NCBI GenBank assembly: GCA_965205485.1
Contig: OZ242180.1
Location: 1,760,001 to 1,824,000 of the forward strand
DNA: 64,000 nucleotides
Source of the DNA: Candidatus Latescibacterota bacterium
GTDB lineage: Bacteria > Latescibacterota > UBA2968 > GCA-2709665
Direction of reading: 5' to 3'
Part shown: in pieces, positions 1-64,000 of the stretch
Position numbering within the stretch: the first letter of the stretch is position 1
Layout of the letters: the number at the start of each line of letters is the position of its first letter
The notes under the pieces: generated by a model
Databases searched by the model: none
Told to the model about the DNA's origin: nothing
What the model saw: only the letters and a program-made list of their open reading frames with translations
Translations under genes and position numbers: made by a program

Positions 1-136
1 GTCCGGCGACGGCTGATGCGGTGGGGGGAATTCAACGCTGAACCGAACGCAAGGTGCATGATCCATTATGTATGCATTTTGCGTCACTGCTGCCTAGGAC
101 AGAAACCGACCTGGAACCGGTGCGGTTGACGTTCCC

Positions 137-287
137 GGGAGCGAGGGCATCCTGCCCTCGAAGGCGAATCGGAGGTGTCTTGGCGCCTTCATTTCAGATG
201 TGGTTACGGATAGGATGGAAGTAATTGGCCCTTGACGTGGAAATTGGTAGGTGACGTGAAGTTCGAGGGCAGGGATGCCCTCGCTCC
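137..287. repeat. REP-like inverted pair (REPIN-like)
   Basis: GGGAGCGAGGGCATCCTGCCCTCGAA (137-162) and its near-exact reverse complement TTCGAGGGCAGGGATGCCCTCGCTCC (262-287); each copy is itself a hairpin. Confidence 0.7.
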
Positions 288-486
288 GGATATCAGTCCA
301 CCAAGCCGTGATTGAAGGCAGATCGCTTTCGGTCGCACGACTCTCGTGTCCGGAGCAGGGACTTGAGGATTTTACCAGGTTCTTCGGCGACCCATAGGGA
401 GAGGATTCCAGATCCGATATGAAATAATCCGGAAACGACGATTTTGGACAGGCCTGAACCTGCTTTTGTTTCTCAATCCTGATTGG

Positions 487-667
487 TTTTTATCCTGCCT
501 TGGGTTCTAATCCAGTTAAACCTGATCGCTTTTGATCCTGCCTTGAGGTTCTAATCCTGCTTAATCCTGGTCGTTTTTGATCTTGCCTTGGCTTCTAATC
601 CTGCTTAATCCTGGTCGTTTTTGATCTTGCTCTTGGATTCTAATCCTGCCGATCCTGTCCATCCGTG
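487..667. repeat. Degenerate tandem repeat, about 4 x 43-45 bp
   Basis: Units start at about 487, 530, 575 and 619; consensus TTTTGATCYTGCCTTGG-TTCTAATCCTGCTTAATCCTGGTCG; no spacers. Confidence 0.85.
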
Positions 668-695
668 TAACTTCCCGCCTGTTGACTTCAACTCG

Positions 696-1763
696 CTAAA
701 CCGTCTGGCTCAGGTTCTTCCGATGCAGGATGAACCAGATGACCACGGGGGCGCCGATGAGGGAGGTCACCGCATTCAGGGGAAGCACGTACTGGCTCCC
801 CGGCAGGTGGGCGAACAGATCGGACAGCAGCGCCAGCGTCGCCCCGAGGCAGATAACGGAAGGCATGAGCACGCGGTGGTCCGACGTGTGCAGGAGGCTG
901 CGGCACAGGTGCGGCACGGCCAGCCCCAGAAACGCGATGGGCCCGCAGAAGGCGGTGGTGGCGCCAGCGAGAACGGAAGCGCTTACCAGGATCCACAGAC
1001 GCGCGCGTTTGACGTTGAGTCCCATGCTTCTGGCGTAATTCTCTCCCAGGAGGAGCGCATTGAGAGGCTTGATGCACAGCAGGGCCAGCAGGAGGCCGAA
1101 CAGCGTCGTGCAGACCAGCACCGGTATCTGGCGCCACGTCACGCTGCCGAAGCTGCCAAACGTCCACAGGATGTACGACTGAATCTGTTCGGGAACACTA
1201 AAGTAGATCAGAATGCTGACGAATGCCGCCGTCGCGTATCCGAACATCAGGCCCAGGATAAGCAGCGTCATCACGCTGCTCACGCTGCGGGAGACCAGCA
1301 GCACGCACCCCAGCACGACAGCGGCGCCCAGAATTGCCGCGGCAGCCAGGCCGAGGTCGCCCACGAAGCCCATCCCGGCGATCAGCACGCCGCCTGCCGC
1401 GCCAGCCGACAACACCACGATGGCCACGCCGAGGCTGGCGCCGGCGCTGATGCCGAGCACGAACGGATCGGCGAGCGGATTACGGAACAGCGTCTGCATC
1501 TGCAGGCCGCTGACAGCCAGCGCGGCGCCGGCCAGCACACCCGTGATCGCCCGCGGCAGACGGATCGTGTGAATGATGATCGCCCATGCGGGAGAGGTCG
1601 CCTCCCTCCCCATGAAAACGTCCAATAGTCCGGCCAGTGGAATGCGGACCGACCCGAGCGACAGGCTCAGACCGAACGCGATCAACAGCAGAAGGAACAA
1701 CCCCGGCACGATGATCGTGCGCCGGGGTCCATCGGGCGCTTCGTTTCTCTGTTCCGATCTCAT
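696..1763 (-). CDS. btuC: FecCD/BtuC-family ABC transporter permease (cobalamin/iron chelate)
   Basis: IRLPRA, QTLFRNPLADPFVLGISAGASLG and GPIAFLGLAVPHL motifs; start at 1763 forms an ATGA overlap with the ATPase stop; B12 locus context. Confidence 0.85.
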   Translation of the reverse strand: MRSEQRNEAPDGPRRTIIVPGLFLLLLIAFGLSLSLGSVRIPLAGLLDVFMGREATSPAWAIIIHTIRLPRAITGVLAGAALAVSGLQMQTLFRNPLADPFVLGISAGASLGVAIVVLSAGAAGGVLIAGMGFVGDLGLAAAAILGAAVVLGCVLLVSRSVSSVMTLLILGLMFGYATAAFVSILIYFSVPEQIQSYILWTFGSFGSVTWRQIPVLVCTTLFGLLLALLCIKPLNALLLGENYARSMGLNVKRARLWILVSASVLAGATTAFCGPIAFLGLAVPHLCRSLLHTSDHRVLMPSVICLGATLALLSDLFAHLPGSQYVLPLNAVTSLIGAPVVIWFILHRKNLSQTV

Positions 1764-2804
1764 CCCGTTTTTCCCGACTCGCGCAGAGCATCTATTCCCA
1801 TTTCGCATCGAATCGCTGCGATTAAGTCGTATATGGAATAAAACTCCATCGTCGTTTCCCCATGATCGAAACGCCAGGTGACGGTTTCGCCGTCCGGGAC
1901 GTCGATGCGGCACCCGGATGCCGAGTCACGCACCTGAAATCCCGCCCTCTCAAGCGCACGCCTCGTCCAATACGCATTCCGACCCTCACCCGTAACTTCG
2001 ACCGCGACCCCCCCGCGCTCCGGTGTGAGCCTGAAAGCGCCCGAATCGGCGTCAAAACGTACGCCATCGCTCCCGAACGCCGCTTCAAAAGCGCCATTCA
2101 GGACCAGGTCCTCCGGCGCGCCGGTCTGCAATGCGCCCTCTGACGGCAGGAGATAGATGCGGTCCCCGCAGCGAAGCGCCAGGTCCAGGTCGTGCGTGGA
2201 GAGGAAGATGGCCTTCCGGGTCGTATGCGCAAGATTCCGCAGTAGAGCCATGATTTCCACACGGCGGGGCAGGTCGAGAAAGGCCGTGGGTTCATCCAGG
2301 ATCATCAGATCCGGCTGCTGCGCCAGCGCGCGCGCGATCATCACCCTCTGGCGCTCGCCATCGCTGAGTTCGGCTACGTTGCGGTGTTCCAGGTCACCGG
2401 CGCCCGCCGCGCGAATCGCCCAGGAAACGGCCTCTTGATCTTCCGGGGTGAAGCGTCCGATCCAATCGGTGTGAGGATATCGTCCCAGGCCGACCAGATC
2501 GCGCACCGTCATGGTACCGGCGCTGACACGGTCGGTGAGCACAACGCTGAGGAGTTGGGCGACTTCCGTCGCGGACATTTCCGCGATATCTTTCCCCGCG
2601 ATATGCACGTGGCCGTTCAGCGGCGGCTGCATCCCGGCGAGCGTGCGCATGAGCGTGGATTTCCCGCGCCGTTGGGACCCAGCAGACAGACGAATTCACC
2701 GTGTTCGAGTGTCACGTCGATATCGCCGGCAACAACGCGTGGCGGCCGACGACCGCTCTTGTAACCGATGGTGAGGTCCTGCGCCGTAAGAATCGCTCAG
2801 TCAC
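1760..2804 (-). CDS. btuD: ABC transporter ATP-binding protein (FepC/BtuD type), apparent frameshifts
   Basis: LSDGERQR signature, ILDEPT Walker B, STHD H-loop. An upstream frame reads ILTAQDLTIGY...GEFVCLLGPNGAG, then a 1-base shift at about 2662 before KSTLMR; a second shift lies next to the GTG at 2804, which follows GGAGG. Confidence 0.8.
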
Positions 2805-2830
2805 CGCGCCTCCGGTAGAATCAAAAGGCT

Positions 2831-3082
2831 TCACTTCAACAGCCCAAGGCGCTCAAGGTCGTTCTCTCCCCACTGAGCTTGACGCTCGACGATTGACTTG
2901 AGCGTACCCACTGCAAAGGTCTGATTCATGTTGTGCAGGTGGACGGTTGTCATTCTCCCATCCGCGTGCACAAAAAAACGGGTCACGCCTTTCCTTCTGT
3001 ATTCGCGAAACCCGTCTCTGTTTAATGCCCGAATCAATCTGCGTGCCGTCAATGAACGAAGCCTGCTATAATCAATAGCCAT
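2831..3082 (-). CDS. hicA: HicA-family toxin (atypical active-site motif)
   Basis: LIRALxRDGF...TTVH...GTLKSIV pattern; 83 aa; downstream of hicB. Confidence 0.8.
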   Translation of the reverse strand: MAIDYSRLRSLTARRLIRALNRDGFREYRRKGVTRFFVHADGRMTTVHLHNMNQTFAVGTLKSIVERQAQWGENDLERLGLLK

Positions 3083-3085
3083 ACG

Positions 3086-3248
3086 GTGTCCTGTCCCAAA
3101 AATATCTTTCCATTCGGCCGCCGATTCATCCCGTCTCGCAGCGTTGCCTTCGCTCGCCGACCTTACGCAGGTCGCCTGCGCTCTGGCGCCTTGCGAGCCG
3201 GGCGACTCGACTGCCGAATTCAGGCAACCTATTTCTGGGTCAGAACAC
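3086..3248. mobile_element. MITE family 1, copy 1
   Basis: Imperfect 19-bp terminal inverted repeats (TIRs) GTGTCCTGTCCCAAAAATA / TATTTCTGGGTCAGAACAC; homologous to 36111, 50613 and 63967. Confidence 0.8.
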
Positions 3249-3517
3249 TAGATGGCTACAGTGACCATCGGCACGTCGCTGATCTCAATTTGTGAAGACG
3301 GCTCGGAAGGGATCTCTTCTCCGTTTTCCAACAGGTACGCAACAAGAAGATCAACAGCGTTCCTTAAATTCTCAAGGGCTTCTTTTTCAGTTTTTCCCCA
3401 GCTTGCAGCTCCTCTATGCTCCAGTGCTGGAATATACGCCCGCCACACCGCATTCGAATCCGGCTCATCGGGCCATTTGTCTTTCTCAAGAACAGCCTTA
3501 AACAAATAGGTTTTCAT
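3248..3517 (-). CDS. hicB: HicB-family antitoxin
   Basis: AYIPAL..GAASWGKTEKEALENLRNAV...GEEIP motif; start MKTYLF after GAGG. Confidence 0.85.
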   Translation of the reverse strand: MKTYLFKAVLEKDKWPDEPDSNAVWRAYIPALEHRGAASWGKTEKEALENLRNAVDLLVAYLLENGEEIPSEPSSQIEISDVPMVTVAI

Positions 3518-3710
3518 TTTTGCCTCAGTTCGGACTATTCCATTACCGATTTGCAAATGAACGGATCTTTCTCGACTCGCCATTCTTCTGGCGTCCAGCA
3601 GATCAGGCCGTCCAAAGACTTCGACAGATGACGTGTCGTGCAGTTGAAACGGCCTGCAAATAATAGCGGACTGTCTGTTGAAATCAACGAATGGAAAGTT
3701 TTCGCGCGGA

Positions 3711-5300
3711 TTATTTCGCCAGCACCATCTTGCGCGACACCACGTCCGCCCCCGCCTGAAGCCGATACAGGTACACGCCCGTACTCACCTGCCGTCCGGC
3801 GGCGTCGCGACCATCCCACGTAACCGTATAGCTTCCCGCGGGCTGGAACCGTCGAACCAGCAGCCGGACCTCCTGGCCCAACAGGTTGTAGATCGCCAGT
3901 TTCACGTCGACCGCTCTTTCCAGGGTATAGCGTATGGTTGTCGCGGGGTTGAACGGATTCGGGCGGTTCGGTCCCAACGATGAAGCAAGCTGGCTGACGG
4001 CGTTTACGTCGCCATTCAGATTGACCTCATACGTCACGCGCCTGCCGGGCATCAGCGGAATGCTGCTCCAGCTGGCGATGGTCTCTCCTTGTGCATTACG
4101 CACGCGCGCCCGGTACATACCGTTTACGCGGCGCTGTTCGTCTGGTGTGACTCTCACCACAGCGCGCCCCGTCTCTTCGGTCGTCTTACGCCACGCAAAG
4201 ACAGGCGCACGTCCGGAAATCGAACGCGAAACCTCGACGGTCAGACCCTCCGGATCGCCATCGCCGACAATCTGTACATCCACCTGGGCGACGTCCTCGA
4301 ATGCGATATCACTCTCCAGATAGATACCCGCTCCCACGACAAACGTTTGACCGAATACATTGACCGGGATCACGTAGCTCAGCTTGGGCGACTTCGTGTC
4401 CTCGTCTCCGATGATCGCGGGATTGTCCCAGTAGTATTTGACGAACCCGCCGCCGGCTTCGGCCTTCGCGATGATTTCCTGTACGATCTTGAGGCCGTTG
4501 ACGTCCTCCACGTCTATCATATTCTCGCCTATCAAACTGAGGTCGGCGGTGCCGTGAAAGATCAGGTGGCCCGAGGAGCTTATGACGAAGATGTATATCG
4601 AACCATGTTTGAAATCCTCGCCCTCGGTCCTGATTGCGGCCTGCACGGTCGCCAGGTACGCATAGCCCTTTTCTTCGATGATGGGAACGAGGACCCTCAG
4701 CCCTTCCACAAAGGCTTTCAGCGACTCTCTGTCCTTGACGTCCCGGGCCGTCACTTCCAGCAGATCAAAGATGTTTGACTCGGCGTCCACGTCCGACAAA
4801 TCCATGTGGAAGCCGCCGACAAGGATGAAGTCATCCCCTCGAATTGCAACCGGAACCGCGTAGGCGACCCTGGAGGGTTTGTCGTCCCCTACCGCTGGAT
4901 CGTCCCAATCGTACTCGACAAACCCGCCGTCGTCATTGGCCGCGGCGAGCATATCCCGGACAATCTTCGTGCCTCTGTCATCCTCGAGATCAATCACGTT
5001 CTTGTCTTCGAATTTCACATCGGCCGCGTGAAAACTCACCACGCCTTCCGGCGTCAGAATGACGAGATAGACCGGGCCGGCTTTCCAGTCGCCCTCGGAC
5101 CTGAATGCCTCCACCAGTCGCCCGACAACGGCGTAGTCGGCGGCGCTCTCGAGGGAGTCCCGGGCCGCTTCTACAAATGCCATCAGCGTCTCTCTGTCTA
5201 CAACTTCGCGCGCTCGTACCCCGTCGTCATGACCGAACGCAGGTGTTGAGCAAAAAAGGAAAGCCGACAGCCCCAGCGCAACGATCGGAGATTTCATCAT
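3711..5300 (-). CDS. Secreted protein: signal peptide + two single-Cache domains + shared unnamed domain + FlgD-Ig/T9SS-like C-terminal domain
   Basis: Two repeats of Y(L/I)..I...FH...D(D/V)(R/N)G.KIV...GGFV.Y.WD.P; C-terminal PNPFNPATTIRY...IYNLLGQEVR...WDGRD..G..VSTGVYLYRL; no transmembrane helix or output domain. Confidence 0.8.
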   Translation of the reverse strand: MMKSPIVALGLSAFLFCSTPAFGHDDGVRAREVVDRETLMAFVEAARDSLESAADYAVVGRLVEAFRSEGDWKAGPVYLVILTPEGVVSFHAADVKFEDKNVIDLEDDRGTKIVRDMLAAANDDGGFVEYDWDDPAVGDDKPSRVAYAVPVAIRGDDFILVGGFHMDLSDVDAESNIFDLLEVTARDVKDRESLKAFVEGLRVLVPIIEEKGYAYLATVQAAIRTEGEDFKHGSIYIFVISSSGHLIFHGTADLSLIGENMIDVEDVNGLKIVQEIIAKAEAGGGFVKYYWDNPAIIGDEDTKSPKLSYVIPVNVFGQTFVVGAGIYLESDIAFEDVAQVDVQIVGDGDPEGLTVEVSRSISGRAPVFAWRKTTEETGRAVVRVTPDEQRRVNGMYRARVRNAQGETIASWSSIPLMPGRRVTYEVNLNGDVNAVSQLASSLGPNRPNPFNPATTIRYTLERAVDVKLAIYNLLGQEVRLLVRRFQPAGSYTVTWDGRDAAGRQVSTGVYLYRLQAGADVVSRKMVLAK

Positions 5301-5366
5301 GGTCGCCTTTCTGCAGGACGTCCGTGGATCAGGATGAGCATGGGAGACCAAGATAGCGGCGGGACC

Positions 5367-6347
5367 TCAGAAAGTCAACCCGTGCGGGCGCAAAATGAAC
5401 AAACACGCCGCCGCCGTGCCTGTCGCGTACAGACATGTGGCAATGACGAACGCGCACATACGCCGCATGTCCCCGGGCTGTCCGCCTTCCGGGTCGGATC
5501 CGTCACCCAGCCAGAGGTCGGTTATCTTCTTTCCATCCTGCCAGATGGGACCCGCGAGACGGCGCTGCAACGCGCCCGCGGCCGTCGCTTCGCTCCAGCC
5601 GGAATTCGGACCGGGAACGAGCGCGTGCTGTCGCCAACCGTTAAGCAGCGCCTTGCGGGCGGAACATCCGGGCAGAAGGAAGGCGACGACTACCATCCCA
5701 AGATAGGTCAATCTTGCCGGGACATAATTGAGCATGTCGTCCATCCGGGCGCCGCACCAGCCGAAGTAACGGTATTGCGGTGTCCTGAATCCCACCATGG
5801 AGTCCATGGTACTCACCACCTTGAAGAAGACGATCCCTGGAAGTCCCATAACCACGTACCAGAAGATGGGCGAAACAAACCCGTCCACCGCGTTCTCGCT
5901 CAAGCTCTCCATACCCGCCCGCCGGCAGGCCGCGGCATCCATCCTCTGGGTATCCCGGCCGACGAGCATCGAAACCGCCCTTCGCGCGCCATCCGGATCG
6001 GCGGCGCGATCGATGGCCATCCCGTGTCTGCACAGGTCCTTGAGCGCGATCATACTAAATATAATATATGCCTGGAAGATCCATCCGATATCGTATTGGA
6101 AATGACTGAGAGTAATCGCCAATCCACAGATAAGCCCAATCCAGAACGCGGAGAGGAGCAACATCAGCATACAACCGCCCGCGTATCCGTCCAGACCGAG
6201 ACGGCGCAGCATCCGCTCGAAAATGGAGAGCGTACCACCCATCAGGCGAATGGGGTGCCACGCAAAGACCGGGTCACCGAACAGCCCGTCCAGAAACACC
6301 GCGAAGAGGAGAAGAATCGGGTCAGGCGCAAGCAGGGTCAGGTCCAT
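5367..6347 (-). CDS. cbiB: Adenosylcobinamide-phosphate synthase CbiB/CobD
   Basis: FGDP...HPI, LVGRDT, ESLSENAVDG, STMDSMVG, DDMLNYVPARL and PNSGWSEA motifs. Confidence 0.92.
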   Translation of the reverse strand: MDLTLLAPDPILLLFAVFLDGLFGDPVFAWHPIRLMGGTLSIFERMLRRLGLDGYAGGCMLMLLLSAFWIGLICGLAITLSHFQYDIGWIFQAYIIFSMIALKDLCRHGMAIDRAADPDGARRAVSMLVGRDTQRMDAAACRRAGMESLSENAVDGFVSPIFWYVVMGLPGIVFFKVVSTMDSMVGFRTPQYRYFGWCGARMDDMLNYVPARLTYLGMVVVAFLLPGCSARKALLNGWRQHALVPGPNSGWSEATAAGALQRRLAGPIWQDGKKITDLWLGDGSDPEGGQPGDMRRMCAFVIATCLYATGTAAACLFILRPHGLTF

Positions 6348-7462
6348 TTCAGACGCCATCCGAGGGCGAGCGCATCGTAGACGAGATCCAGCGGGGCGTT
6401 TTCCTTTGTGTGAAGCCTGGCGTAACAGGACGGCCACGCTTCGGGTTTCGCCGCCAGTGAGGCCGCCAACGTGGCTGCCTGCTGCCGCAACACCGGATCG
6501 GCCAATGCTTGCGAGAGCGTTCCGTACCGCACGCGGTCCCAGACTGCCGCGTACGCGTAAGCCGCAGCGGACACGCGCGGCTCATAGACGACGGACTCCA
6601 GGTTTTTTTCCAGCAATACGCGTTCTGCTTCCTTCAGGCGTTGGTCCATTGCCCGCAGGAACCGGTCGCGCCCGATCCCAAACCGTTTCAGCGCGTGGAA
6701 AATGCTCCTCGTATGAGACGGCTCCAGGCCGTTCTGCCATCGCAGGGACTCCAGTGTGGCCTTGCGTACCGCCCGCCCGATCAGCTCCCCCAGTTTCGCG
6801 TGATGGCCCGCGTTGGTCTTTGGTACTCTCGTTTCGTCCAGCGGCGACGCGATACAATACTGGTCGGTACCGGTGCCCGTAGCGAGGTCGTGAGAATAAC
6901 GGCTGGATATTGCGAGGTCACGCAGTGCGGCGGATTTGCCCTCGGTCATCGTGACCGCCGCCCGCGCCATTGCGCCCGGCGTGAGCGGCCAGTTGATGAG
7001 TAGCATGGTGTTGATGGTGCCGGCGTGCGGATTCGTCCGGATCCATTCCGCGTCCTCTTCGTGCCAGGTCGCCGGATCACCCGCACATCCGGCATTGCCC
7101 TCCACGCCCGCCGTCACGACCGCACATACACGCAATTCCGCGTGGGTTTCCACGACGTGGGCGGCACAGTTCATATTCGCGGCCGTCCCCATCACGGCGA
7201 CCTGATCCGGAGGCAGGCTGCGTTCCGCACAAACGTGGCGGTGATAGCCCGCCTGGCCGAGTTGCCTGATCAACGCAAAGCGGGCTTCGTGTCCCGCGCC
7301 CTCGCAACTCTGGTGATTCACCAGGAACCGGATGCCCGTGCACAGCCCGCCGCGATGCGCCGACGTACTCAGCACCTGGTGGGGCGTGTGCAATTCGACG
7401 ATCAGGAAGCGCCCATCGCGCTTCAGACCGTAGTGTTCGTGGCGATCGAGGTATTCGTTCAT
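6338..7462 (-). CDS. cbiZ: Adenosylcobinamide amidohydrolase CbiZ
   Basis: MGTAANM, VTAGVEGNA, GTINTML, TEGKSAAL and ATGTGTD motifs; overlaps cbiB. Confidence 0.9.
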   Translation of the reverse strand: MNEYLDRHEHYGLKRDGRFLIVELHTPHQVLSTSAHRGGLCTGIRFLVNHQSCEGAGHEARFALIRQLGQAGYHRHVCAERSLPPDQVAVMGTAANMNCAAHVVETHAELRVCAVVTAGVEGNAGCAGDPATWHEEDAEWIRTNPHAGTINTMLLINWPLTPGAMARAAVTMTEGKSAALRDLAISSRYSHDLATGTGTDQYCIASPLDETRVPKTNAGHHAKLGELIGRAVRKATLESLRWQNGLEPSHTRSIFHALKRFGIGRDRFLRAMDQRLKEAERVLLEKNLESVVYEPRVSAAAYAYAAVWDRVRYGTLSQALADPVLRQQAATLAASLAAKPEAWPSCYARLHTKENAPLDLVYDALALGWRLKWT

Positions 7463-7472
7463 AAGCAGAAAA

Positions 7473-8290
7473 AGCTGTCAGCTATCAGCCGTCAGCCATC
7501 AGCTAAAGGCAAAAGGCAACGTCAAAAGCGACATCTCCCCGCCACACCGCAGATCTCTCTCCCCGGCCCAACGCCTCCGGCGGGCGAAGGAAAACACGGG
7601 ATCAAAACCAAAAATCAAAACCCCTTTTCCCCAAATTCCCTGCCTACGGCGTGTTCCTTTTGAAGCGACCAAAAGGAACCAAAAGTCGCCGCTGGGCGCG
7701 GGGCCTGCCTAATGCATGGCGCGAATACCCTAACAGGACGCACCGGATACGCTGGCCTGCCAATTTACGAGAATAACGCAAATCGGTGGGGGACGGAACA
7801 ACGCGCCCTGCTCTCGTAGTACTCTCGAAAGGCATCGCGTCTGTAAACGGTGTGGCCTCCAGGGTTGGAGCAGCTTTGAGCCCTCAGCCACCAGCCAAAA
7901 GCGGGTAGACGTAAGACGGGAGAGGGGAGAGTTCGGATGCCGTAACGGGTTTCTTCTCATGCCGCAGGCAAGTCGGAAGAATAGACCGGCAAGGGCTTCT
8001 TCTCCCGTCTACCCTCTACCGTCTCACCGCCTTTTGGCGACCTCTCTCCCCGGGCCTCTTTCATAATGGAAAGAGGGAGAAAAGCAGATCTTGCCCAACC
8101 CATGCATTTCACATCCGGCGACCGGGGGTATGGGGGGTTTTTCCGTGCTGATCCGTCCATCGCATTGGTATTGGCACTGCTGAAGGGTTGGCAGGCCACC
8201 CTATTCTCATTTTTACCTCTGAAGTGATTCACGGAAAAACCGGCCCCCTGCCGAAGGGCGCGCTTCTTTTTGGTCCTTTTTCTTCCGCGC
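7473..8290. repeat. Composite dispersed repeat, copy A, left part
   Basis: Modules (TCAGC heptads, GGGAGAC/GTCTCCC hairpin, GGTTTTTCCGTG...CACGGAAAAACC stem) shared with 37950-38530. Confidence 0.8.
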
Positions 8291-10036
8291 CAGAGTGTGT
8301 CAAAAGTAATTATAGATTGTTTCTATCGTTGATCATGCTTACCGTTATGAAGTCCTTGTCGGTTTCCCATCCAAAAGGTGGAAAAAATGGATTTCATTCG
8401 CGGTGAGTCAAGAGATCAAGGCACGTTGTTTCCGGAGCATTTGGACGATTACATCGATGAAGAAAACCCGGTGCGTTTTATCGATGTGTTTGTTGATGAC
8501 CTGGAACTGAGCGCGTTGGGTTTTCAACGCATCGCCCCTGCCTGGACGGGGCGTCGGCCTTATGATCCGCGTGATTTGCTCAAGCTCTACATCAACGTTA
8601 TCTCAATCGGATTCGGTCTTCTCGAGATTAGAGCGTGAGACGCATCGCAACGTGGAAGTGATGTGGCTTCTCAGGCGGCTGCGTCCGGATCACAAGACGA
8701 TAGCCAATTTTCGTAAGGACAATCCCAAAGCCTTTAAGGGGGTCTTTCGCGCCTTCACTGTCGTTTGTCGGCGGTTGTCGCTTTATGGGGGTGAGTTGAT
8801 CGCCGTTGACGGTAGTAAATTCAAAGCCGTGGTCCCCAACGCAATTTTACCAAGGACAAGTTGAAAAGAAGGCTTCAAGAACTTGATGCAAAGATCGAGC
8901 GATATCTTCAAGAATTAGATGACCAGGACGCTCAAGACGCAAAAGCGTCATCGTCGGAAGCGGATCCTTCTCTAAGTGAGAAAATGCAACGCCTGAAAGA
9001 ACGAAAAGTGACGTATACGCACCTGTTGGAGGACCTTGAGGCGCGCGGAGAAACCCAGGTCTCGCTGACGGACCCGGACTCTCGAGCGATGCCTAAGAGT
9101 CCGAAAGCCAAAGTGGGATACAATGTCCAGGCAGCCACCGACGATAAGCATCAGCTCATTGTGGAAGAGGATGTGACCAATCAGGCCAATGACAAGGCAC
9201 AGCTGAGCAAAATCAGTATCGGTGCCAAAAAGGTCTTGGACGTGAAGGCCTGCCGCGTGGTTGCCGATGGTGGCTATTACAATGGTGAAACGATCAAAGC
9301 CTGCGTTGAGAAACATATCGAGCCGTATGTGCCCAAACCCGATACATCCAACAGCAAAAGCAGAGGCTTATATAGTAAAGACGACTTCATCTATGATCCC
9401 CAACAGGATCACTATTTATGTCCTGCCGGGCAAGTGCTCACCTATGCTTATGACGCCACGTATCGGAAGAAAAAAGCTGACCCTGGTGTCGTCAAAAAAC
9501 ATTACACGACATCGGCGTGTACAACCTGCGGGGTGCGGTCCTTATGCACCACAAACAAGAATGGACGCATTCTCACGCGGTGGGTACATGCTCCTGGATG
9601 AGATGGCGCAGCGTCTGGAAGAAAACCCCGGGGTGCTTCACAAACGACGAGAAATGGTCGAGCATCCCTTCGGCACACTCAAGTTCTGGTATGGGTATGC
9701 CCACTTTCTTGTCAAAGGCCTCGACAAGGGGGGCCGAGTTCTCGTTGATGACCCTTGCAGGCACAATATCAAGCGCGCCATCAACCTCGTCGGTGTGCCC
9801 AAAATGGTTGACGCCGTCGGCTGAGAAGCTCATCCGACATTGCCTTGCCCGTCAGACTATGGGTTTAGACGCCCACGTGAGGCACTTCTGTGGCCGGATC
9901 TCAAAGACTTGCAAGGAACCTCTTGACCGTAGCACCGATGACTGGGAATCCGCAACGACCTTGACCTGATCATGAGACACACCCTGGAGACAATCTGACC
10001 CATCTGTGATTATACTGAGAGTTTTTGCACACTCTG
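8291..10036 (+). mobile_element. IS1182-family insertion sequence
   Basis: TIRs CAGAGTGTGTCAAAA and TTTTTGCACACTCTG (13/15 match); GCGC duplicated at 8287-8290 and 10037-10040. Confidence 0.9.
8387..9824 (+). pseudogene. IS1182 transposase, split by about four frameshifts
   Basis: LFPEHLDDYI..NPVRFID, GRRPYDP, PDHKTIANFRKDN, AVDGSKFKA, SLTDPDSR, GYNVQ, ADGGY and VEHPFGTLK spread over four ORFs. Confidence 0.85.
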
Positions 10037-10290
10037 GCGCATAAGAAAAAGGACGTAAAAAAAGGAAAAATAAGAATTTATCACAAAAGAGCCGACTTGC
10101 AAATGACAAATCCTTTTTTGCCTTTCTGTTCAAAATCGTGCCTACGTCGTGTTCCTCAAAAGCGGGAAGACGTGAGAGGGAAGAGGGGAGAGATTGCCTG
10201 CCTTGTAAGGTCTCGTCTCGCGCCGGAGGCAGGCTGGAAAACAATACCGGGCGATGATTTCTTCTACCGTCTCCCCTCTAACCGTTTCTT
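10037..10290. repeat. Composite dispersed repeat, copy A, right part
   Basis: GCGCATAAGAAAAAGGACGTAAAA...GCAAATGACAAA...TGCCTACG.CGTGTTCCT plus hairpin; collinear with 38281-38530. Confidence 0.8.
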
Positions 10291-10292
10291 CA

Positions 10293-11534
10293 TCAACCTC
10301 CAAATTCCGAAGCGAAGATCAGAAAGTCCTGGAAGTCGACCTCTCCATTGTCGTTCAGGTCGAACCGGGCATCGAAGTCATCGTCGCCGGCTGACCCGCC
10401 GAACGCGGTGGCGAATGCCAGGAAATCGCTGAAGTCGACAACGCAATCCCCATCGAAATCAGCCACACTGCCGACGAACGCAATGCTGGACGGCGGCAAT
10501 CCTGTGCCGATCGGACCGGCCACGAGCTCATCCGTACTCACGTCGTAGACCTTGACGCCGGCGGACGCCGGATCGCCGAAACTCCCCTGGTCCAGAATAT
10601 ATAACCGTTCACCGAACACGCCAAGGCCGGGTACGAATCCGCCGGAAAGACCGTCGAGCCCCTGAGAAACGGATCCTGCCGTCAGATCCAGCCGTTTGAC
10701 GGTATTGACGAAGTTCTCGTCGGTTACGACGGCGTATCCATCGCTATCGGAAGTCATCACCAGAGAACTCAGATTGCCGCCCACGGCCGCCTCGTCCAGC
10801 ACAATGCCTTCGCTCCGCATGGCCTCAAGATCGATCACCTCGATACCGCCGTCGGTCAGGTCGGAGTACGTATTCACCGCACTTACGATCCACTTGCTGC
10901 CTCGCCGGGCTGCACCCGCGGGATTCTTGCTGGTCATTTCAATCCCCTGCGTGCCCTCTGCCGCCGGATCCGCGTCCACGAGATGGTCGGTCGTCACGTC
11001 GACAACTGCAATCGTTGAGAATTCGGTGGGTACCCACCCATTCTCCCTGTCCAGCCGATGGCACGCGGCGAACAACTGGCCGCCGTGTACTGACAGCTGA
11101 GACGTTTCGGGCAGGCCGTCGGCATCCGCGAATGTTGAAAGGTCCACCGAACCCAGCGAATCGCCCGTGACGGGATTGACGATGAGCAATTGCGTTCGTT
11201 CGTAAAGAGAGATATACGCTTTCTCCTCGCTGACAAAGGCGATATCGTGGGGGTTCGAGCCGTTCCCCGTGGAATATTGCGTCAAGGGCGTCGCAAGATC
11301 GCCGCGATCGAGGACGATCACGTTGTCCTGACCCAGACGATTGAGAACGTACACCTTGTCGCGATAGACGCGCACGACGGCGTCGGAATGAATGACCAGG
11401 TGGTCGTTCGCAGCCGTATTCGTGCCGAGATCCAGGCTTGACAATGCTCCGCTTGTGTAATCCGTCGTGGTCATCACCGCCTGGTTCGCGAATGCATCGG
11501 TTGCAAGAAACAGAGCCAGCAGAAACCACCTCAT
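10293..11534 (-). CDS. Secreted beta-propeller protein with C-terminal dockerin/EF-hand-like domain
   Basis: Signal peptide; YncE-like blades (GSNPHDIAFVSEEKAYIS); tail DFDGDCVVDFSDFLAF...DLNDNGEVDFQDFLIF. Confidence 0.7.
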   Translation of the reverse strand: MRWFLLALFLATDAFANQAVMTTTDYTSGALSSLDLGTNTAANDHLVIHSDAVVRVYRDKVYVLNRLGQDNVIVLDRGDLATPLTQYSTGNGSNPHDIAFVSEEKAYISLYERTQLLIVNPVTGDSLGSVDLSTFADADGLPETSQLSVHGGQLFAACHRLDRENGWVPTEFSTIAVVDVTTDHLVDADPAAEGTQGIEMTSKNPAGAARRGSKWIVSAVNTYSDLTDGGIEVIDLEAMRSEGIVLDEAAVGGNLSSLVMTSDSDGYAVVTDENFVNTVKRLDLTAGSVSQGLDGLSGGFVPGLGVFGERLYILDQGSFGDPASAGVKVYDVSTDELVAGPIGTGLPPSSIAFVGSVADFDGDCVVDFSDFLAFATAFGGSAGDDDFDARFDLNDNGEVDFQDFLIFASEFGG

Positions 11535-11659
11535 TGAATCCTCCCCTTGGGTAAAGTGTAAAAGACCACGATCTGTTGTTCAGTCTTCGCAGGACAGGAA
11601 GACTTCGGTTGAAAGAGGCGGGTGCGCAACGAGGCCTTCCCGCTTCGTCCCAACATTGC

Positions 11660-13855
11660 CTATTTCGTTCTTATGCTCACGAAGAACGCCCGTCCCGGCA
11701 GCGGATAACCCCACGTATCGGCGACCTGCGCACCGGATATATTTTTCGCCTCCAGACCGATTTGCAACCGCAGCCCGGTATTCACCTTCACGCCGGCATT
11801 GTGAATCTGGCGCACCGACAGGGGACGTCGGTTGGCCTGGTCCAGAAAGCTGCCGTCCTCGAGGCTGTAATCATAGGCCAGGGTCCAACGTCCCTTCCGT
11901 GCCGTCGCGCGGACAAAAAGCGCGTGGGGAGGACGGTTGGGCAGGACATTGCCGGTCAGATATGGAACTGCCGATCGGTCTCTGGCGTTTTGAATCGTGT
12001 AATTCCCGGAAAGGCTGAAACGAGGCCCGAAGCGCCTTTGCGCGGATACTTCGAGCCCGTAGACGCGGGCTCTGCCGATGTTCACGGGCCGCGAAGTGGC
12101 CTGAGAGGTGTGGACAAACTGGATCAGGTCATCGTAGCGGTGGTCGAAGAACGCCAGTTCCAGGGTATTCGTCCCGTCCGAAAAACGTACGCCCCCGTCC
12201 CACGCGATCCCGTATTCGGGCCGAAGATTGACGTTGCCCACCACGCCGCCGCGGTCGCCGAAGAGTTCGAAGAAAGACGGAGTCCGGAAGACGCGCCCCG
12301 CATTGGCCTTGAACGTCAGGTGCGGTGCAAGGTCCAGCCGCACCCCGGTACGAACGCTCGTGAGATTGCGGGTATTCGCGGAATCGGGCGCAAGCGGAGA
12401 AAAATCGAACGGATTGGCGCCGGTGAATGAGCTGTGTACGAGTCGGTGTTCGGCACCCATCGACCACACGCCGGATTTCCCCGGCAAGGAAACATCGGCA
12501 CCAGCCCGCGCGGAAAAGACCCATCGCCGGCTGTCGAAGAAATTCGCGACACCCCGGATCCGCGCTGTGGGCGCATAGGCCTCCCGGCGCAGGCCAACGA
12601 CGGCCGTTGCATTGCAGCGTGAAAGCAGGACCGTCTGCAAACGGCCCCGCCATCCATACGTGCGCGTGCGATATTCGTTATCCTGGCGGCCGATTCCAAC
12701 TTCGCCGCCGGGATCGCGGAACCGCTCCCTGGTGTGCGTGACGTAAACCGATTGATGCGTACTCATGCCGTTCGACAGCGCCCGATTCTGGTATGTGACT
12801 TCCGTCATCGTGCGGAAGGCATCCAGCTGCGCATTCCGGGACTGGTTGTTGCTGATACCTGGCATGCCCTGGACCTTCCAGTACATCGTCTCGTGAACGG
12901 ACAGGCCGCTGTTTTCCCCTAAAGTGCGTCGCCATTTGCCCAGCAGGTTGACGGACCGGTGGTTGTTGTTCCGGCGCTTGCTCCATACGTCGTCATTCGC
13001 ATTGTATTCGGTCCCGTTGTCGTCCAGAAACCCGAAATCGTTATCGCTTTGCGCGTAGTCGGCAACAACGAGAAAGTCCGAATGCCCCCGCTCACCTGCG
13101 AGTACACCGCTCAGCAGCCGCGTATCGAAAGCTCCCCACGACCCTCGAATACCGTGCCGCCACCGTCTCTGTAACCGGCGTGTGCGCACGTGTACGGCGC
13201 CTCCCAGACCGTTGCCACCGGCGCCCGTCCCGCGATACACTTCGATCTGCCCGACGTGCGCCAGCGGGAGATTGCCGAGGTCCACGCCGCCGCCGAAGGC
13301 GGCATTCAACAGAACGCCGTCGAGGTACACTTCGACCTGGTCGGCCGATGACCCCCGCAGGGAAATCGTGCTGAATGCGCCCAGCCCGCCCAGGCGCTTG
13401 ACGTGTACGCCCGTGGCCTCGGCCAGGACGTCCGGCAGGGTCGTCTCTCTGCCCTCGAAGCTCTCGCGCGTAATCACGGTCGCATAGGCCGGACTCCTGT
13501 GAATGTCGCCGGCGCCGAAGGGTTCCGCGATCACCGGGAAGTCCTCGAGAGGATACGTCCGGGGCGACAGCTCGATGAGAACGTCCGTCGTTCCGGTCAG
13601 GCTGACCGTGCGCTGCGCGGGCAGGTAGGCGATATGCGATATCGCAAGCGTATATGTGCCGGCATTCAGACCGGAAATGACGAAACGGCCCCGGTGGTCC
13701 GTCTTTGTCGCAGGATCGGCATTGAGAACGCGGACTCGCGCGTTGGCGACCGGCGCCTGCGTCTCCGCGTCGGTGACGCGGCCGGCGATCTCCCCCGCCT
13801 TGAGTGGCGCGGTCGCGAGGAGGCTCCACAGGATTAGAAAAGGAATGTATCGCAT
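11660..13855 (-). CDS. btuB: TonB-dependent receptor, probable cobalamin transporter
   Basis: N-terminal carboxypeptidase-like domain (GRVTDAET..PV); plug (ISLRGSS...VYLDGV..IEVYRG); barrel C-terminus PGRAFFVSI; downstream of B12 riboswitch. Confidence 0.8.
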   Translation of the reverse strand: MRYIPFLILWSLLATAPLKAGEIAGRVTDAETQAPVANARVRVLNADPATKTDHRGRFVISGLNAGTYTLAISHIAYLPAQRTVSLTGTTDVLIELSPRTYPLEDFPVIAEPFGAGDIHRSPAYATVITRESFEGRETTLPDVLAEATGVHVKRLGGLGAFSTISLRGSSADQVEVYLDGVLLNAAFGGGVDLGNLPLAHVGQIEVYRGTGAGGNGLGGAVHVRTRRLQRRWRHGIRGSWGAFDTRLLSGVLAGERGHSDFLVVADYAQSDNDFGFLDDNGTEYNANDDVWSKRRNNNHRSVNLLGKWRRTLGENSGLSVHETMYWKVQGMPGISNNQSRNAQLDAFRTMTEVTYQNRALSNGMSTHQSVYVTHTRERFRDPGGEVGIGRQDNEYRTRTYGWRGRLQTVLLSRCNATAVVGLRREAYAPTARIRGVANFFDSRRWVFSARAGADVSLPGKSGVWSMGAEHRLVHSSFTGANPFDFSPLAPDSANTRNLTSVRTGVRLDLAPHLTFKANAGRVFRTPSFFELFGDRGGVVGNVNLRPEYGIAWDGGVRFSDGTNTLELAFFDHRYDDLIQFVHTSQATSRPVNIGRARVYGLEVSAQRRFGPRFSLSGNYTIQNARDRSAVPYLTGNVLPNRPPHALFVRATARKGRWTLAYDYSLEDGSFLDQANRRPLSVRQIHNAGVKVNTGLRLQIGLEAKNISGAQVADTWGYPLPGRAFFVSIRTK

Positions 13856-13858
13856 AGG

Positions 13859-15001
13859 CTATGGATCAAGTTTCCGATAGTACTTGAGCTGGTGATCCGG
13901 GGCCAGGTCCGGGTGAAGGATCTTTATGATATCGGCCAGCAGCACGTCCGGTTCGATCAGTCCGGTTTCCCAATAGTCATTGCCGCCGTGTTCATTGAGG
14001 CGCGCATTGGCGTTGAATACCCTGCCCGTCCCCACCGCATTGAATTTCCCGTATCGTTCATCTTCCGCCACAACGTCGCCTATGGCTCGCCATTCGTTTC
14101 TCATGGTGATCCAGACTTCGGCATCGTGCGCCTTTTCGTAGACCGCTTCGAAATCCAGAGACAGGCTCCGCCGCGATTCATTGTCCCCCCACAGGTAATT
14201 CGCGCCCGCGTCCTCGAGCAGTTGCGCCGGATATGATCTTCCGCCCGACATAAACCAGGTTCCTCGCCAAAGGGATCCGACGAAGACAGTGGGTTTACTG
14301 TCGGGCAGCAAATCTGCGGTTAACAATCTGCGCGCGTCGTACCTGGCGGCAATACTGTCGAACCGTGCGGCGGCCAGATTCTCCTTGTTGAAGAAAGCGC
14401 CCACGAATTTGAGCCACTCCACGCGCCCGAGCAGTGTTGGTTCGGTGTAGGCGGCATTTACCACGGCGGCCACGCCGGCCTGCTGTAGCGTATGGTACGC
14501 ATTGTCCTGTGATGGCGCGTCGATCATGACGATATCGGGCCGGAGCACGAGGACCCGCTCCATATCGATGGACCTGCCTCTGCCGACTTCCGATATCTTA
14601 CCCTCTGCGAAACGCTGTCTGACGGCACTCGAATTGACGAACCTGACGTTGTCGACCGCGACCAGGCTTTCCAATTCGTCCAGCTTTTCGATATGGGGCA
14701 GGTGCGTCGTGGATGTCGTGATCAACTTGCGCACGGGAATCCGAATTCTGGGGTCGCCTTCGTAGCCATCGGGCGGTTTCCTGCCGCGTTGTACCAGGAC
14801 GTATTGAAGCGTTTCCCCCGTTTCGGACCCCGGCACGACGACCGCCACGACCTTGTACCCGTCGAAGTAGTCAACCCGAAAACCCTCGGCATATTTCAGT
14901 GACACCTGCGCATGGACAGGTATCGCCGCCACGCAGATACCGATGCCACAAAACAGACGGGTCCAAGATCTGATATTCAACACGTGGAATCCTCCGGTCA
15001 T
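13859..15001 (-). CDS. btuF: B12/iron-chelate periplasmic binding protein
   Basis: PVRKLITTSTTH, EPTLLGRVEWLKF, DAGANYLW, GGNDYWE and PDVLLADII motifs; first gene after the riboswitch. Confidence 0.8.
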   Translation of the reverse strand: MTGGFHVLNIRSWTRLFCGIGICVAAIPVHAQVSLKYAEGFRVDYFDGYKVVAVVVPGSETGETLQYVLVQRGRKPPDGYEGDPRIRIPVRKLITTSTTHLPHIEKLDELESLVAVDNVRFVNSSAVRQRFAEGKISEVGRGRSIDMERVLVLRPDIVMIDAPSQDNAYHTLQQAGVAAVVNAAYTEPTLLGRVEWLKFVGAFFNKENLAAARFDSIAARYDARRLLTADLLPDSKPTVFVGSLWRGTWFMSGGRSYPAQLLEDAGANYLWGDNESRRSLSLDFEAVYEKAHDAEVWITMRNEWRAIGDVVAEDERYGKFNAVGTGRVFNANARLNEHGGNDYWETGLIEPDVLLADIIKILHPDLAPDHQLKYYRKLDP

Positions 15002-15186
15002 CAGAAAAAACAGCTATCAGCATACATCATGTACCGGTTCGTGATACGGTCCCGCGGCGTCAATCAGCGACGTATGCGCCACGACGGGGCAACCCACAAG
15101 GGTTTCCCTTACAGATGCTGACACGGCGCGGACATTGCGCCTTTCGTTTCAAGCTGCCTGCTGACGGCTGATAGCTGACTGCTACT

Positions 15187-15224
15187 AAAAAAAATCCCCG
15201 ATTTCCATATGCAGAAATCAGGGC
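15187..15224 (-). terminator. Intrinsic terminator, probable riboswitch expression platform
   Basis: Minus strand CCCTGATTTC-loop-GAAATCGGGG followed by A and T8, between riboswitch and btuF. Confidence 0.7.
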
Positions 15225-15302
15225 AATTGCCAACCACGCTGCCGAAGCACGCGCTTATGTCACCTTTTCCCGAATCCACGAGGAAATGAATATAAGGTCT
15301 GA

Positions 15303-15451
15303 GATTCAGGCAGGTCTTCTGGCTCCTGGATCATCTGTTTCCAGCGCCTTCCCGGTATTTAACCAGTGGCATCTTTGCCGGAAACATCCCCAGTTACAGC
15401 GGCGGGACCGCAACGGATTTTCACCGTTTTCCCTGTTTTGTAACCTGAATC
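15303..15451 (-). ncRNA. Cobalamin riboswitch
   Basis: Minus strand AGGGAAAACGGTGAAAATCCGTTGCGGTCCCGCCGCTGTAA...GCCACTG...CGGGAAGG...GAGCCAGAAGACCTGCC (B12 box); closing stem GATTCAGG/CCTGAATC. Confidence 0.95.
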
Positions 15452-15668
15452 CGAAATATCTATGTAATTGCTGCGTTATTTAAATCTGAAAAGTCCTCCT
15501 GAGGAATGACCACTTTCAAGATTTGTCTACTCACTCAACGTTGGCGACGTGCAGTCTGTGGATATGAAATATACGACGCCGATTTCATAACATCAAGAAT
15601 TTTATTTGGAATCGTTCCGCGTCTACTCGATACGGAAATAACCCGTCTCCAGATGAGAAGCGCATCCC

Positions 15669-15923
15669 TTATGCAAGTCTGGCCGCCCTCTTGCCATGAG
15701 TAACTCCTAGCAATCCGTCGATAGACAGGTCTTCATCGATCAACGGCCAGTGAACGCCGTATCCGGACGGTGATACCTCGTACGCATTTCTCTCTCTGGA
15801 TGTGGCATTCAAGAGTACGGACGATATATCGCGAATCTTAAACCTCCTGACGTGGCCGTCGATCGTCAGGACCATATCGTCGCCATCAAAATGAAGATCG
15901 CTTACGTCGTGATGTCTTCTCAC
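15669..15923 (-). CDS. DUF2442 protein, putative antitoxin
   Basis: LLNAT..ER..YE.S..GYGVHWP.IDEDLSIDGLL motif; GTGA overlap with DUF4160 gene. Confidence 0.85.
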   Translation of the reverse strand: MRRHHDVSDLHFDGDDMVLTIDGHVRRFKIRDISSVLLNATSRERNAYEVSPSGYGVHWPLIDEDLSIDGLLGVTHGKRAARLA

Positions 15924-16177
15924 CTTTGACGCCTCCGTTCGAACTCATCCCACTCTCGACCGATATATTCGAAATGTTCGAGGACAATCCTTCTAATTGC
16001 TCGCCTGTCGCCTGTTGAAATGCTGAAAGCGTAGGCTTCTTCAAGGTCGAAGTCGCTACGATTGAGCCAGAATTTAATCTCGCTCTCACCCTTCCTGCAG
16101 TGTATATGGGCGGGTTCGTTACCCTCGTTCGCGTAAAAGAAGAGTCGCCATCCTGAAATTAGTAGAACCGTTGGCAC
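15920..16177 (-). CDS. DUF4160 protein, putative toxin
   Basis: MPTVL.I.G.RLFFYANE..EP.HIH...KFWL motif. Confidence 0.85.
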   Translation of the reverse strand: MPTVLLISGWRLFFYANEGNEPAHIHCRKGESEIKFWLNRSDFDLEEAYAFSISTGDRRAIRRIVLEHFEYIGREWDEFERRRQR

Positions 16178-16260
16178 ATGGAATTATACCCACAAAAGAA
16201 GGCGCTGGCAAGAACGTTGGCGACTTCAGGGCCGAAAATGGTATTAGACCCGGACCCGCC

Positions 16261-17103
16261 CTAACGCTGAACCGAGGCGGAGGTCTCCGGTCTGTTGAGT
16301 AGCCCGCCAAGTCGCTTTGCAAGCGCGGGAAAGTCACTGCCGAACAGGATGCAGCCATGGCGGGTTACGGACTGTCCCGGTTCGATATTGCCAAAATGGG
16401 GTCTGCTATGCAGGCAATGATGGCCGTCAGCGTTCTGCAAGGCGGAAGTTGCGCACTCATATCCGAGCGCTACTGCCTTAGACCTGTCGTGAGAAACGGC
16501 GCCCAGGATGGCCGGTCGATCTATGGACGTGTTGCTTCTTCCCCAGAACCACGCGGTCCTGTTGACCCACTCTTTTTCGTAGTCCTCAAGATCCGCATGA
16601 TATGCGGTCCGAATATCCACCGTTCTGTGCAGATCGCCCATGTTCTCCGGCTTGCCTTTGACCACGATGTACGATCGTCTGACTTCATCCTGATCGATGA
16701 AACCGGATGACTTTGCCTGGAGACATCCGCCATCGGAAGCGACGTCATAGAATTTCGCGGATGACTGATTCGTGAGGGTCAACGTCAATTCCACGCTGTC
16801 CTCGAGTCCGGACAACGATGCTTTGAGAACAAGACCTGTTATGAAGTTGTGTCGTATGACCTTCCCTGAGGGATCCGATTGACGGTATGCCAACTGCTCC
16901 TCGATGTACTCGGGCGTCGTTTGCCATTCGTATGCCCACGCATTGTCTCCAGTCCTGGTCCATCGAGGGCAGATCTTCTGCCACATCATCGTCACGCCAT
17001 TCATCGACGTGATGACTTCCGGAAACTGGATGGACCACTTCAGGTCCCAGTCCAGGTGATGAATATCAACGAATCGCGTTTTGGTGGGCTGCAATAGTAT
17101 CAC
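16261..17103 (-). CDS. Hypothetical protein
   Basis: 280-aa ORF from GTG 17103 with protein-like composition; no family recognised. Confidence 0.6.
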   Translation of the reverse strand: MILLQPTKTRFVDIHHLDWDLKWSIQFPEVITSMNGVTMMWQKICPRWTRTGDNAWAYEWQTTPEYIEEQLAYRQSDPSGKVIRHNFITGLVLKASLSGLEDSVELTLTLTNQSSAKFYDVASDGGCLQAKSSGFIDQDEVRRSYIVVKGKPENMGDLHRTVDIRTAYHADLEDYEKEWVNRTAWFWGRSNTSIDRPAILGAVSHDRSKAVALGYECATSALQNADGHHCLHSRPHFGNIEPGQSVTRHGCILFGSDFPALAKRLGGLLNRPETSASVQR

Positions 17104-17170
17104 TTTTCTTTCGCCTTCTGCATGAACCGATGAATCGCGGGCCGAATGGTCTGAGCCGAACACGGTCGTG

Positions 17171-17677
17171 TTACTCGTTGCCGTGGCCCGGTGGACGCGA
17201 CACGACGTCGATAGCCGGAAGCTCGTCAATCCGGCCGGCATTCAGACGTTCGTTGAGTTCCCAGAGTGCGATCCGGTTGCTTTCCCATGTGAGCAGCCTT
17301 GTGGCTCCCACAAAAGGCAACCAGCTCACCTTGTCATGTTCATGGGACAAATCAAGTTCCTGACCGCTTACATCAACCGCAAACGAGTATTCCGGCACGA
17401 CAAGGATGTCCCTGGGCCAGTGTTCTGTTGGTGAGAATGCCGTCCTGGGGACGGATGCGCGAGAATCCAGCCGGAAGAAACGTGCCTCCCGAGGAATGCC
17501 TCCCTCCTCTTCCGCCTCACGCCGCGCGGTTTGCTCTGCCGTCTCATCGTCTTCGGCACCGCCTGCAATGAACTGCCACATAGAGTCATCCGACCGATGA
17601 AACACGGCAAACTCGTATCCCACATTCTCACTCTTCCTGAAAGGTATCACGATCACTTGCAGGGGTTGCCGTGCCAT
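17171..17677 (-). CDS. NUDIX pyrophosphohydrolase
   Basis: WQFIAGGAEDDETAEQTARREAEEEGG Nudix box; LSHEH motif. Confidence 0.88.
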   Translation of the reverse strand: MARQPLQVIVIPFRKSENVGYEFAVFHRSDDSMWQFIAGGAEDDETAEQTARREAEEEGGIPREARFFRLDSRASVPRTAFSPTEHWPRDILVVPEYSFAVDVSGQELDLSHEHDKVSWLPFVGATRLLTWESNRIALWELNERLNAGRIDELPAIDVVSRPPGHGNE

Positions 17678-17925
17678 GCTAACTGTACTCTCGGGCAGAG
17701 TCGCTCAGAATCGTCTTTCACAGCAGAAATATAGTCCGGCCACGGTTTTCGTGTAACGTTCCCGTGTCCTTGAGTGTCTACCAGGAGTCAGGTGGTGATG
17801 TCGGGTTCTGCTGGCGTGTAACGTGCTCACTATTTACGACCCTACGTCAGTGGGGGCGACTGGGTGGGCAGCCCGACGCTTTGAATTTCCTGTACTTTTC
17901 TCGCGATATAGATCGCCAAAGGTCA

Positions 17926-19506
17926 TCAGGGGCTCGGTTGCGCCGCCTCGCGCTCCGGCCGCCGTATATTGGGTCCCGCCTTGGTGTTGACGAAGCGCCG
18001 CTCGCGATTGGGGTTGCGCCAGCTGCGCACGCCGTGCGTCGTCGTGCCCGGGTACATGATCACCGTCCCGGCAACCCCCTGCATATGCTTGACCTGCGGC
18101 AGGTCGCAGCTGGTTTGCTTCGGGCGCGGCAGCGGTAGCCGCGCTTTGTGGCTTCCGGGGACTAACATCAGTCCGCCGTCGCCCGTCGCCGTCTCGACGT
18201 CCTGGAGCAGCCAGCCGATGTTCACCTGCTCCGTACGAGGCTGTCCGTCCCGGAATTGATAGTTAGGGCCGGCGCCGTAAAACCAGCCGCCATGCAGGGG
18301 CTGGCCGGCCGCCCCGTCGCGGCTGACGATTGTGTAGCACGTCGTCATGACGAAGCCCGGGTCGATCATCCACTTCAGCCGCGCGTTCACGAGCGGATTG
18401 TCGATCATGCGTCGAAAGCCGTCGCTGAAGGGTGGGGGATGGGTCCAGGTCTGCGAGACGCGCTCTTCGGTGCAGCGCGTGCCCGGGGCCGGGGCAATAG
18501 TCTGCGAACAGCCCTCGTAGTCCGGGTACTCGCCCACGACACTGCTCGAAAAGCCCACCGGCCGACGGTTGGCTTCGGCGAAGGGCGAGTCGAGCGCTGC
18601 ATTGCACTGCGCTAACCACTCGCGGTCCATCACGCCAGGCAGAACCAGGTAGCCTCTCAGGTCCCAGAACCAGACCTCCTCGTGGTTCGGAGCGTCGGGT
18701 CGCGTGTTGACGTCCAGCAGCGACGGCGCCAGCTGCTGCTCGTTGCTGAGGGGCCGGCCGTCGTGCCCGAGGCCGCGTGGTGGGCCGGCCACCAGCGCTC
18801 GGCGCGCCGGCGTGAGCTCATCCAGCCAGCTGTCCACATCCGTCGCGCCGTGGCCGAAGGGCCCCCCAGGGTAGCGGGTGTCGTCGCAAAAGATGCACTC
18901 CTGCAGCGAGGAGCCTGGGGCGGCGCCGACCAGTGTGGTGGCAACCGCGAGCAGACAATCGCCAGCGCGGAGCTGCACGCGCTCCGTCGCCCCGAGCTCC
19001 TCGGCGCGCGCCATGCTCGGGGGCGGCTGGACGTTGGCTTTGTGCGACGCGGGGCACACCACCACGCAGCTGTCGCCCACGGCCCACAGCGCGCGCAGCC
19101 CCCAGACGCACACCCGGTCGGGCCGGCTGGTCGTGTCGTAGCCCAGCCGGCGCTGCTCATCCACCGTCAGATCATTGGCCCACTGCCCCTCTTTGGTCAG
19201 GCGGCGCGGCGGCCGGTCCAGCTCAAACTTGATCGTGTGGAACTCCTGTGCCTTTCCTTCAGTACCGTCGTACGCAGCGCGGTGCCACAGTGGCAACTCC
19301 CCGCCGGCCAGCTGATCGATCGCAGCCAGCAAGTCCGGATGCTCAGCCAGAGCGGCGGGTGTGGCGTGCGCCGCTGCCGGCGCGCCGAGCAGGCTCGGGA
19401 GGAGGATATAGCCGTCGAGCTCGAAGGCCCACCTCTGCTCCTCGGTCATCAGCGCCATGGACCCGCTCCGTGGAACATCGAAGAGGTATTTTTCCGTTTT
19501 GGTCAT
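17926..19506 (-). CDS. Tandem-domain PhyH-family Fe(II)/2-oxoglutarate enzyme
   Basis: FELDGY and WDLRGY domain starts; PASHKA and VPGSHKA; second domain has LHGG...THG; first domain degenerate. Confidence 0.75.
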   Translation of the reverse strand: MTKTEKYLFDVPRSGSMALMTEEQRWAFELDGYILLPSLLGAPAAAHATPAALAEHPDLLAAIDQLAGGELPLWHRAAYDGTEGKAQEFHTIKFELDRPPRRLTKEGQWANDLTVDEQRRLGYDTTSRPDRVCVWGLRALWAVGDSCVVVCPASHKANVQPPPSMARAEELGATERVQLRAGDCLLAVATTLVGAAPGSSLQECIFCDDTRYPGGPFGHGATDVDSWLDELTPARRALVAGPPRGLGHDGRPLSNEQQLAPSLLDVNTRPDAPNHEEVWFWDLRGYLVLPGVMDREWLAQCNAALDSPFAEANRRPVGFSSSVVGEYPDYEGCSQTIAPAPGTRCTEERVSQTWTHPPPFSDGFRRMIDNPLVNARLKWMIDPGFVMTTCYTIVSRDGAAGQPLHGGWFYGAGPNYQFRDGQPRTEQVNIGWLLQDVETATGDGGLMLVPGSHKARLPLPRPKQTSCDLPQVKHMQGVAGTVIMYPGTTTHGVRSWRNPNRERRFVNTKAGPNIRRPEREAAQPSP

Positions 19507-19557
19507 GAGGCAACCCTTTCTCTCACAAATCGTCGCATTTGCGATTTGAGTTTGTTA

Positions 19558-19719
19558 GAAGCTGTTTTAAAATTACCGGTGAGTTCCCGAGCGCGAGCGA
19601 AAAAGTGGCGGTCAAGGCGGGAAAATCCACCCATATTTGTCTATACGGGTGGGTTTGACCAACGCCGACCGGCGCTTTTGCAGCCGCGCGAAGACCGCTG
19701 GGAATTTTAAGACAGCTTC
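19558..19719. mobile_element. MITE family 2 (162 bp)
   Basis: 17-bp TIRs GAAGCTGTTTTAAAATT / AATTTTAAGACAGCTTC (one mismatch); TTA on both flanks; internal hairpin. Confidence 0.8.
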
Positions 19720-19822
19720 TTAGCGGGATGTGACAATCATCGGAACGAAATGGTTCGGTAAGCCCGCTGTGGCGTTCTCTGTTTGCTTCGTAATATTGAT
19801 TCACACCGATACTCTCTTTGAA

Positions 19823-22081
19823 TCAGAACTCAGCGGCAATCATAGCGTACTGTCCGATGTTCGTCAATGTGGTTTCCAGGTGGTTTCCGTCGAACGTGAC
19901 CTCCAGGTCATCTCCCGTGCAAACGTCCCACACGCGACGAGGAGCGCCCCGCTCCGTGAGCCGCCAGCGCAGGTTCACTTCAGGTATCGTGGGCACATAG
20001 TCAAACTGTGGGCTGAAGCGCGGCCAGATTTCCGGCAGATGCTCGACGCGCTCGCCGGTGTGATTGATCAGAAACAACACCTGGCTTCCTGGTTTTTCAT
20101 TCGGAATTATCACGAGTTGGTTCGGGCCATCGGTCATCAGAGGCCGGCCCTCCGGGTAGAGCCAATCCACCACGGCGCCTAGAAGATCGCGGACGACCAG
20201 CAGGCGATATTCGAAATGAAGCTCCTCCACCGGCGCGGCCAGATAGACGACGCGCCCCTTGCCGACCGTCCGGCAGGTGACGGCGGGACACAGAGCGTCG
20301 TCCGCGCGCCCACCGAAGACGATGTTCGCCACCACGTCGGTTCCCGGCCGCGCCTGGACGAACTCGAACCGATTGATCGGCCACAGCTCCTGCGAGCACC
20401 CCTCGGCCAGCCATTGACCCGGAACGCACCGACCGTACATGTCGAACGTTCCCGCGGCCCAGAGGTGTTGTTCGTAATCAGCGAATTGGTCGGGGTTCGG
20501 GTCCACGCGGTCCACGCCCAGAAGGTCCGCCAGGGCGAAGTTATCGCGCATCTCCTCGGGCTCGGTACCGTACAGGCTCGTCCGGTACGTTGCCAGGAGC
20601 CGCCCGCCCACCTTCACATATTCCGTGATGCCCTCGACTTCCTCCCGCGTGAGATGGCCGACGTTGGGCAGAAACAGAACAGGATATTTTGCCAACGCCG
20701 CTGGATCGGAGAGAACCCGCTCCTCGATCACCGATGTCGGCAAATGGTTGGCCAGCATGGTCGAGAAAGCCCCGCGTCGGCAGGATTGCTGCGGGGGCGT
20801 GCGCACGAGATAGCCCGCCTCGGAGAGCGGGGCCTCGAGTTCCCCCGTACGGTCGGCGAGGTCCTGCTTGAACTGGCCGATGACATCGCGCGGACGATCG
20901 CGCAACACCAGGGGCTCGGCGCGGAACCGCAACCGCTCGAGCATCTCGTACACCCGCACCGGCAAAACAAATGGAATTGCAACAAACGGTGACGGGTGGA
21001 GATCTTCGAAGAGTGATTCATTCAACTCCAGGATCTCAAGGAGCTCCACCAGCTCACGATTGGCTTTGTGGGGAGGCGACAGCCAAAGGTTCACGCCGCA
21101 CGCCACCAGGACGCCCCCTCCGGAAGCAAAGCTGGCTGCCGCTTCCTCGACGAGTTCCATGCCGAAGCACTGCGTCCGCGACCAGCCCGTCAAGGCGCCG
21201 ACGTATTGCCACATAGCCCAACCCGACGACTCGGCCAGACTGGCCGCTTCGAGCCGATGAAGGAAGTCGCCCCCGGCCTCGTAGAGAAATCCATTGTGCA
21301 CCTCCACGATCCTGCGTTCGGGCCAGTTGCCCACACCCAGGCCGTGCGTCAGCACCGGGATGTCCCTCTTCTTTCGCGTCGCGGCGGCGAATTCGAGAAA
21401 GACATCGCCGACGATCCTGCCGTACTGCAGGCTCCACTCTTCCAGCATCTCCCGGTCTTCCCGAGGCAGGCTGTGCGGATCGGGTGCATACGGCATTGGG
21501 CAGCCGAATTGCCTATCGAACTTCTCGAGGCAATAGTCGCAGTAGCACAAGGGTGACTGCGGGGTGTGGTGCGAATGGTAAGGACAGGCAGAATCGGTGT
21601 AGATCGCGTCGACGTTGTGGTCCACCACTTGTGCGATGAAAGCGCAGATAGCCTCTCGGTACGGTGTGTTAAAGCAGACGTGTCGGTGAAATCCGCCGCC
21701 GTGGTGCCTCAGGACAGGTGCGTTGCCTTCGGGGCTGGGGCGGTACATCCACTCCGGATGATGGATCAGCATGTTATCATCGGGAATAATGTGCCCCACG
21801 GGAATGTACCCGATGACGCGCACCTCCCGCGCATGGGCCTCGGCGATAGTCTCGGCGAGCAGGTCGCGCTCACCCAATTGAGGGTGCGGGGGAAAGAACT
21901 CATTGGGGAAGACCGCCCACTTACCCGCGCTGCCGAACCAGATAGCGTTGGCGTGGTATTTCCGCACGACATCGACGAGCTGCTTCGCGTCAAAGTCGAT
22001 GTCGGGCCAGAAGGGCGGGTGGTATTGCTCTATCTGAAAGGTGCGCGCCCGCCGTACCCACTCGTGACTCGGCTTGATCAT
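19823..22081 (-). CDS. Putative glycoside hydrolase (GHL6-like TIM barrel + beta-galactosidase trimerisation domain)
   Basis: DFDAKQLV, HPQLGERDLLAE..AEAH, CFNTPYR, CYCDYC..KF, YPVLFLPNV..L and GGRLLATY motifs. Confidence 0.7.
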   Translation of the reverse strand: MIKPSHEWVRRARTFQIEQYHPPFWPDIDFDAKQLVDVVRKYHANAIWFGSAGKWAVFPNEFFPPHPQLGERDLLAETIAEAHAREVRVIGYIPVGHIIPDDNMLIHHPEWMYRPSPEGNAPVLRHHGGGFHRHVCFNTPYREAICAFIAQVVDHNVDAIYTDSACPYHSHHTPQSPLCYCDYCLEKFDRQFGCPMPYAPDPHSLPREDREMLEEWSLQYGRIVGDVFLEFAAATRKKRDIPVLTHGLGVGNWPERRIVEVHNGFLYEAGGDFLHRLEAASLAESSGWAMWQYVGALTGWSRTQCFGMELVEEAAASFASGGGVLVACGVNLWLSPPHKANRELVELLEILELNESLFEDLHPSPFVAIPFVLPVRVYEMLERLRFRAEPLVLRDRPRDVIGQFKQDLADRTGELEAPLSEAGYLVRTPPQQSCRRGAFSTMLANHLPTSVIEERVLSDPAALAKYPVLFLPNVGHLTREEVEGITEYVKVGGRLLATYRTSLYGTEPEEMRDNFALADLLGVDRVDPNPDQFADYEQHLWAAGTFDMYGRCVPGQWLAEGCSQELWPINRFEFVQARPGTDVVANIVFGGRADDALCPAVTCRTVGKGRVVYLAAPVEELHFEYRLLVVRDLLGAVVDWLYPEGRPLMTDGPNQLVIIPNEKPGSQVLFLINHTGERVEHLPEIWPRFSPQFDYVPTIPEVNLRWRLTERGAPRRVWDVCTGDDLEVTFDGNHLETTLTNIGQYAMIAAEF

Positions 22082-22436
22082 AGCGATGACCTCAAAAATC
22101 TGTACCGTCCTTTTTGCCGCAGAGACCGCAGAGAACGGCCTTCCATGACTCACGCCCGCTTACCATGATCGAGAAGCCGAGAAATATCAGGCTGAACCCC
22201 AGCCGGCAGCCCAGGCTCGGCTGTCGGCGCCAACTCAGGATCCGAGCTAACAGGAGCAACGTCGAGAATGGACGAAGAACGCTTTGGTTGACGGCGGAAG
22301 GTCCGCTCCCACGTTTAACCCGAGGACCTCAACGACCCTCGCCGCTGTCATGAGAATGGGAAGCAGGAGTGCAGGTAACGCCGCAACCAGAGAAGCACGG
22401 AGGTCATTCGCAGTCATTGGTTTCGACTGGCAAGGC

Positions 22437-22519
22437 TGCTAACGTCTTCCGCGCCCCCGAACCGCGAAGCGGTTGCGCGGAGGGCCGAATGGCCCGAAGC
22501 CGGGGGCACGGTGTTAGAG
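22437..22519 (-). other. attC-like integron cassette recombination site
   Basis: Minus strand CTCTAAC...GTGCCCCCG / CGGGGGCGC...GTTAGCA; 83-bp imperfect palindrome just after the antitoxin stop. Confidence 0.55.
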
Positions 22520-22551
22520 GCTGTGTGGCAGGGGTGGGGTTGAGTGGTTAC

Positions 22552-22842
22552 TCAAGCGTTTAACGACCGAGCCACGGTTTCTGGGTTTTCCGAAGCAATC
22601 TTGAGTAGGGCCCGAGCAGGACCCTCGGGACGGCGCCGTCCCTGTTCCCAATTTTGCAAAGTAGAGACGCTGACGCCAATCATCAGGGCGAATTCAGATT
22701 GCGACTTATCCAGTTTATTTCGGATCATCCTGATATCGGCGGGATCCATCTGGGTCGTGCGCCCTGGCTTCGACTTGCCGCGCTTGATCGCGCCAGCTTG
22801 TTTGACGCTGGCTGCAAGTTGGTCAAAGTCACGCTCATTCAT
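22552..22842 (-). CDS. HigA/NadS-type HTH antitoxin
   Basis: SQSEFALMIGVSVSTLQNWEQGRRRPEGPARALL; ATGA overlap with toxin. Confidence 0.9.
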   Translation of the reverse strand: MNERDFDQLAASVKQAGAIKRGKSKPGRTTQMDPADIRMIRNKLDKSQSEFALMIGVSVSTLQNWEQGRRRPEGPARALLKIASENPETVARSLNA

Positions 22843-23156
22843 GCCAGATACTCCCTTACGAGTTTGCTAAGCAGATTGCACTGTCGAGGGGTGAGATCTT
22901 CCTGCCGGCTCTTCCGATACACCCAGAGCATATAGACAACCTCGGCCGGCTTGTCCCAATAGTAGATCACACGAAGACCGCCCTGTTTGCCAGCGTGCGG
23001 CAATTTCCATCTCAGTTTTCGCAATCCACCTGTATGCGGAATCAGCGCTCCTGATTCTGGCCGGAATAGGAGCGCCTGCTGTATTGCCCGGTAGTCCTCA
23101 TCCGATAGTAGGGTCAAGATCTCCTTTGTGAAGATTGGCGTCTCGACGAAGATCAT
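22839..23156 (-). CDS. RelE/HigB-family toxin
   Basis: MIFVETPIF, G.LIP.TGGLRKLRW, GK.GGLRVIYY and YxK..QEDL motifs. Confidence 0.9.
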   Translation of the reverse strand: MIFVETPIFTKEILTLLSDEDYRAIQQALLFRPESGALIPHTGGLRKLRWKLPHAGKQGGLRVIYYWDKPAEVVYMLWVYRKSRQEDLTPRQCNLLSKLVREYLA

Positions 23157-23162
23157 ACGCAC

Positions 23163-23191
23163 AATATACGCCAATGACGTATAGCACGCAA
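23163..23191 (-). promoter_or_regulatory. Sigma70-like promoter with overlapping operator palindrome
   Basis: TTGCGT-17-TATATT, 6 nt before the ATG; TATACG-N7-CGTATA at 23165-23183. Confidence 0.7.
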
Positions 23192-23334
23192 GGTCTTTAC
23201 TTTGGCCACATGGCCCCTAACTACGGTATTACCGAACAGTTACGGTAACGCGTACCTAATGCGAAGATCTGCGAACATTCGGGAACATGCTGCATAGAAG
23301 CTTGTAGGCCGAACATGCTCGCCTTCAGAAACCG

Positions 23335-23515
23335 CGCGTGAGCTCCCTTTTTCCTGGCTTTCTCCTTCGAGTACGTTAGCATCTCGTCACTTGTGTCGAT
23401 TCCTATGAAAGCGACGGGCGGCCTCTTCCAGAACGTCTACCTCCCGCGGAATATCGCGGAAAGAGAACGCGATCTCGTAATACTCGGGGAGTTGATAGAT
23501 GTCATTCAAGGTCAC
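23335..23515 (-). pseudogene. Remnant of a class I SAM methyltransferase
   Basis: Translated by hand: MTLNDIYQLPEYYEIAFSFRDIPREVDVLEE, then IGIDTSDEMLTYSKEKA in another frame; motif I missing. Confidence 0.55.
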
Positions 23516-23658
23516 GCACTCCTCACAGGCTCGGAAGAGTAACCGGTCCGCTCTCGAACGTGGAGATGGTCTTCAGCCTCTGTCCAACCAAAGTCAGGAA
23601 TGCTCACCATCACAACTGCCAGTATTGCCAATGATCGTCTCATCAGATGTACCTTGCC

Positions 23659-24372
23659 TTATTCGGTCTGTGTCACCTGGACGGTGTGGTAAGTCAGCTC
23701 CCAATGCTTCTCTCCCGGCCACTCCCGGTACTGAATATCCGATCCGAAGCCGCTCAACGCGGAAACGAGTTCCTGTTCGGTCGGGAAATTCTTCACGATG
23801 TCGTACTCCCGCCCATCCGCGAGAACACGCCGTTCGATGGTATCGCCGTGGGCATCCTCGTGCCGTTGCGAGGCCATGCCGTCAACTCTGGGAACGACAT
23901 ATTCGAGCTGGTCCGAAAAAAGCACCGGCGCTCCGGGGATCAGCCTTCGGTGAAGTGATCGCAGAAACGCTCCCACGCGGGACACGGGAACGTGCGACCA
24001 CCACCAGACGGCGAACGCTGCCGTGAAAGTACCTGCCTCGGGGCCAAGGGAATACGCGTCTGCCAGACGGAATTTCACGTGCGGGAAACGTTCACACCTC
24101 GACTGAGCCCGGGAGATCATCTCAGGGTTGACGTCGATTCCGACAACCGACTTTGCGGTTTCCGCGAGGACCGCCGTCCAGTATCCGGTTCCACACGCGA
24201 TCTCGATGACGTCGTGTCCCCGAAAAATCTGCTGAAGTCTTCTCTTCTTCGCAACGCGGAGCGTTTCTCTGTCGTGAGTCAGATACCCGGCGCTGAGATC
24301 GTACTCCGGCGCGCGCGCCGCATAGTACCGGGCGGTTTCTTCGGATGTCGTGTCGCTGGAATGAGGCGTCAT
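23659..24372 (-). CDS. Class I SAM-dependent methyltransferase
   Basis: VIEIACGTGYWT motif I; VGIDVNPEMI; WWWSHVP. Confidence 0.9.
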   Translation of the reverse strand: MTPHSSDTTSEETARYYAARAPEYDLSAGYLTHDRETLRVAKKRRLQQIFRGHDVIEIACGTGYWTAVLAETAKSVVGIDVNPEMISRAQSRCERFPHVKFRLADAYSLGPEAGTFTAAFAVWWWSHVPVSRVGAFLRSLHRRLIPGAPVLFSDQLEYVVPRVDGMASQRHEDAHGDTIERRVLADGREYDIVKNFPTEQELVSALSGFGSDIQYREWPGEKHWELTYHTVQVTQTE

Positions 24373-24447
24373 TTCGAAGGTCCCTGGAGGAATTTCCTGT
24401 GCTGTGGCGGTTTCACCAGGAGTTCCTCCGCATGTGCGTGCTGAGCC

Positions 24448-24535
24448 GCTCCCTGAGCTTGTCGAAGGGTCGGCGAAGGTCGAATGGCATGGATCCGAGT
24501 GCGAAGCGCGGGCATTTCGACAAGCTCAATGAACG
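24448..24535. repeat. REP-like inverted pair (TTCGACAAGCTCA type)
   Basis: TGAGCTTGTCGAA (24454-24466) and TTCGACAAGCTCA (24516-24528); same motif inside the MITE at about 36208. Confidence 0.7.
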
Positions 24536-24639
24536 CGCTTCGACGGACTCTTTTTCACCGTAGCGCAAACTGACAAATTGCGCTGCCAGATCAAGCGTCT
24601 TCACCTGCCAGTGTCTTTCTTCCCAGCGCACCATGGCAT

Positions 24640-25464
24640 TCAGCTCACGCCGATTCTCCTGAACAGAAACAGCGCTTCGACCGTGAAGGCGGCTCGATGT
24701 TCGTCTCCGTGATTCGTGGTCCAGCCCCCGTCATCCTGCTGAAAGCCTCTCACCTTTTCGAGCGATATATCGAAGAGGTCTTCCGCGACTTCACCTGCAA
24801 GGTGGCTGGCATAAGCGATCGAGATCGTGTCTCCCGGGTCCGCCTTGTCAGTCGCAACGGCATCGTAGAGAACGTTCCTGCAGCCTCTGATGATTTTTTC
24901 ATCCGCTTCGTCGCCGGATCCAATCCGACTCAACAGAGGCATTGCCATCCAATGCGTGTGCTGGTAGACCGGGAATCTTTCGCCATTCCAGCCCTGCCGG
25001 AGAAACTCCAGCGCCTTCGAGAAATCCATCTGTTGTTCCCGGCCCGATTCCTTCAGTTTACAACAGATCGCGGAGGTCAGCCACACCTGATTCTCGTACC
25101 GCCCGGGCAGCATCCAGAATGGCGGATTGAAGTTGACGATCTCATCCGGTTCGTCCCAACTCCCGTCTTCGCGCTGGGTTCTTCGAAGATAATCGACCGT
25201 GTCCGTAAATACCGCACTGTTTCGATCTCCAATCCAGTTCAGCCATTGCACCGCCACCCACGTCGCACTGATAATTGACAGGTCTCCCTGAAAGTCCTTG
25301 TCGGTTCGCGTCCAGCCCCCATCATCCCGTTGATAGGCTCGAAGCGCTCCGATCACCTCTTCGCGACCGCAATTGCCGCGCGCATACAGGGCGAGACTCG
25401 AAAGAACGGGATCCTTTGTGTCGAGAATGAAAGCAACTGCTTTGTCAAGATCGACGGCGCTCAC
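24640..25464 (-). CDS. Prenyltransferase/squalene-oxidase-repeat (alpha/alpha barrel) protein
   Basis: QW-like repeats QRDDGGW, QREDGSW and QQDDGGW. Confidence 0.7.
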   Translation of the reverse strand: MSAVDLDKAVAFILDTKDPVLSSLALYARGNCGREEVIGALRAYQRDDGGWTRTDKDFQGDLSIISATWVAVQWLNWIGDRNSAVFTDTVDYLRRTQREDGSWDEPDEIVNFNPPFWMLPGRYENQVWLTSAICCKLKESGREQQMDFSKALEFLRQGWNGERFPVYQHTHWMAMPLLSRIGSGDEADEKIIRGCRNVLYDAVATDKADPGDTISIAYASHLAGEVAEDLFDISLEKVRGFQQDDGGWTTNHGDEHRAAFTVEALFLFRRIGVS

Positions 25465-25588
25465 GTCACCATCTCCATTATGGACGTTTCCGAATGTTCA
25501 ATGCGGCTTATATATATTAAATAAGATATGTCCCATATTATATATGGTATAAATTCGCGATAATTCGGCCTGATCTGTTCGATATATA

Positions 25589-26029
25589 TCACGGTTTGCT
25601 ACTATTTTCGCAGTTCTGCCGTTCGAAATTGCGGACGACCATGCCCACGCACTCGGAAAAACCCTGCTTGACGTAGAAATCAGCCACCTCCCTGTCGCAC
25701 ACGAGGTCAATCATATACAGATGGCCAACCTGTTCGAGCATTCGCCGGACCAGCTCGGCGCCAATGCCCATACCCTGGTATTCCGGGAGTACGCTGAGGT
25801 GGGGAATATACGCGCAGGACACCCCGTCCGTGATGGCCGAAATCCAGCCGGCGACCGTTCCTTGCGTCGAAACAGCCAGAACCAGGTGATCGCTGCCCTG
25901 AAGGATCCTGAGATGGGCATCCGGGGAGGGTGGATTGGGCCACCCCATGAAGTGACCCTTGAGATTGTCGGAACGGATTCCCTCAAGGGTACTCTGGTAT
26001 CTGATTGAGACCGCGTCGTGGGTGTCCAT
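25589..26029 (-). CDS. GNAT N-acetyltransferase
   Basis: VLPEYQGMGIG acetyl-CoA motif; FY.KQGF. Confidence 0.9.
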   Translation of the reverse strand: MDTHDAVSIRYQSTLEGIRSDNLKGHFMGWPNPPSPDAHLRILQGSDHLVLAVSTQGTVAGWISAITDGVSCAYIPHLSVLPEYQGMGIGAELVRRMLEQVGHLYMIDLVCDREVADFYVKQGFSECVGMVVRNFERQNCENSSKP

Positions 26030-26097
26030 GAGTTCAATTGCTTGCTATGCGGATTAACGTCTTAGCGGGACCGGCGCGCTTCCTGCCGTGTGATCAG

Positions 26098-26853
26098 TCA
26101 GGCAGCTGTCAGGGCGGGTTTCGCGGCGACGGCTACGAACCGACCGGATTCCCTGCCGTATTCCTCTCCCTCGAAACTCCCGCAGAGTCTCACATCTCCG
26201 AATCCGGCCGCGAGCAGCCTGTCCTTCAGCTCCTGGCCGGAATAGATGGTGTGGTGAAACTCGAAGGTGCGGACCTCCGGACCCTTGATGATGGTCCATT
26301 CATTTCTGATGCGGGTCCATTCGTCGAAGATCTCGTGGCGCTGAACCAGCAGGGTACCGTCTTCCAGCTTTTGGGAGACCGTCGGCTGGAAGATCCGAGC
26401 CAGCTTTTCCTTGCCCATGAGGTCCATTACGAGACGTCCGCCGGGCTTCAGGCTGGCGAAGATCTTCCGCAGCACCCTGACGTCCTCGTCTTTGGCATCG
26501 AAGTATCCGAAGGAAGTGTTGAGATTGAGAACAAGGTCGAAGGCTTCCGGCCGCTCAAACTCACGCATGTCTTTCTCGATCCATTCGATGTCCGGATTCC
26601 CTTGCGCAGCCCTCGTCCGCCCTTCGTCCAGCAGAAACGGGCTCCGGTCGACCGCCGTGACCCTGAACCCGCGCTGCGCCAGGGGGATCGAAAAGCGGCC
26701 GGGTCCGCAACACAGGTCGAGGACCGTGCCCGAGTCCAACCCGACCAGATTCAGGATGTTCTCAACGTGCGTCTCGGCAGCCTCAAACCTTGCCTCTGAA
26801 AATAGAAACGGATAAGTCGCTTTCCAGAACGACTCATCCTCATACCATTCCAA
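26098..26853 (-). CDS. Class I SAM-dependent methyltransferase
   Basis: VLDLCCGPGR, DMREF, SFGYF and LKPGGRL motifs; TTG start chosen because it follows GGAGG (start uncertain). Confidence 0.88.
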   Translation of the reverse strand: MEWYEDESFWKATYPFLFSEARFEAAETHVENILNLVGLDSGTVLDLCCGPGRFSIPLAQRGFRVTAVDRSPFLLDEGRTRAAQGNPDIEWIEKDMREFERPEAFDLVLNLNTSFGYFDAKDEDVRVLRKIFASLKPGGRLVMDLMGKEKLARIFQPTVSQKLEDGTLLVQRHEIFDEWTRIRNEWTIIKGPEVRTFEFHHTIYSGQELKDRLLAAGFGDVRLCGSFEGEEYGRESGRFVAVAAKPALTAA

Positions 26854-26879
26854 AACGGACACCTCCAGGTAGTACCAAC

Positions 26880-27068
26880 TCAATGCAACTCGACGACTTC
26901 CTCGTTATCGTCAGGATCGCCAGCGACTTCCAGATACTCGCGTATTGCCGTTTCGATGTTTGCATTCGCTTCATCTTCGGTGGCTCCCTGCGACCAGCAA
27001 CCTGGCAGTCCGGGTACCGAGACACTATAGCCTTCATCGGATTTGTGTAGCGCGATCTTGTAACGCAT
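26880..27068 (-). CDS. hicB: Orphan HicB-like antitoxin (62 aa)
   Basis: EGYSVSVPGLPGCWSQGATEDEA.ANI..AI.EYL; GGAGA RBS; embedded in the C-terminal part of ORF 26880..27533. Confidence 0.85.
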   Translation of the reverse strand: MRYKIALHKSDEGYSVSVPGLPGCWSQGATEDEANANIETAIREYLEVAGDPDDNEEVVELH

Positions 27069-27121
27069 ATGTCTCCTTGCAGCAATCAACTCGCATATTC
27101 CAACACAAACTCCTTGCTCGC

Positions 27122-27967
27122 CTAACTGGCCACGAAGTGCCGGAAAAGCGGCTTCACGTCCTCCGGAAGTGCCTCGTAAACGTCTCGGCCCAGGGGCTCC
27201 ATCTCGTAGTTCTTCCCGCCGGTCTCCACCACCATCATTTCGTGCTCCGGCGTGCCTTTGTGCGTCGGATTCAGGTTCAGCCACCAGGGCGCGTAACGCA
27301 CGATCAGGGCCACCCGGGGGCTGTCGCTCCGGTTGGGGGCAACCGCGTGCCACTGCCGGCTGTCGTAGAGCAGTACCGATCCCGCCCTGCCCTGGGCATT
27401 GATCTCGGTCGGCTGGGGCGCCTCGTTGTCGAAGCCGGCGATATCTCCCGTCGCCGGATTGTGGTCCTTCCGGTGCGTGCCCGGCAACAGCAGCGTCCCT
27501 CCGTTGGCCGCGGTGAAATCGGTCAGCATCCACAGCGACGACGCGTGCATCATCACGTCGGGGTAGGGGGTGGGGACATTGGAGGCGTTCGTCTGGTTGA
27601 ACGGCCAGTCCGCGTGCCAGTAGCCGCGCTCGTTCCCCGGGTGGTTCACCACGACGTCCGTGCAGGAGATCCTCAGCCAGGGACCGAAGATAATCTCGAG
27701 GGCCCCGACGATCCGCCGGTCGGCCAGGTACGGCGCGAACGACTGGTCGTGGTTGATGGCCTGCTTGAGCACGCCGACGCCTCGGGCGCCCACGCGGTGG
27801 CCCCTGGCCCGGGTCGCCCTCTCCCTGGCCTGGTGGGCGGCGTCATTGGCGGCCTGCGCCCGCAGGACGCGTTCGCGGATCCCGTCCACTTCCCCGGAGG
27901 GAATGACGTCCTCGACGATACAGCAACCGTTTTTCTTGATATGGCGCGCAATTTCATGTGGATCCAT
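27122..27967 (-). CDS. PhyH-family dioxygenase
   Basis: WHAD, LTDFT..NGGT..LPGTH, WHA and R motifs. Confidence 0.9.
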   Translation of the reverse strand: MDPHEIARHIKKNGCCIVEDVIPSGEVDGIRERVLRAQAANDAAHQARERATRARGHRVGARGVGVLKQAINHDQSFAPYLADRRIVGALEIIFGPWLRISCTDVVVNHPGNERGYWHADWPFNQTNASNVPTPYPDVMMHASSLWMLTDFTAANGGTLLLPGTHRKDHNPATGDIAGFDNEAPQPTEINAQGRAGSVLLYDSRQWHAVAPNRSDSPRVALIVRYAPWWLNLNPTHKGTPEHEMMVVETGGKNYEMEPLGRDVYEALPEDVKPLFRHFVAS

Positions 27968-28002
27968 GTGTTTGTCCTTTGCCCTGTCCTCCTGCGTATG
28001 TA

Positions 28003-29076
28003 CTATCCGTACACCGCCTGAATCATGGCATTGATGTAACCGAAGCAGTACGCGTAGGACTGATAGGAACGGTTCGGATCGTCGTCGGTCCAGGGGACGT
28101 GATCGGGATCGATTCCGTAACAGTAGCCGGTGTCCTTGAGGGCCTTTATCACACGGTAGAAGTCCATGTCTCCCTCATCGGGCAGAGACTCGCGGAAGCT
28201 GTACAGCCCTCCGATGATGTTTCGATAGTGAACCAGGAAGATCGTATTGCGGCTGCCGAAGTACTCAATGATGGGATAGATCTCGGTGGCCGGGTCTTCG
28301 AGCCCTTCTCCGACGGAGCCCACGCAGAAGTTCCAGCCGTGATAAGGTCCGCGCTGTATCTCGATGAAACGCTTCATGCCCTCGAAGTCATTGAGGACTT
28401 TGTCAACGCCCTTGTAGCCGGGAGGCGTGGCGGGGTCCTCCTGGGAATTGCCCATTCGCACCTTGAATTCTTCCGCCACCGGAATCATGCGTTCCAGCAG
28501 ATACTCGATGCGTTCCCAGTACATGTCCGCCGTGACGCGCCCGGCCTCGGTCAGCCTGGCCTGTTCTTCCGCCGGGATCTTGTCCACGCGGAACGCGGTG
28601 TGGAAGAAGCCGCCGCGGCCTTCCTCCGGTTCGGTGCGGTCGATGGGCAGGACGCAGGTGTTGTATCGCAAGGAGTCGACGCCGGCGCGCGAGGCGGTCC
28701 GGATCATCTCGCACACCAGATCGATCTCCCGGTCGCGCTCCGGGCTTTTGCCATGGTAGATGATGTTCGGAAAACGCTCGTATATGGGCAGTGAGCTCAT
28801 ATCCAGTGTAATCCCAAACCGCTCGTGGTGTTCCCGTACCTGGACCAGTTCGTCGAGGTCCCATCCGCGGCCGTCATGGAACGGAAAGATAACGGCCTTG
28901 TGGCGCACGCCGCACCGCTGCAGAAAGCGCAACTCAGCGTCGGTGGACCCGAAACTCTGTGTGCGCACGTACATACGCCCGCCGTTCGATGACGTTGACT
29001 GTGACGCGTCTCCTGAGGCGGAAGCCGCCGCCTCCCCGGCTGCCAGGCCCTGTTCAAATGGATCGGATTTCGTCAT
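28003..29076 (-). CDS. Mannonate dehydratase (UxuA) family protein
   Basis: LLERMIPVAEEFKVRM, NFCVGS, VHYRN, E..PDEGDMD and PDHVP; the usual HPDDP reads SQEDP, so substrate is uncertain. Confidence 0.75.
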   Translation of the reverse strand: MTKSDPFEQGLAAGEAAASASGDASQSTSSNGGRMYVRTQSFGSTDAELRFLQRCGVRHKAVIFPFHDGRGWDLDELVQVREHHERFGITLDMSSLPIYERFPNIIYHGKSPERDREIDLVCEMIRTASRAGVDSLRYNTCVLPIDRTEPEEGRGGFFHTAFRVDKIPAEEQARLTEAGRVTADMYWERIEYLLERMIPVAEEFKVRMGNSQEDPATPPGYKGVDKVLNDFEGMKRFIEIQRGPYHGWNFCVGSVGEGLEDPATEIYPIIEYFGSRNTIFLVHYRNIIGGLYSFRESLPDEGDMDFYRVIKALKDTGYCYGIDPDHVPWTDDDPNRSYQSYAYCFGYINAMIQAVYG

Positions 29077-29192
29077 TTGATTCCTTTCATTGTTTAGGCG
29101 TCGACTCGTGAAAACAGATCGCGCGAACTGTCGCCATTTGACCCCTGGTTCATCGACGCGCCCCGTTTTTCTGGCTTTTCTCCCCCTTTCCT

Positions 29193-29447
29193 TCAGGAGA
29201 GGGGGTTGGGAGGAGAGGTCTGCGCCGTCGGGAAGACATCATCAAATGCAAGCGGTTCGCTCGCGGCAATTTCTCTTCTGGCTGCTTCGGCCAAACGGTC
29301 CCACTGCTCATCGGTTGTGGCATCAAAACGTGATGTCCAGGCATCCTCGTCCTTCAGGTCGGCCAGAATACGTGTGGCAATGGCATCCTGTTTGTCTGGC
29401 GGCAGCTTCTGGACTTCTGAAAATGCCTGCTGAAGCAAGTTGGTCAT
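29193..29447 (-). CDS. Small antitoxin-like protein, no partner toxin seen
   Basis: LL..AF.EV.KLP...QDAIA..IL..L.DE..W..RF pattern typical of genes preceding RelE/ParE toxins. Confidence 0.6.
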   Translation of the reverse strand: MTNLLQQAFSEVQKLPPDKQDAIATRILADLKDEDAWTSRFDATTDEQWDRLAEAARREIAASEPLAFDDVFPTAQTSPPNPLS

Positions 29448-29704
29448 TTCTTCACTTCATTTCACGAATGCACAGTTATCTGGAAATATAACACCAAATG
29501 CTGATATTGGTTGGATATACTTCTGACCAGGCGGGTAGCTGGGGTTTAAGGTGGTTCTGCTCCTTCACGCTCTCTATTGCTCGCTTGTCTACTTGGGTCC
29601 ATTGTTTCGCAAACGCAGGCATGGATGGTTCTACCTGAATAAACGAAAACCTCGTGCGAAATTCACATGAGGTTGGACGCATAAACACGCGATTTTACTT
29701 TAAT

Positions 29705-30322
29705 TCACCCTACCCAATCTTTTATGTATCCGATATACTCAGGAACAGGCATCATCTCCAGATCTTTGTCCCTGAAACCCTCGGCTTCCCTCTCGTGATG
29801 GAAGTTGGCCACAAACTCGTTGAATTGTTCCCAAATCACGGTACCGCTTGGAACCCCGTTTATGCCAACCTCAACAAACCAGTTGCGTACTTGCCGAACC
29901 AGTTCTTCAGGCTCATCATGGTGGCGTTTTATGTCGGAGTTCGACAGATCAGAAAGGGCTTTTTGGTATTCGTACTGTTCAGTTTCCAGAATCAAACATC
30001 GCTTTTGACTCATTAAGCCGCGAGAGAAGACCCGGCAACCGATGTCGAGACCCAGTTCGAAGGGCATATTCATCCTGTGGATTTCGCCTTCGAATGACGC
30101 TCGCATCCTTGACAGATCATGCACACTGTATTTGGATTCACGTACCAGATCACATATTCGATGGATCCTCGCAACTCCGGAGTCAAAAGTCTCCGATGCA
30201 ATTCTCACCGTGAGGCCGGCACGAACAGCACTGAACAGGAGAGGTCTCAGTAGCGGCGTGTAGTCGTTATCAAAGGGACAATTGATGAAGACGTTGGAAT
30301 GGTAATTCCCCTGGCCGTTCAC
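29705..30322 (-). CDS. TIR/nucleoside-deoxyribosyltransferase-like protein
   Basis: VFINCPFD...ESKYSVHDLS...NMPFELG...SDL pattern. Confidence 0.6.
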   Translation of the reverse strand: MNGQGNYHSNVFINCPFDNDYTPLLRPLLFSAVRAGLTVRIASETFDSGVARIHRICDLVRESKYSVHDLSRMRASFEGEIHRMNMPFELGLDIGCRVFSRGLMSQKRCLILETEQYEYQKALSDLSNSDIKRHHDEPEELVRQVRNWFVEVGINGVPSGTVIWEQFNEFVANFHHEREAEGFRDKDLEMMPVPEYIGYIKDWVG

Positions 30323-30534
30323 TTAGCCTTTATCCACTTTTGTACCGTTCCATCTCGTCTGTGGATGACAACGTCACTGCCATTCGATATTTCGCTGGCG
30401 CCTATTTCGGCAGCAGACTTGGTGTCGTAGATTTTCGACGCTCTGGAGTTCCCTTCCTTCTTGACTACCCAACGATCTCTTCTTGAGATGACATGAACTC
30501 TCCTGCAATTGGATGCTTGTGTTTTTTGCGCCAT
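30319..30534 (-). CDS. DUF2188 protein
   Basis: HVI....WVVKKEG..RASK.Y.TK..A...VVIHRRDG.VQ motif; GTGA overlap with the next gene. Confidence 0.85.
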   Translation of the reverse strand: MAQKTQASNCRRVHVISRRDRWVVKKEGNSRASKIYDTKSAAEIGASEISNGSDVVIHRRDGTVQKWIKAK

Positions 30535-30827
30535 GGCAAGTCCCTTCCCACCCTCGTACGTGGTACCTTGAGGCGATTGTGAATAAAGCACACCGTGCAG
30601 ACAGAACGAAAGGATTGGATCAAACCCCGCCAGTCGCATTCCCGGTGGCACGTGAAATTATACCGACAATTGGAAGCTATGGCAAGAACGAAGACGATTT
30701 CTGTCGCGCTCACCCGTACGCACTATTTCTATACCTGTCAAGGAGCCGTTGGAATCGGGGCTGCCGCGTTTAATCTGCCACAGACAAAGCCTTCAATGAA
30801 CCATATTCGGTGTTGTGGTTTACCTCA

Positions 30828-31169
30828 CTATCGTGCATCCGTATCCAGGACACCGGCGAGCGTATCGGACGCCCATTGATTGATGCTCTTGCCGCTGACT
30901 TCTGCGGCCATGGCAATCGCTGCGTGGACCTGTGGTGGAATCCTCAACATCAGATTTCCGGAATAGGGCTTTTGTGGAGGTCTGTTGAGCTTTTCGCAGG
31001 TTTCAAGATAGTTATCCACCGATTCTGCAAAAGCATCGCGCAGTTCTTCGACCGATTCGCCGTGAAAGCCCACCACGTCATTGATCCCCGCAATATGACC
31101 GACGAAGCAGCCGTCTTCATCGCTATAGTCGAGTCGAGCCGCGTATCCTCTATACGTCATCGTATTCAT
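30828..31169 (-). CDS. hicB: Orphan HicB antitoxin (RHH type)
   Basis: MTYRGY.A...YS.ED..FVG.IAGI.D...FHG.SV.EL...P.KPYSG..MLRIPP.VH...SINQW. Confidence 0.9.
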   Translation of the reverse strand: MNTMTYRGYAARLDYSDEDGCFVGHIAGINDVVGFHGESVEELRDAFAESVDNYLETCEKLNRPPQKPYSGNLMLRIPPQVHAAIAMAAEVSGKSINQWASDTLAGVLDTDAR

Positions 31170-31227
31170 GGGGTTATTTCTACCCGTCTGCAGATCGCTC
31201 ATTGTTGTCTTTCTTTTTGTGACTCCA

Positions 31228-31365
31228 AGAGGCGGGTAGACGGTAGAGGGAAGAGGGTAGAGATGACCCGCCTCTTTGGGTTGCAATTTGCGCCGGAGGC
31301 GTAGAGGAGGATCAGATCGGCAAAGTTCTCTTCTCCCGTCTACCCTCTCCCGTCTCACCGCTTTT
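31228..31365. repeat. Heptad-arm hairpin repeat
   Basis: GCGGGTAGACGGTAGAGGG...CGCCGGAGGC...CTCCCGTCTACCCTCTCCCGTCTCACCGC; related copies at about 7900, 10160 and 38403. Confidence 0.75.
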
Positions 31366-31368
31366 AGG

Positions 31369-32193
31369 CTATCCGTACGCCCCTTTTTCGTGTCGTCCGA
31401 GGAGCCGTTGAAGGCGGGGACTGGCGTCTACCCAGACGTGGTCCGGCATGCGGTAGTCGATGAACGGATAGAGGCGCTGCGCGATGAACCGCTGGCTGTA
31501 GACGACCGATCCGACGTAACGTACCTGGTCGGAGTTGTTGCGCGAACCGCAATGCCAGACCTGGTTGTGGAACATGTAGACGTCGCCCGGATTCGCGACC
31601 AGGGATACCGGCCCCCGGCCTTCAAAGGTCGGATTCTGACGGTCGTTCGGATTCCGGCCCGCAAAGTGGCTTCCGGGAATGACCTGGGTGACGCCGTATT
31701 CGACGGAATCGGCCCTGCTCAGGGGGATCATCACGTTGATCACGAAGCAGGGGATGGGGATATCCGGACTGTGGCGCGGGACGCCATCCGGCAGCGGGAA
31801 GTGAATTCTGTCGTCCAGATGCCAGCCGCCGCCCTGGCCGGGTTCGTAACGCAGCGCGTTCTGGGACATCATATGGCAGTCCGCGCCCAGGATGGCCTCC
31901 GCCAGGCTGACGATGGGCTCCCGTTCGATCAGGTCTCTGAAGTTGCGGTCGTACTCGTACATGCGCATCATGCTGATGCCGCGGATGTGGTCGCCGGCTT
32001 CGTCCGCCTGAATGCGAGGGTCGTTCCACTTGCGTTCCATGCCGTCCCTGAGCGCGTCGACCTCCTCGACATTGAGCACGTTTTCCATGAAATAATAGCC
32101 GTCGCGGCTGAACTGGTCCACGATCTTCCGCGTGGTTTCTTCGTCGAAGGCCTGGGCGTCTTTCGCGATGACACTATCGTTGTATGGTTTCAT
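31369..32193 (-). CDS. PhyH-family dioxygenase
   Basis: FSRDGY, WHLD, IPGSH, PGDVY.F...VWH and R motifs. Confidence 0.9.
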   Translation of the reverse strand: MKPYNDSVIAKDAQAFDEETTRKIVDQFSRDGYYFMENVLNVEEVDALRDGMERKWNDPRIQADEAGDHIRGISMMRMYEYDRNFRDLIEREPIVSLAEAILGADCHMMSQNALRYEPGQGGGWHLDDRIHFPLPDGVPRHSPDIPIPCFVINVMIPLSRADSVEYGVTQVIPGSHFAGRNPNDRQNPTFEGRGPVSLVANPGDVYMFHNQVWHCGSRNNSDQVRYVGSVVYSQRFIAQRLYPFIDYRMPDHVWVDASPRLQRLLGRHEKGAYG

Positions 32194-32303
32194 CAAACCC
32201 TCCTCAACCTCAACGGATCGGCGGACTGCGGAACCTGCGGAATATAGGAATCGACCCGGGCGGACACAATGAAATTGAAGGCGGGCGCACAGACCCTTTT
32301 TCT

Positions 32304-32332
32304 TTGACATCCGCGGGAAACTGTGCCATCAT
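32304..32332 (+). promoter_or_regulatory. Putative sigma70 promoter
   Basis: TTGACA-17-CATCAT upstream of the plus-strand cluster. Confidence 0.45.
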
Positions 32333-32429
32333 GGCAGCATTGCCAGGCACATCGCCGCCGCAATGCGGAACGAGAGGCCGTACGCGTCTATCCACAACAC
32401 CTGGATCCACAGTCGATATGGAGGAATGC

Positions 32430-33479
32430 ATGGCCGTAAGCACTCAGGATTTGCAGGCGGTTATCGACGGTTTTCCAAGAACGGGACTGGCGGAACTGCC
32501 CACGCCCCTGCACGATTGTCCACGTTTCTCGGAAGCGCTGGGTGGGAAGGTGAGGGTACTGGTAAAGCGGGACGATCTGACCGGTCTCGCGTTTGGTGGA
32601 AACAAGACGCGCAAGTTCGATCTTGCCCTGGGCGACGCGCTGGCGGACGGGGCCACGGCGTTGATCACCGGGGCGGCGTCGCAGTCCAACCACGCGCGGC
32701 AGGCGGCTGCTGCCGCGGCGAAGCTGGGCATGAAATGCGTGCTGGTGAACCGCCACGACCATCGAAGTCTGATGGGTATTCAGGGAAATCAGCTTCTGGA
32801 CAATATCTTTGGCGCTGACGTGAGGCTGGTTGCGGAAGGGGTCAGCCAGGAAGAGGTGAAGAACCGGGCGGCGGAGGAACTGAGGGCGCAGGGAGAGAAA
32901 CCCTATGTCATCGGGCGGCGGGCCGTGGTATTGGGTACGGTGGCGTACGTCGGCTGTCTGCTGGAGATCGTAAAGCAACTCGAGGCGATGGACACGCGAA
33001 CGGATTTCATCTGTACGGCATCCGGTCACGGTACGCACGCGGGTCTGGCATTGGGCGTCAAGGCGCTCGGGCTGCCGGTTCGCACGCAGGGATTCTCGCC
33101 GAGCAGGGGAGACAACGCGCGGCGAAACGCGCATATTGCGGAAGTCGCCAACGAAACCGCAGCGCTGATGGAACTGGATATTCAGATGTCGGCCGGTGAA
33201 ATGGAGAATACGGACGCCTACGTGGGCGAGAACTACGGGATTGTCACCGAAGCCGGGCTGGACGCATTGCACCTGCTGGCGAGGACGGAGGGCATCCTGC
33301 TGGATCCGGTATACACGGGAAAGGCGATGTCCGGGGTGATCGACCGGATCCGGACGGGAGAGATTTCTTCAGGATCGACGGTCGTATACGTACACACGGG
33401 GGGAAACCCCGCGCTGTTCGCGTACGCGCCCGAGCTTATCGCACACGGCGACTATCGCCAGAACATCATAACCGCGTGA
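32430..33479 (+). CDS. D-cysteine desulfhydrase / ACC deaminase family PLP enzyme
   Basis: KRDDLTGLAFGGNKTRK, QSNHAR, EGILLDPVYTGKA and HTGG motifs. Confidence 0.9.
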   Translation: MAVSTQDLQAVIDGFPRTGLAELPTPLHDCPRFSEALGGKVRVLVKRDDLTGLAFGGNKTRKFDLALGDALADGATALITGAASQSNHARQAAAAAAKLGMKCVLVNRHDHRSLMGIQGNQLLDNIFGADVRLVAEGVSQEEVKNRAAEELRAQGEKPYVIGRRAVVLGTVAYVGCLLEIVKQLEAMDTRTDFICTASGHGTHAGLALGVKALGLPVRTQGFSPSRGDNARRNAHIAEVANETAALMELDIQMSAGEMENTDAYVGENYGIVTEAGLDALHLLARTEGILLDPVYTGKAMSGVIDRIRTGEISSGSTVVYVHTGGNPALFAYAPELIAHGDYRQNIITA

Positions 33480-33528
33480 GGCAGAAGGCAAATCTATAAG
33501 GGCGCTATTGCGCCTGAGGAGGATTGAG

Positions 33529-34314
33529 ATGACGGACGACGAAAAATATCTCTTCGATCTGAACGGGTACCTGGTACTCAAAGATGTTCTGACGCCGGAG
33601 GAAGTCGACCGCTGCAACGAGGCGATCGATCGCCATGACGATCAGCTCAGGGAGAGGGAGGGGTCGCTCACGATCGGCGCGCCGGCGCTTGGGGGCACGT
33701 CGAACAGGAAGGACCTGGGCGGAATGCTGGCTTGGGAGCGGCCGTGGTGCGAACCCTTCAGGGCGATGCTCGTGCATCCCCGTGTGATGCCCTATCTGCA
33801 CGTGATCCTGGGCAAGGGATATCGGCTGGATCACGGGCCGGGTCTGATCGCCATGGACAAGGGCTGCGAAGGGGGCACGCTGCACGGGGGCGGCGTGGAA
33901 CGTCCGGACCTTTCAGAAGCGTATTTTTTCAAGAGCGGACGCATCTACTGCGGGCTGACCGTCGTGGAATATCTGCTGGCGGACGAGGGGCCGGGCGACG
34001 GGGGCGTGGCCGTGTTGCCGGGAAGCCACAAGGCGAATCTGGCGTGCCCCAGGGAGATGACGCGGGGTGAGAAATACCAGGAACACGTGGTGGAGGTCAG
34101 CGCGCGCGCCGGAGACGTGGTGATTTTTACCGAGACGCTGACCCACGGGACGTTGCCGTGGACGGCCGACCATCAGCGGCGGGCGCTGCTGTACAAGTTC
34201 AGCCCGGGATTTCAGTCCTACGGGGTGGGCGCGCATTCAGTGACGTATCCTGACTACATCATGGACATGACGGAGGCGGAACGGGCGGTGATGGAACATC
34301 CGCATTACCGTTAG
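33529..34314 (+). CDS. PhyH-family Fe/2OG enzyme with HxG motif
   Basis: YLFDLNGY, LHGGG, PGSHKA, LTHGT and RR motifs. Confidence 0.85.
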   Translation: MTDDEKYLFDLNGYLVLKDVLTPEEVDRCNEAIDRHDDQLREREGSLTIGAPALGGTSNRKDLGGMLAWERPWCEPFRAMLVHPRVMPYLHVILGKGYRLDHGPGLIAMDKGCEGGTLHGGGVERPDLSEAYFFKSGRIYCGLTVVEYLLADEGPGDGGVAVLPGSHKANLACPREMTRGEKYQEHVVEVSARAGDVVIFTETLTHGTLPWTADHQRRALLYKFSPGFQSYGVGAHSVTYPDYIMDMTEAERAVMEHPHYR

Positions 34315-34358
34315 CATTGATTGGGTTGCGGCAAAACACAGCGTTGCAGGGAGACGGA

Positions 34359-34925
34359 ATGCCGACGTTCGGAGCAGCGGCGGTTGTCATTTCTGAAGGG
34401 AACGTGCTGCTGATCAAGAGGCGGGACTGCGAGGTCTGGGCATTGCCGGGCGGGAACGTCGAGGCAGGAGAGACCGTCGCGGAAACGGCCATTCGGGAGG
34501 TCGAGGAAGAAACGGGGATTGAAATCGAGCTGACGCGGCTTGTGGGGATCTACGCAAGTCCGCGGTGGCTTTCAGGCGGCAACCACAGCGTCGTCTTTGC
34601 GGCCCGACCTCTCAGCCAGGAAATCACGCCGCAACCGGAGGAGGTTATCGAATCCGGTTATTTTTGTGCCCTTCAGTTGCCGGAACCCTTTGTCTGGTGG
34701 CACCGCCGGTGGATCGGCGATACACTGAACGGCGCCTGTGGAACGGTCTGTCTGCAGGACCGGATCTGGCCGTGGGAAGCCGGCGTGAACCGGAGTGACC
34801 TGCGCCGGGTATTTCAGGAATCCGGAATGTCTCCGCAGGCGTTCTTTCAGAAATACCTGACTCGGACAGGCGCCGAACGAGAACGCGTTCTGGTTGAGCC
34901 TGGAGGCGGAGTACCAGGGGTATGA
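34359..34925 (+). CDS. NUDIX hydrolase
   Basis: WALPGGNVEAGETVAETAIREVEEETG. Confidence 0.9.
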   Translation: MPTFGAAAVVISEGNVLLIKRRDCEVWALPGGNVEAGETVAETAIREVEEETGIEIELTRLVGIYASPRWLSGGNHSVVFAARPLSQEITPQPEEVIESGYFCALQLPEPFVWWHRRWIGDTLNGACGTVCLQDRIWPWEAGVNRSDLRRVFQESGMSPQAFFQKYLTRTGAERERVLVEPGGGVPGV

Positions 34926-36130
34926 CTTATGACCTGGTGTTGAAAGGCGCCACCGTGATTGACGGCGCCCAGGGATTGAACGGGGCGTACGACGTCGCGG
35001 TGCAGGGTGAAAAGATCGCCGCCGTGGAGAAGGAAATCGCGGAGCCCGCCAAAGAAACGGTGGATCTGGAAGGGAGGATTCTGACGCCGGGCTGGGTCGA
35101 TATCCACACCCACATCTACGCGGGATCGACCACCTGGGGCATCCGGGGAGATGCGCTGTGCCTGGCGACCGGCGTGACAACGGTCGTGGACGCGGGCAGC
35201 CCGGGCTGGGCGAATTTCATGGGGTTCCACGATTACGTCGCGGCCCCGGCGCGGACGCAGGTCCTTACATTCGTACACATCAGCGGAATCGGGTTGACCT
35301 GCGGACCCGTGGGTGAGATGCTGGACCTGAGGTATGCGGATCCGGAACGTACGGCGTACATCATCGGTCGATGGCCGGAACTCTGCGTGGGCGTGAAGGT
35401 TCGCGAGGGAAGCCATCAGGTGGGGGACAACGGGGTGGCGCCGCTGAAACTTGCGGTAAAGGCCGCGGAGCTTTCGGATTCGAGGGTGATGGTACACGCC
35501 GGAGCCGGCGTTCCTCTGCCGGACGTCCTGAGCGAGGTTCGCCCGGGCGATATCGTCACCCACTGTTACCATGGCGGCGGCGATACGATCCTCGGCGTAG
35601 CGGGACGGGTTATTCCGGAGGTTTGGGCGGCGAGGGAACGGGGGGTCCTGTTCGACCTCGGACACGGTGGCGGAAGTTTCCTGTTCGAAGTTGCCAAAAA
35701 GGCGCTGGCGCAGGGTTTTCCTTCAGACGTGATCAGCACGGACCTGCACGTGCTTTGTCTAAACGATCCGGTTTACAGTCTGCCCGAAACGGCCTCCAAG
35801 ATGCTGAACCTCGGAATGGAGTTGCCGGAGGTCGTCTACCAGACAACGGCCGCGCCGGCCGCGGCGATCGGACGGGACGATGAACTGGGTACGTTGAAGG
35901 TCGGGACCGTTGCGGATCTGGCGGCGTTCGAGGTGCGGGACGGCGCGTTCGAGTTCAGGGATGTCCGTGACAACCTGGACGTGGGTTCGCGGATGATTAC
36001 GCCGGTGTTGACCGTTCGCAAGGGAAGAGTCTACCGGCCGGATGACCTGAATGACGAGATCGCGGAGACGTTTCAACGGGCGCGAGAGATGAAAGCGCTG
36101 GTGAGGGGTAGTGTTCTGTCCCGGAAATAA
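34922..36130 (+). CDS. Amidohydrolase/deacetylase (dihydroorotase-like) metallohydrolase
   Basis: PGWVDIHTH, GVTTVVDAGS, MVH, THCYH, DLGHGGGSF and ISTDLH motifs. Confidence 0.88.
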   Translation: MTYDLVLKGATVIDGAQGLNGAYDVAVQGEKIAAVEKEIAEPAKETVDLEGRILTPGWVDIHTHIYAGSTTWGIRGDALCLATGVTTVVDAGSPGWANFMGFHDYVAAPARTQVLTFVHISGIGLTCGPVGEMLDLRYADPERTAYIIGRWPELCVGVKVREGSHQVGDNGVAPLKLAVKAAELSDSRVMVHAGAGVPLPDVLSEVRPGDIVTHCYHGGGDTILGVAGRVIPEVWAARERGVLFDLGHGGGSFLFEVAKKALAQGFPSDVISTDLHVLCLNDPVYSLPETASKMLNLGMELPEVVYQTTAAPAAAIGRDDELGTLKVGTVADLAAFEVRDGAFEFRDVRDNLDVGSRMITPVLTVRKGRVYRPDDLNDEIAETFQRAREMKALVRGSVLSRK

Positions 36131-36288
36131 GTTGCCAAAATTCGACCGTCGAGTCGCCTGGCTCGCAAGGCGCCACCGACCTGCGTAAGGTCGGCGAGCG
36201 AGGGCACTTCGACAAGCTCAGCACAGGAAACGTAGCGAGACAGGATGAATCGGCGGTCGAATGGTGAGGAATTTTTGGGACAGGACAG
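36111..36288. mobile_element. MITE family 1, copy 2 (opposite orientation)
   Basis: GTGTTCTGTCCCGGAAATA...ATTTTTGGGACAGGACAG, with TA on both sides. Confidence 0.8.
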
Positions 36289-36365
36289 TAGGTTCGACAG
36301 GACGTTTCCGAAGTAGATCGAACGCTCCGCGCACCGCATTTGAAGATACAGGAAGGAAGCATCTC

Positions 36366-37949
36366 ATGTTGTTGACAGGTGCCGAAGTGCTGGTCGAGGG
36401 TCTGATTGCGGCCGGGGTAAGGCACCTGTTTTCGCTTTCGGGCAATCAGATCCTTTCGGTCTACGATGCGACCATCGGGCGGGACATCGAACTGATTCAC
36501 ACCCGCCACGAAGCCGCGGCCGTCCATATGGCGGACGGCTGGGGGAGGTTGACGGAGGAGCCCGGTGTCGCGCTGCTGACGGCGGGGCCCGGACACTGCA
36601 ACGGGCTGACGGCGCTCTACGTGGCGCTGATGGCGGAGTCGCCGCTGTTGATGCTGAGCGGTCACTGTCCGGAGGCGCAGATCGGAAAAGGCGCGTTCCA
36701 GGAGATCGACCAGGCGGCCGCGGCGCGGCCCGTGGCGAAGGCGTCCTGGCGGATAGAGAGAAGCGAAGATCTGGAAGGCGACCTGTCCAGGGCGCTGGAT
36801 CAGGCGGTGTCCGGCCGGCCCGGCCCGGTGCATTTAAGCCTGCCCTCGGACGTGCTGGAGGCATCCGCGCGGCAGGTTCCGGGGACCGGTTCGAGACGTG
36901 CGGCGGAGGCGGCGGAAGAAGACCTGGACGCCGTGCTGGCGCTGCTGAACAAGGCGGGCCGGCCGCTGATCCTGGCCGGACCCGCGATGGGGCGGGGGCA
37001 GCGCTGGCTGGCCGTGGAAGCGCTGGCTGCGGCAACGGGGATTCCCGCGCTGCCGATGGAAAGCCCGCGCGGCGTGAACGATCCGGCGCTGCGCCGGGCG
37101 GTCACGTGTCTGGCGAGTGCCGACGTGGTGCTTCTGCTTGGCAAGAAGCTCGATTTTTCGCTGCGCTTCGGTCAGCCCCCGTTTTTTTCGGAACAGCGAA
37201 GGTTCATTCAGATCGACGCGGACCTGTGCGAATTGAGGGACGGTGCGGCGTTGCGGCTGCGCGCGGACCCGTGGGAAGCGGCGCGGCGGCTTGTGGAAAT
37301 GGCGCGCGAGCGATCCTGGAATTCCGGGTCGTGGCGGCCGGACGTGGACAGTCTGCGTGTCGCCACGCCGGCTGACTGGGACGGCCTGTTGCGCCCGGCC
37401 GCGAGCCCCGTGCATCCGTTGGGCGTGTGCGATGCGGTGCAGCCGTTCCTGGACGACGGGGCGATTTTCGTGAGCGACGGCGGGGAGTTCGGGCAGTGGG
37501 CACAGGCGGGCCTTGCGGCGGAGATCAGGTTGATCAACGGACCCTCCGGCGCAATCGGGAGCGCGCTGCCGATGGGGCTGGCGGCAAAGCTGGCCTATCC
37601 GGACAGGGCCGTGTTCGTAATGCTGGGAGACGGGACGTTCGGTTACCATGCGATGGAACTGGATACGGCGCTGCGCTATGGGCTGCCGGTGGTCGCAATC
37701 GTTGGAAACGACGCTCGGTGGAATGCCGAGCATCAACTGCAGGTCGAAACCTATGGGCCCGATCGTACCATCGGGTGCGATCTGCTGGATACAAGATACG
37801 ATCGGGTGACGGAGGCCCTGGGAGGATACGGGGCCTTCGTGGACCGCGCGGAAGACCTCCCTGCTGCGCTGAACGAAGCGGTGGCGTCCGGCCTTCCCGC
37901 GTGTGTGAACGTGGCAATTGAACCTGCCGCCGCGCCGGTTTTTCGGTGA
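36366..37949 (+). CDS. Thiamine-diphosphate-dependent enzyme (IlvB / 2-hydroxyacyl-CoA lyase-like)
   Basis: TRHEAAAVHMADG, TAGPG and GDGTFG...GND ThDP motif. Confidence 0.88.
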   Translation: MLLTGAEVLVEGLIAAGVRHLFSLSGNQILSVYDATIGRDIELIHTRHEAAAVHMADGWGRLTEEPGVALLTAGPGHCNGLTALYVALMAESPLLMLSGHCPEAQIGKGAFQEIDQAAAARPVAKASWRIERSEDLEGDLSRALDQAVSGRPGPVHLSLPSDVLEASARQVPGTGSRRAAEAAEEDLDAVLALLNKAGRPLILAGPAMGRGQRWLAVEALAAATGIPALPMESPRGVNDPALRRAVTCLASADVVLLLGKKLDFSLRFGQPPFFSEQRRFIQIDADLCELRDGAALRLRADPWEAARRLVEMARERSWNSGSWRPDVDSLRVATPADWDGLLRPAASPVHPLGVCDAVQPFLDDGAIFVSDGGEFGQWAQAGLAAEIRLINGPSGAIGSALPMGLAAKLAYPDRAVFVMLGDGTFGYHAMELDTALRYGLPVVAIVGNDARWNAEHQLQVETYGPDRTIGCDLLDTRYDRVTEALGGYGAFVDRAEDLPAALNEAVASGLPACVNVAIEPAAAPVFR

Positions 37950-38530
37950 AAGGCAGCCATCAGCTCTCAGCCGTCAGCGGTCAGCTAAAGGCGAACGGCA
38001 AGGTCAAAAGCAAACCATCCGCCCGGCCCCGCAAACCTCTCTCCCCGGCCCTCTCTCCTAAAGGAAAGAGGGTGCAAGGCCGGCGGTTGCCCTATCAATG
38101 CATTTCACAACTGGCGACCGGGGGCATGGGGGGTTTTTCCGTGCTGTTCCGTCCAGCGCATCCGCACTGGCATTGCTGAAGTGTTTGTAGGCCACACAAA
38201 TCCCGTTCATTCCTCAGGAGTGATTCACGGAAAAACCGGCCCCCTGCCGAAGGGCGCGCTTCTTTTTGGTCCTTTCATACGCGCATAAGAAAAAGGACGT
38301 AAAAGAAAGAAAACAAAGGATTTATGAGAAAAACAGGTATGCAAATGACAAACCTGTAGTTCGCCTGTCAATACGAAATCATGCCTACGGCGTGTTCCTA
38401 AAAAGCAGGGAGACGGAAGACGGGAGAGATCGGATGCCGTAAAGGGTTTCTTTTCATGCCGGAGGCAATACAGGATCAAATTCCGGGCAAGGATTTCTTC
38501 TACCGTCTACCGTCTCCCCTCTCACCGACT
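37950..38530. repeat. Composite dispersed repeat, copy B (no IS)
   Basis: Homologous to 7473-8290 + 10037-10290; single GCGC at 38281-38284. Confidence 0.8.
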
Positions 38531-38608
38531 CTCGAACAAGGGCAAGGGAATAGGGGACGTTAGGGCGGGGGTGGGATTTCAACCTCGCAAATGCAGTTGG
38601 AGGGAGAT

Positions 38609-39831
38609 GTGCGCGCGGAAATTGTGATGATCGGAACCGAGCTTCTGCTGGGGGAAATCGTGGACACCAACGCGAATCTGCTGGCGGTTGCGCTCCGGGA
38701 CATCGGGATTGACCTCTATTACAAGACCACCGTGGGAGACAACGAGGACCGCATAACGGAGGTACTCGATCTCGCGCTGGATCGTTCCGATGCGGTAATC
38801 ACGTCAGGAGGCATCGGGCCGACCGTGGACGACGTGACCCGGCAGGCAATTGCGCGTGAACCGGTCGAAAGTTGATCTACAGCGAGGGGCTGGAACGACA
38901 GATTGCGGCGCGTTTCCGAAACTTCGGGCGCAAGATGGCCGCAAACAACAAACGCCAGGCGTACCTGCCTGAAGGCGCGCTGCCGCTTGAGAACCCCGTC
39001 GGGACCGCGCCATGTTTTCTCAGCGAAGATTCAGGGGGTCGGGGGTTCATTGTCTGCCTGCCCGGCGTGCCCCGGGAATTGGCGCACATGACGGAGCATA
39101 CCGTCGTGCCGCTGCTCGTCGAGAGGATGGGCGGCGTGAAGGTCATCCGGGTGCGGGTACTTCGGACGTGCGCGGTGGGCGAAAGCAATATCGATCGGGG
39201 CATCGGAGACCTGATGACTTCGTCGAATCCGACGGTTGGCCTGGCCGCTCACGCGGGCCAGACGGACGTTCGCATAGCAGCCAGGGCCGGTTCGGAGGCG
39301 GACGCCGAAGCGATGATTGCCGGCATGGAGTCCGAACTCCGGAGCCGGCTGGGCGTGGCGGTCTACGGTGTAGACAAAGAGACCGTGGCCGAGGTCGTAG
39401 GCGGGTTGCTGTCAAAACGGGATTTGAAGCTGGGCGTGGTGGATACCCTGACCGGGGGACAACTGTCGCGGGAATTGAACGAAGCGGGATTCGAGAGCGT
39501 CATCGCCTCGGATTTGTACGGGAGCCACGCCGATCAGGCGGTAGTTGATGCACGCGACGGATTGCAGCAAGACGGCGATGAGCGGACGCTGGCGGGAATT
39601 CTTGCGGAGCAGGTTGCGCCTGAAGGCGGCGTGGGGCTGGCAATGATCGGTCCTTTGGCGGGTAGATCGACGGCCATTGCGGTCCGTGGGCCGGGCGACC
39701 TGAAGACGAACGAAGTGGGGCGACGCTTCGAAGACTCGGACCTGGTTCGACGGTGGACGGTGATGCTGGGACTGGACCGCGTCAGAAGGGCGGTGCTGGG
39801 TGTGCTGGAATCACCGGTGGATTGGAACTAA
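38609..39831 (+). CDS. cinA: CinA-family protein (molybdopterin-binding-like domain; divergent C-terminus), apparent frameshift
   Basis: IGTELLLGEIVDTN, VGDN, SGGIGPTVDDVTR, NPVGTAP and LPGVPRE motifs; 1-base shift at about 38858. Confidence 0.8.
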
Positions 39832-39862
39832 CCGGCAAGTCATCGTGACAGGAGGATGACCC

Positions 39863-41245
39863 ATGGCTGGCGCGAGAGACATAGGCTCCAGACTCGAGCT
39901 GTTCGTCGATGACTGGCTGATCGACACGATGACGAACACGAGCCTCAAGCTCCATCCTCCGGCGCCGGCTGAGGTCGCCCTCGACTTCGACCAGTCCTGG
40001 GAAGGGGAGACGTCGTGGGTCGCCAACGTCATCCTAGACGACGGGCGCTACCGCCTCTGGTACCGCGCCACCGGCCCCGATGGAACGAACCGGACGACCT
40101 GTTACGCCGAAAGCCCCGACGGCATCCACTTCGTGCGTCCAATCCTCGGGCTCCACGAATTCGACGGGTCTAAGGAGAACAACATCGTCATGGGGGCCAC
40201 GCACTGGAACGCCTGCGTCTTCAGGGATCCCAACCGGGCCGCGCCGGACTCACAGCGGTACAAGGGCTTCCTGAGGGGAAAGAAGCTGGACGGGCGCTGC
40301 ACGATTTACGGCTACGGTTCGCCCGACGGCATCCATTGGGAGTTGATCCAGGATGGGCCGATCCTGCATGCCCCACCCGACGGCCGCCCCAACTTCGACT
40401 CACCGAACGTGGCTTTCTGGGACGTCAATATTCGGAAATACGTCAGCTACCTGCGGGGTTTCACGTCCGGTTGCAATAGTGTGGGGGACCCCACTCAGGG
40501 TGGCGTCTACCGGTCGATTCGGAGGTCTGAGTCGGTCGACTTCCTGGACTGGTCCGTCCCGGAGCTGATTGACATGGGCGGACGGCAGAAGGAGCACCTG
40601 TACACCAACGCGGCGACCCAGTACTTCCGCGCTCCGCACGTCTACCTGATGTTCCCCAAGCGGCTTCGGCTCGGCCGGAAGTTCCACAGGGACTGGGTGT
40701 CCGACGGCCTGTCCGAGGGGGTCTTCATGTCCAGCCGTGACGGCATCAGGTGGGACCGCCGGTTCATGGGTCCGTTCATCCGTCCGGGCCTTGACTCGAG
40801 GAACTGGAATGAGCGGAATATGGCGGCCGGCGTGGGCGTTGTTCCCACCGGATCCGGGGAGATCTCGATCTACTACGTGGAGAATTACCGGAACCCGACG
40901 TGCCGGCTCCGTCGGGGCGTCCTCAGGACCGACGGTTTCGTCTCCGTCAACGCGCCCTTCAGCGGAGGCGAGATCGTAACCAGGCCCTTCACGTTCGCCG
41001 GCAGTGAACTGGTCGTCAACTACTCGACGTCGGTGGCCGGCGAGATCCGGTTCGAGCTGCAGGACGAGCAGGGAAAGTCGATCGAGGGCCGCTCGCTGTC
41101 CGAAAGCGCCGAGATCTTTGGAGACGAGATTGCGCGGGCGGTCAGCTGGGACAGCGGATCGGACGTATCCGCGCTGGCCGGAAGGCCGGTGCGTCTGCGC
41201 GCTGTGATGAAGGCGGCCGACCTCTACGCCATACGCTTCAGGTGA
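39863..41245 (+). CDS. Glycosidase-like beta-propeller protein
   Basis: LELFVDD, YAESPDGIHF, SPDGIHW, SRDGIRW and LRTDGFVS motifs. Confidence 0.65.
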   Translation: MAGARDIGSRLELFVDDWLIDTMTNTSLKLHPPAPAEVALDFDQSWEGETSWVANVILDDGRYRLWYRATGPDGTNRTTCYAESPDGIHFVRPILGLHEFDGSKENNIVMGATHWNACVFRDPNRAAPDSQRYKGFLRGKKLDGRCTIYGYGSPDGIHWELIQDGPILHAPPDGRPNFDSPNVAFWDVNIRKYVSYLRGFTSGCNSVGDPTQGGVYRSIRRSESVDFLDWSVPELIDMGGRQKEHLYTNAATQYFRAPHVYLMFPKRLRLGRKFHRDWVSDGLSEGVFMSSRDGIRWDRRFMGPFIRPGLDSRNWNERNMAAGVGVVPTGSGEISIYYVENYRNPTCRLRRGVLRTDGFVSVNAPFSGGEIVTRPFTFAGSELVVNYSTSVAGEIRFELQDEQGKSIEGRSLSESAEIFGDEIARAVSWDSGSDVSALAGRPVRLRAVMKAADLYAIRFR

Positions 41246-41351
41246 CGGATCGTGCTTGCGCCCCTGAGTACTCTTCAGAACATGGAGGCCAGCCGCTATG
41301 TCAGGAATGTGCGCGACGACAAAAGCGTAGCGGAAAATGGAGGACATAGAC

Positions 41352-42632
41352 ATGACCGAATCAGGAAAGCCGGTATATCGGAAGCCGGTCCCCGAGGGCG
41401 TTATCGAACATATCGGAGTGGGCGTTGGAAGCGCGACGGCCATTGTTGAGGTGCATGACGGGCTTCTGATGATCGCGGGCCGCGGATGTTACCGGTCCGG
41501 AGACTCAGGGCGGACCTGGGAAAGAGCGGATGCGCCTGACTGGGAATCCCTCGGAGAAACTTCCTGCCTGTCCTGCGTCCGGCTGCAGTCGGGCGAGCTT
41601 GCTCTCGCGCACCTCGGAAGCGGGAATCTCCATCGCGGGTCCGAGATGTACAACTGGAATCCGTTTTACCTGTCCGTGTCGGACGACGACGGCCGGTCGT
41701 GGTCCGGAGGGTGGCCGATGAATCTGCTCGGGGGGCCGTATTACGATACGATGATTCAGATGCCCGGCGGCAGGCTGGTGATGCCGAGCCGGATTTGCCA
41801 CAGCAACAACCACCATTCGGGGCTGGAGTACGCGCGGGTGAGCAGCTACGGGACCTGGAAGCGTCGGCGCCTGCAGGTGAGCGGGCACTATCATTACCCG
41901 GAGGTGGATATCGCCGCTGTGAGTTATTCGGACGACGACGGCCGCACGTGGCAAATGTGCGGGGGTCAGTTGATGGGCTGGTTTGATGCCGAGGGCATAC
42001 CGAACGGTCGCGGCGGCATCACCGCCGTGGATGAACCCGGCGTGGCGGTGTGTCCGGACGGACGACTGATGATGATGGCGAGGTCCACGGTGGGGCGGCT
42101 GGTGCAGTGTTACAGCGAGGACGGGGGCGAGACCTGGACGCCCGTGGTTCCGAGCGACCTGGCCGCTTCCTATTCGCCGCCCAGGCTCAGGCGGATTCCG
42201 GGTACGGGCGACCTGATGTGTGTCTGGAACCAGACGTCGCGTGAGGAGATATTGAGAGGGTACCGGCGGGGAAGACTCTCGTCCGCGATATCCAGCGATG
42301 GCGGCGCGAGCTGGTCGCATTTCAGGACCATCGAACTCAGCGGCGGGATGGAGGACGTGGAGCGGGTCCCCCCTCAGTATCCCGTCAGCCCCGTGATCGC
42401 GCTTCCGGAACTGGGGACGCTGCCGGATGACTTCGCGACGTTCGACTACGCGAACATGTGGTTTCACGGCGACCGCGTGCTGCTGATGTATCATCGAAGC
42501 TGGGTGGAGGCGGATGAGAATACCGGCGAAGCCGTGACGCTCGGTGAACGGAAGCTCACGGCCAGGAAACCCGGGGAACTGGTGCTGCGTGTCTATCCAC
42601 TGGCGTGGTTCTACGACTGCAAAGGCGCTTGA
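41352..42632 (+). CDS. Sialidase-like BNR/Asp-box protein
   Basis: Five Asp boxes: SGDSGRTW, SDDDGRSW, SDDDGRTW, SEDGGETW, SSDGGASW. Confidence 0.8.
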   Translation: MTESGKPVYRKPVPEGVIEHIGVGVGSATAIVEVHDGLLMIAGRGCYRSGDSGRTWERADAPDWESLGETSCLSCVRLQSGELALAHLGSGNLHRGSEMYNWNPFYLSVSDDDGRSWSGGWPMNLLGGPYYDTMIQMPGGRLVMPSRICHSNNHHSGLEYARVSSYGTWKRRRLQVSGHYHYPEVDIAAVSYSDDDGRTWQMCGGQLMGWFDAEGIPNGRGGITAVDEPGVAVCPDGRLMMMARSTVGRLVQCYSEDGGETWTPVVPSDLAASYSPPRLRRIPGTGDLMCVWNQTSREEILRGYRRGRLSSAISSDGGASWSHFRTIELSGGMEDVERVPPQYPVSPVIALPELGTLPDDFATFDYANMWFHGDRVLLMYHRSWVEADENTGEAVTLGERKLTARKPGELVLRVYPLAWFYDCKGA

Positions 42633-42722
42633 AACCGGATCGGGGCGCCTTTCCTGAGGTGCGGAGGGGAATCGTCGCCGCGGTTTGTACTCGCCGTTAC
42701 GCGGCAGATTCAAGCAAATGCA

Positions 42723-42751
42723 TTGACTAATCTGATATTTTGCATTATAAA
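42723..42751 (+). promoter_or_regulatory. Putative sigma70 promoter
   Basis: TTGACT-17-TATAAA in an AT-rich patch. Confidence 0.6.
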
Positions 42752-42807
42752 TTAGGGATTCGTGCGAGAATCCGATTACTGGAAAACCAACGGACGAGGA
42801 GGCTTCT

Positions 42808-43041
42808 GTGGATCGCGATATGAACAACATGGGATTTTGCCTGGGCGTTTTCGGCCTCGGCGCGATCATCGGCATGGCCCTGGGGATAATCGCCGGTGTC
42901 TTACTGGCGCCCCGGAGCGGTATCGAAACCCGCCAGACCGTTCGACGCAACGTGGACAAAGCCGTAAACAAGGGTCGGTCATACGTGGAACGCATCCGCG
43001 CGCAAAACGGAGACGGTGCGGAAGAAGCCGCGGAGTCGTAG
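42808..43041 (+). CDS. YtxH-domain protein
   Basis: GAIIG...GVLLAPRSG.ETR motif; GAGGAGG RBS. Confidence 0.8.
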   Translation: MDRDMNNMGFCLGVFGLGAIIGMALGIIAGVLLAPRSGIETRQTVRRNVDKAVNKGRSYVERIRAQNGDGAEEAAES

Positions 43042-43130
43042 TGCAGGATGTTGGACGCTAAAGGCACATCGAGAATTCGTAACGCAGGCGCGGGGCCGGA
43101 CATGGAAACTCACCTGCGAAGGAGTGACTC

Positions 43131-44246
43131 TTGAAAAAGGCAATTGCCGCAGCGATTCTGGGCTTTCTGCTCAGCGGGGGGCAATGGGCTTTTGCCGGAG
43201 AATTGTCGATTTACGGCTTTGTCCGCTTCGACGCCGTTTTTGACGATTCGAAGATGCAAAGCCACCAATTCGGCTTCTGGGTAAAGCCGGAAGAACCTGG
43301 CGCCGAGACCGATGGCAATTTGACCATGTACCCGCGCCTCACCCGCCTTGGGGCGAGGTTCAAACCCGTGAAATTGGACGAAGTCTCCAGTATCAGCGGT
43401 CTCGTCGAGATCGACTTTCAGAACGGGGGCAGCGAATCGCGCCAGATTCTGCGCCTCCGGCAGGCATACTTCAATCTTCAGCGGGGGGACTGGCACTTTC
43501 TCGCCGGACAGTGCTGGGACGTCATTTCGCCGATCTTTCCGATCGCCAACAACGACGGTCTGATGTGGCACGCCGGAAACCTGGGCGACCGTCATCCCCA
43601 GGCGCGGCTCACGTACAAACCCGAGGGCGGGTTTTCTCTGGCGATTGCGGCAGGTCAGACCGGGGCCGTGGACAGGAAAGACCTGGACAGGAACGGCATT
43701 ATGGATGGCTGGGACGCGGCAGTGCCCTTCCTGCAGGCACGGCTTGGATTCGAGCAGCCGAAATTCAAGGGGGGCGCGTGGGCCCATTGGGGCGCCGAAG
43801 AGACTGCCGCGCCCGTGGGCGGCGAAACAAGCTTTACGTCGACCGCGGTGGGTCTGGACGCTTCGATTTCACTTACCGACCAGTTTTTGGTACAGGGTGA
43901 AGCCTGGACGGGGAGAAACCTCACCGACATCCGCGGCGGCATCGGACAGGGGGTCAACACAGCCACGGGCGAGGAGATCGCCTCTACCGGCGGGTGGGCG
44001 CAGATCGTGATCATGCCCAACGCCCAATGGAAGCTTTACGCCGGGGCAACGATGGAGAAGCCGGATGAGGATGCCGTGCCCTCGGGCGGACGTACCAGGA
44101 ATGGCGCCTTCTACGCCGTCGGTCGATATCGGCCGTGGAAGCCGCTCCAGGTAGCGGTTGAATATCTGTACTGGAAGACCACCTACAAGGGACCGAACGA
44201 CGGGGTCGCCAACCGGTTGGACATCCATTTTACCTATAACTTCTAA
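43131..44246 (+). CDS. Outer-membrane porin (DcaP-like)
   Basis: Signal peptide; IYGFVRFD, TRLG, EIDF, LRLRQAY and LAGQ.W motifs; terminal YNF. Confidence 0.75.
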   Translation: MKKAIAAAILGFLLSGGQWAFAGELSIYGFVRFDAVFDDSKMQSHQFGFWVKPEEPGAETDGNLTMYPRLTRLGARFKPVKLDEVSSISGLVEIDFQNGGSESRQILRLRQAYFNLQRGDWHFLAGQCWDVISPIFPIANNDGLMWHAGNLGDRHPQARLTYKPEGGFSLAIAAGQTGAVDRKDLDRNGIMDGWDAAVPFLQARLGFEQPKFKGGAWAHWGAEETAAPVGGETSFTSTAVGLDASISLTDQFLVQGEAWTGRNLTDIRGGIGQGVNTATGEEIASTGGWAQIVIMPNAQWKLYAGATMEKPDEDAVPSGGRTRNGAFYAVGRYRPWKPLQVAVEYLYWKTTYKGPNDGVANRLDIHFTYNF

Positions 44247-44329
44247 TGATCTATGGATACCCGTTCGAGTGTGTGTAAATGATCCCCGCGGATTCAGGCA
44301 AATCCGTATTTCAGCTGAAGAGGAACGGA

Positions 44330-45697
44330 ATGGATATTCCCAACTGCACCGGCGGACCCGATTTCCTGAATGACCGGGCGTCCGACCTGACGCGAAGGTC
44401 GATGCTCCGTCGAGGCTTTTTCGGGCTGCTGGCGTTGTCCTGGGGTGGCTGGACTGACGTCGGAGCCGTGACAGGAGGATCGAACGGGGATTCAACGGCA
44501 GATCCGAACAGCGACGGAGGTTCCGAAGGCGTCTATGACGGCAAGATCGTCCTGGGCATGTCCGCCGCGTTTTCGGGGCCCTCCCGGGGGCTGGGCAGCG
44601 AACTCTACCGGGGCGCCAGGTCTTACTTCAACCACGTCAACGACAATGGCGGCGTTGGCGGCCGCCAGATCGTCTTCAAGCTGTACGATGACGGGTACCA
44701 GCCGGATCCGTGTGTGAAGAACACGATGAAACTCATGCTGGAAGATCACGTGTTCCTGTTATTCGGGTACGTTGGTACGCCGACGGTGACGCGCGCGCTT
44801 CCGCTGCTGAAGAAGTTCCAGGACGAGCGGGTCTATCTGTTTTTCCCGTTTACCGGCGCCCAGCCTCAACGGGAGCCGCCATACGGGGATTTCGCGTTCA
44901 ACCTCCGGGCGTCCTATCGCCAGGAGACCGCGGGGCTTGTGGACAATTTCGTTCGCACCGGCAGAAAGCGGATCGCCGTGTTCTACCAGGCCGACGCATA
45001 CGGACGCAGCGGATGGGCGGGCGTGAGAGCGGCAATCGAGGCGCACGGCGAACACATTGCCGCCGAGGCGACCTACCGCCGCGGGCAGAGGTTTACCGGA
45101 AGCATGAGGCGGCAGGTTGAGATTCTGCAGAAGGGTTCTCCCGACGCCGTCATCTGCATCGGTTCGTACGCCGCGTGCGCGGCCTTCGCTCGCGACGCGA
45201 TCGACCTGGGCCTAAAGGTCCCGATCGCCAATCTCTCATTCGTTGGCAGCGAGAATCTGCTGCATCTGCTCAGCGAGGGCCGTGACGACGCCGAGACCTA
45301 CACCCGGTATCTCGTCAACTCCCAGGTCGTGCCCAGCTACGAAGACACTTCTATTCCGGCCGTGAGAGAGTACCGTGAGTTGATGGCGCGCTACAATCCG
45401 GCCGTTCCGCAGGAACTGGTCAAAGAGCCCTACAGTCCGTTCGAGCAGAGCTTCGTAAGCCTGGAGGGTTTTCTGGATGCAAAGCTGATGACCGAGATTC
45501 TCAGGCGCCTTGGAGATAATCCAAGCAGGACGGGACTTGAGGACGCGGTATTCTCTGTCCGGGATTTCGATCTCGGCATAGGTGAGAAAGTCTCTTTCGG
45601 ACCCGATCGGCGACAGGGACTGCAAACCGTTTACTATACCGTTGTTCAGGACGGCCGGTTTGTCACCCTGAACGACTGGGAAAGCTGGCTTTCGTAA
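44330..45697 (+). CDS. Type I periplasmic binding protein, probable Tat substrate
   Basis: LTRRSML twin-arginine-like signal; GMSAAFSGP, DDGYQP, GYVGTPT, NLRASY and SLEGF motifs. Confidence 0.85.
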   Translation: MDIPNCTGGPDFLNDRASDLTRRSMLRRGFFGLLALSWGGWTDVGAVTGGSNGDSTADPNSDGGSEGVYDGKIVLGMSAAFSGPSRGLGSELYRGARSYFNHVNDNGGVGGRQIVFKLYDDGYQPDPCVKNTMKLMLEDHVFLLFGYVGTPTVTRALPLLKKFQDERVYLFFPFTGAQPQREPPYGDFAFNLRASYRQETAGLVDNFVRTGRKRIAVFYQADAYGRSGWAGVRAAIEAHGEHIAAEATYRRGQRFTGSMRRQVEILQKGSPDAVICIGSYAACAAFARDAIDLGLKVPIANLSFVGSENLLHLLSEGRDDAETYTRYLVNSQVVPSYEDTSIPAVREYRELMARYNPAVPQELVKEPYSPFEQSFVSLEGFLDAKLMTEILRRLGDNPSRTGLEDAVFSVRDFDLGIGEKVSFGPDRRQGLQTVYYTVVQDGRFVTLNDWESWLS

Positions 45698-45698
45698 A

Positions 45699-46442
45699 AT
45701 GAAAATTCAAAAGCTGTTTCAGAAGACCAGGTTCGGCATCTTTGCGCTATTCGGGCTGATCGTACTGTCCACGTCGTTCCTGTGCATCTACACGGTAGAC
45801 ACGCAGTTGTCGGCGGAGTACGCGTCCAACAGCAAAGACATCGCGAAGACCATCGCCAACGCCAGCGTGGACATCCTGTTGAACCGGAATCTTGCGACGC
45901 TGCAGTCGATGATCGATCAGTTTGTCGAGATTCAGGGTATCCGTTACATCTACATCACCAGCGAAAAGGGCGAGTATCTTGCACATACCTTCGTTCCGGG
46001 TATCCCCGAGGAGATTCTCGAGAGCGATCCGTCCAGCACCGAACCGGTTGAGCGAAGCATTCCGGGTCTGGGCGATTTCCTGGAGGTGGGCAGCCCGATC
46101 CTGGCCGGCGTTGCCGGCACGGTACACGTCGGTATGGACCTGGACATCGTCGCGCTCAAGATCCAGCGCGCCATCGGCCAGCAGGTCATTCTAATCAGTA
46201 TCTTTCTCGTTGTGGGCGTGCTGGCGTCGATTTGGCTGGTCAACCTGGCCGCGAAGCCGCTGGGAGGGCTTCTTTCCTACGCAGTGGACCTGGCCGACGA
46301 TCGAAAGCAGGATAAGCAGGAGGACGACGAACTGCTTGCGCGCGATGACGAAGTCGGTGACCTCGCCCGGCTGTTCCGGCATATTTCGGGCAATTCGCCG
46401 GGCGCGGGTGAATCGGTGGCGTCGGCGGAAAGGAAAGGTTGA
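45699..46442 (+). CDS. Two-TM sensor-like protein with HAMP domain and no output domain
   Basis: TM - periplasmic domain - TM - KPL...RDDEVGDLARLF, then ends. Confidence 0.7.
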   Translation: MKIQKLFQKTRFGIFALFGLIVLSTSFLCIYTVDTQLSAEYASNSKDIAKTIANASVDILLNRNLATLQSMIDQFVEIQGIRYIYITSEKGEYLAHTFVPGIPEEILESDPSSTEPVERSIPGLGDFLEVGSPILAGVAGTVHVGMDLDIVALKIQRAIGQQVILISIFLVVGVLASIWLVNLAAKPLGGLLSYAVDLADDRKQDKQEDDELLARDDEVGDLARLFRHISGNSPGAGESVASAERKG

Positions 46443-47761
46443 TCGGAGGACGGGCGTTGCGTATTCCAAGAAGCGCTATCGCACTATTCTGCACGGTTCT
46501 GCAAGTTTGCTTCGGCACGGTTTACGCCTGGAGCTTCTTCCAGACGATTCTGGTGCATCGGGGCGGCTGGACACATACGGAGACTGCGTGGGCGTTCAGT
46601 ATCGCGATTTTTACGCTGGGCGTATCGGCCGCGTGGGCGGGTAACATGCTCTCCCGGTTGGGTCCGAGGTTTCTGGCGGTGACCGGCAGTATCCTGTTTT
46701 CAGGCGGATACCTGATTTCCGGGGCGGCGCTTCACCTGGACTCGATACCGCTGTTCTATCTGGGCTATGGCGTGATAGGCGGCGCGGGTATCGGACTGGG
46801 CTACGTCACGCCGGTCGCCACGGTCGCCAAATGGTTCCCCGATCGGAAAGGACTGGCCACCGGTATCGTGGTTATGGGCTTTGGCGTGGGCGCTTTCCTG
46901 CTGAGCAAGGGGCTGGCGCCATTTTTGATCGTAACCACGGAGGGCACGCTCCCGCTCGTCTTCATCTGGCTCGGGATCATATTCGGCGTCATTCTGCTAC
47001 CCTGCAGCCTGGCCCTCAGCGATCCGCCCGCGACCGCGAGCCCGGCGGGCGGTACAGCCGATGAGGCGCTGGAATACGGGGAACCGGACTCTGCCGTGAC
47101 GTATCTCAAGACGACCCAGTTCGTGATCATGTGGATCGTCTTCTTCTTCAATATCGCCGCCGGAATCTCCGTCATCAGCTTCCAGTCCGAAATCCTCCAG
47201 GAGATCTGGGGTCTGGCGGACAACACGATAGAGCCAACCATGCTGGCCGAATACGGCGCCACGCTGATCGCCGTCAGTTCCATCTGCAACGGATTGGGGC
47301 GCCTCTTCTGGGGATTGCTATCGGACAAGTTCGGCCGGGTTACGATTTTCAGGGTTCTCCTCGCCAGCCAGATGGTCGTCTTCGGCATCCTGATGACGGA
47401 GACCAATCCCTGGGTATTCTCCGCCCTGGTCTGCTACGTCCTTCTCTGCTTCGGCGGCGGATTCGCGACCATGCCGCCCTTCGTCCTCGACGTGTTCGGT
47501 ACGAAAAAAATGTCCACGATCTACGGCGCCGTCCTGACGGCCTGGGCCGCCGCCGGTATCACGGGTCCCCTGTACGTCGGGTATCTTAAGGATGTATATC
47601 CCGATAGAGCGGTGATGTATTGCTTCCTCATCGGGATCCTCATGCTGGGCGCGGGATATCTCTTCACGTACCTGCTGAACGACGGCAGGATTCGCCTGGG
47701 GCGTCCCACGCTGGCGAGCACGCTGCACCGTTATGGGATTCCAGTACCGGAGAAGTCCTGA
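46439..47761 (+). CDS. MFS transporter, oxalate/formate antiporter (OFA) family
   Basis: GTVYAWS, GIGLGYVTP..TVAKWFPDRKGLATG, NGLGRLFWG..SD and FGGGF motifs. Confidence 0.88.
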   Translation: MIGGRALRIPRSAIALFCTVLQVCFGTVYAWSFFQTILVHRGGWTHTETAWAFSIAIFTLGVSAAWAGNMLSRLGPRFLAVTGSILFSGGYLISGAALHLDSIPLFYLGYGVIGGAGIGLGYVTPVATVAKWFPDRKGLATGIVVMGFGVGAFLLSKGLAPFLIVTTEGTLPLVFIWLGIIFGVILLPCSLALSDPPATASPAGGTADEALEYGEPDSAVTYLKTTQFVIMWIVFFFNIAAGISVISFQSEILQEIWGLADNTIEPTMLAEYGATLIAVSSICNGLGRLFWGLLSDKFGRVTIFRVLLASQMVVFGILMTETNPWVFSALVCYVLLCFGGGFATMPPFVLDVFGTKKMSTIYGAVLTAWAAAGITGPLYVGYLKDVYPDRAVMYCFLIGILMLGAGYLFTYLLNDGRIRLGRPTLASTLHRYGIPVPEKS

Positions 47762-47981
47762 ACGCGACACAAATTGCCTTGAAAGGAAGCTTTGAAATCA
47801 GAACTGCAAAATTCCTTCCTCCAGCCCGCATCCTCTCATCCCCGGTTTATTCTTCCATTCCGATTTCAATGAAGACCTCGCGGCCGTTCAGCGCCTGTAC
47901 CGGCCGGTCATTCTTGCGGACAATATTCGTGAATGCGGCAATCTGCGCCTCAAATGCCTGACCTGAGGTAGGCAAAACGCA

Positions 47982-48755
47982 ATGAAAACGGTATACGCAG
48001 GTATTCTGGTTGTTCTGCTCCTGACAATTCCGAACGCCGCGATCGCGCAGACGGAGTTTCACTTTCAATACGGCTCACACGTGAATCCATTCTCGGGGTC
48101 CGGCCAATGGACGTTTGTGTTTACCGTGCAGAACGCCTCAAGATGGAAACTGGGCGACAGTTTCTTTTTTCTCGATTACATTGACGACAGCGTCAGCGAC
48201 GGATTCAACGACAGGGACTTCTATTCCGAGTGGTATCCCACACTGAGTTTCGGCAAACTGTCGAAAAAGGAAGTGCGCGCGGGTCCCATTCGAGATTTCG
48301 CCCTGGTCGCCGGCGTCAACGCGGGGGGCGACGCCAAGGTATTGAAATACCTGCCGGGCGTGAGGGCTTCCTGGAACGTGCCCGGATTCGTGTTTCTGAA
48401 TACGGACCTGACGGCCTATATTGACGACAACACCGGCGTGGACGGCGGCGGGGCGCCGAAGACGGGTAACAGCTTCATGTTCGACGTCAGCTGGCTGCTG
48501 CCCATCGAAGCCGGCGAGCAGTCATTTACGTTCATGGGGCACGCCGAATATATAGGCGGTCGTACCAACGAGTTCGGGGATGACGTCAACGGGTCTATCC
48601 TTGCGCAGCCGCAACTGGTGTGGGACGTGGGTAAGGCGATGGCGGGCGAAGCCAACCAATTCATGGCCGGCGTAGAATTCCAATTTTGGCGCAATAAGCT
48701 TGGAACGGACGAGGACGAAATGATCGCGCAGATGCTCGTGGTCTGGCGCATGTAG
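47982..48755 (+). CDS. Tsx/DUF5020-like nucleoside outer-membrane channel
   Basis: Signal peptide; GDSFFFLD, QPQLVWD and GVE.QFWRNKLG motifs; next to an NCS2 permease. Confidence 0.7.
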   Translation: MKTVYAGILVVLLLTIPNAAIAQTEFHFQYGSHVNPFSGSGQWTFVFTVQNASRWKLGDSFFFLDYIDDSVSDGFNDRDFYSEWYPTLSFGKLSKKEVRAGPIRDFALVAGVNAGGDAKVLKYLPGVRASWNVPGFVFLNTDLTAYIDDNTGVDGGGAPKTGNSFMFDVSWLLPIEAGEQSFTFMGHAEYIGGRTNEFGDDVNGSILAQPQLVWDVGKAMAGEANQFMAGVEFQFWRNKLGTDEDEMIAQMLVVWRM

Positions 48756-48789
48756 CCTGGCCGCCGGGCGGATCGATAGGGAGAGACAG

Positions 48790-50532
48790 ATGCCTTCGGA
48801 AGAAGCCCGTACAAACGAAACCATTCGGTACGAACCGGACGAGAGGCCCCCGCATACAGTCGCCGCCGCGGTCGGTTTTCAGGCCGCTGTTGTGGTCCTG
48901 GCGCCCGTGGTGCTCAGCGCGGTAATCATCGGCCGTGCCGCCGGTCAACCGGACAGCTATTTGAACTGGATCGCCTTCGCGGCGCTGGTGGTCAGCGGCA
49001 TAAGCACAGTCCTGCAAGCCGTGAGGGTGGGGCGCATCGGGGCGGGCCACGTGCTCATCATGGGCACGTCCGGCGCCTTCATTGCGGTGTGCATTACGGC
49101 GCTGGTGAAGGGCGGGCCGGCGTTGATGGCGAGCCTGATCGTGGTATCCTCGCTGTTTCAGTTCGCCATGGCCGCGCGTCTTTCACTCCTGCGCCGTATC
49201 ATTACTCCGGTTGTCGCCGGAACCGTGATCATGCTGATCGCTGTTACCGTGATGCCTGTGGTTTTCGGCCTGTTGAAGGACGTGCCCGAGGGGACGCCGG
49301 CGGGTGCGTCACCGGCAGCGGCGGGCGCCGCATTCGTTACTCTCGTCGTGCTGGCGCTGAGGGCCCCCGCATCCCTCCGGCTGTGGGCGCCGCTGATCGG
49401 AATCGCAGTTGGATGCGCGGTTGCCGCGCCGTTCGGACTGTACGATGTACGTCCTGTCGTCGACGCGCCCTGGATCGGTTTTCCGAATTACCCCTGGCCG
49501 GGGCTGGATCTCTCCCTGAGCGCGGAGTTCTGGGCGCTGCTTCCGGCATTTGTGGTGGTCACGGTCGTCGGGGCGATCGAGACGGTTGGCGACGGCGTCG
49601 CCATTCAACGGGTCTCCCGGCGCCGGCCCCGCGCAACCGACTTCCGCCTGGTGCAGGGCGCCCTCAACGCCGACGGCATGGGCAATCTGCTCTCCGGCCT
49701 TATCGGGACCCCGCCCAATACGACCTATTCCACCAGCATTTCGCTTGCCGAACTGACCGGAGTCGCGGCGCGCCGCGTCGGGATATATATCGGGATCCTA
49801 TTCGTCCTGCTGGCCCTGTCCCCCAAGGTAACGGCCCTCGTGATCGCCATTCCCAATCCCGTCGCAGCTGCCTATGTCACGCTGCTGATAGGCCTGTTAT
49901 TCGTACAGGGCATGAAGCTGATTGTCGAGGACGGCATCGATCACCGGAAGGCCACGGTGGTCGGGCTGGCTTTCTGGCTGGGTGTGGGTTTTCAGAATCA
50001 GGTGATCTTTCCTGATTTGATTGGCGGGACGTGGGGGACGTTGCTTGGAAACGGGATGACCGCAGGCGGTCTCGCGGCCATCCTGCTGACCGCTTTCATG
50101 GAATTGACGGCCCGCCGCCGGAAACGCCTCCAGGTTGAATTGTCCGCCGAATCGCTTCCCGGGATCGACGGGTTCCTCCGCGGGTTTGCGGCAGGCATCG
50201 GATGGACGGAGCCGGCAACCGGCCGGCTGTGCGCCGCGGGCGAAGAGACCCTGTCGATTCTGATAGAACAGGCCGGTGAGCGCGCGCGTGAGGACGAGCG
50301 GCTGCTCGTCATCACCGCCCGGCACGTGGAAGAGACCGCGGAGCTGGAGTTTCTGGCGGCTGCGGCGGGAGAAAACCTGGAAGACAGGCTGGCGTATCTG
50401 AGTGAACAGCCGGAGATCCTGGACGAGCATGAAATATCGTTCAGGCTGTTGCGACATTACGCTTCGTCCGTGCGCCACCAGAAGTATCACGATCTGGACA
50501 TCGTTACCGTTCGGGTGGAAGGCGCGTCATAG
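48790..50532 (+). CDS. NCS2 xanthine/uracil permease with C-terminal HATPase-like extension
   Basis: YEPDERPP, TPVVAGTVI, IETVGD, ADG.GN and PNTTYS motifs; about 135-aa soluble tail. Confidence 0.85.
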   Translation: MPSEEARTNETIRYEPDERPPHTVAAAVGFQAAVVVLAPVVLSAVIIGRAAGQPDSYLNWIAFAALVVSGISTVLQAVRVGRIGAGHVLIMGTSGAFIAVCITALVKGGPALMASLIVVSSLFQFAMAARLSLLRRIITPVVAGTVIMLIAVTVMPVVFGLLKDVPEGTPAGASPAAAGAAFVTLVVLALRAPASLRLWAPLIGIAVGCAVAAPFGLYDVRPVVDAPWIGFPNYPWPGLDLSLSAEFWALLPAFVVVTVVGAIETVGDGVAIQRVSRRRPRATDFRLVQGALNADGMGNLLSGLIGTPPNTTYSTSISLAELTGVAARRVGIYIGILFVLLALSPKVTALVIAIPNPVAAAYVTLLIGLLFVQGMKLIVEDGIDHRKATVVGLAFWLGVGFQNQVIFPDLIGGTWGTLLGNGMTAGGLAAILLTAFMELTARRRKRLQVELSAESLPGIDGFLRGFAAGIGWTEPATGRLCAAGEETLSILIEQAGERAREDERLLVITARHVEETAELEFLAAAAGENLEDRLAYLSEQPEILDEHEISFRLLRHYASSVRHQKYHDLDIVTVRVEGAS

Positions 50533-50612
50533 TATCGGCGAGCGAAGCTGAACGAACGGGCGGAAGGGACGCTAACAGTCCGTTGATAAAGTCGCTCTGC
50601 AGGCGAGGTATG

Positions 50613-50774
50613 GTGTCCCGTCCCGGAAATATGTCACCATTCATCCGCCGATTCATCCCGTCTGGCGGCGTTGCCTTCGCTCGGTGACCTTGCGCAGGTC
50701 GCCTTGCTCAGGCGCCTTGCCAGCCGGGCGACTCGACGGCCGAATTTTGGTAATCTATTTCCGGGACAGAACAC
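50613..50774. mobile_element. MITE family 1, copy 3
   Basis: GTGTCCCGTCCCGGAAATA...TATTTCCGGGACAGAACAC; interior matches copy 1. Confidence 0.8.
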
Positions 50775-50899
50775 TTGCCATTGTGGTCGAAGACAAGGCG
50801 CGCGACCGAGTCCCATCCTGCGATTCGGCGAGGGAGCGCAACGCGGTATTTCGACCGCAAGGGCCGGCTGTAGCCCGGATGGGCTTTTTCAACGGGCTG

Positions 50900-51556
50900 C
50901 TAATACGGCCGCATCTGTACGGCGAGGGCGAGCGAGAGTTCGATTTCCGTGATCGCCCGAAACGTTGCCTGGCCGATCAGATCGAGCTTCCTCACCTGGT
51001 TGATGCGGGGGGCAACCCGCGCCAGTTCTCTGGCAGACAGAATCTGGCTGAACAGGTTGCAGGCGTGCGCCAGACTGATGATCACCACGTCCCGGGGGTC
51101 GGGGATCTGGTCGCTGAACAGGATCTCCATAATCCTGAGCTTGACTTCCCGCTCGGCCTGGTCGTCCACGGACGGGTATCGCCGCGACCGGAAGACCCAG
51201 AGAAACCGGTCGTCCCGGCGTTCGAGGATGCCCTTTTCAACCAGCCGCTCAAGAGACGTCTCGCGAATGCCCGCAGCGCTGCGAATGGCGGTGCGTTCCA
51301 CCCAGAAGCGCGCGTCGCGGGTTTCGTCAGCCTGCGAAATGTCGGCGAGCGTCGGATCGAGAAGGCCGTCCCCAACGGGGGTCGAATCCACCAGGACCAG
51401 CCGGTCCGGATCGGTGTCGATTCGGTTTTCCATGGCCAGGTCCATCAGCACCCCGCCGGCCAGCGCGTAGCGCAGGGACTGATCCGGCACGCGGGCGAAT
51501 CTGCCGTTGTCGTCGTCGAGTATCAGGAGCATGAGTTCTTCGGGGAATCTAAGCAT
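50900..51556 (-). CDS. GPP34 (Golgi phosphoprotein 3) family protein
   Basis: EELMLLILDD, ALAGGVLMDLA..NRI, GD.LLD..L, RLVEKGIL and RRYP motifs. Confidence 0.85.
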   Translation of the reverse strand: MLRFPEELMLLILDDDNGRFARVPDQSLRYALAGGVLMDLAMENRIDTDPDRLVLVDSTPVGDGLLDPTLADISQADETRDARFWVERTAIRSAAGIRETSLERLVEKGILERRDDRFLWVFRSRRYPSVDDQAEREVKLRIMEILFSDQIPDPRDVVIISLAHACNLFSQILSARELARVAPRINQVRKLDLIGQATFRAITEIELSLALAVQMRPY

Positions 51557-51597
51557 CGTCAGTTCCTTTCTTGAATGGAAGTCAATATCCAACATAA

Positions 51598-51625
51598 ATG
51601 ATACGGCAAGTTGGGGCATTGTCAA
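51598..51625 (-). promoter_or_regulatory. Putative sigma70 promoter for the GPP34 gene
   Basis: Minus strand TTGACA-16-TATCAT. Confidence 0.45.
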
Positions 51626-51683
51626 GCCTGACGCGCAGCACGGGCATGGATCGTCTTTCCCGGATTCCTGAGAAAACGATACA

Positions 51684-53306
51684 ATGAAATACGACATCCA
51701 GACGCTCCGGGGGGACATCTTCGGCGGCGTCACGGCAACCGTGGTGGCGCTGCCGGTCGCATTGGCGCTGGGGGTTGCGTCGGGCATGGGCGCGGCGGCC
51801 GGCATGTACGGAGCGATCGCGGTCGGCTTCTTCGCGGCGGTATTCGGCGGTACGCGGACCCAGATTTCGGGCCCCACGGCCCCGATGACCGTGGCTCTCG
51901 TGGTCATTGTTTCCAGCTACACGTCCAACCTCACCGAAGCGCTGACCGTGGTCGTCATGGCGGGATTGCTCCAGACGTTGCTGGGCCTTTCGAGGATCGG
52001 CCGTTTCGTGGCGTATACGCCGCACGTGGTCATTTCGGGATTCATGTCCGGTATCGGCATCATCATCATGGTGATTCACATCCTTCCGTTCTTCGGGTCG
52101 GCCCCGGCGCCGGGCGGTGTAATCGGAACGATCCGCGCGGTGTCCGATGCGATTGAGAACGTGAACTACAACGCGGTGGCCATTGCGGTCGTTGCTCTCG
52201 GCGTGGGCGTGGTCTGGCCCCGAAGGCTGGCCAGATACCTGCCCGGCCCGCTGCTGGCTCTGGTTGCGGGGACCATGCTCGGTGTGTTCTGGTTGGTGGA
52301 TGCGCCGGTCATCGGCAGGATACCGACCGGACTGCCGGAACTGCGATTGACGGTGCCTTCGGCCGGCTTTCTGATGCACGCGCTGGAGCCCGCGCTCATT
52401 CTCGCCCTGCTCGGCTCGGTGGACAGCCTCCTTACCTCGCTGGTCGCCGACTCGTTCACGGGTACCAGGCACAATCCGAGCCGGGAACTGGTGGGGCAGG
52501 GCATCGGCAATGTGATTTCGGGACTGTTCGGCGGTCTCCCGGGCGCAGGGTCGACCACCGGGACCGTAACCAATATACGCGCCGGAGGGGTAACGCCGGT
52601 ATCGGGCGCGCTGTATGGGGTACTCATGCTCGGTCTCCTGCTTGGCCTCGGACGATATGTGGAGCCGATTCCACATGCAGTACTCGCCGGAATCCTGATC
52701 AAGGTCGGATGGGACATCGTCGACTGGCGTCTTCTCTCGCGGATTCACCGCCTGCGCCGGGAACACCTTCTGGTGATGCTGGTTACTCTGGGCCTCACGG
52801 TCTTTGTCGATCTGGTGACCGCCGTAGCGATTGGCCTTATCGTTGCGGGGATGGTACACGCGCGGCAGCTGGAACGCCTGGAACTGGACAGCGTGGTCTC
52901 CGTGCCGCTGCTGGACCGGACGTTCTTTTCCGAGGAGGAGGACGTCGACGCGGCAGCCTTCAGTCCGTATTCGGCTCGCGTGGGACTGGTTGCGCTCAGG
53001 GGCAGCCTCACCGTCGCATCCTCCCACAAGCTGGCGGGCGTGATCGGCGCGGATATCAGGGACCACGAGGTCGTTATCTTCGACTTTTCCGGGGCCACGT
53101 ACCTGGACGACAGCGCAGCCATGGTCATCGGGCAGCTCATGGATATCGCCAGAAGCGAGCAGACCGAATGCATTGTGATGGGACTGTCAGGCCTGGTTCC
53201 GAGAACCCTGAACGCGCTCGGCATCCTGAAACATCTGCCCAGGCACCGCGTTGTCGAAACGCGGGACCAGGCGCGCGAGGCAGCGCGAGGGATTCTCGGT
53301 ATATAG
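51684..53306 (+). CDS. SulP-family anion transporter with STAS domain
   Basis: GD..GGVTA.VVALP.ALA.GVASG, QISGPT, ELVGQG.GN and YLDDSA motifs. Confidence 0.92.
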   Translation: MKYDIQTLRGDIFGGVTATVVALPVALALGVASGMGAAAGMYGAIAVGFFAAVFGGTRTQISGPTAPMTVALVVIVSSYTSNLTEALTVVVMAGLLQTLLGLSRIGRFVAYTPHVVISGFMSGIGIIIMVIHILPFFGSAPAPGGVIGTIRAVSDAIENVNYNAVAIAVVALGVGVVWPRRLARYLPGPLLALVAGTMLGVFWLVDAPVIGRIPTGLPELRLTVPSAGFLMHALEPALILALLGSVDSLLTSLVADSFTGTRHNPSRELVGQGIGNVISGLFGGLPGAGSTTGTVTNIRAGGVTPVSGALYGVLMLGLLLGLGRYVEPIPHAVLAGILIKVGWDIVDWRLLSRIHRLRREHLLVMLVTLGLTVFVDLVTAVAIGLIVAGMVHARQLERLELDSVVSVPLLDRTFFSEEEDVDAAAFSPYSARVGLVALRGSLTVASSHKLAGVIGADIRDHEVVIFDFSGATYLDDSAAMVIGQLMDIARSEQTECIVMGLSGLVPRTLNALGILKHLPRHRVVETRDQAREAARGILGI

Positions 53307-53409
53307 CGGATCGTCCGCGGTTTCGGAGCGCCTGCCGGGAAACCGGCGGAGGAAATATCTGACAGGAAGGACTTATGAAGGGGTCCGGTGCGATCGCCGC
53401 ATTTCACTC

Positions 53410-53442
53410 AACCCGGGGCGCAATTCCCGCCCCGGGTTTTTT
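53410..53442 (+). terminator. Intrinsic terminator
   Basis: CCCGGGGCG-N7-CGCCCCGGG followed by T6. Confidence 0.75.
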
Positions 53443-53777
53443 CTACGTTCGGCAATATGTGTAGAACCCCGCCTGTTCCGCCTATTGTTATCATCGCCGT
53501 CTCGAATTCAAGTCGAAAATTGCGCGGGCCTTTTTTAAAAAGAAATTCGGTCATGCCCTTGTGTACCGGGAAATTGCACTTATATTCATTATTACGGATA
53601 AATCCGGCAGCGCCTTCGAGCGCTGGAGCAGGGATGTTCGTCGTCCGGTTCGTTCGCTGGTTCAATCCATATTGGTGAACGAGTCAGGAGCCAGTTTCAG
53701 TGGGCGGTATTCGAGCACACTGATCGTGGCTTTCTGGTTCTCTTCGCTGGTAACCCGCAGCATTGGGAGGGATCGTC

Positions 53778-55295
53778 ATGTTCAGCGGTATGCGCAGTTT
53801 GTTTGTACTCGCAGTGGCAGTGAGTCTGACGTGGGGTTGCGGTCGTGAACGCCTGACAACGTCGCACGTGCCGGAGTCCGGAGAACAGTTCGGTCAACCG
53901 GCCGGCAAGATTGCACTCAACGGAATGATGAGGGCCGTGGTGGTGGCCAACGTGTCGGACGGCGAGGCGCCTGTAAGCGGCGTTACTGTCGAGTTCTCGC
54001 GTTCGGTTTCAGGTCAGGCCGCCAATTTCCAATGGTCGGGATCCACCAATGTACGCGGTCAGGCCTACGTGGATATCGGGGGCGCCGGGGTGACCGGCTA
54101 CTACCGGGCGCGGGCGATGAGGGACGGTAGCGAGATCGGTTCGTGGCTGAGCATACCGGTCAACAGCGGATATCAGTCGTCAGTTGAGCTGCCGATCGGC
54201 GACAAAGCGAGCGCAACCGGTGCGATTGAGCTGACGCCCGGCGGTCTGCCCGCGAAGATAGCCATCGGGGTCGCCGTGCCGCTTACGGGTCCTCAAGACG
54301 TGTACGGCCTGCCGGCGATGGCAGGCTTCGAGTTGGCTCAGAAGGAAATCAACAGTTCATCGAGACTCGGCGGCGCAAGTATCGAGTTTATCGTCGAGGA
54401 CACAGAGGGCTCGGTCGACGCCGCCACTGCAGCGTTCAACAAACTCATCGACGAAGACGGCGTAAACGTCATCCTGGGCCCCGGTATTTCCACCGTGGGA
54501 AAGGAAGTGTTCCCAATCGCCCAGGAGAACGAGGTCCTGGCATTCAGTTCGACGTCGACTGCCGTCGGCCTGAGCGCCATCGGCGATTATATCTTCCGCT
54601 CCGGACTCAACGTCGGTACGCTGGTCCCTGGCGCCGTCAAGGACCTGCAGGAGAAACTGAGGTTCAGCAGGGTCGCCACGATGGTCGACGATGCTGACGT
54701 CTATTCCAGGAGCCTGGATGAGGCGGTAAGCAATGCCCTGATGGAAGGCGAGGTGGAGATTCTGGGCCGGGAGACATTCGCGACGGGAGATACGTCTTTC
54801 GCGGACCAGTTGAACAACATCAAGGAATTGAACCCGCACGCCCTCTTTGTTTCGTGTCTGGCGGCGGAGATGATTGAAATCATGACCCAGGCCCGTGAAG
54901 TTGGCATTCCCTCGAATATTCCCATCATTATTCCCGAAATGACGATGGACGAAGTGGCGGCCGCCGGAGACGCCGCGGAACGTGTGATCAGCATTACGAG
55001 TTGGGCAACCAACGCATCCACGCCGGGAAATCAGACCTTCATTGAAAGTTATATGGCGGAAAACGACAGTGAGCCCGGTCCGTGGGCCGCGCTTTCGTAC
55101 GCCTCGCTGTACATTCTTGCGGATGCTATCGCGGACGCCGGATCGACGAACGCGAGCGCGATCAAGGACGCAATGGCCGCTACCCGGGATGTCGACACGA
55201 TTCTGGGCCGGTTCTCGTTCAACGCCGACGGCGACGCGGTCTACGATCCTATCGTGCTTGTTGTTCGGGACGGCGCATTCGAGCTGTTCGAGTAA
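53778..55295 (+). CDS. Lipoprotein: shared unnamed domain + LivJ/K-like binding domain (paralog 1)
   Basis: Lipobox-like TWGC; IGVAVPLTGP, ILGP, IGDYIFR and ILG.FSFNADGD motifs. Confidence 0.88.
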   Translation: MFSGMRSLFVLAVAVSLTWGCGRERLTTSHVPESGEQFGQPAGKIALNGMMRAVVVANVSDGEAPVSGVTVEFSRSVSGQAANFQWSGSTNVRGQAYVDIGGAGVTGYYRARAMRDGSEIGSWLSIPVNSGYQSSVELPIGDKASATGAIELTPGGLPAKIAIGVAVPLTGPQDVYGLPAMAGFELAQKEINSSSRLGGASIEFIVEDTEGSVDAATAAFNKLIDEDGVNVILGPGISTVGKEVFPIAQENEVLAFSSTSTAVGLSAIGDYIFRSGLNVGTLVPGAVKDLQEKLRFSRVATMVDDADVYSRSLDEAVSNALMEGEVEILGRETFATGDTSFADQLNNIKELNPHALFVSCLAAEMIEIMTQAREVGIPSNIPIIIPEMTMDEVAAAGDAAERVISITSWATNASTPGNQTFIESYMAENDSEPGPWAALSYASLYILADAIADAGSTNASAIKDAMAATRDVDTILGRFSFNADGDAVYDPIVLVVRDGAFELFE

Positions 55296-55434
55296 GCAAG
55301 GTTGGCAATAGAGTCCGTCCGGTTGGGACGAATAAATGACAGGCAGTGAAGGCTGCCTGTCATTTTGCGATATGGAGGAAGACGAACCTCTGCCCGTTTT
55401 TCATATTGCTTCTTTGAATTCGAGGAGGTCCGGT

Positions 55435-56958
55435 CTGTTCAACAATATCAGGGGTGTGCTGGTATTTGCGCTCGTCACTGGCGTGAGCTGGAGTTGCGGC
55501 GGCGAACGCGTCACGACGTCGCAGCTTCCGGAAGCCGGAGACGCGGTCGGTCCCGCGGCGGGCAAACTCGCTGCGGTCGGAAACACGACTCAGGCTTCGG
55601 TCATCGTTCGCGTCCTTCACGGTCAGACGCCGCAAAGCGGCGTCACCGTCGAGTTCGCCCGATCTGTCTCCGGGCGTGTGGCGGACTATGCGTGGTCCGG
55701 TGTGACGGACGTGCGCGGGCGCACGCAAGTCAGGATTGCGGGAAACCGGGTGAGCGGTTATTATAGCGCGCGGGCGATGCAGGGTGGGGCCGTGCTGGGT
55801 AACTGGACGAGCATTCCGGTCAACGCGGGATTCGAATCCACGGTTGAACTACCGGTCGGCGAAACGTCCCGCGTGACCGCCTCAATGAGGCTGACGCCGG
55901 GGGGGCTTCCCGAGCAGATTGTGATCGGACTGGTACTTCCCTGGGAAGAGCCGCAGCGCCCCTTCAGCCAGCCGATTATGAATGGATTTCAACTCGCCCG
56001 CGTGGAGATCAATGGATCATCCCGGTTGGGCGGCGCACGCATCGAGTTCATCGTCGAGAGTTCTCAAGGTACCGCCGAAGGCTCGGTTGAAGCGTTCGAC
56101 AAGCTGATTCGTCAGGACCGAGTACCGGTGATTCTCGGCCCGGCGCTTTCCACCGGGGCCGTGGCGGCGTTCCCCGTCGCGCAGCAGAGCCAGGTGGTCG
56201 CCTTCAGTTCAACGTCGGTCGCCCCCGGTCTGAGCGCAATCGGCGACTACATTTTCCGCGCCGGCCTCAGTCTGGGCGTGCTCGTACCCGGCGGCGTTGA
56301 AAAGACGATGGATAAACTGGGCTATCGCCGGGTGGCGACGATGGTGGATGAGAGCGATTTCTTTGCGCGGGCCAGCGACGAGGCGCTGAGGAGCGCGCTG
56401 ACCGGTGCGGACGTCGAGATCCTGGCAAGGGAGACGATTGAAACGAGCGATTCCACATTTGTCGAACAGTTGACCCGCATCCAGGCGCTGAACCCGGACG
56501 CCATATTCGTCTCGGTGATATCGCCGGCCGACAGGGTACGAATCCTGGTTGAGGGACGGCAGATCGGCATACCCGCCAATGTGCCGTATATTGTTCCGGA
56601 GCTGACGATAGACGACGTGCAGGCTGCTGGTGAAGCCGCGGAGGGCGCGATCACCTTTACAGGCTGGGTCAGTACGGCAACGACGCCAGGTAACCGGGAG
56701 TTCGTCGAGAACTACACGGCGGAATTCGGGTCCGGACCGAACCACTGGGCCGCGCAATCCTTTGCGGCTTTGCACATCTTGTCGGAAGCGATCGCAAACG
56801 CAGGTTCGACCGATGCGAACGTGATTCGAGACGAATTGGCGGACATCAGGGATCTGGACACGATTCTGGGACAATTCTCGTTCAACGCCGACGGCGACGC
56901 TGTTTACGATCCCGTTGTACTGATCGTCCGGGACGGCGAATTCGAGATTTTCGAGTGA
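55435..56958 (+). CDS. Lipoprotein: shared unnamed domain + LivJ/K-like binding domain (paralog 2)
   Basis: SWSC lipobox-like; start placed at the CTG after GAGGAGG by alignment with paralog 1 (ORF track starts at 55336). Confidence 0.85.
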   Translation: MFNNIRGVLVFALVTGVSWSCGGERVTTSQLPEAGDAVGPAAGKLAAVGNTTQASVIVRVLHGQTPQSGVTVEFARSVSGRVADYAWSGVTDVRGRTQVRIAGNRVSGYYSARAMQGGAVLGNWTSIPVNAGFESTVELPVGETSRVTASMRLTPGGLPEQIVIGLVLPWEEPQRPFSQPIMNGFQLARVEINGSSRLGGARIEFIVESSQGTAEGSVEAFDKLIRQDRVPVILGPALSTGAVAAFPVAQQSQVVAFSSTSVAPGLSAIGDYIFRAGLSLGVLVPGGVEKTMDKLGYRRVATMVDESDFFARASDEALRSALTGADVEILARETIETSDSTFVEQLTRIQALNPDAIFVSVISPADRVRILVEGRQIGIPANVPYIVPELTIDDVQAAGEAAEGAITFTGWVSTATTPGNREFVENYTAEFGSGPNHWAAQSFAALHILSEAIANAGSTDANVIRDELADIRDLDTILGQFSFNADGDAVYDPVVLIVRDGEFEIFE

Positions 56959-57054
56959 ACGCACGTTACGTGCTTGCACAGAAGTCGCACTCTGTGCCAA
57001 TAGCCGATCTTACGGGTTCGTTTTGCTGGTAGATTCCAAAACGGAGGGCTGGCA

Positions 57055-58566
57055 ATGATTGCCGGTGCTCGCGGTCTGCTCTTGTTCACGCTTGTCGCTG
57101 CCGCAACCTGGGGTTGCGGGGATGAACGCCCGACGATCTCGCGGGTACCGGAGGCTGACCATCAGACCGTCCAGCCATTGGGAAAACTGGCTGGCAGTGG
57201 AGACACCCAAGCCGCTCGGGTTGTGGCCCGGGTCATGCAGGGTGAGAATCCGGTAGGCGGCGTCACCGTCGAGTTCGCGCGTTCGGTTTCAGGACGGGCG
57301 ACCGATTATGAATGGTCGGCCACAACCGGCCTGGATGGTCAGGCGCGGGTAGAGATCCGGGGGGACCGGGTGAGCGGATACTACCGGGCCCGGGCCCTGC
57401 GGGACGGTCATCCCCTGGGGACATGGTCGAGTATACCGATAAATGGCGGGTATGAAGTGACGGTTGACCTGCCCGTTGGCGGTACCGCGCGCGTGACGGG
57501 TTCGTCCCTTCCAACACCAGTGGGACTCCGTGGTGAGATTGCGATTGGCATCGTCCTGCCCGTGACCACCCCACGCGGTCTGGAGATAAAGAGCGGATTT
57601 GAACTCGCTCGCGACGAGATCAACGGCTCATCCAAACTCGGCGAAGCGAGAATCAGTTTCATTATCGAGGATTCTCGAAGCTCGCCAGAGAGCGCCGTTG
57701 AAGCGTTCAACAAACTCATTCATCAGGACGGCGTTCCCGTCATTCTCGGCCCCACCCTCTCAACCGAGGCCAAAGAGGTCTTTCCCATCGCGCAACGGAA
57801 TAGGGTGGTGGCTTTCAGTTCGACGTCGAGCGCATCCGGCCTGAGCGCGGTCGGCGATTTTATCTTCCGGGTTGCGCTCAGCGTTGACGTCCTCGTGCCT
57901 GCCGGCGTCCGGCAGACCCGGGAGAAGCTCGGCTATCAGAGAGTGGCTACGATATATGATCGGATCGACGTCTTCACGCGGAGCAGCGACGAGACGTTGA
58001 GCAGTGCGCTCGCTGAAAACGGAGTCGAGATCCTCGCCAGGGAGACCTTTGAGACGGGCGATACCACCTTTGCCGAACAGTTGACACGGATCAAGGCGTT
58101 GAATCCGGACGCCGTCTTCGTCTCGGCCCTTTCAGCGGAACTGTCTGAGATTCTGATTCAGGGCCGTCGTCTGGGCGTTCCACCCGGTGTTCCCTTTATT
58201 ACTCTTGAGATGACCTTGAACGAAGTGCGAGCCGCGGGCGCAGCCGCCGAAGGCGCAATTACGTTTACAGGTTGGACCAGACTGGCTGCCACACCGGGAA
58301 ACCAGGCCTTTGTTGAAGATTATGAAGCCAAATATGGTATTGACGCCAGCCGCCGGTCGGCGCAGTCCTATGCCGCCCTAAACATCCTCTCCGAAGCGAT
58401 CGCGACTGGAGGTTCAGCCGACGCGAGCGCAATTCGAGACGCGATGGCGAGTATCCGGGATCTGGATACTATCCTGGGCCAATTCTCATTCAACGCCGAC
58501 GGCGATGCGGTTTACGATCCAATTGTGCTGATTGCGCGTGGTGGCGAATTCGAGATCTTCGAATGA
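57055..58566 (+). CDS. Lipoprotein: shared unnamed domain + LivJ/K-like binding domain (paralog 3)
   Basis: TWGC; same architecture as paralog 1. Confidence 0.88.
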   Translation: MIAGARGLLLFTLVAAATWGCGDERPTISRVPEADHQTVQPLGKLAGSGDTQAARVVARVMQGENPVGGVTVEFARSVSGRATDYEWSATTGLDGQARVEIRGDRVSGYYRARALRDGHPLGTWSSIPINGGYEVTVDLPVGGTARVTGSSLPTPVGLRGEIAIGIVLPVTTPRGLEIKSGFELARDEINGSSKLGEARISFIIEDSRSSPESAVEAFNKLIHQDGVPVILGPTLSTEAKEVFPIAQRNRVVAFSSTSSASGLSAVGDFIFRVALSVDVLVPAGVRQTREKLGYQRVATIYDRIDVFTRSSDETLSSALAENGVEILARETFETGDTTFAEQLTRIKALNPDAVFVSALSAELSEILIQGRRLGVPPGVPFITLEMTLNEVRAAGAAAEGAITFTGWTRLAATPGNQAFVEDYEAKYGIDASRRSAQSYAALNILSEAIATGGSADASAIRDAMASIRDLDTILGQFSFNADGDAVYDPIVLIARGGEFEIFE

Positions 58567-58664
58567 ACGCACGTTTCCAGGGCGGTGGCGAAAATACACT
58601 CTAAACCAGTAGCCGACTTTCCAGGTTCGTCTAACACGCAGAATTCAAACCGGAGGAGATTGCC

Positions 58665-60275
58665 ATGTCAACCCGTGTTCGCAGTTTGTTTCTGTTCGCG
58701 CTTGTCGCAGTCGTAACCTGGGGTTGCGGGGGTGAACGCCTGACGACGTCGCAGGTACCGGAGGCTGACGTTCGAACCGGCGAGGCATTGGGAAAACTGG
58801 CTGTCAGTGGAGACACCACACCTGCCCTGGTCGTCGCCAGGGTGATTCAGGGTGAGAGTCCGGTAAGCGGTGTCACCGTGGAAATCGCACGTTCCATTTC
58901 CGGGCGCCCGGCGGATTACGAGGCATCGGGGACGACCGATGCGAACGGCGTCACGCGGGTGGAAGTTGGCGGGTCGGGCGGGTACTACCGGGCCCGGGCG
59001 ATGCAGGACGGAAGTTCGCTGGGATCGTGGGCCAGTATACCGTTAAATGGGGGGTATGAAACCAACGTCGATTTGCCTGTTGGGGACAAGGCGCGCGTCA
59101 CGGGTGCGTTTGAACGGGCCCTGGTTGCGTTCGGCGAGGGCCAGGCCGTGCATATCCAATCGCTGCTTACCCATACGATCTCGGCATCGCTTGGCAATCC
59201 GTCGCGCAACGCCGTCGAGCTGGCTGTCCGGGACTACGGAACCGTCCACGGCCGCGACGTCGAGCTCGGCGATCCCGTTGACGGCCTGTGCGGGCCGGAG
59301 GGCGGACACGCGGGCGCAGTGCAGATTGTCGCCGATTCACGGGTGTTGGGCATCGTCGGCACATCCTGCTCGGGCGCCGCGGTGGCGGCGTCACCGGTCA
59401 TCAGCGCGGCCGGTCTGGTCATGATTTCACCATCCAATACGTCCCCAAGATTGACGTCCGACCTGGCGGGCAACGCGAGCTCCGACTATCACCCCGGATA
59501 CTTCCGGGTTGCGGTCAACGACCTCTACCAGGCCCGGGCCGTTGCGGACTTCGCATACAATGAGCTTGGCCTGCGGCGCATGGTGGCCGTAGACGACGGC
59601 GACCCCTATACCACGGCCCTCGTGAGCGCATTCGGCGATGCGTTCGCCGCCGTTGGCGGCGAGGTTTCCGTCAGCGCGCGGATAGACAAAGGACAAACGG
59701 ACATGACGTCGGTTCTCGCGGAATTCGCGGAAGCGGGGCCGGACGCCATCTTCTTCCCGCTATTCGACGAGGAAGGCCTGCCGTTCGCGAAACAGGTAAG
59801 GGAATTCGACGGTCTCGAAGGCGTGACCCTCATTACGGGCGCTGCCCTGCTCGATTCGGAGTTTCTCGCGACGCCTCAATCCGAGGGCGTGTACGCGGCC
59901 GGGCCTGAGGCGGATCTCGGATCGAATGTCAATGCCGTAACCGGCAAGAGCGTGGACGAGGCGCTGGCCGCGTATGAAGCGGCGTACGGCGGATTTCCCG
60001 GGACGCCGTACTGGGCGCATTCCTACGACGCGACGACGTTGCTTCTCAGCGCCATCGAATCCGTGGCGATCGCAAGGGACGAAGAGCTGATCGTGGACCG
60101 CAACGCGCTGCGCCGGGAACTCCACGCGACGTCCGGTTTCCAGGCTCTCGTCGGCACGCTCGCCTGCGATGAATTCGGTGACTGCGGCACCGGACGCATC
60201 AACATCTACCACCATACGGACCCGAGCGTCACCGATCCCTCGCAATTGCCCGTGGTCTATCGATTTGTGCCGTAG
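58665..60275 (+). CDS. Lipoprotein: shared unnamed domain + divergent branched-chain amino acid binding domain (paralog 4)
   Basis: TWGC; binding domain of another subfamily (DGLCGPEGG, GTSCSGA, MISPSNT, CDEFGDCG). Confidence 0.88.
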   Translation: MSTRVRSLFLFALVAVVTWGCGGERLTTSQVPEADVRTGEALGKLAVSGDTTPALVVARVIQGESPVSGVTVEIARSISGRPADYEASGTTDANGVTRVEVGGSGGYYRARAMQDGSSLGSWASIPLNGGYETNVDLPVGDKARVTGAFERALVAFGEGQAVHIQSLLTHTISASLGNPSRNAVELAVRDYGTVHGRDVELGDPVDGLCGPEGGHAGAVQIVADSRVLGIVGTSCSGAAVAASPVISAAGLVMISPSNTSPRLTSDLAGNASSDYHPGYFRVAVNDLYQARAVADFAYNELGLRRMVAVDDGDPYTTALVSAFGDAFAAVGGEVSVSARIDKGQTDMTSVLAEFAEAGPDAIFFPLFDEEGLPFAKQVREFDGLEGVTLITGAALLDSEFLATPQSEGVYAAGPEADLGSNVNAVTGKSVDEALAAYEAAYGGFPGTPYWAHSYDATTLLLSAIESVAIARDEELIVDRNALRRELHATSGFQALVGTLACDEFGDCGTGRINIYHHTDPSVTDPSQLPVVYRFVP

Positions 60276-60297
60276 TGGTCAAACCTGAGGAAGTTCC

Positions 60298-61818
60298 ATG
60301 TACATCTGGATACGCGGAGCCATTGTTGCGTCGCTCGTTACTGGCATGTTTTGTGGGTGCGGCGGCGAAAGCAGGATGCCGTCGCTCGCGCCGGAGACGG
60401 AAGATCGGGTTGCAAAGCCGCTGGGTAAACTGGCTTCAGGCGGGAATCAGGCGTTAGCGGTCGTAGTGGCCCGGGTGATGCAGGGTCAAACGCCGGTCAG
60501 CGGCGTTTCCGTCGAAATCGGCAGAGCCGTTTCGGGAAGGACGGCGGAATACGAATGGTCGGGTGCAACCAACGCGCGCGGCCAGGCAAGGATTGAGATC
60601 GCCGGGAACCGGGTGACGGGTTACTACCGCGCGAGGGCGATGCGTGGCGGAAGCGTGCTAGGATTGTGGTCGAGCATTCCCGTTAACGGCGACCATGAAA
60701 CGACCGTCGCATTGCCGGTTGGCGGCAATGCGCGCACGGCGGGCTCCATAAGGCTGGCCCCCGGCGGTCTCCCCGAAGAGATTGCCATTGGCGTCGTTCT
60801 GCCCTTGACGGGACCGCAGACCCGTTACGGATTACCGGCAAGAGACGGCTTTGAACTCGCCCGGGAGGAGATCAACAACTCGTCCAGGCTCGGCGGCGCC
60901 GGCATCAACTTCCTTATCGAGGATTCCCGGGGCACGGCCGAAGGCGCCGTTGACGCATTCAACAAACTGATCGATCGGGACGGCGTGTCCGCCATACTCG
61001 GTCCCGTGATTTCAACGGCCGCCCGGGAGGCGTTTCCCATTGCCGAGCGAAACGAGGTAATCGCGTTCAGTTCAATCTCGACGGCGGCGGGCCTGAGCGC
61101 GATCGGCGATTATATATTCCGCGCCGGCCTGAACGTCAACGCGCTGTTGCCCGGCCCCGTCAGGGAGACGCATGAGAAACTGAGGTATCGGAGGGTGGCG
61201 ACGATTGTCGATGAAACCGATGTCTTTTCGAAGAGCAGCGACGAGACGATCAGAAGAACGCTATCCGGGATCGAGGTTGAAATCCTGGCGACTGAGACGA
61301 TTGCCACGGGCGATACCACGTTTAGCGAACAGTTGACGCGTATCAAGGCGTTGAATCCGCACGCCGTCTTTGTCTCTGCCCTGGGCGCCGAACAATCCAG
61401 GATACTGATCCAGGCGCGCGAAGCCGGTATCGGCGCAAATATCCCCTTCCTGGTTCCTGTAATGACCGCGGTGGAAGTTGAGGCTGCGGGCGATGCCGCT
61501 GAGGGCGCCATTTCTTTTGTCAGCTGGTCAAGCGCCGCCGAAACGCCCGGAAATGAGACCTTTGTGGCGAACTATCTCGCGAGATACGGTTCCGAACCAA
61601 GCACGTGGGCGGCCCAGTCGTACGCCGCCCTCTACATAATCGCGGAGGCCATCTCCCGGGCCGGGTCAACCGATTCGGGCGCAATTCGAGGCGCGATGGC
61701 CGGTACGCGGGATCTGGATACGGTACTGGGCTCGTTTTCCTTCGACGACAGCGGTGATGCGGTTTACGACCCGGTGGTGCTGATCGTCAGAGACGGCGAG
61801 TTGGCAGTCTTCGAATAA
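60298..61818 (+). CDS. Lipoprotein: shared unnamed domain + LivJ/K-like binding domain (paralog 5)
   Basis: FCGC lipobox-like; same architecture as paralog 1. Confidence 0.88.
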   Translation: MYIWIRGAIVASLVTGMFCGCGGESRMPSLAPETEDRVAKPLGKLASGGNQALAVVVARVMQGQTPVSGVSVEIGRAVSGRTAEYEWSGATNARGQARIEIAGNRVTGYYRARAMRGGSVLGLWSSIPVNGDHETTVALPVGGNARTAGSIRLAPGGLPEEIAIGVVLPLTGPQTRYGLPARDGFELAREEINNSSRLGGAGINFLIEDSRGTAEGAVDAFNKLIDRDGVSAILGPVISTAAREAFPIAERNEVIAFSSISTAAGLSAIGDYIFRAGLNVNALLPGPVRETHEKLRYRRVATIVDETDVFSKSSDETIRRTLSGIEVEILATETIATGDTTFSEQLTRIKALNPHAVFVSALGAEQSRILIQAREAGIGANIPFLVPVMTAVEVEAAGDAAEGAISFVSWSSAAETPGNETFVANYLARYGSEPSTWAAQSYAALYIIAEAISRAGSTDSGAIRGAMAGTRDLDTVLGSFSFDDSGDAVYDPVVLIVRDGELAVFE

Positions 61819-61849
61819 GGGCCGGCAACTGACCGAAGGTTTCCGGTAC

Positions 61850-62236
61850 TTATCCGCCAACCTGCGCGATTCGCTTTACGATCCACTCAACGTAGGCTTT
61901 ACGGGTCATACCTCGTCTTCGCGACTCGCCGTCAATAAAGGCCGCAACGCCCTCGTCCAGGGTCATATGGGCGCGGACGTTGCGGCCTGTTACGCGGATT
62001 AACGGGACCGACACAAGCGTATTCCCGCGCGGAACTTCCAACTGCTCGAAAGCACTCGGCAGCGGGATCTTCCCACCGTCCTTCTCGGCCTCGATTGCGT
62101 ATTCGCGAAGGGCTTCTTCGGCGTTCACCAGCGCCTCGTCGACGGTGTTTCCCATAGTGACGATTCCGGGAAGGTCGGGAAACGTAACCCCATAGGCGCC
62201 TTTTTCGCCATCGATTAACGCAGGGTATCGATCCAT
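61850..62236 (-). CDS. hicB: Orphan HicB-family antitoxin
   Basis: YPALID...YGVTFPDLPG..TMG.TVDEAL.NA.EAL...P.PS motif; C-terminal RHH-like segment. Confidence 0.88.
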   Translation of the reverse strand: MDRYPALIDGEKGAYGVTFPDLPGIVTMGNTVDEALVNAEEALREYAIEAEKDGGKIPLPSAFEQLEVPRGNTLVSVPLIRVTGRNVRAHMTLDEGVAAFIDGESRRRGMTRKAYVEWIVKRIAQVGG

Positions 62237-62511
62237 ATTCCGGTTCTCCTTCCGTCCCTTTCAAGGAGGCGCTTGATGCGAATCGTTGTGGTTTGCAATT
62301 CTGCTTCCCGCTTGTTATATATATGCCCGTTTCCCTGGGAAATGTCAACTCATTTAGTGCAAATAAATGAACTTTCCCAATCCTGACTCTCAGCGTAAAT
62401 TCGAAAAAAGACAACACTAAGGCGAAATCCCCTAGAGCGAACGAAGAACAGTGAGACGACACCATAGAATCCGATAACAAAAAGAACAACGGCGAGTGCG
62501 GCGGTCTTCAG

Positions 62512-63912
62512 ATGTCCCCCGAGGCGATGCTCGACCTCGCGCGTAACGCCGCCGAACTCCTGGTTGCCCGTTTCGCGAATCTACCGGCGGAAGGCGCCTG
62601 GGACGGTGAATTTCGCCGGGAACTGGATGACCGTCTGATGGCGCCGCCGCCGGAAGATGGACGCCCCGCGGTGGAGGTGATGGAGCAGGCCGCGAAGGAC
62701 ATTCTTCCCGTGGCGACCCGGCTCGATCATCCACGGTGCTTCGGTTTCATCCCGTCGTCCACCACCTGGCCGGGCGTGCTTGCCGACTTTCTGGCAGCGG
62801 GGTACAACAATAACGTCTGCACCTGGCTGGTTGCCAGTGGCCCGAGCCAGCTTGAACTGGTGGTCATTGACTGGCTGCGAAACTGGATCGGCTATCCGGA
62901 AAGCGCCGGCGGCCTGCTCACGAGCGGCGGCTCGGCCGCCAGTCTGGACGCATTCGTGGCGGCGCGTGAAGCGGCCGGAAATGCGGACCGGCCGACCGTG
63001 TATATGTGCGACCAGAGCCACAGCGCGCATATACGTGCGGCGAGGATCGTGGGTGTGCGTCCGGAGCGTATTCGAATGATCGCCAGCGACGAGCGGTTCC
63101 GGCTGGACATGAACGCGCTGGCGCGGTCCGTGGCCGAGGACCGTGCGGCGGGCTTCAACCCGATTGCGGTTTGCGCCAACGCCGGAACCAGCAGCACCGG
63201 CGCGATAGACCCCCTGGAGGCGATGGCGGATTACTGCGAGGCGGAAGGCATCTGGCTGCACGTGGATGCGGCGTACGGCGGTTTTGCGGCGGTAACCGAG
63301 CGGGGCAAGCGTCTCCTGAAGGGGATCGCGCGCGCCGACTCGGTCGGCCTGGACGCCCACAAGTGGTTCTTCCAGCCCTACGAGGCGGGATGCCTCCTGG
63401 TGAAGGACGCCGGCGCCCTCGAGCGCGCATTCGCCGTGCACCCTGATATCCTGCAGGATACGGTGTGGGGTACGAACCATCCGAATATCGCGGACCGGGG
63501 CTTGCAGTTGAGCCGGTCCATGCGCGCACTGAAGATCTGGATGTCGGTACAGACGTTCGGGATGGCGGCGTTCCGGTGCGCGATATCGAGAGGGATGGAG
63601 CTTGCGATTCGCGCCGGTGAGTACGTGGAGGAGAATGAGAACCTGGAACTCGTGACGCCCGTGTCGCTGGGCGTGGTATGTTTTCGTGTGAATCCCCGCA
63701 GCGGGGAACTGGACGAGGCGTCCCTGGAGGAAATCAACAGAACGGTGCTTGCACGCGTGTTCTGGGAAGATCGTGCGTTTTTTTCTTCAACGCTTCTGCA
63801 CGGGACGTTTTCGCTGAGGCTGTGTATCATCAACCACAACACCACGTGGGAAGACGTCCGGGAAACCCTTGACACCGCAGAACGTTTCGGGATGGAGGCC
63901 TTGAAGCATTAG
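62512..63912 (+). CDS. Group II PLP-dependent amino acid decarboxylase (AADC-like)
   Basis: HPRCFGFIP, SGGS, AGT..TGAIDPL, WLHVDAAYGG and DAHKW motifs. Confidence 0.92.
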   Translation: MSPEAMLDLARNAAELLVARFANLPAEGAWDGEFRRELDDRLMAPPPEDGRPAVEVMEQAAKDILPVATRLDHPRCFGFIPSSTTWPGVLADFLAAGYNNNVCTWLVASGPSQLELVVIDWLRNWIGYPESAGGLLTSGGSAASLDAFVAAREAAGNADRPTVYMCDQSHSAHIRAARIVGVRPERIRMIASDERFRLDMNALARSVAEDRAAGFNPIAVCANAGTSSTGAIDPLEAMADYCEAEGIWLHVDAAYGGFAAVTERGKRLLKGIARADSVGLDAHKWFFQPYEAGCLLVKDAGALERAFAVHPDILQDTVWGTNHPNIADRGLQLSRSMRALKIWMSVQTFGMAAFRCAISRGMELAIRAGEYVEENENLELVTPVSLGVVCFRVNPRSGELDEASLEEINRTVLARVFWEDRAFFSSTLLHGTFSLRLCIINHNTTWEDVRETLDTAERFGMEALKH

Positions 63913-63966
63913 AGTGCGCCACGGGGCCGCGGGTCATACGATTACCGTACGGATTGGTGAACGCGT

Positions 63967-64000
63967 TGTTCTGTCACGGAAATAAGTTGCCAAAATTCGA
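63967..64000. mobile_element. MITE family 1, copy 4 (cut by window edge)
   Basis: TGTTCTGTCACGGAAATAAGTTGCCAAAATTCGA matches the start of copy 2. Confidence 0.7.

Follow-up and report, generated by a model that had tools for sequence, protein, structure and literature searches.

What does a small domain do when it occurs, in a single copy, beside the export signals of otherwise unrelated proteins? This question is raised by a stretch of 64,000 nucleotides from a Candidatus Latescibacterota bacterium (contig OZ242180.1, positions 1,760,001 to 1,824,000; hereafter the window), in which five lipoproteins and a secreted double-Cache protein share such a domain (Table 1). The Latescibacterota are uncultured, and hardly any work on their cell surface is known to us.

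The Shared Domain in the Window

The first-pass annotation of the window had recognized six copies of a sequence motif; the full motif fits 6/6, and six domain copies, 96 residues in length, are confirmed. When all six frames are read, the window yields six matches to the core regular expression of the motif, and 50 triplet-shuffled windows yield none. The five lipoprotein copies are 54-67% identical to one another and 31-39% identical to the copy of the Cache protein, the cargo of which is assigned by Pfam to dCache_2/sCache_2. The tail of this protein scores above the cut-off for FlgD_ig (47 bits, cut-off 27) and below that for Por_Secre_tail (22.7 bits, cut-off 27). The idea that one module is fused to two unrelated small-molecule-binding folds and to two export signals is borne out by the LivJ-type lipoproteins and by the Cache protein with its T9SS-type tail. 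Lipoprotein 2 probably starts near position 55435 and not at the listed ATG 55336, as suggested by a ribosome-site-like run before a CTG. The lipoprotein array is flanked by GPP34, SulP, HicB and PLP decarboxylase genes, and a scan of the array for promoters and terminators remained at chance level.

Table 1. Coordinates of the domain-bearing genes and of their domains within the window.
Feature	Position	Strand	Characteristics
Secreted double-Cache protein	3711..5300	-	Signal peptide, two Cache domains, shared domain, FlgD-Ig/T9SS type A tail
C-terminal FlgD-Ig/T9SS type A sorting domain	3714..3980 (start approximate)	-	Pfam
Shared domain, Cache-protein copy	3996-4292	-	Profile search
Lipoprotein 1	53778..55295	+	Lipobox Cys 53838-53840, Lys 53907-53909
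Lipoprotein 1, shared domain	53931-54218	+	
Lipoprotein 1, LivJ-type domain	~54258-55256	+	Pfam Peripla_BP_6
Lipoprotein 2 (start uncertain)	55435..56958	+	Cys 55495-55497, Lys 55564-55566
Lipoprotein 2, shared domain	55591-55878	+	
Lipoprotein 2, LivJ-type domain	~55915-56904	+	Pfam Peripla_BP_6
Lipoprotein 3	57055..58566	+	Cys 57115-57117, Lys 57184-57186
Lipoprotein 3, shared domain	57211-57498	+	Predicted strands to ~57507
Lipoprotein 3, LivJ-type domain	~57535-58509	+	Pfam Peripla_BP_6
Lipoprotein 4	58665..60275	+	Cys 58725-58727, Lys 58794-58796
Lipoprotein 4, shared domain	58821-59102	+	
Lipoprotein 4, LivJ-type domain (more divergent)	~59181-60161	+	Pfam Peripla_BP_6
Lipoprotein 5	60298..61818	+	Cys 60358-60360, Lys 60427-60429
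Lipoprotein 5, shared domain	60454-60741	+	
Lipoprotein 5, LivJ-type domain	~60778-61752	+	Pfam Peripla_BP_6

With respect to known profile families, nothing above cut-off covers the domain region of the six window genes in the Pfam scan, and the domain stays below the cut-off of every Pfam and NCBIfam family. The best scores for CarboxypepD_reg (PF13620, cut-off 32.3 bits) are 20.3 bits in the copies of the genome and 30.6 bits (P0229) among 86 representatives, and the best score for Big_1 (PF02369, cut-off 34.9 bits) is 21.6 bits among the copies of the genome. The NCBIfam scan of 20 copies gave four single weak matches below cut-off (best E 0.012). Membership in CarboxypepD_reg, Big_1, bMG3 or any NCBIfam family was rejected on these sub-threshold scores. 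A weak, near-full-length match to an intimin (E 0.0014) was also obtained, and the ESM Atlas offered, as leads only, clusters of the CarboxypepD_reg type or without name at 0.90-0.93.

Predicted Fold

The AlphaFold2 model of the domain (pLDDT 95.3) consists of eight strands, and the tether (residues 1-49) is predicted to be disordered. Transthyretin and 5-hydroxyisourate (HIU) hydrolase are the top Foldseek matches, with TM-scores of 0.50-0.66 to transthyretin, and structural comparison (VIA) yields Z-scores of 8-11 to many transthyretin-like members; a putative Bacteroides adhesin also occurs among the structure matches (Z 7.1). Judging from the predicted model, the domain belongs to the transthyretin-like (prealbumin) superfamily of 7-8-stranded Greek-key sandwiches. 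Transthyretin and HIU hydrolase align over residues 1-96 of the model and carboxypeptidase-type domains over residues 2-90, and the modelled eighth strand would have no counterpart in simple spacer domains.

Distribution and Conservation

A profile search identified 20 copies of the domain in the genome, 11 in lipoproteins and nine in proteins with a type IX secretion tail, all at i-E<1e-19, the next match lying at 0.13-0.35; a wider model applied to the same genome added no further copies. The domain occurs in 85 of 168 Ca. Latescibacterota genomes and is confined to one class, none of the 36 genomes of the phylum outside this class containing it; of family f4, 30 genomes contain it and 46 do not. 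The proposal of a lineage-specific β-sandwich is supported by this one-class range and by the predicted model. At least 94 bits per domain are reached in 110 of the 150 listed representatives, and when the family model is applied to the giant proteins with Big_1-like repeats, no repeat scores above 29.5 bits. The unnamed domain is a real and clean family of one Latescibacterota class, for which no published description was found in a search of mainly open-access literature.

Over 130 copies, the most conserved positions are R24 (96%), G28 (96%), W35 (95%), W72 (98%), S74 (98%) and P76 (95%), and the family is characterized by a specific conserved loop, RS[IV][SA]GR, and by a further conserved segment, WxSIPxN. 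The eighth strand is only moderately conserved, and it is not reached in 10 of the 110 representatives. The domain is better conserved than the binding-protein cargo it accompanies (59.9 vs 51.5%).

Export Signals and Cargo

According to their export signals, the 110 representatives comprise 47 lipobox-type and 44 tail-type proteins, together with 19 partial or unassigned ones. None of them contains two strong copies, a single two-copy protein (P0001) being found among 120 others. In 39 of the 44 tail-type proteins the domain lies at most 45 residues from the tail, and the other five possess a long insert between domain and tail, with LamG in four of them. The cargo comprises propellers, LRRs, SnoaL domains, esterases, cytochromes and SOD, and Cache, LRR and esterase cargo are each found with both export signals. 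In relatives, too, such genes stand in conserved tandem arrays. The earlier suggestion of a module for ligand capture or sensing agrees with this genome, in which 14 of the 20 copies accompany LivJ-type or Cache cargo, but not the family, in which such solute-binding or Cache cargo was found in only 18 of the 86 scanned representatives. An adaptor specific for ligand-binding proteins was rejected as too narrow, because the cargo is so diverse.

The type IX machinery is represented in the genome by SprA, a C25 peptidase and nine PorV-family matches above cut-off. From their signal peptides and sorting domains, and from the SprA, PorV and PorU components, the Cache protein and eight others qualify as type A cargo of this system and are predicted to be secreted. 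The C25 peptidase, found in 163 of the 168 genomes of the phylum, does not track the domain, and a role of the domain as a core component of the T9SS was discarded (163/168 vs 85/168 genomes). A gene-neighbourhood search for a partner revealed plain synteny only, with no conserved neighbour that explains the domain.

The LivJ-type lipoproteins are orphans, since the LivHM-type permease (PF02653) has no match in the genome or in its 14 congeners (0/15 of the genus), although it occurs in 133 of the 168 genomes of the phylum; the genome contains 14 Peripla_BP_6 matches. Classical ABC import (HAAT, LivFGHMJ) by the five proteins was rejected, no permease being present nearby or in the genus. Together with the lysine motif described below, the absence of this permease from the genus is new in the present analysis.

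A Lysine Motif on the Anchor Side

A small residue followed by lysine, [GSAN]K, occurs in 46 of 47 lipoprotein tethers, at a median of nine residues before strand 1. Within the tested interval the motif is found in 41 of 47 tethers, as compared with a mean of 8.2 and a maximum of 18 after shuffling, and the motif is present in 8/10 domain-bearing versus 4/109 other predicted lipoproteins of the genome. The tether Cys and Lys are invariant (36/36). On the other side of the domain, 16 of 39 tail-adjacent linkers contain the motif, in 13 cases at +9 (mean of 3.5 and maximum of 9 after shuffling). Accordingly placed about nine residues away, the small-residue-Lys motif is found on the anchor side of the domain in both architectures. 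The +9 tail-side cases are not independent, because most of them fall in one branch of the domain tree. The remaining 23 linkers, including that of the Cache protein of the window, have no lysine, Arg occurring instead in three. Among control linkers of domain-less tails (29 and 21 distinct ones, drawn from 60 loci of 10 genomes and from the best-scoring FlgD_ig matches only), the motif occurs in 2/29 and 0/21 (2/50 controls), which is a chance level; the idea that pre-tail linkers of the phylum generally carry the motif was therefore rejected.

Possible Functions of the Domain

The reading we prefer, and to which we give about an even chance, is that this portable transthyretin-like module, carried beside the export signals of unrelated proteins, is a tag for a common surface partner or enzyme, the nearby lysine being cut or coupled. 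The domain would be placed beside a lipobox or a type IX secretion tail on varied cargo, its conserved features would be recognized by the shared partner or enzyme on lipoproteins presumed to be located at the surface, and the neighbouring lysine would be the likely site of cutting or coupling. The five LivJ-type proteins would then be displayed or shed as ligand-binding proteins instead of serving as importer subunits. The strand order and the topology of transthyretin, on which the proposed geometry and surface exposure are based, suggest that the two termini may lie at one pole together with the RS[IV][SA]GR and SIPxN loops; the domain would therefore project sideways as a knob instead of acting as a spacer in line with the chain. 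The single-copy use beside either signal, the swapping of cargo, the existence of near-paralogues without tether and domain, the conservation of the domain above that of its binding-protein cargo and the link of the lysine motif to the domain count in favour of a tag. Counting against it are the lack of a partner in the gene neighbourhood, a conservation lower than that of the T9SS tail (42.4 vs 52.4%), the lysine-free tail-side linkers and the invariance of T39, G43, G56 and Y58, which is generic for the fold. Trypsin-like proteases disfavour Pro after the basic residue, and the Pro that follows the tether lysine in 4 of 46 cases argues against processing. A bolder version, which we regard as rather unlikely, makes of domain and lysine a new surface-addressing system, in which a dedicated enzyme or receptor would bind the conserved pole and cut or couple at the lysine, thus providing lipoproteins and T9SS cargo with a common route of shedding or linking into a modular coat that combines orphan ligand-binding proteins with eukaryote-like repeat proteins and enzymes.

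The main rival, possible but doubtful in our view, is a passive domain, stabilizing or spacing, that is carried along with the export signal in a recombination cassette, the lysine being an inherited part of the linker, much as Ig-like domains precede the tail in T9SS cargo of Bacteroidota; according to the title of one paper, such Ig-like domains reportedly stabilize this cargo. The superfamily is common to the CarboxypepD_reg and CnaB spacers, and the weak intimin match and the sub-threshold scores of Big_1 and CarboxypepD_reg point in the same direction. In the domain tree, sequences with the same kind of export signal also group together (10 changes, as compared with 37.5 after shuffling, with weak support), cargo being swapped within branches; this quick tree comprises 111 rows and 112 columns, short-domain or signal-unassignable rows being left out, and 58 of its 108 forks are open. 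Moreover, both tether and domain are missing from close paralogues in the genome, of which one is a LivJ-type lipoprotein and two are lipocalin-like. Spacers usually occur in tandem arrays, as in the giant repeat proteins, but the domain stands alone in 110/110 representatives, and its additional final strand and conserved loop also speak against a spacer. Simple inheritance of one cassette does not account for the lysine, because the motif, which is at chance level in tails that lack the domain, precedes the domain in one architecture and follows it in the other, with similar spacing. The refutation foreseen at the outset, a generic spacer family, is only partly averted: no above-threshold CarboxypepD_reg or Big_1 match exists and a conserved loop is present, but the fold superfamily is the same and the family as a whole shows no special link to ligand-binding partners.

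Oligomerization in the manner of transthyretin, in which copies would pair by their edge strands and thus bring binding proteins, Cache proteins and enzymes together in mixed assemblies, appears improbable; it is the explanation nearest to the earlier idea of a modular capture system. The last strand is the dimer strand in transthyretin, and it is included in the alignment with the top Foldseek matches; the maintenance of tandem gene arrays in relatives would also fit. The identity to transthyretin is nevertheless 12-18%, the Z-scores of about 10 are tied with those of relatives other than transthyretin, the last strand is not strongly conserved, and the lysine is left unexplained.

Least probable is a covalent surface polymer of pilus-like or sortase-like type, in which the lysine would be cut as in type V pilins or PorU would couple tail cargo onto the lysine of lipoproteins or other cargo. 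Type V pilins are likewise lipoproteins, contain transthyretin-like domains and are cleaved at Arg49 (Mfa1, Cys20) or Arg46 (FimA) (PMC13655056), and PorU is able to pass its cargo on to peptides as well as to primary amines (PMC10202324). The distance from Cys to Lys, 23 residues in all five window lipoproteins and a median of 21 in 46 relatives, recalls the pilin layout described there. Conversely, the tether is predicted to be disordered and the domain is predicted, with high confidence, to fold without it, a single sandwich occurs instead of a two-domain pilin, and the Arg of three tail-side linkers could not accept an isopeptide bond. A type V pilus proper was rejected, as no second sandwich or predicted anchor strand occurs and the stalk and anchor families Mfa2, Mfa_like_1 and FimA (PF08842, PF13149, PF06321) have no match in the 97%-complete genome, a search that was positive in the B. 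thetaiotaomicron control and may miss distant pilins.

Significance

The domain offers a sequence marker that links lipoproteins and T9SS-type cargo of Latescibacterota, with the lysine as a concrete candidate site. If the tag reading is true, it implies a processing or attachment step that, in the literature searched, has no description for T9SS outside the Bacteroidota, and the domain might then serve as a portable tag for display. A merely stabilizing module would still represent a clean new family meriting a database model, but an ordinary one. Because no LivHM-type permease accompanies the arrays of LivJ-type lipoproteins that are retained in the whole genus, the label "branched-chain amino acid transport" given automatically to genes of these genomes is probably incorrect.

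Comparison with Known Systems

Transthyretin and HIU hydrolase align with the full model (2IGL, Z 10.3, rmsd 3.0, 94 aligned; 4PWE, Z 9.8, rmsd 3.2, 93 aligned), but the identity is 13-17%, the helix is missing, and the domain is always fused or lipid-anchored. Among accessory domains of the CarboxypepD_reg type, a fragment from B. fragilis (3E8V, Z 10.9, rmsd 2.4, 81 aligned) and the TTL domain of carboxypeptidase D (5AQ0, Z 9.7, rmsd 2.5, 77 aligned) are close, other relatives being 1QMU (carboxypeptidase D TTL), the SusC N-terminal extension 9HFJ and CnaB of Gram-positive pilins. These transthyretin-like accessory domains share with the present one the TxxxG and GxY motifs and an accessory role in exported proteins. 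The present domain differs from them by its scores below Pfam cut-offs, its extra eighth strand, the RS[IV][SA]GR and WxSIPxN segments, its single copy beside the export signal, the coupled lysine motif and its one-class range. The Ig-like repeats of intimin/invasin (Big_1, PF02369) resemble it weakly in sequence, mainly over the first two thirds, but structure searches prefer the transthyretin-like fold, and the domain does not form tandem repeats in long adhesins. The type V pilins of Bacteroidia (FimA, Mfa1-5) similarly combine a lipobox, a basic residue that follows the Cys by 20-30 positions and a transthyretin-like sandwich, cleavage being only putative here; in contrast to their two sandwiches, with an anchor strand before the cleavage site and a donor strand, the window lipoproteins carry a binding-protein fold after a single sandwich, Lys instead of Arg, and no predicted anchor strand in residues 1-49, which are predicted to be disordered. 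With respect to the cargo, the lipoproteins adopt the fold of the LivJ/LivK binding proteins of the HAAT family (3TD9, 4NQR; Z 46), but the cognate PF02653 permease of HAAT importers is missing from the genus. The Cache cargo has the fold of Cache_2 sensor domains (4EXO, 2QHK), but these domains occur here in a soluble T9SS-type protein and not in a membrane receptor.

Domain Copies and Their Cargo

The six ORFs were recovered as the first-pass annotation had given them, and its full motif is matched by all six copies of the domain; the motif core occurs six times in the window versus none in 50 shuffles. A HMM built from these copies detects 20 copies in the 5.13 Mb single-contig genome, separated from the next match by a sharp score gap that remains with wider models. 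Eleven copies follow a lipobox and tether (the stretch from the lipobox Cys to the domain), and their cargo consists of LivJ-type domains in eight proteins, one with an added Cu/Zn SOD, and of a NigD_C-like and a lipocalin-like domain (both below cut-off), the last protein being devoid of cargo. Nine copies precede a FlgD-Ig/T9SS-type tail, with six Cache or Cache-like domains, one 5'-nucleotidase and two unknown cargoes. This tail ends 21 genome proteins, including these nine.

Of 110 family members, the lipobox type accounts for 47 and the tail type for 44, while the other 19 are partial or could not be assigned. Each possesses one strong domain copy; two copies occur in one of 120 other homologues. 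The cargo scan covered 86 members, after removal of 24 that were short fragments or LivJ-type redundancies, and found beta-propellers (15; WD40, PD40, NHL, YWTD, FG-GAP, SGL), Cache (10), solute-binding (8), SnoaL (7), LRR (4) and LamG domains (5, overlapping with other classes), enzymes or redox proteins (7), together with chagasin, PrcB_C, Temptin_C and unknowns. The special tie to small-molecule-binding folds proposed from the window thus does not extend to the family, since solute-binding and Cache cargo account for only 8 and 10 of the 86. Because the cargo is diverse, and Cache, LRR and esterase cargo each occur with both export signals, the domain is better viewed as a general companion of exported proteins. 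In a quick tree with weak support, domains with the same export signal group together (10 changes of export type, against 37.5 on shuffling) and cargo varies within branches. Since cargo swaps inside branches, and near-paralogues lacking tether and domain are encoded in the same genome, signal and domain behave as a mobile cassette.

Some architectures depart from these types, their labels being tentative and not derived from a family search: P0220 carries the domain followed by a SWGxIK-type C-terminal end, and in P0234 a dockerin-like repeat precedes the domain. Three f3 loci (L037, L041, L043) encode CHRD-like cargo, domain, Lys motif, cohesin-like domain and tail.

Features of the window, the genome and a relative
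Location	Strand	Feature	Remarks
Window 696-15463	-	Cobalamin uptake and salvage region	RF00174, Peripla_BP_2, TonB-dependent receptor, CbiZ, CobD/CbiB, FecCD, ABC ATPase; the Cache gene within it looks inserted or co-located
Window 15292-15463		Riboswitch RF00174	Cobalamin region
Window 17929-34314		Four PhyH-family dioxygenase genes within 17 kb	Also methyltransferases, GHL6 hydrolase
Window 44279-47761	+	Domain-less Peripla_BP_6 protein	Then small sCache_3_2 protein, MFS transporter
Window 50903-51559	-	GPP34 (Golgi phosphoprotein 3 family) gene	Borders lipoprotein array on its upstream side; syntenic in relatives
G000:C1 863877-866478	-	Two propeller-like lipoproteins	Same kind of tether, GKVA motif, no domain
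G000:C1 527219, 1531427, 2671382, 3921029, 4348554, 1916443, 446909		Seven tail proteins, another, cohesin-like domain immediately before tail	Cohesin label a reading, no family match; five are scarcely more than these two domains
L008:4673-5503 (locus in a relative)	-	CarboxypepD-like segment; tail domain internal, not terminal	Directly downstream of domain-bearing tail protein gene
G000:C1:4389934-4390920	-	As preceding	As preceding

Taxonomic Distribution

The domain occurs in all 41 nearest genomes and in 85 of 168 across the phylum, distributed among four families of one class (f1 21/21, f2 30/31, f3 3/3, f4 30/76); none of 36 genomes from families outside this class contains it. In the six f4 genomes inspected, copies either belong to the tail type or show no lipobox in the region viewed, and f3 displays both types. 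Close relatives are labelled Ca. Latescibacterota or Gemmatimonadota MAG, and one cluster of the family contains a Ca. Handelsmanbacteria protein. A search of 1.84 billion representatives returned 846 matches at E <= 0.001; membership was judged on the best 150. True members, scoring at least 94 bits per domain, make up 110 of these and giant repeat proteins (at most 29.5 bits per repeat) the remainder; the other matches may include members outside the phylum. Four near-identical proteins of 3000-3200 residues (L051-L054, one genome) harbor, away from their ends, both a tail-like domain and a diverged copy that scores 48-50 bits and differs in its loop. The related PAUC34f group is also reported outside sponges (PMC7081726).

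Export and Localization

The genome encodes SprA, a tail-bearing C25 peptidase and nine PorV-family matches above cut-off. Bacteroidota PorU is described as cutting the tail and anchoring or releasing the cargo (PMC10202324), and FCB phyla other than Bacteroidota may possess a T9SS (PMC11285876). Peripla_BP_6 has 14 matches in the genome, and a family search found no PF02653 permease there or in its 14 congeners; the five LivJ-type proteins of the window therefore cannot deliver ligands to an importer of the standard HAAT kind. This absence, and a module common to tail-type cargo, suggest that the lipoproteins are surface-exposed. The domain-less Peripla_BP_6 protein of the window, and a similar one adjoining a HAMP/HATPase kinase (L006), may be sensory instead of ABC components. 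The GPP34 family has been tied to sponge symbiosis (PMC11706023).

The Lysine Motif

The lipoprotein tether contains a P-L-[GSA]-K-L-A motif in 46 of 47 representatives, far more than in shuffles, at a median of 21 residues past the Cys and 9 ahead of the first strand; in all five window lipoproteins the Lys lies exactly 23 residues after the Cys. By a crude lipoprotein finder, 8 of 10 domain-bearing lipoproteins have it vs 4 of 109 others in the genome. In tail-type proteins, 16 of 39 linkers C-terminal to the domain contain a small-small-Lys motif (15/20 long vs 1/19 short), 13 times at +9; the remaining 23 lack the tail-side Lys, three of them having Arg instead. Domain-less tails show the motif in 2/29 (shuffle mean 1.2) and 0/21. 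Being located before the domain in lipoproteins and after it in tail-type proteins, the Lys thus separates the domain from its anchor whichever way round the two are arranged. Counting against this pattern, the window's Cache protein and 22 other tail-side linkers have no such Lys, and the +9 cases stem mostly from one tree branch. It can also occur alone, as indicated by the GKVA tethers of two domain-less lipoproteins.

Possible Function

A single copy beside either anchor, conservation above cargo, a family-specific loop and the coupled Lys favour reading the domain as a tag that is recognised when the protein is docked or processed; we give this roughly an even chance. The domain is better conserved than its binding-protein cargo (59.9 vs 51.5%) and less than the tail (42.4 vs 52.4%). 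Neither gene neighbourhoods nor C25 peptidase presence across phylum genomes revealed a binding or processing partner. A passive stabilising module is plausible, if on the unlikely side. Ranked below tag and stabiliser, transthyretin-like oligomers are improbable and a pilus- or sortase-like polymer, for which type V pilins (PMC13655056) were compared, still more so.

Fold and Relation to Known Structures

The domain falls below the cut-off of every Pfam and NCBIfam model. Its AlphaFold2 model is all-beta (pLDDT 95.3) which, with the one-class range, upholds the lineage-specific beta-sandwich of the first-pass annotation; the proposed link of this adaptor to ligand-binding cargo did not stand. 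Modelled at full length, a lipoprotein begins with a disordered stretch (residues 1-49), followed by the eight-stranded domain (53-151); a linker of low confidence then connects to a LivJ fold of normal appearance. No description of the domain was found in the literature searched; in the main text of PMC12993501, devoted to sponge Latescibacterota, 'secretion', 'lipoprotein' and 'FlgD' do not occur. The domain is a new family within a fold already known, and its Lys motif lends itself to testing.

Foldseek matches the model to transthyretin and HIU hydrolase, and a wide structure search places several structures on a par (Z 9.7-10.9), namely 3E8V, YedX, SlaA, a hydrazine dehydrogenase complex chain, transthyretin, SleC and a carboxypeptidase D domain. 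The last strand is reached in 100 of 110 members; going by transthyretin topology, it would bring the chain back to its starting end, where the RS[IV][SA]GR and SIPxN segments would also lie. Transthyretin-type structures align over residues 1-96 of the model, whereas the alignment of carboxypeptidase-type structures ends at residue 90.
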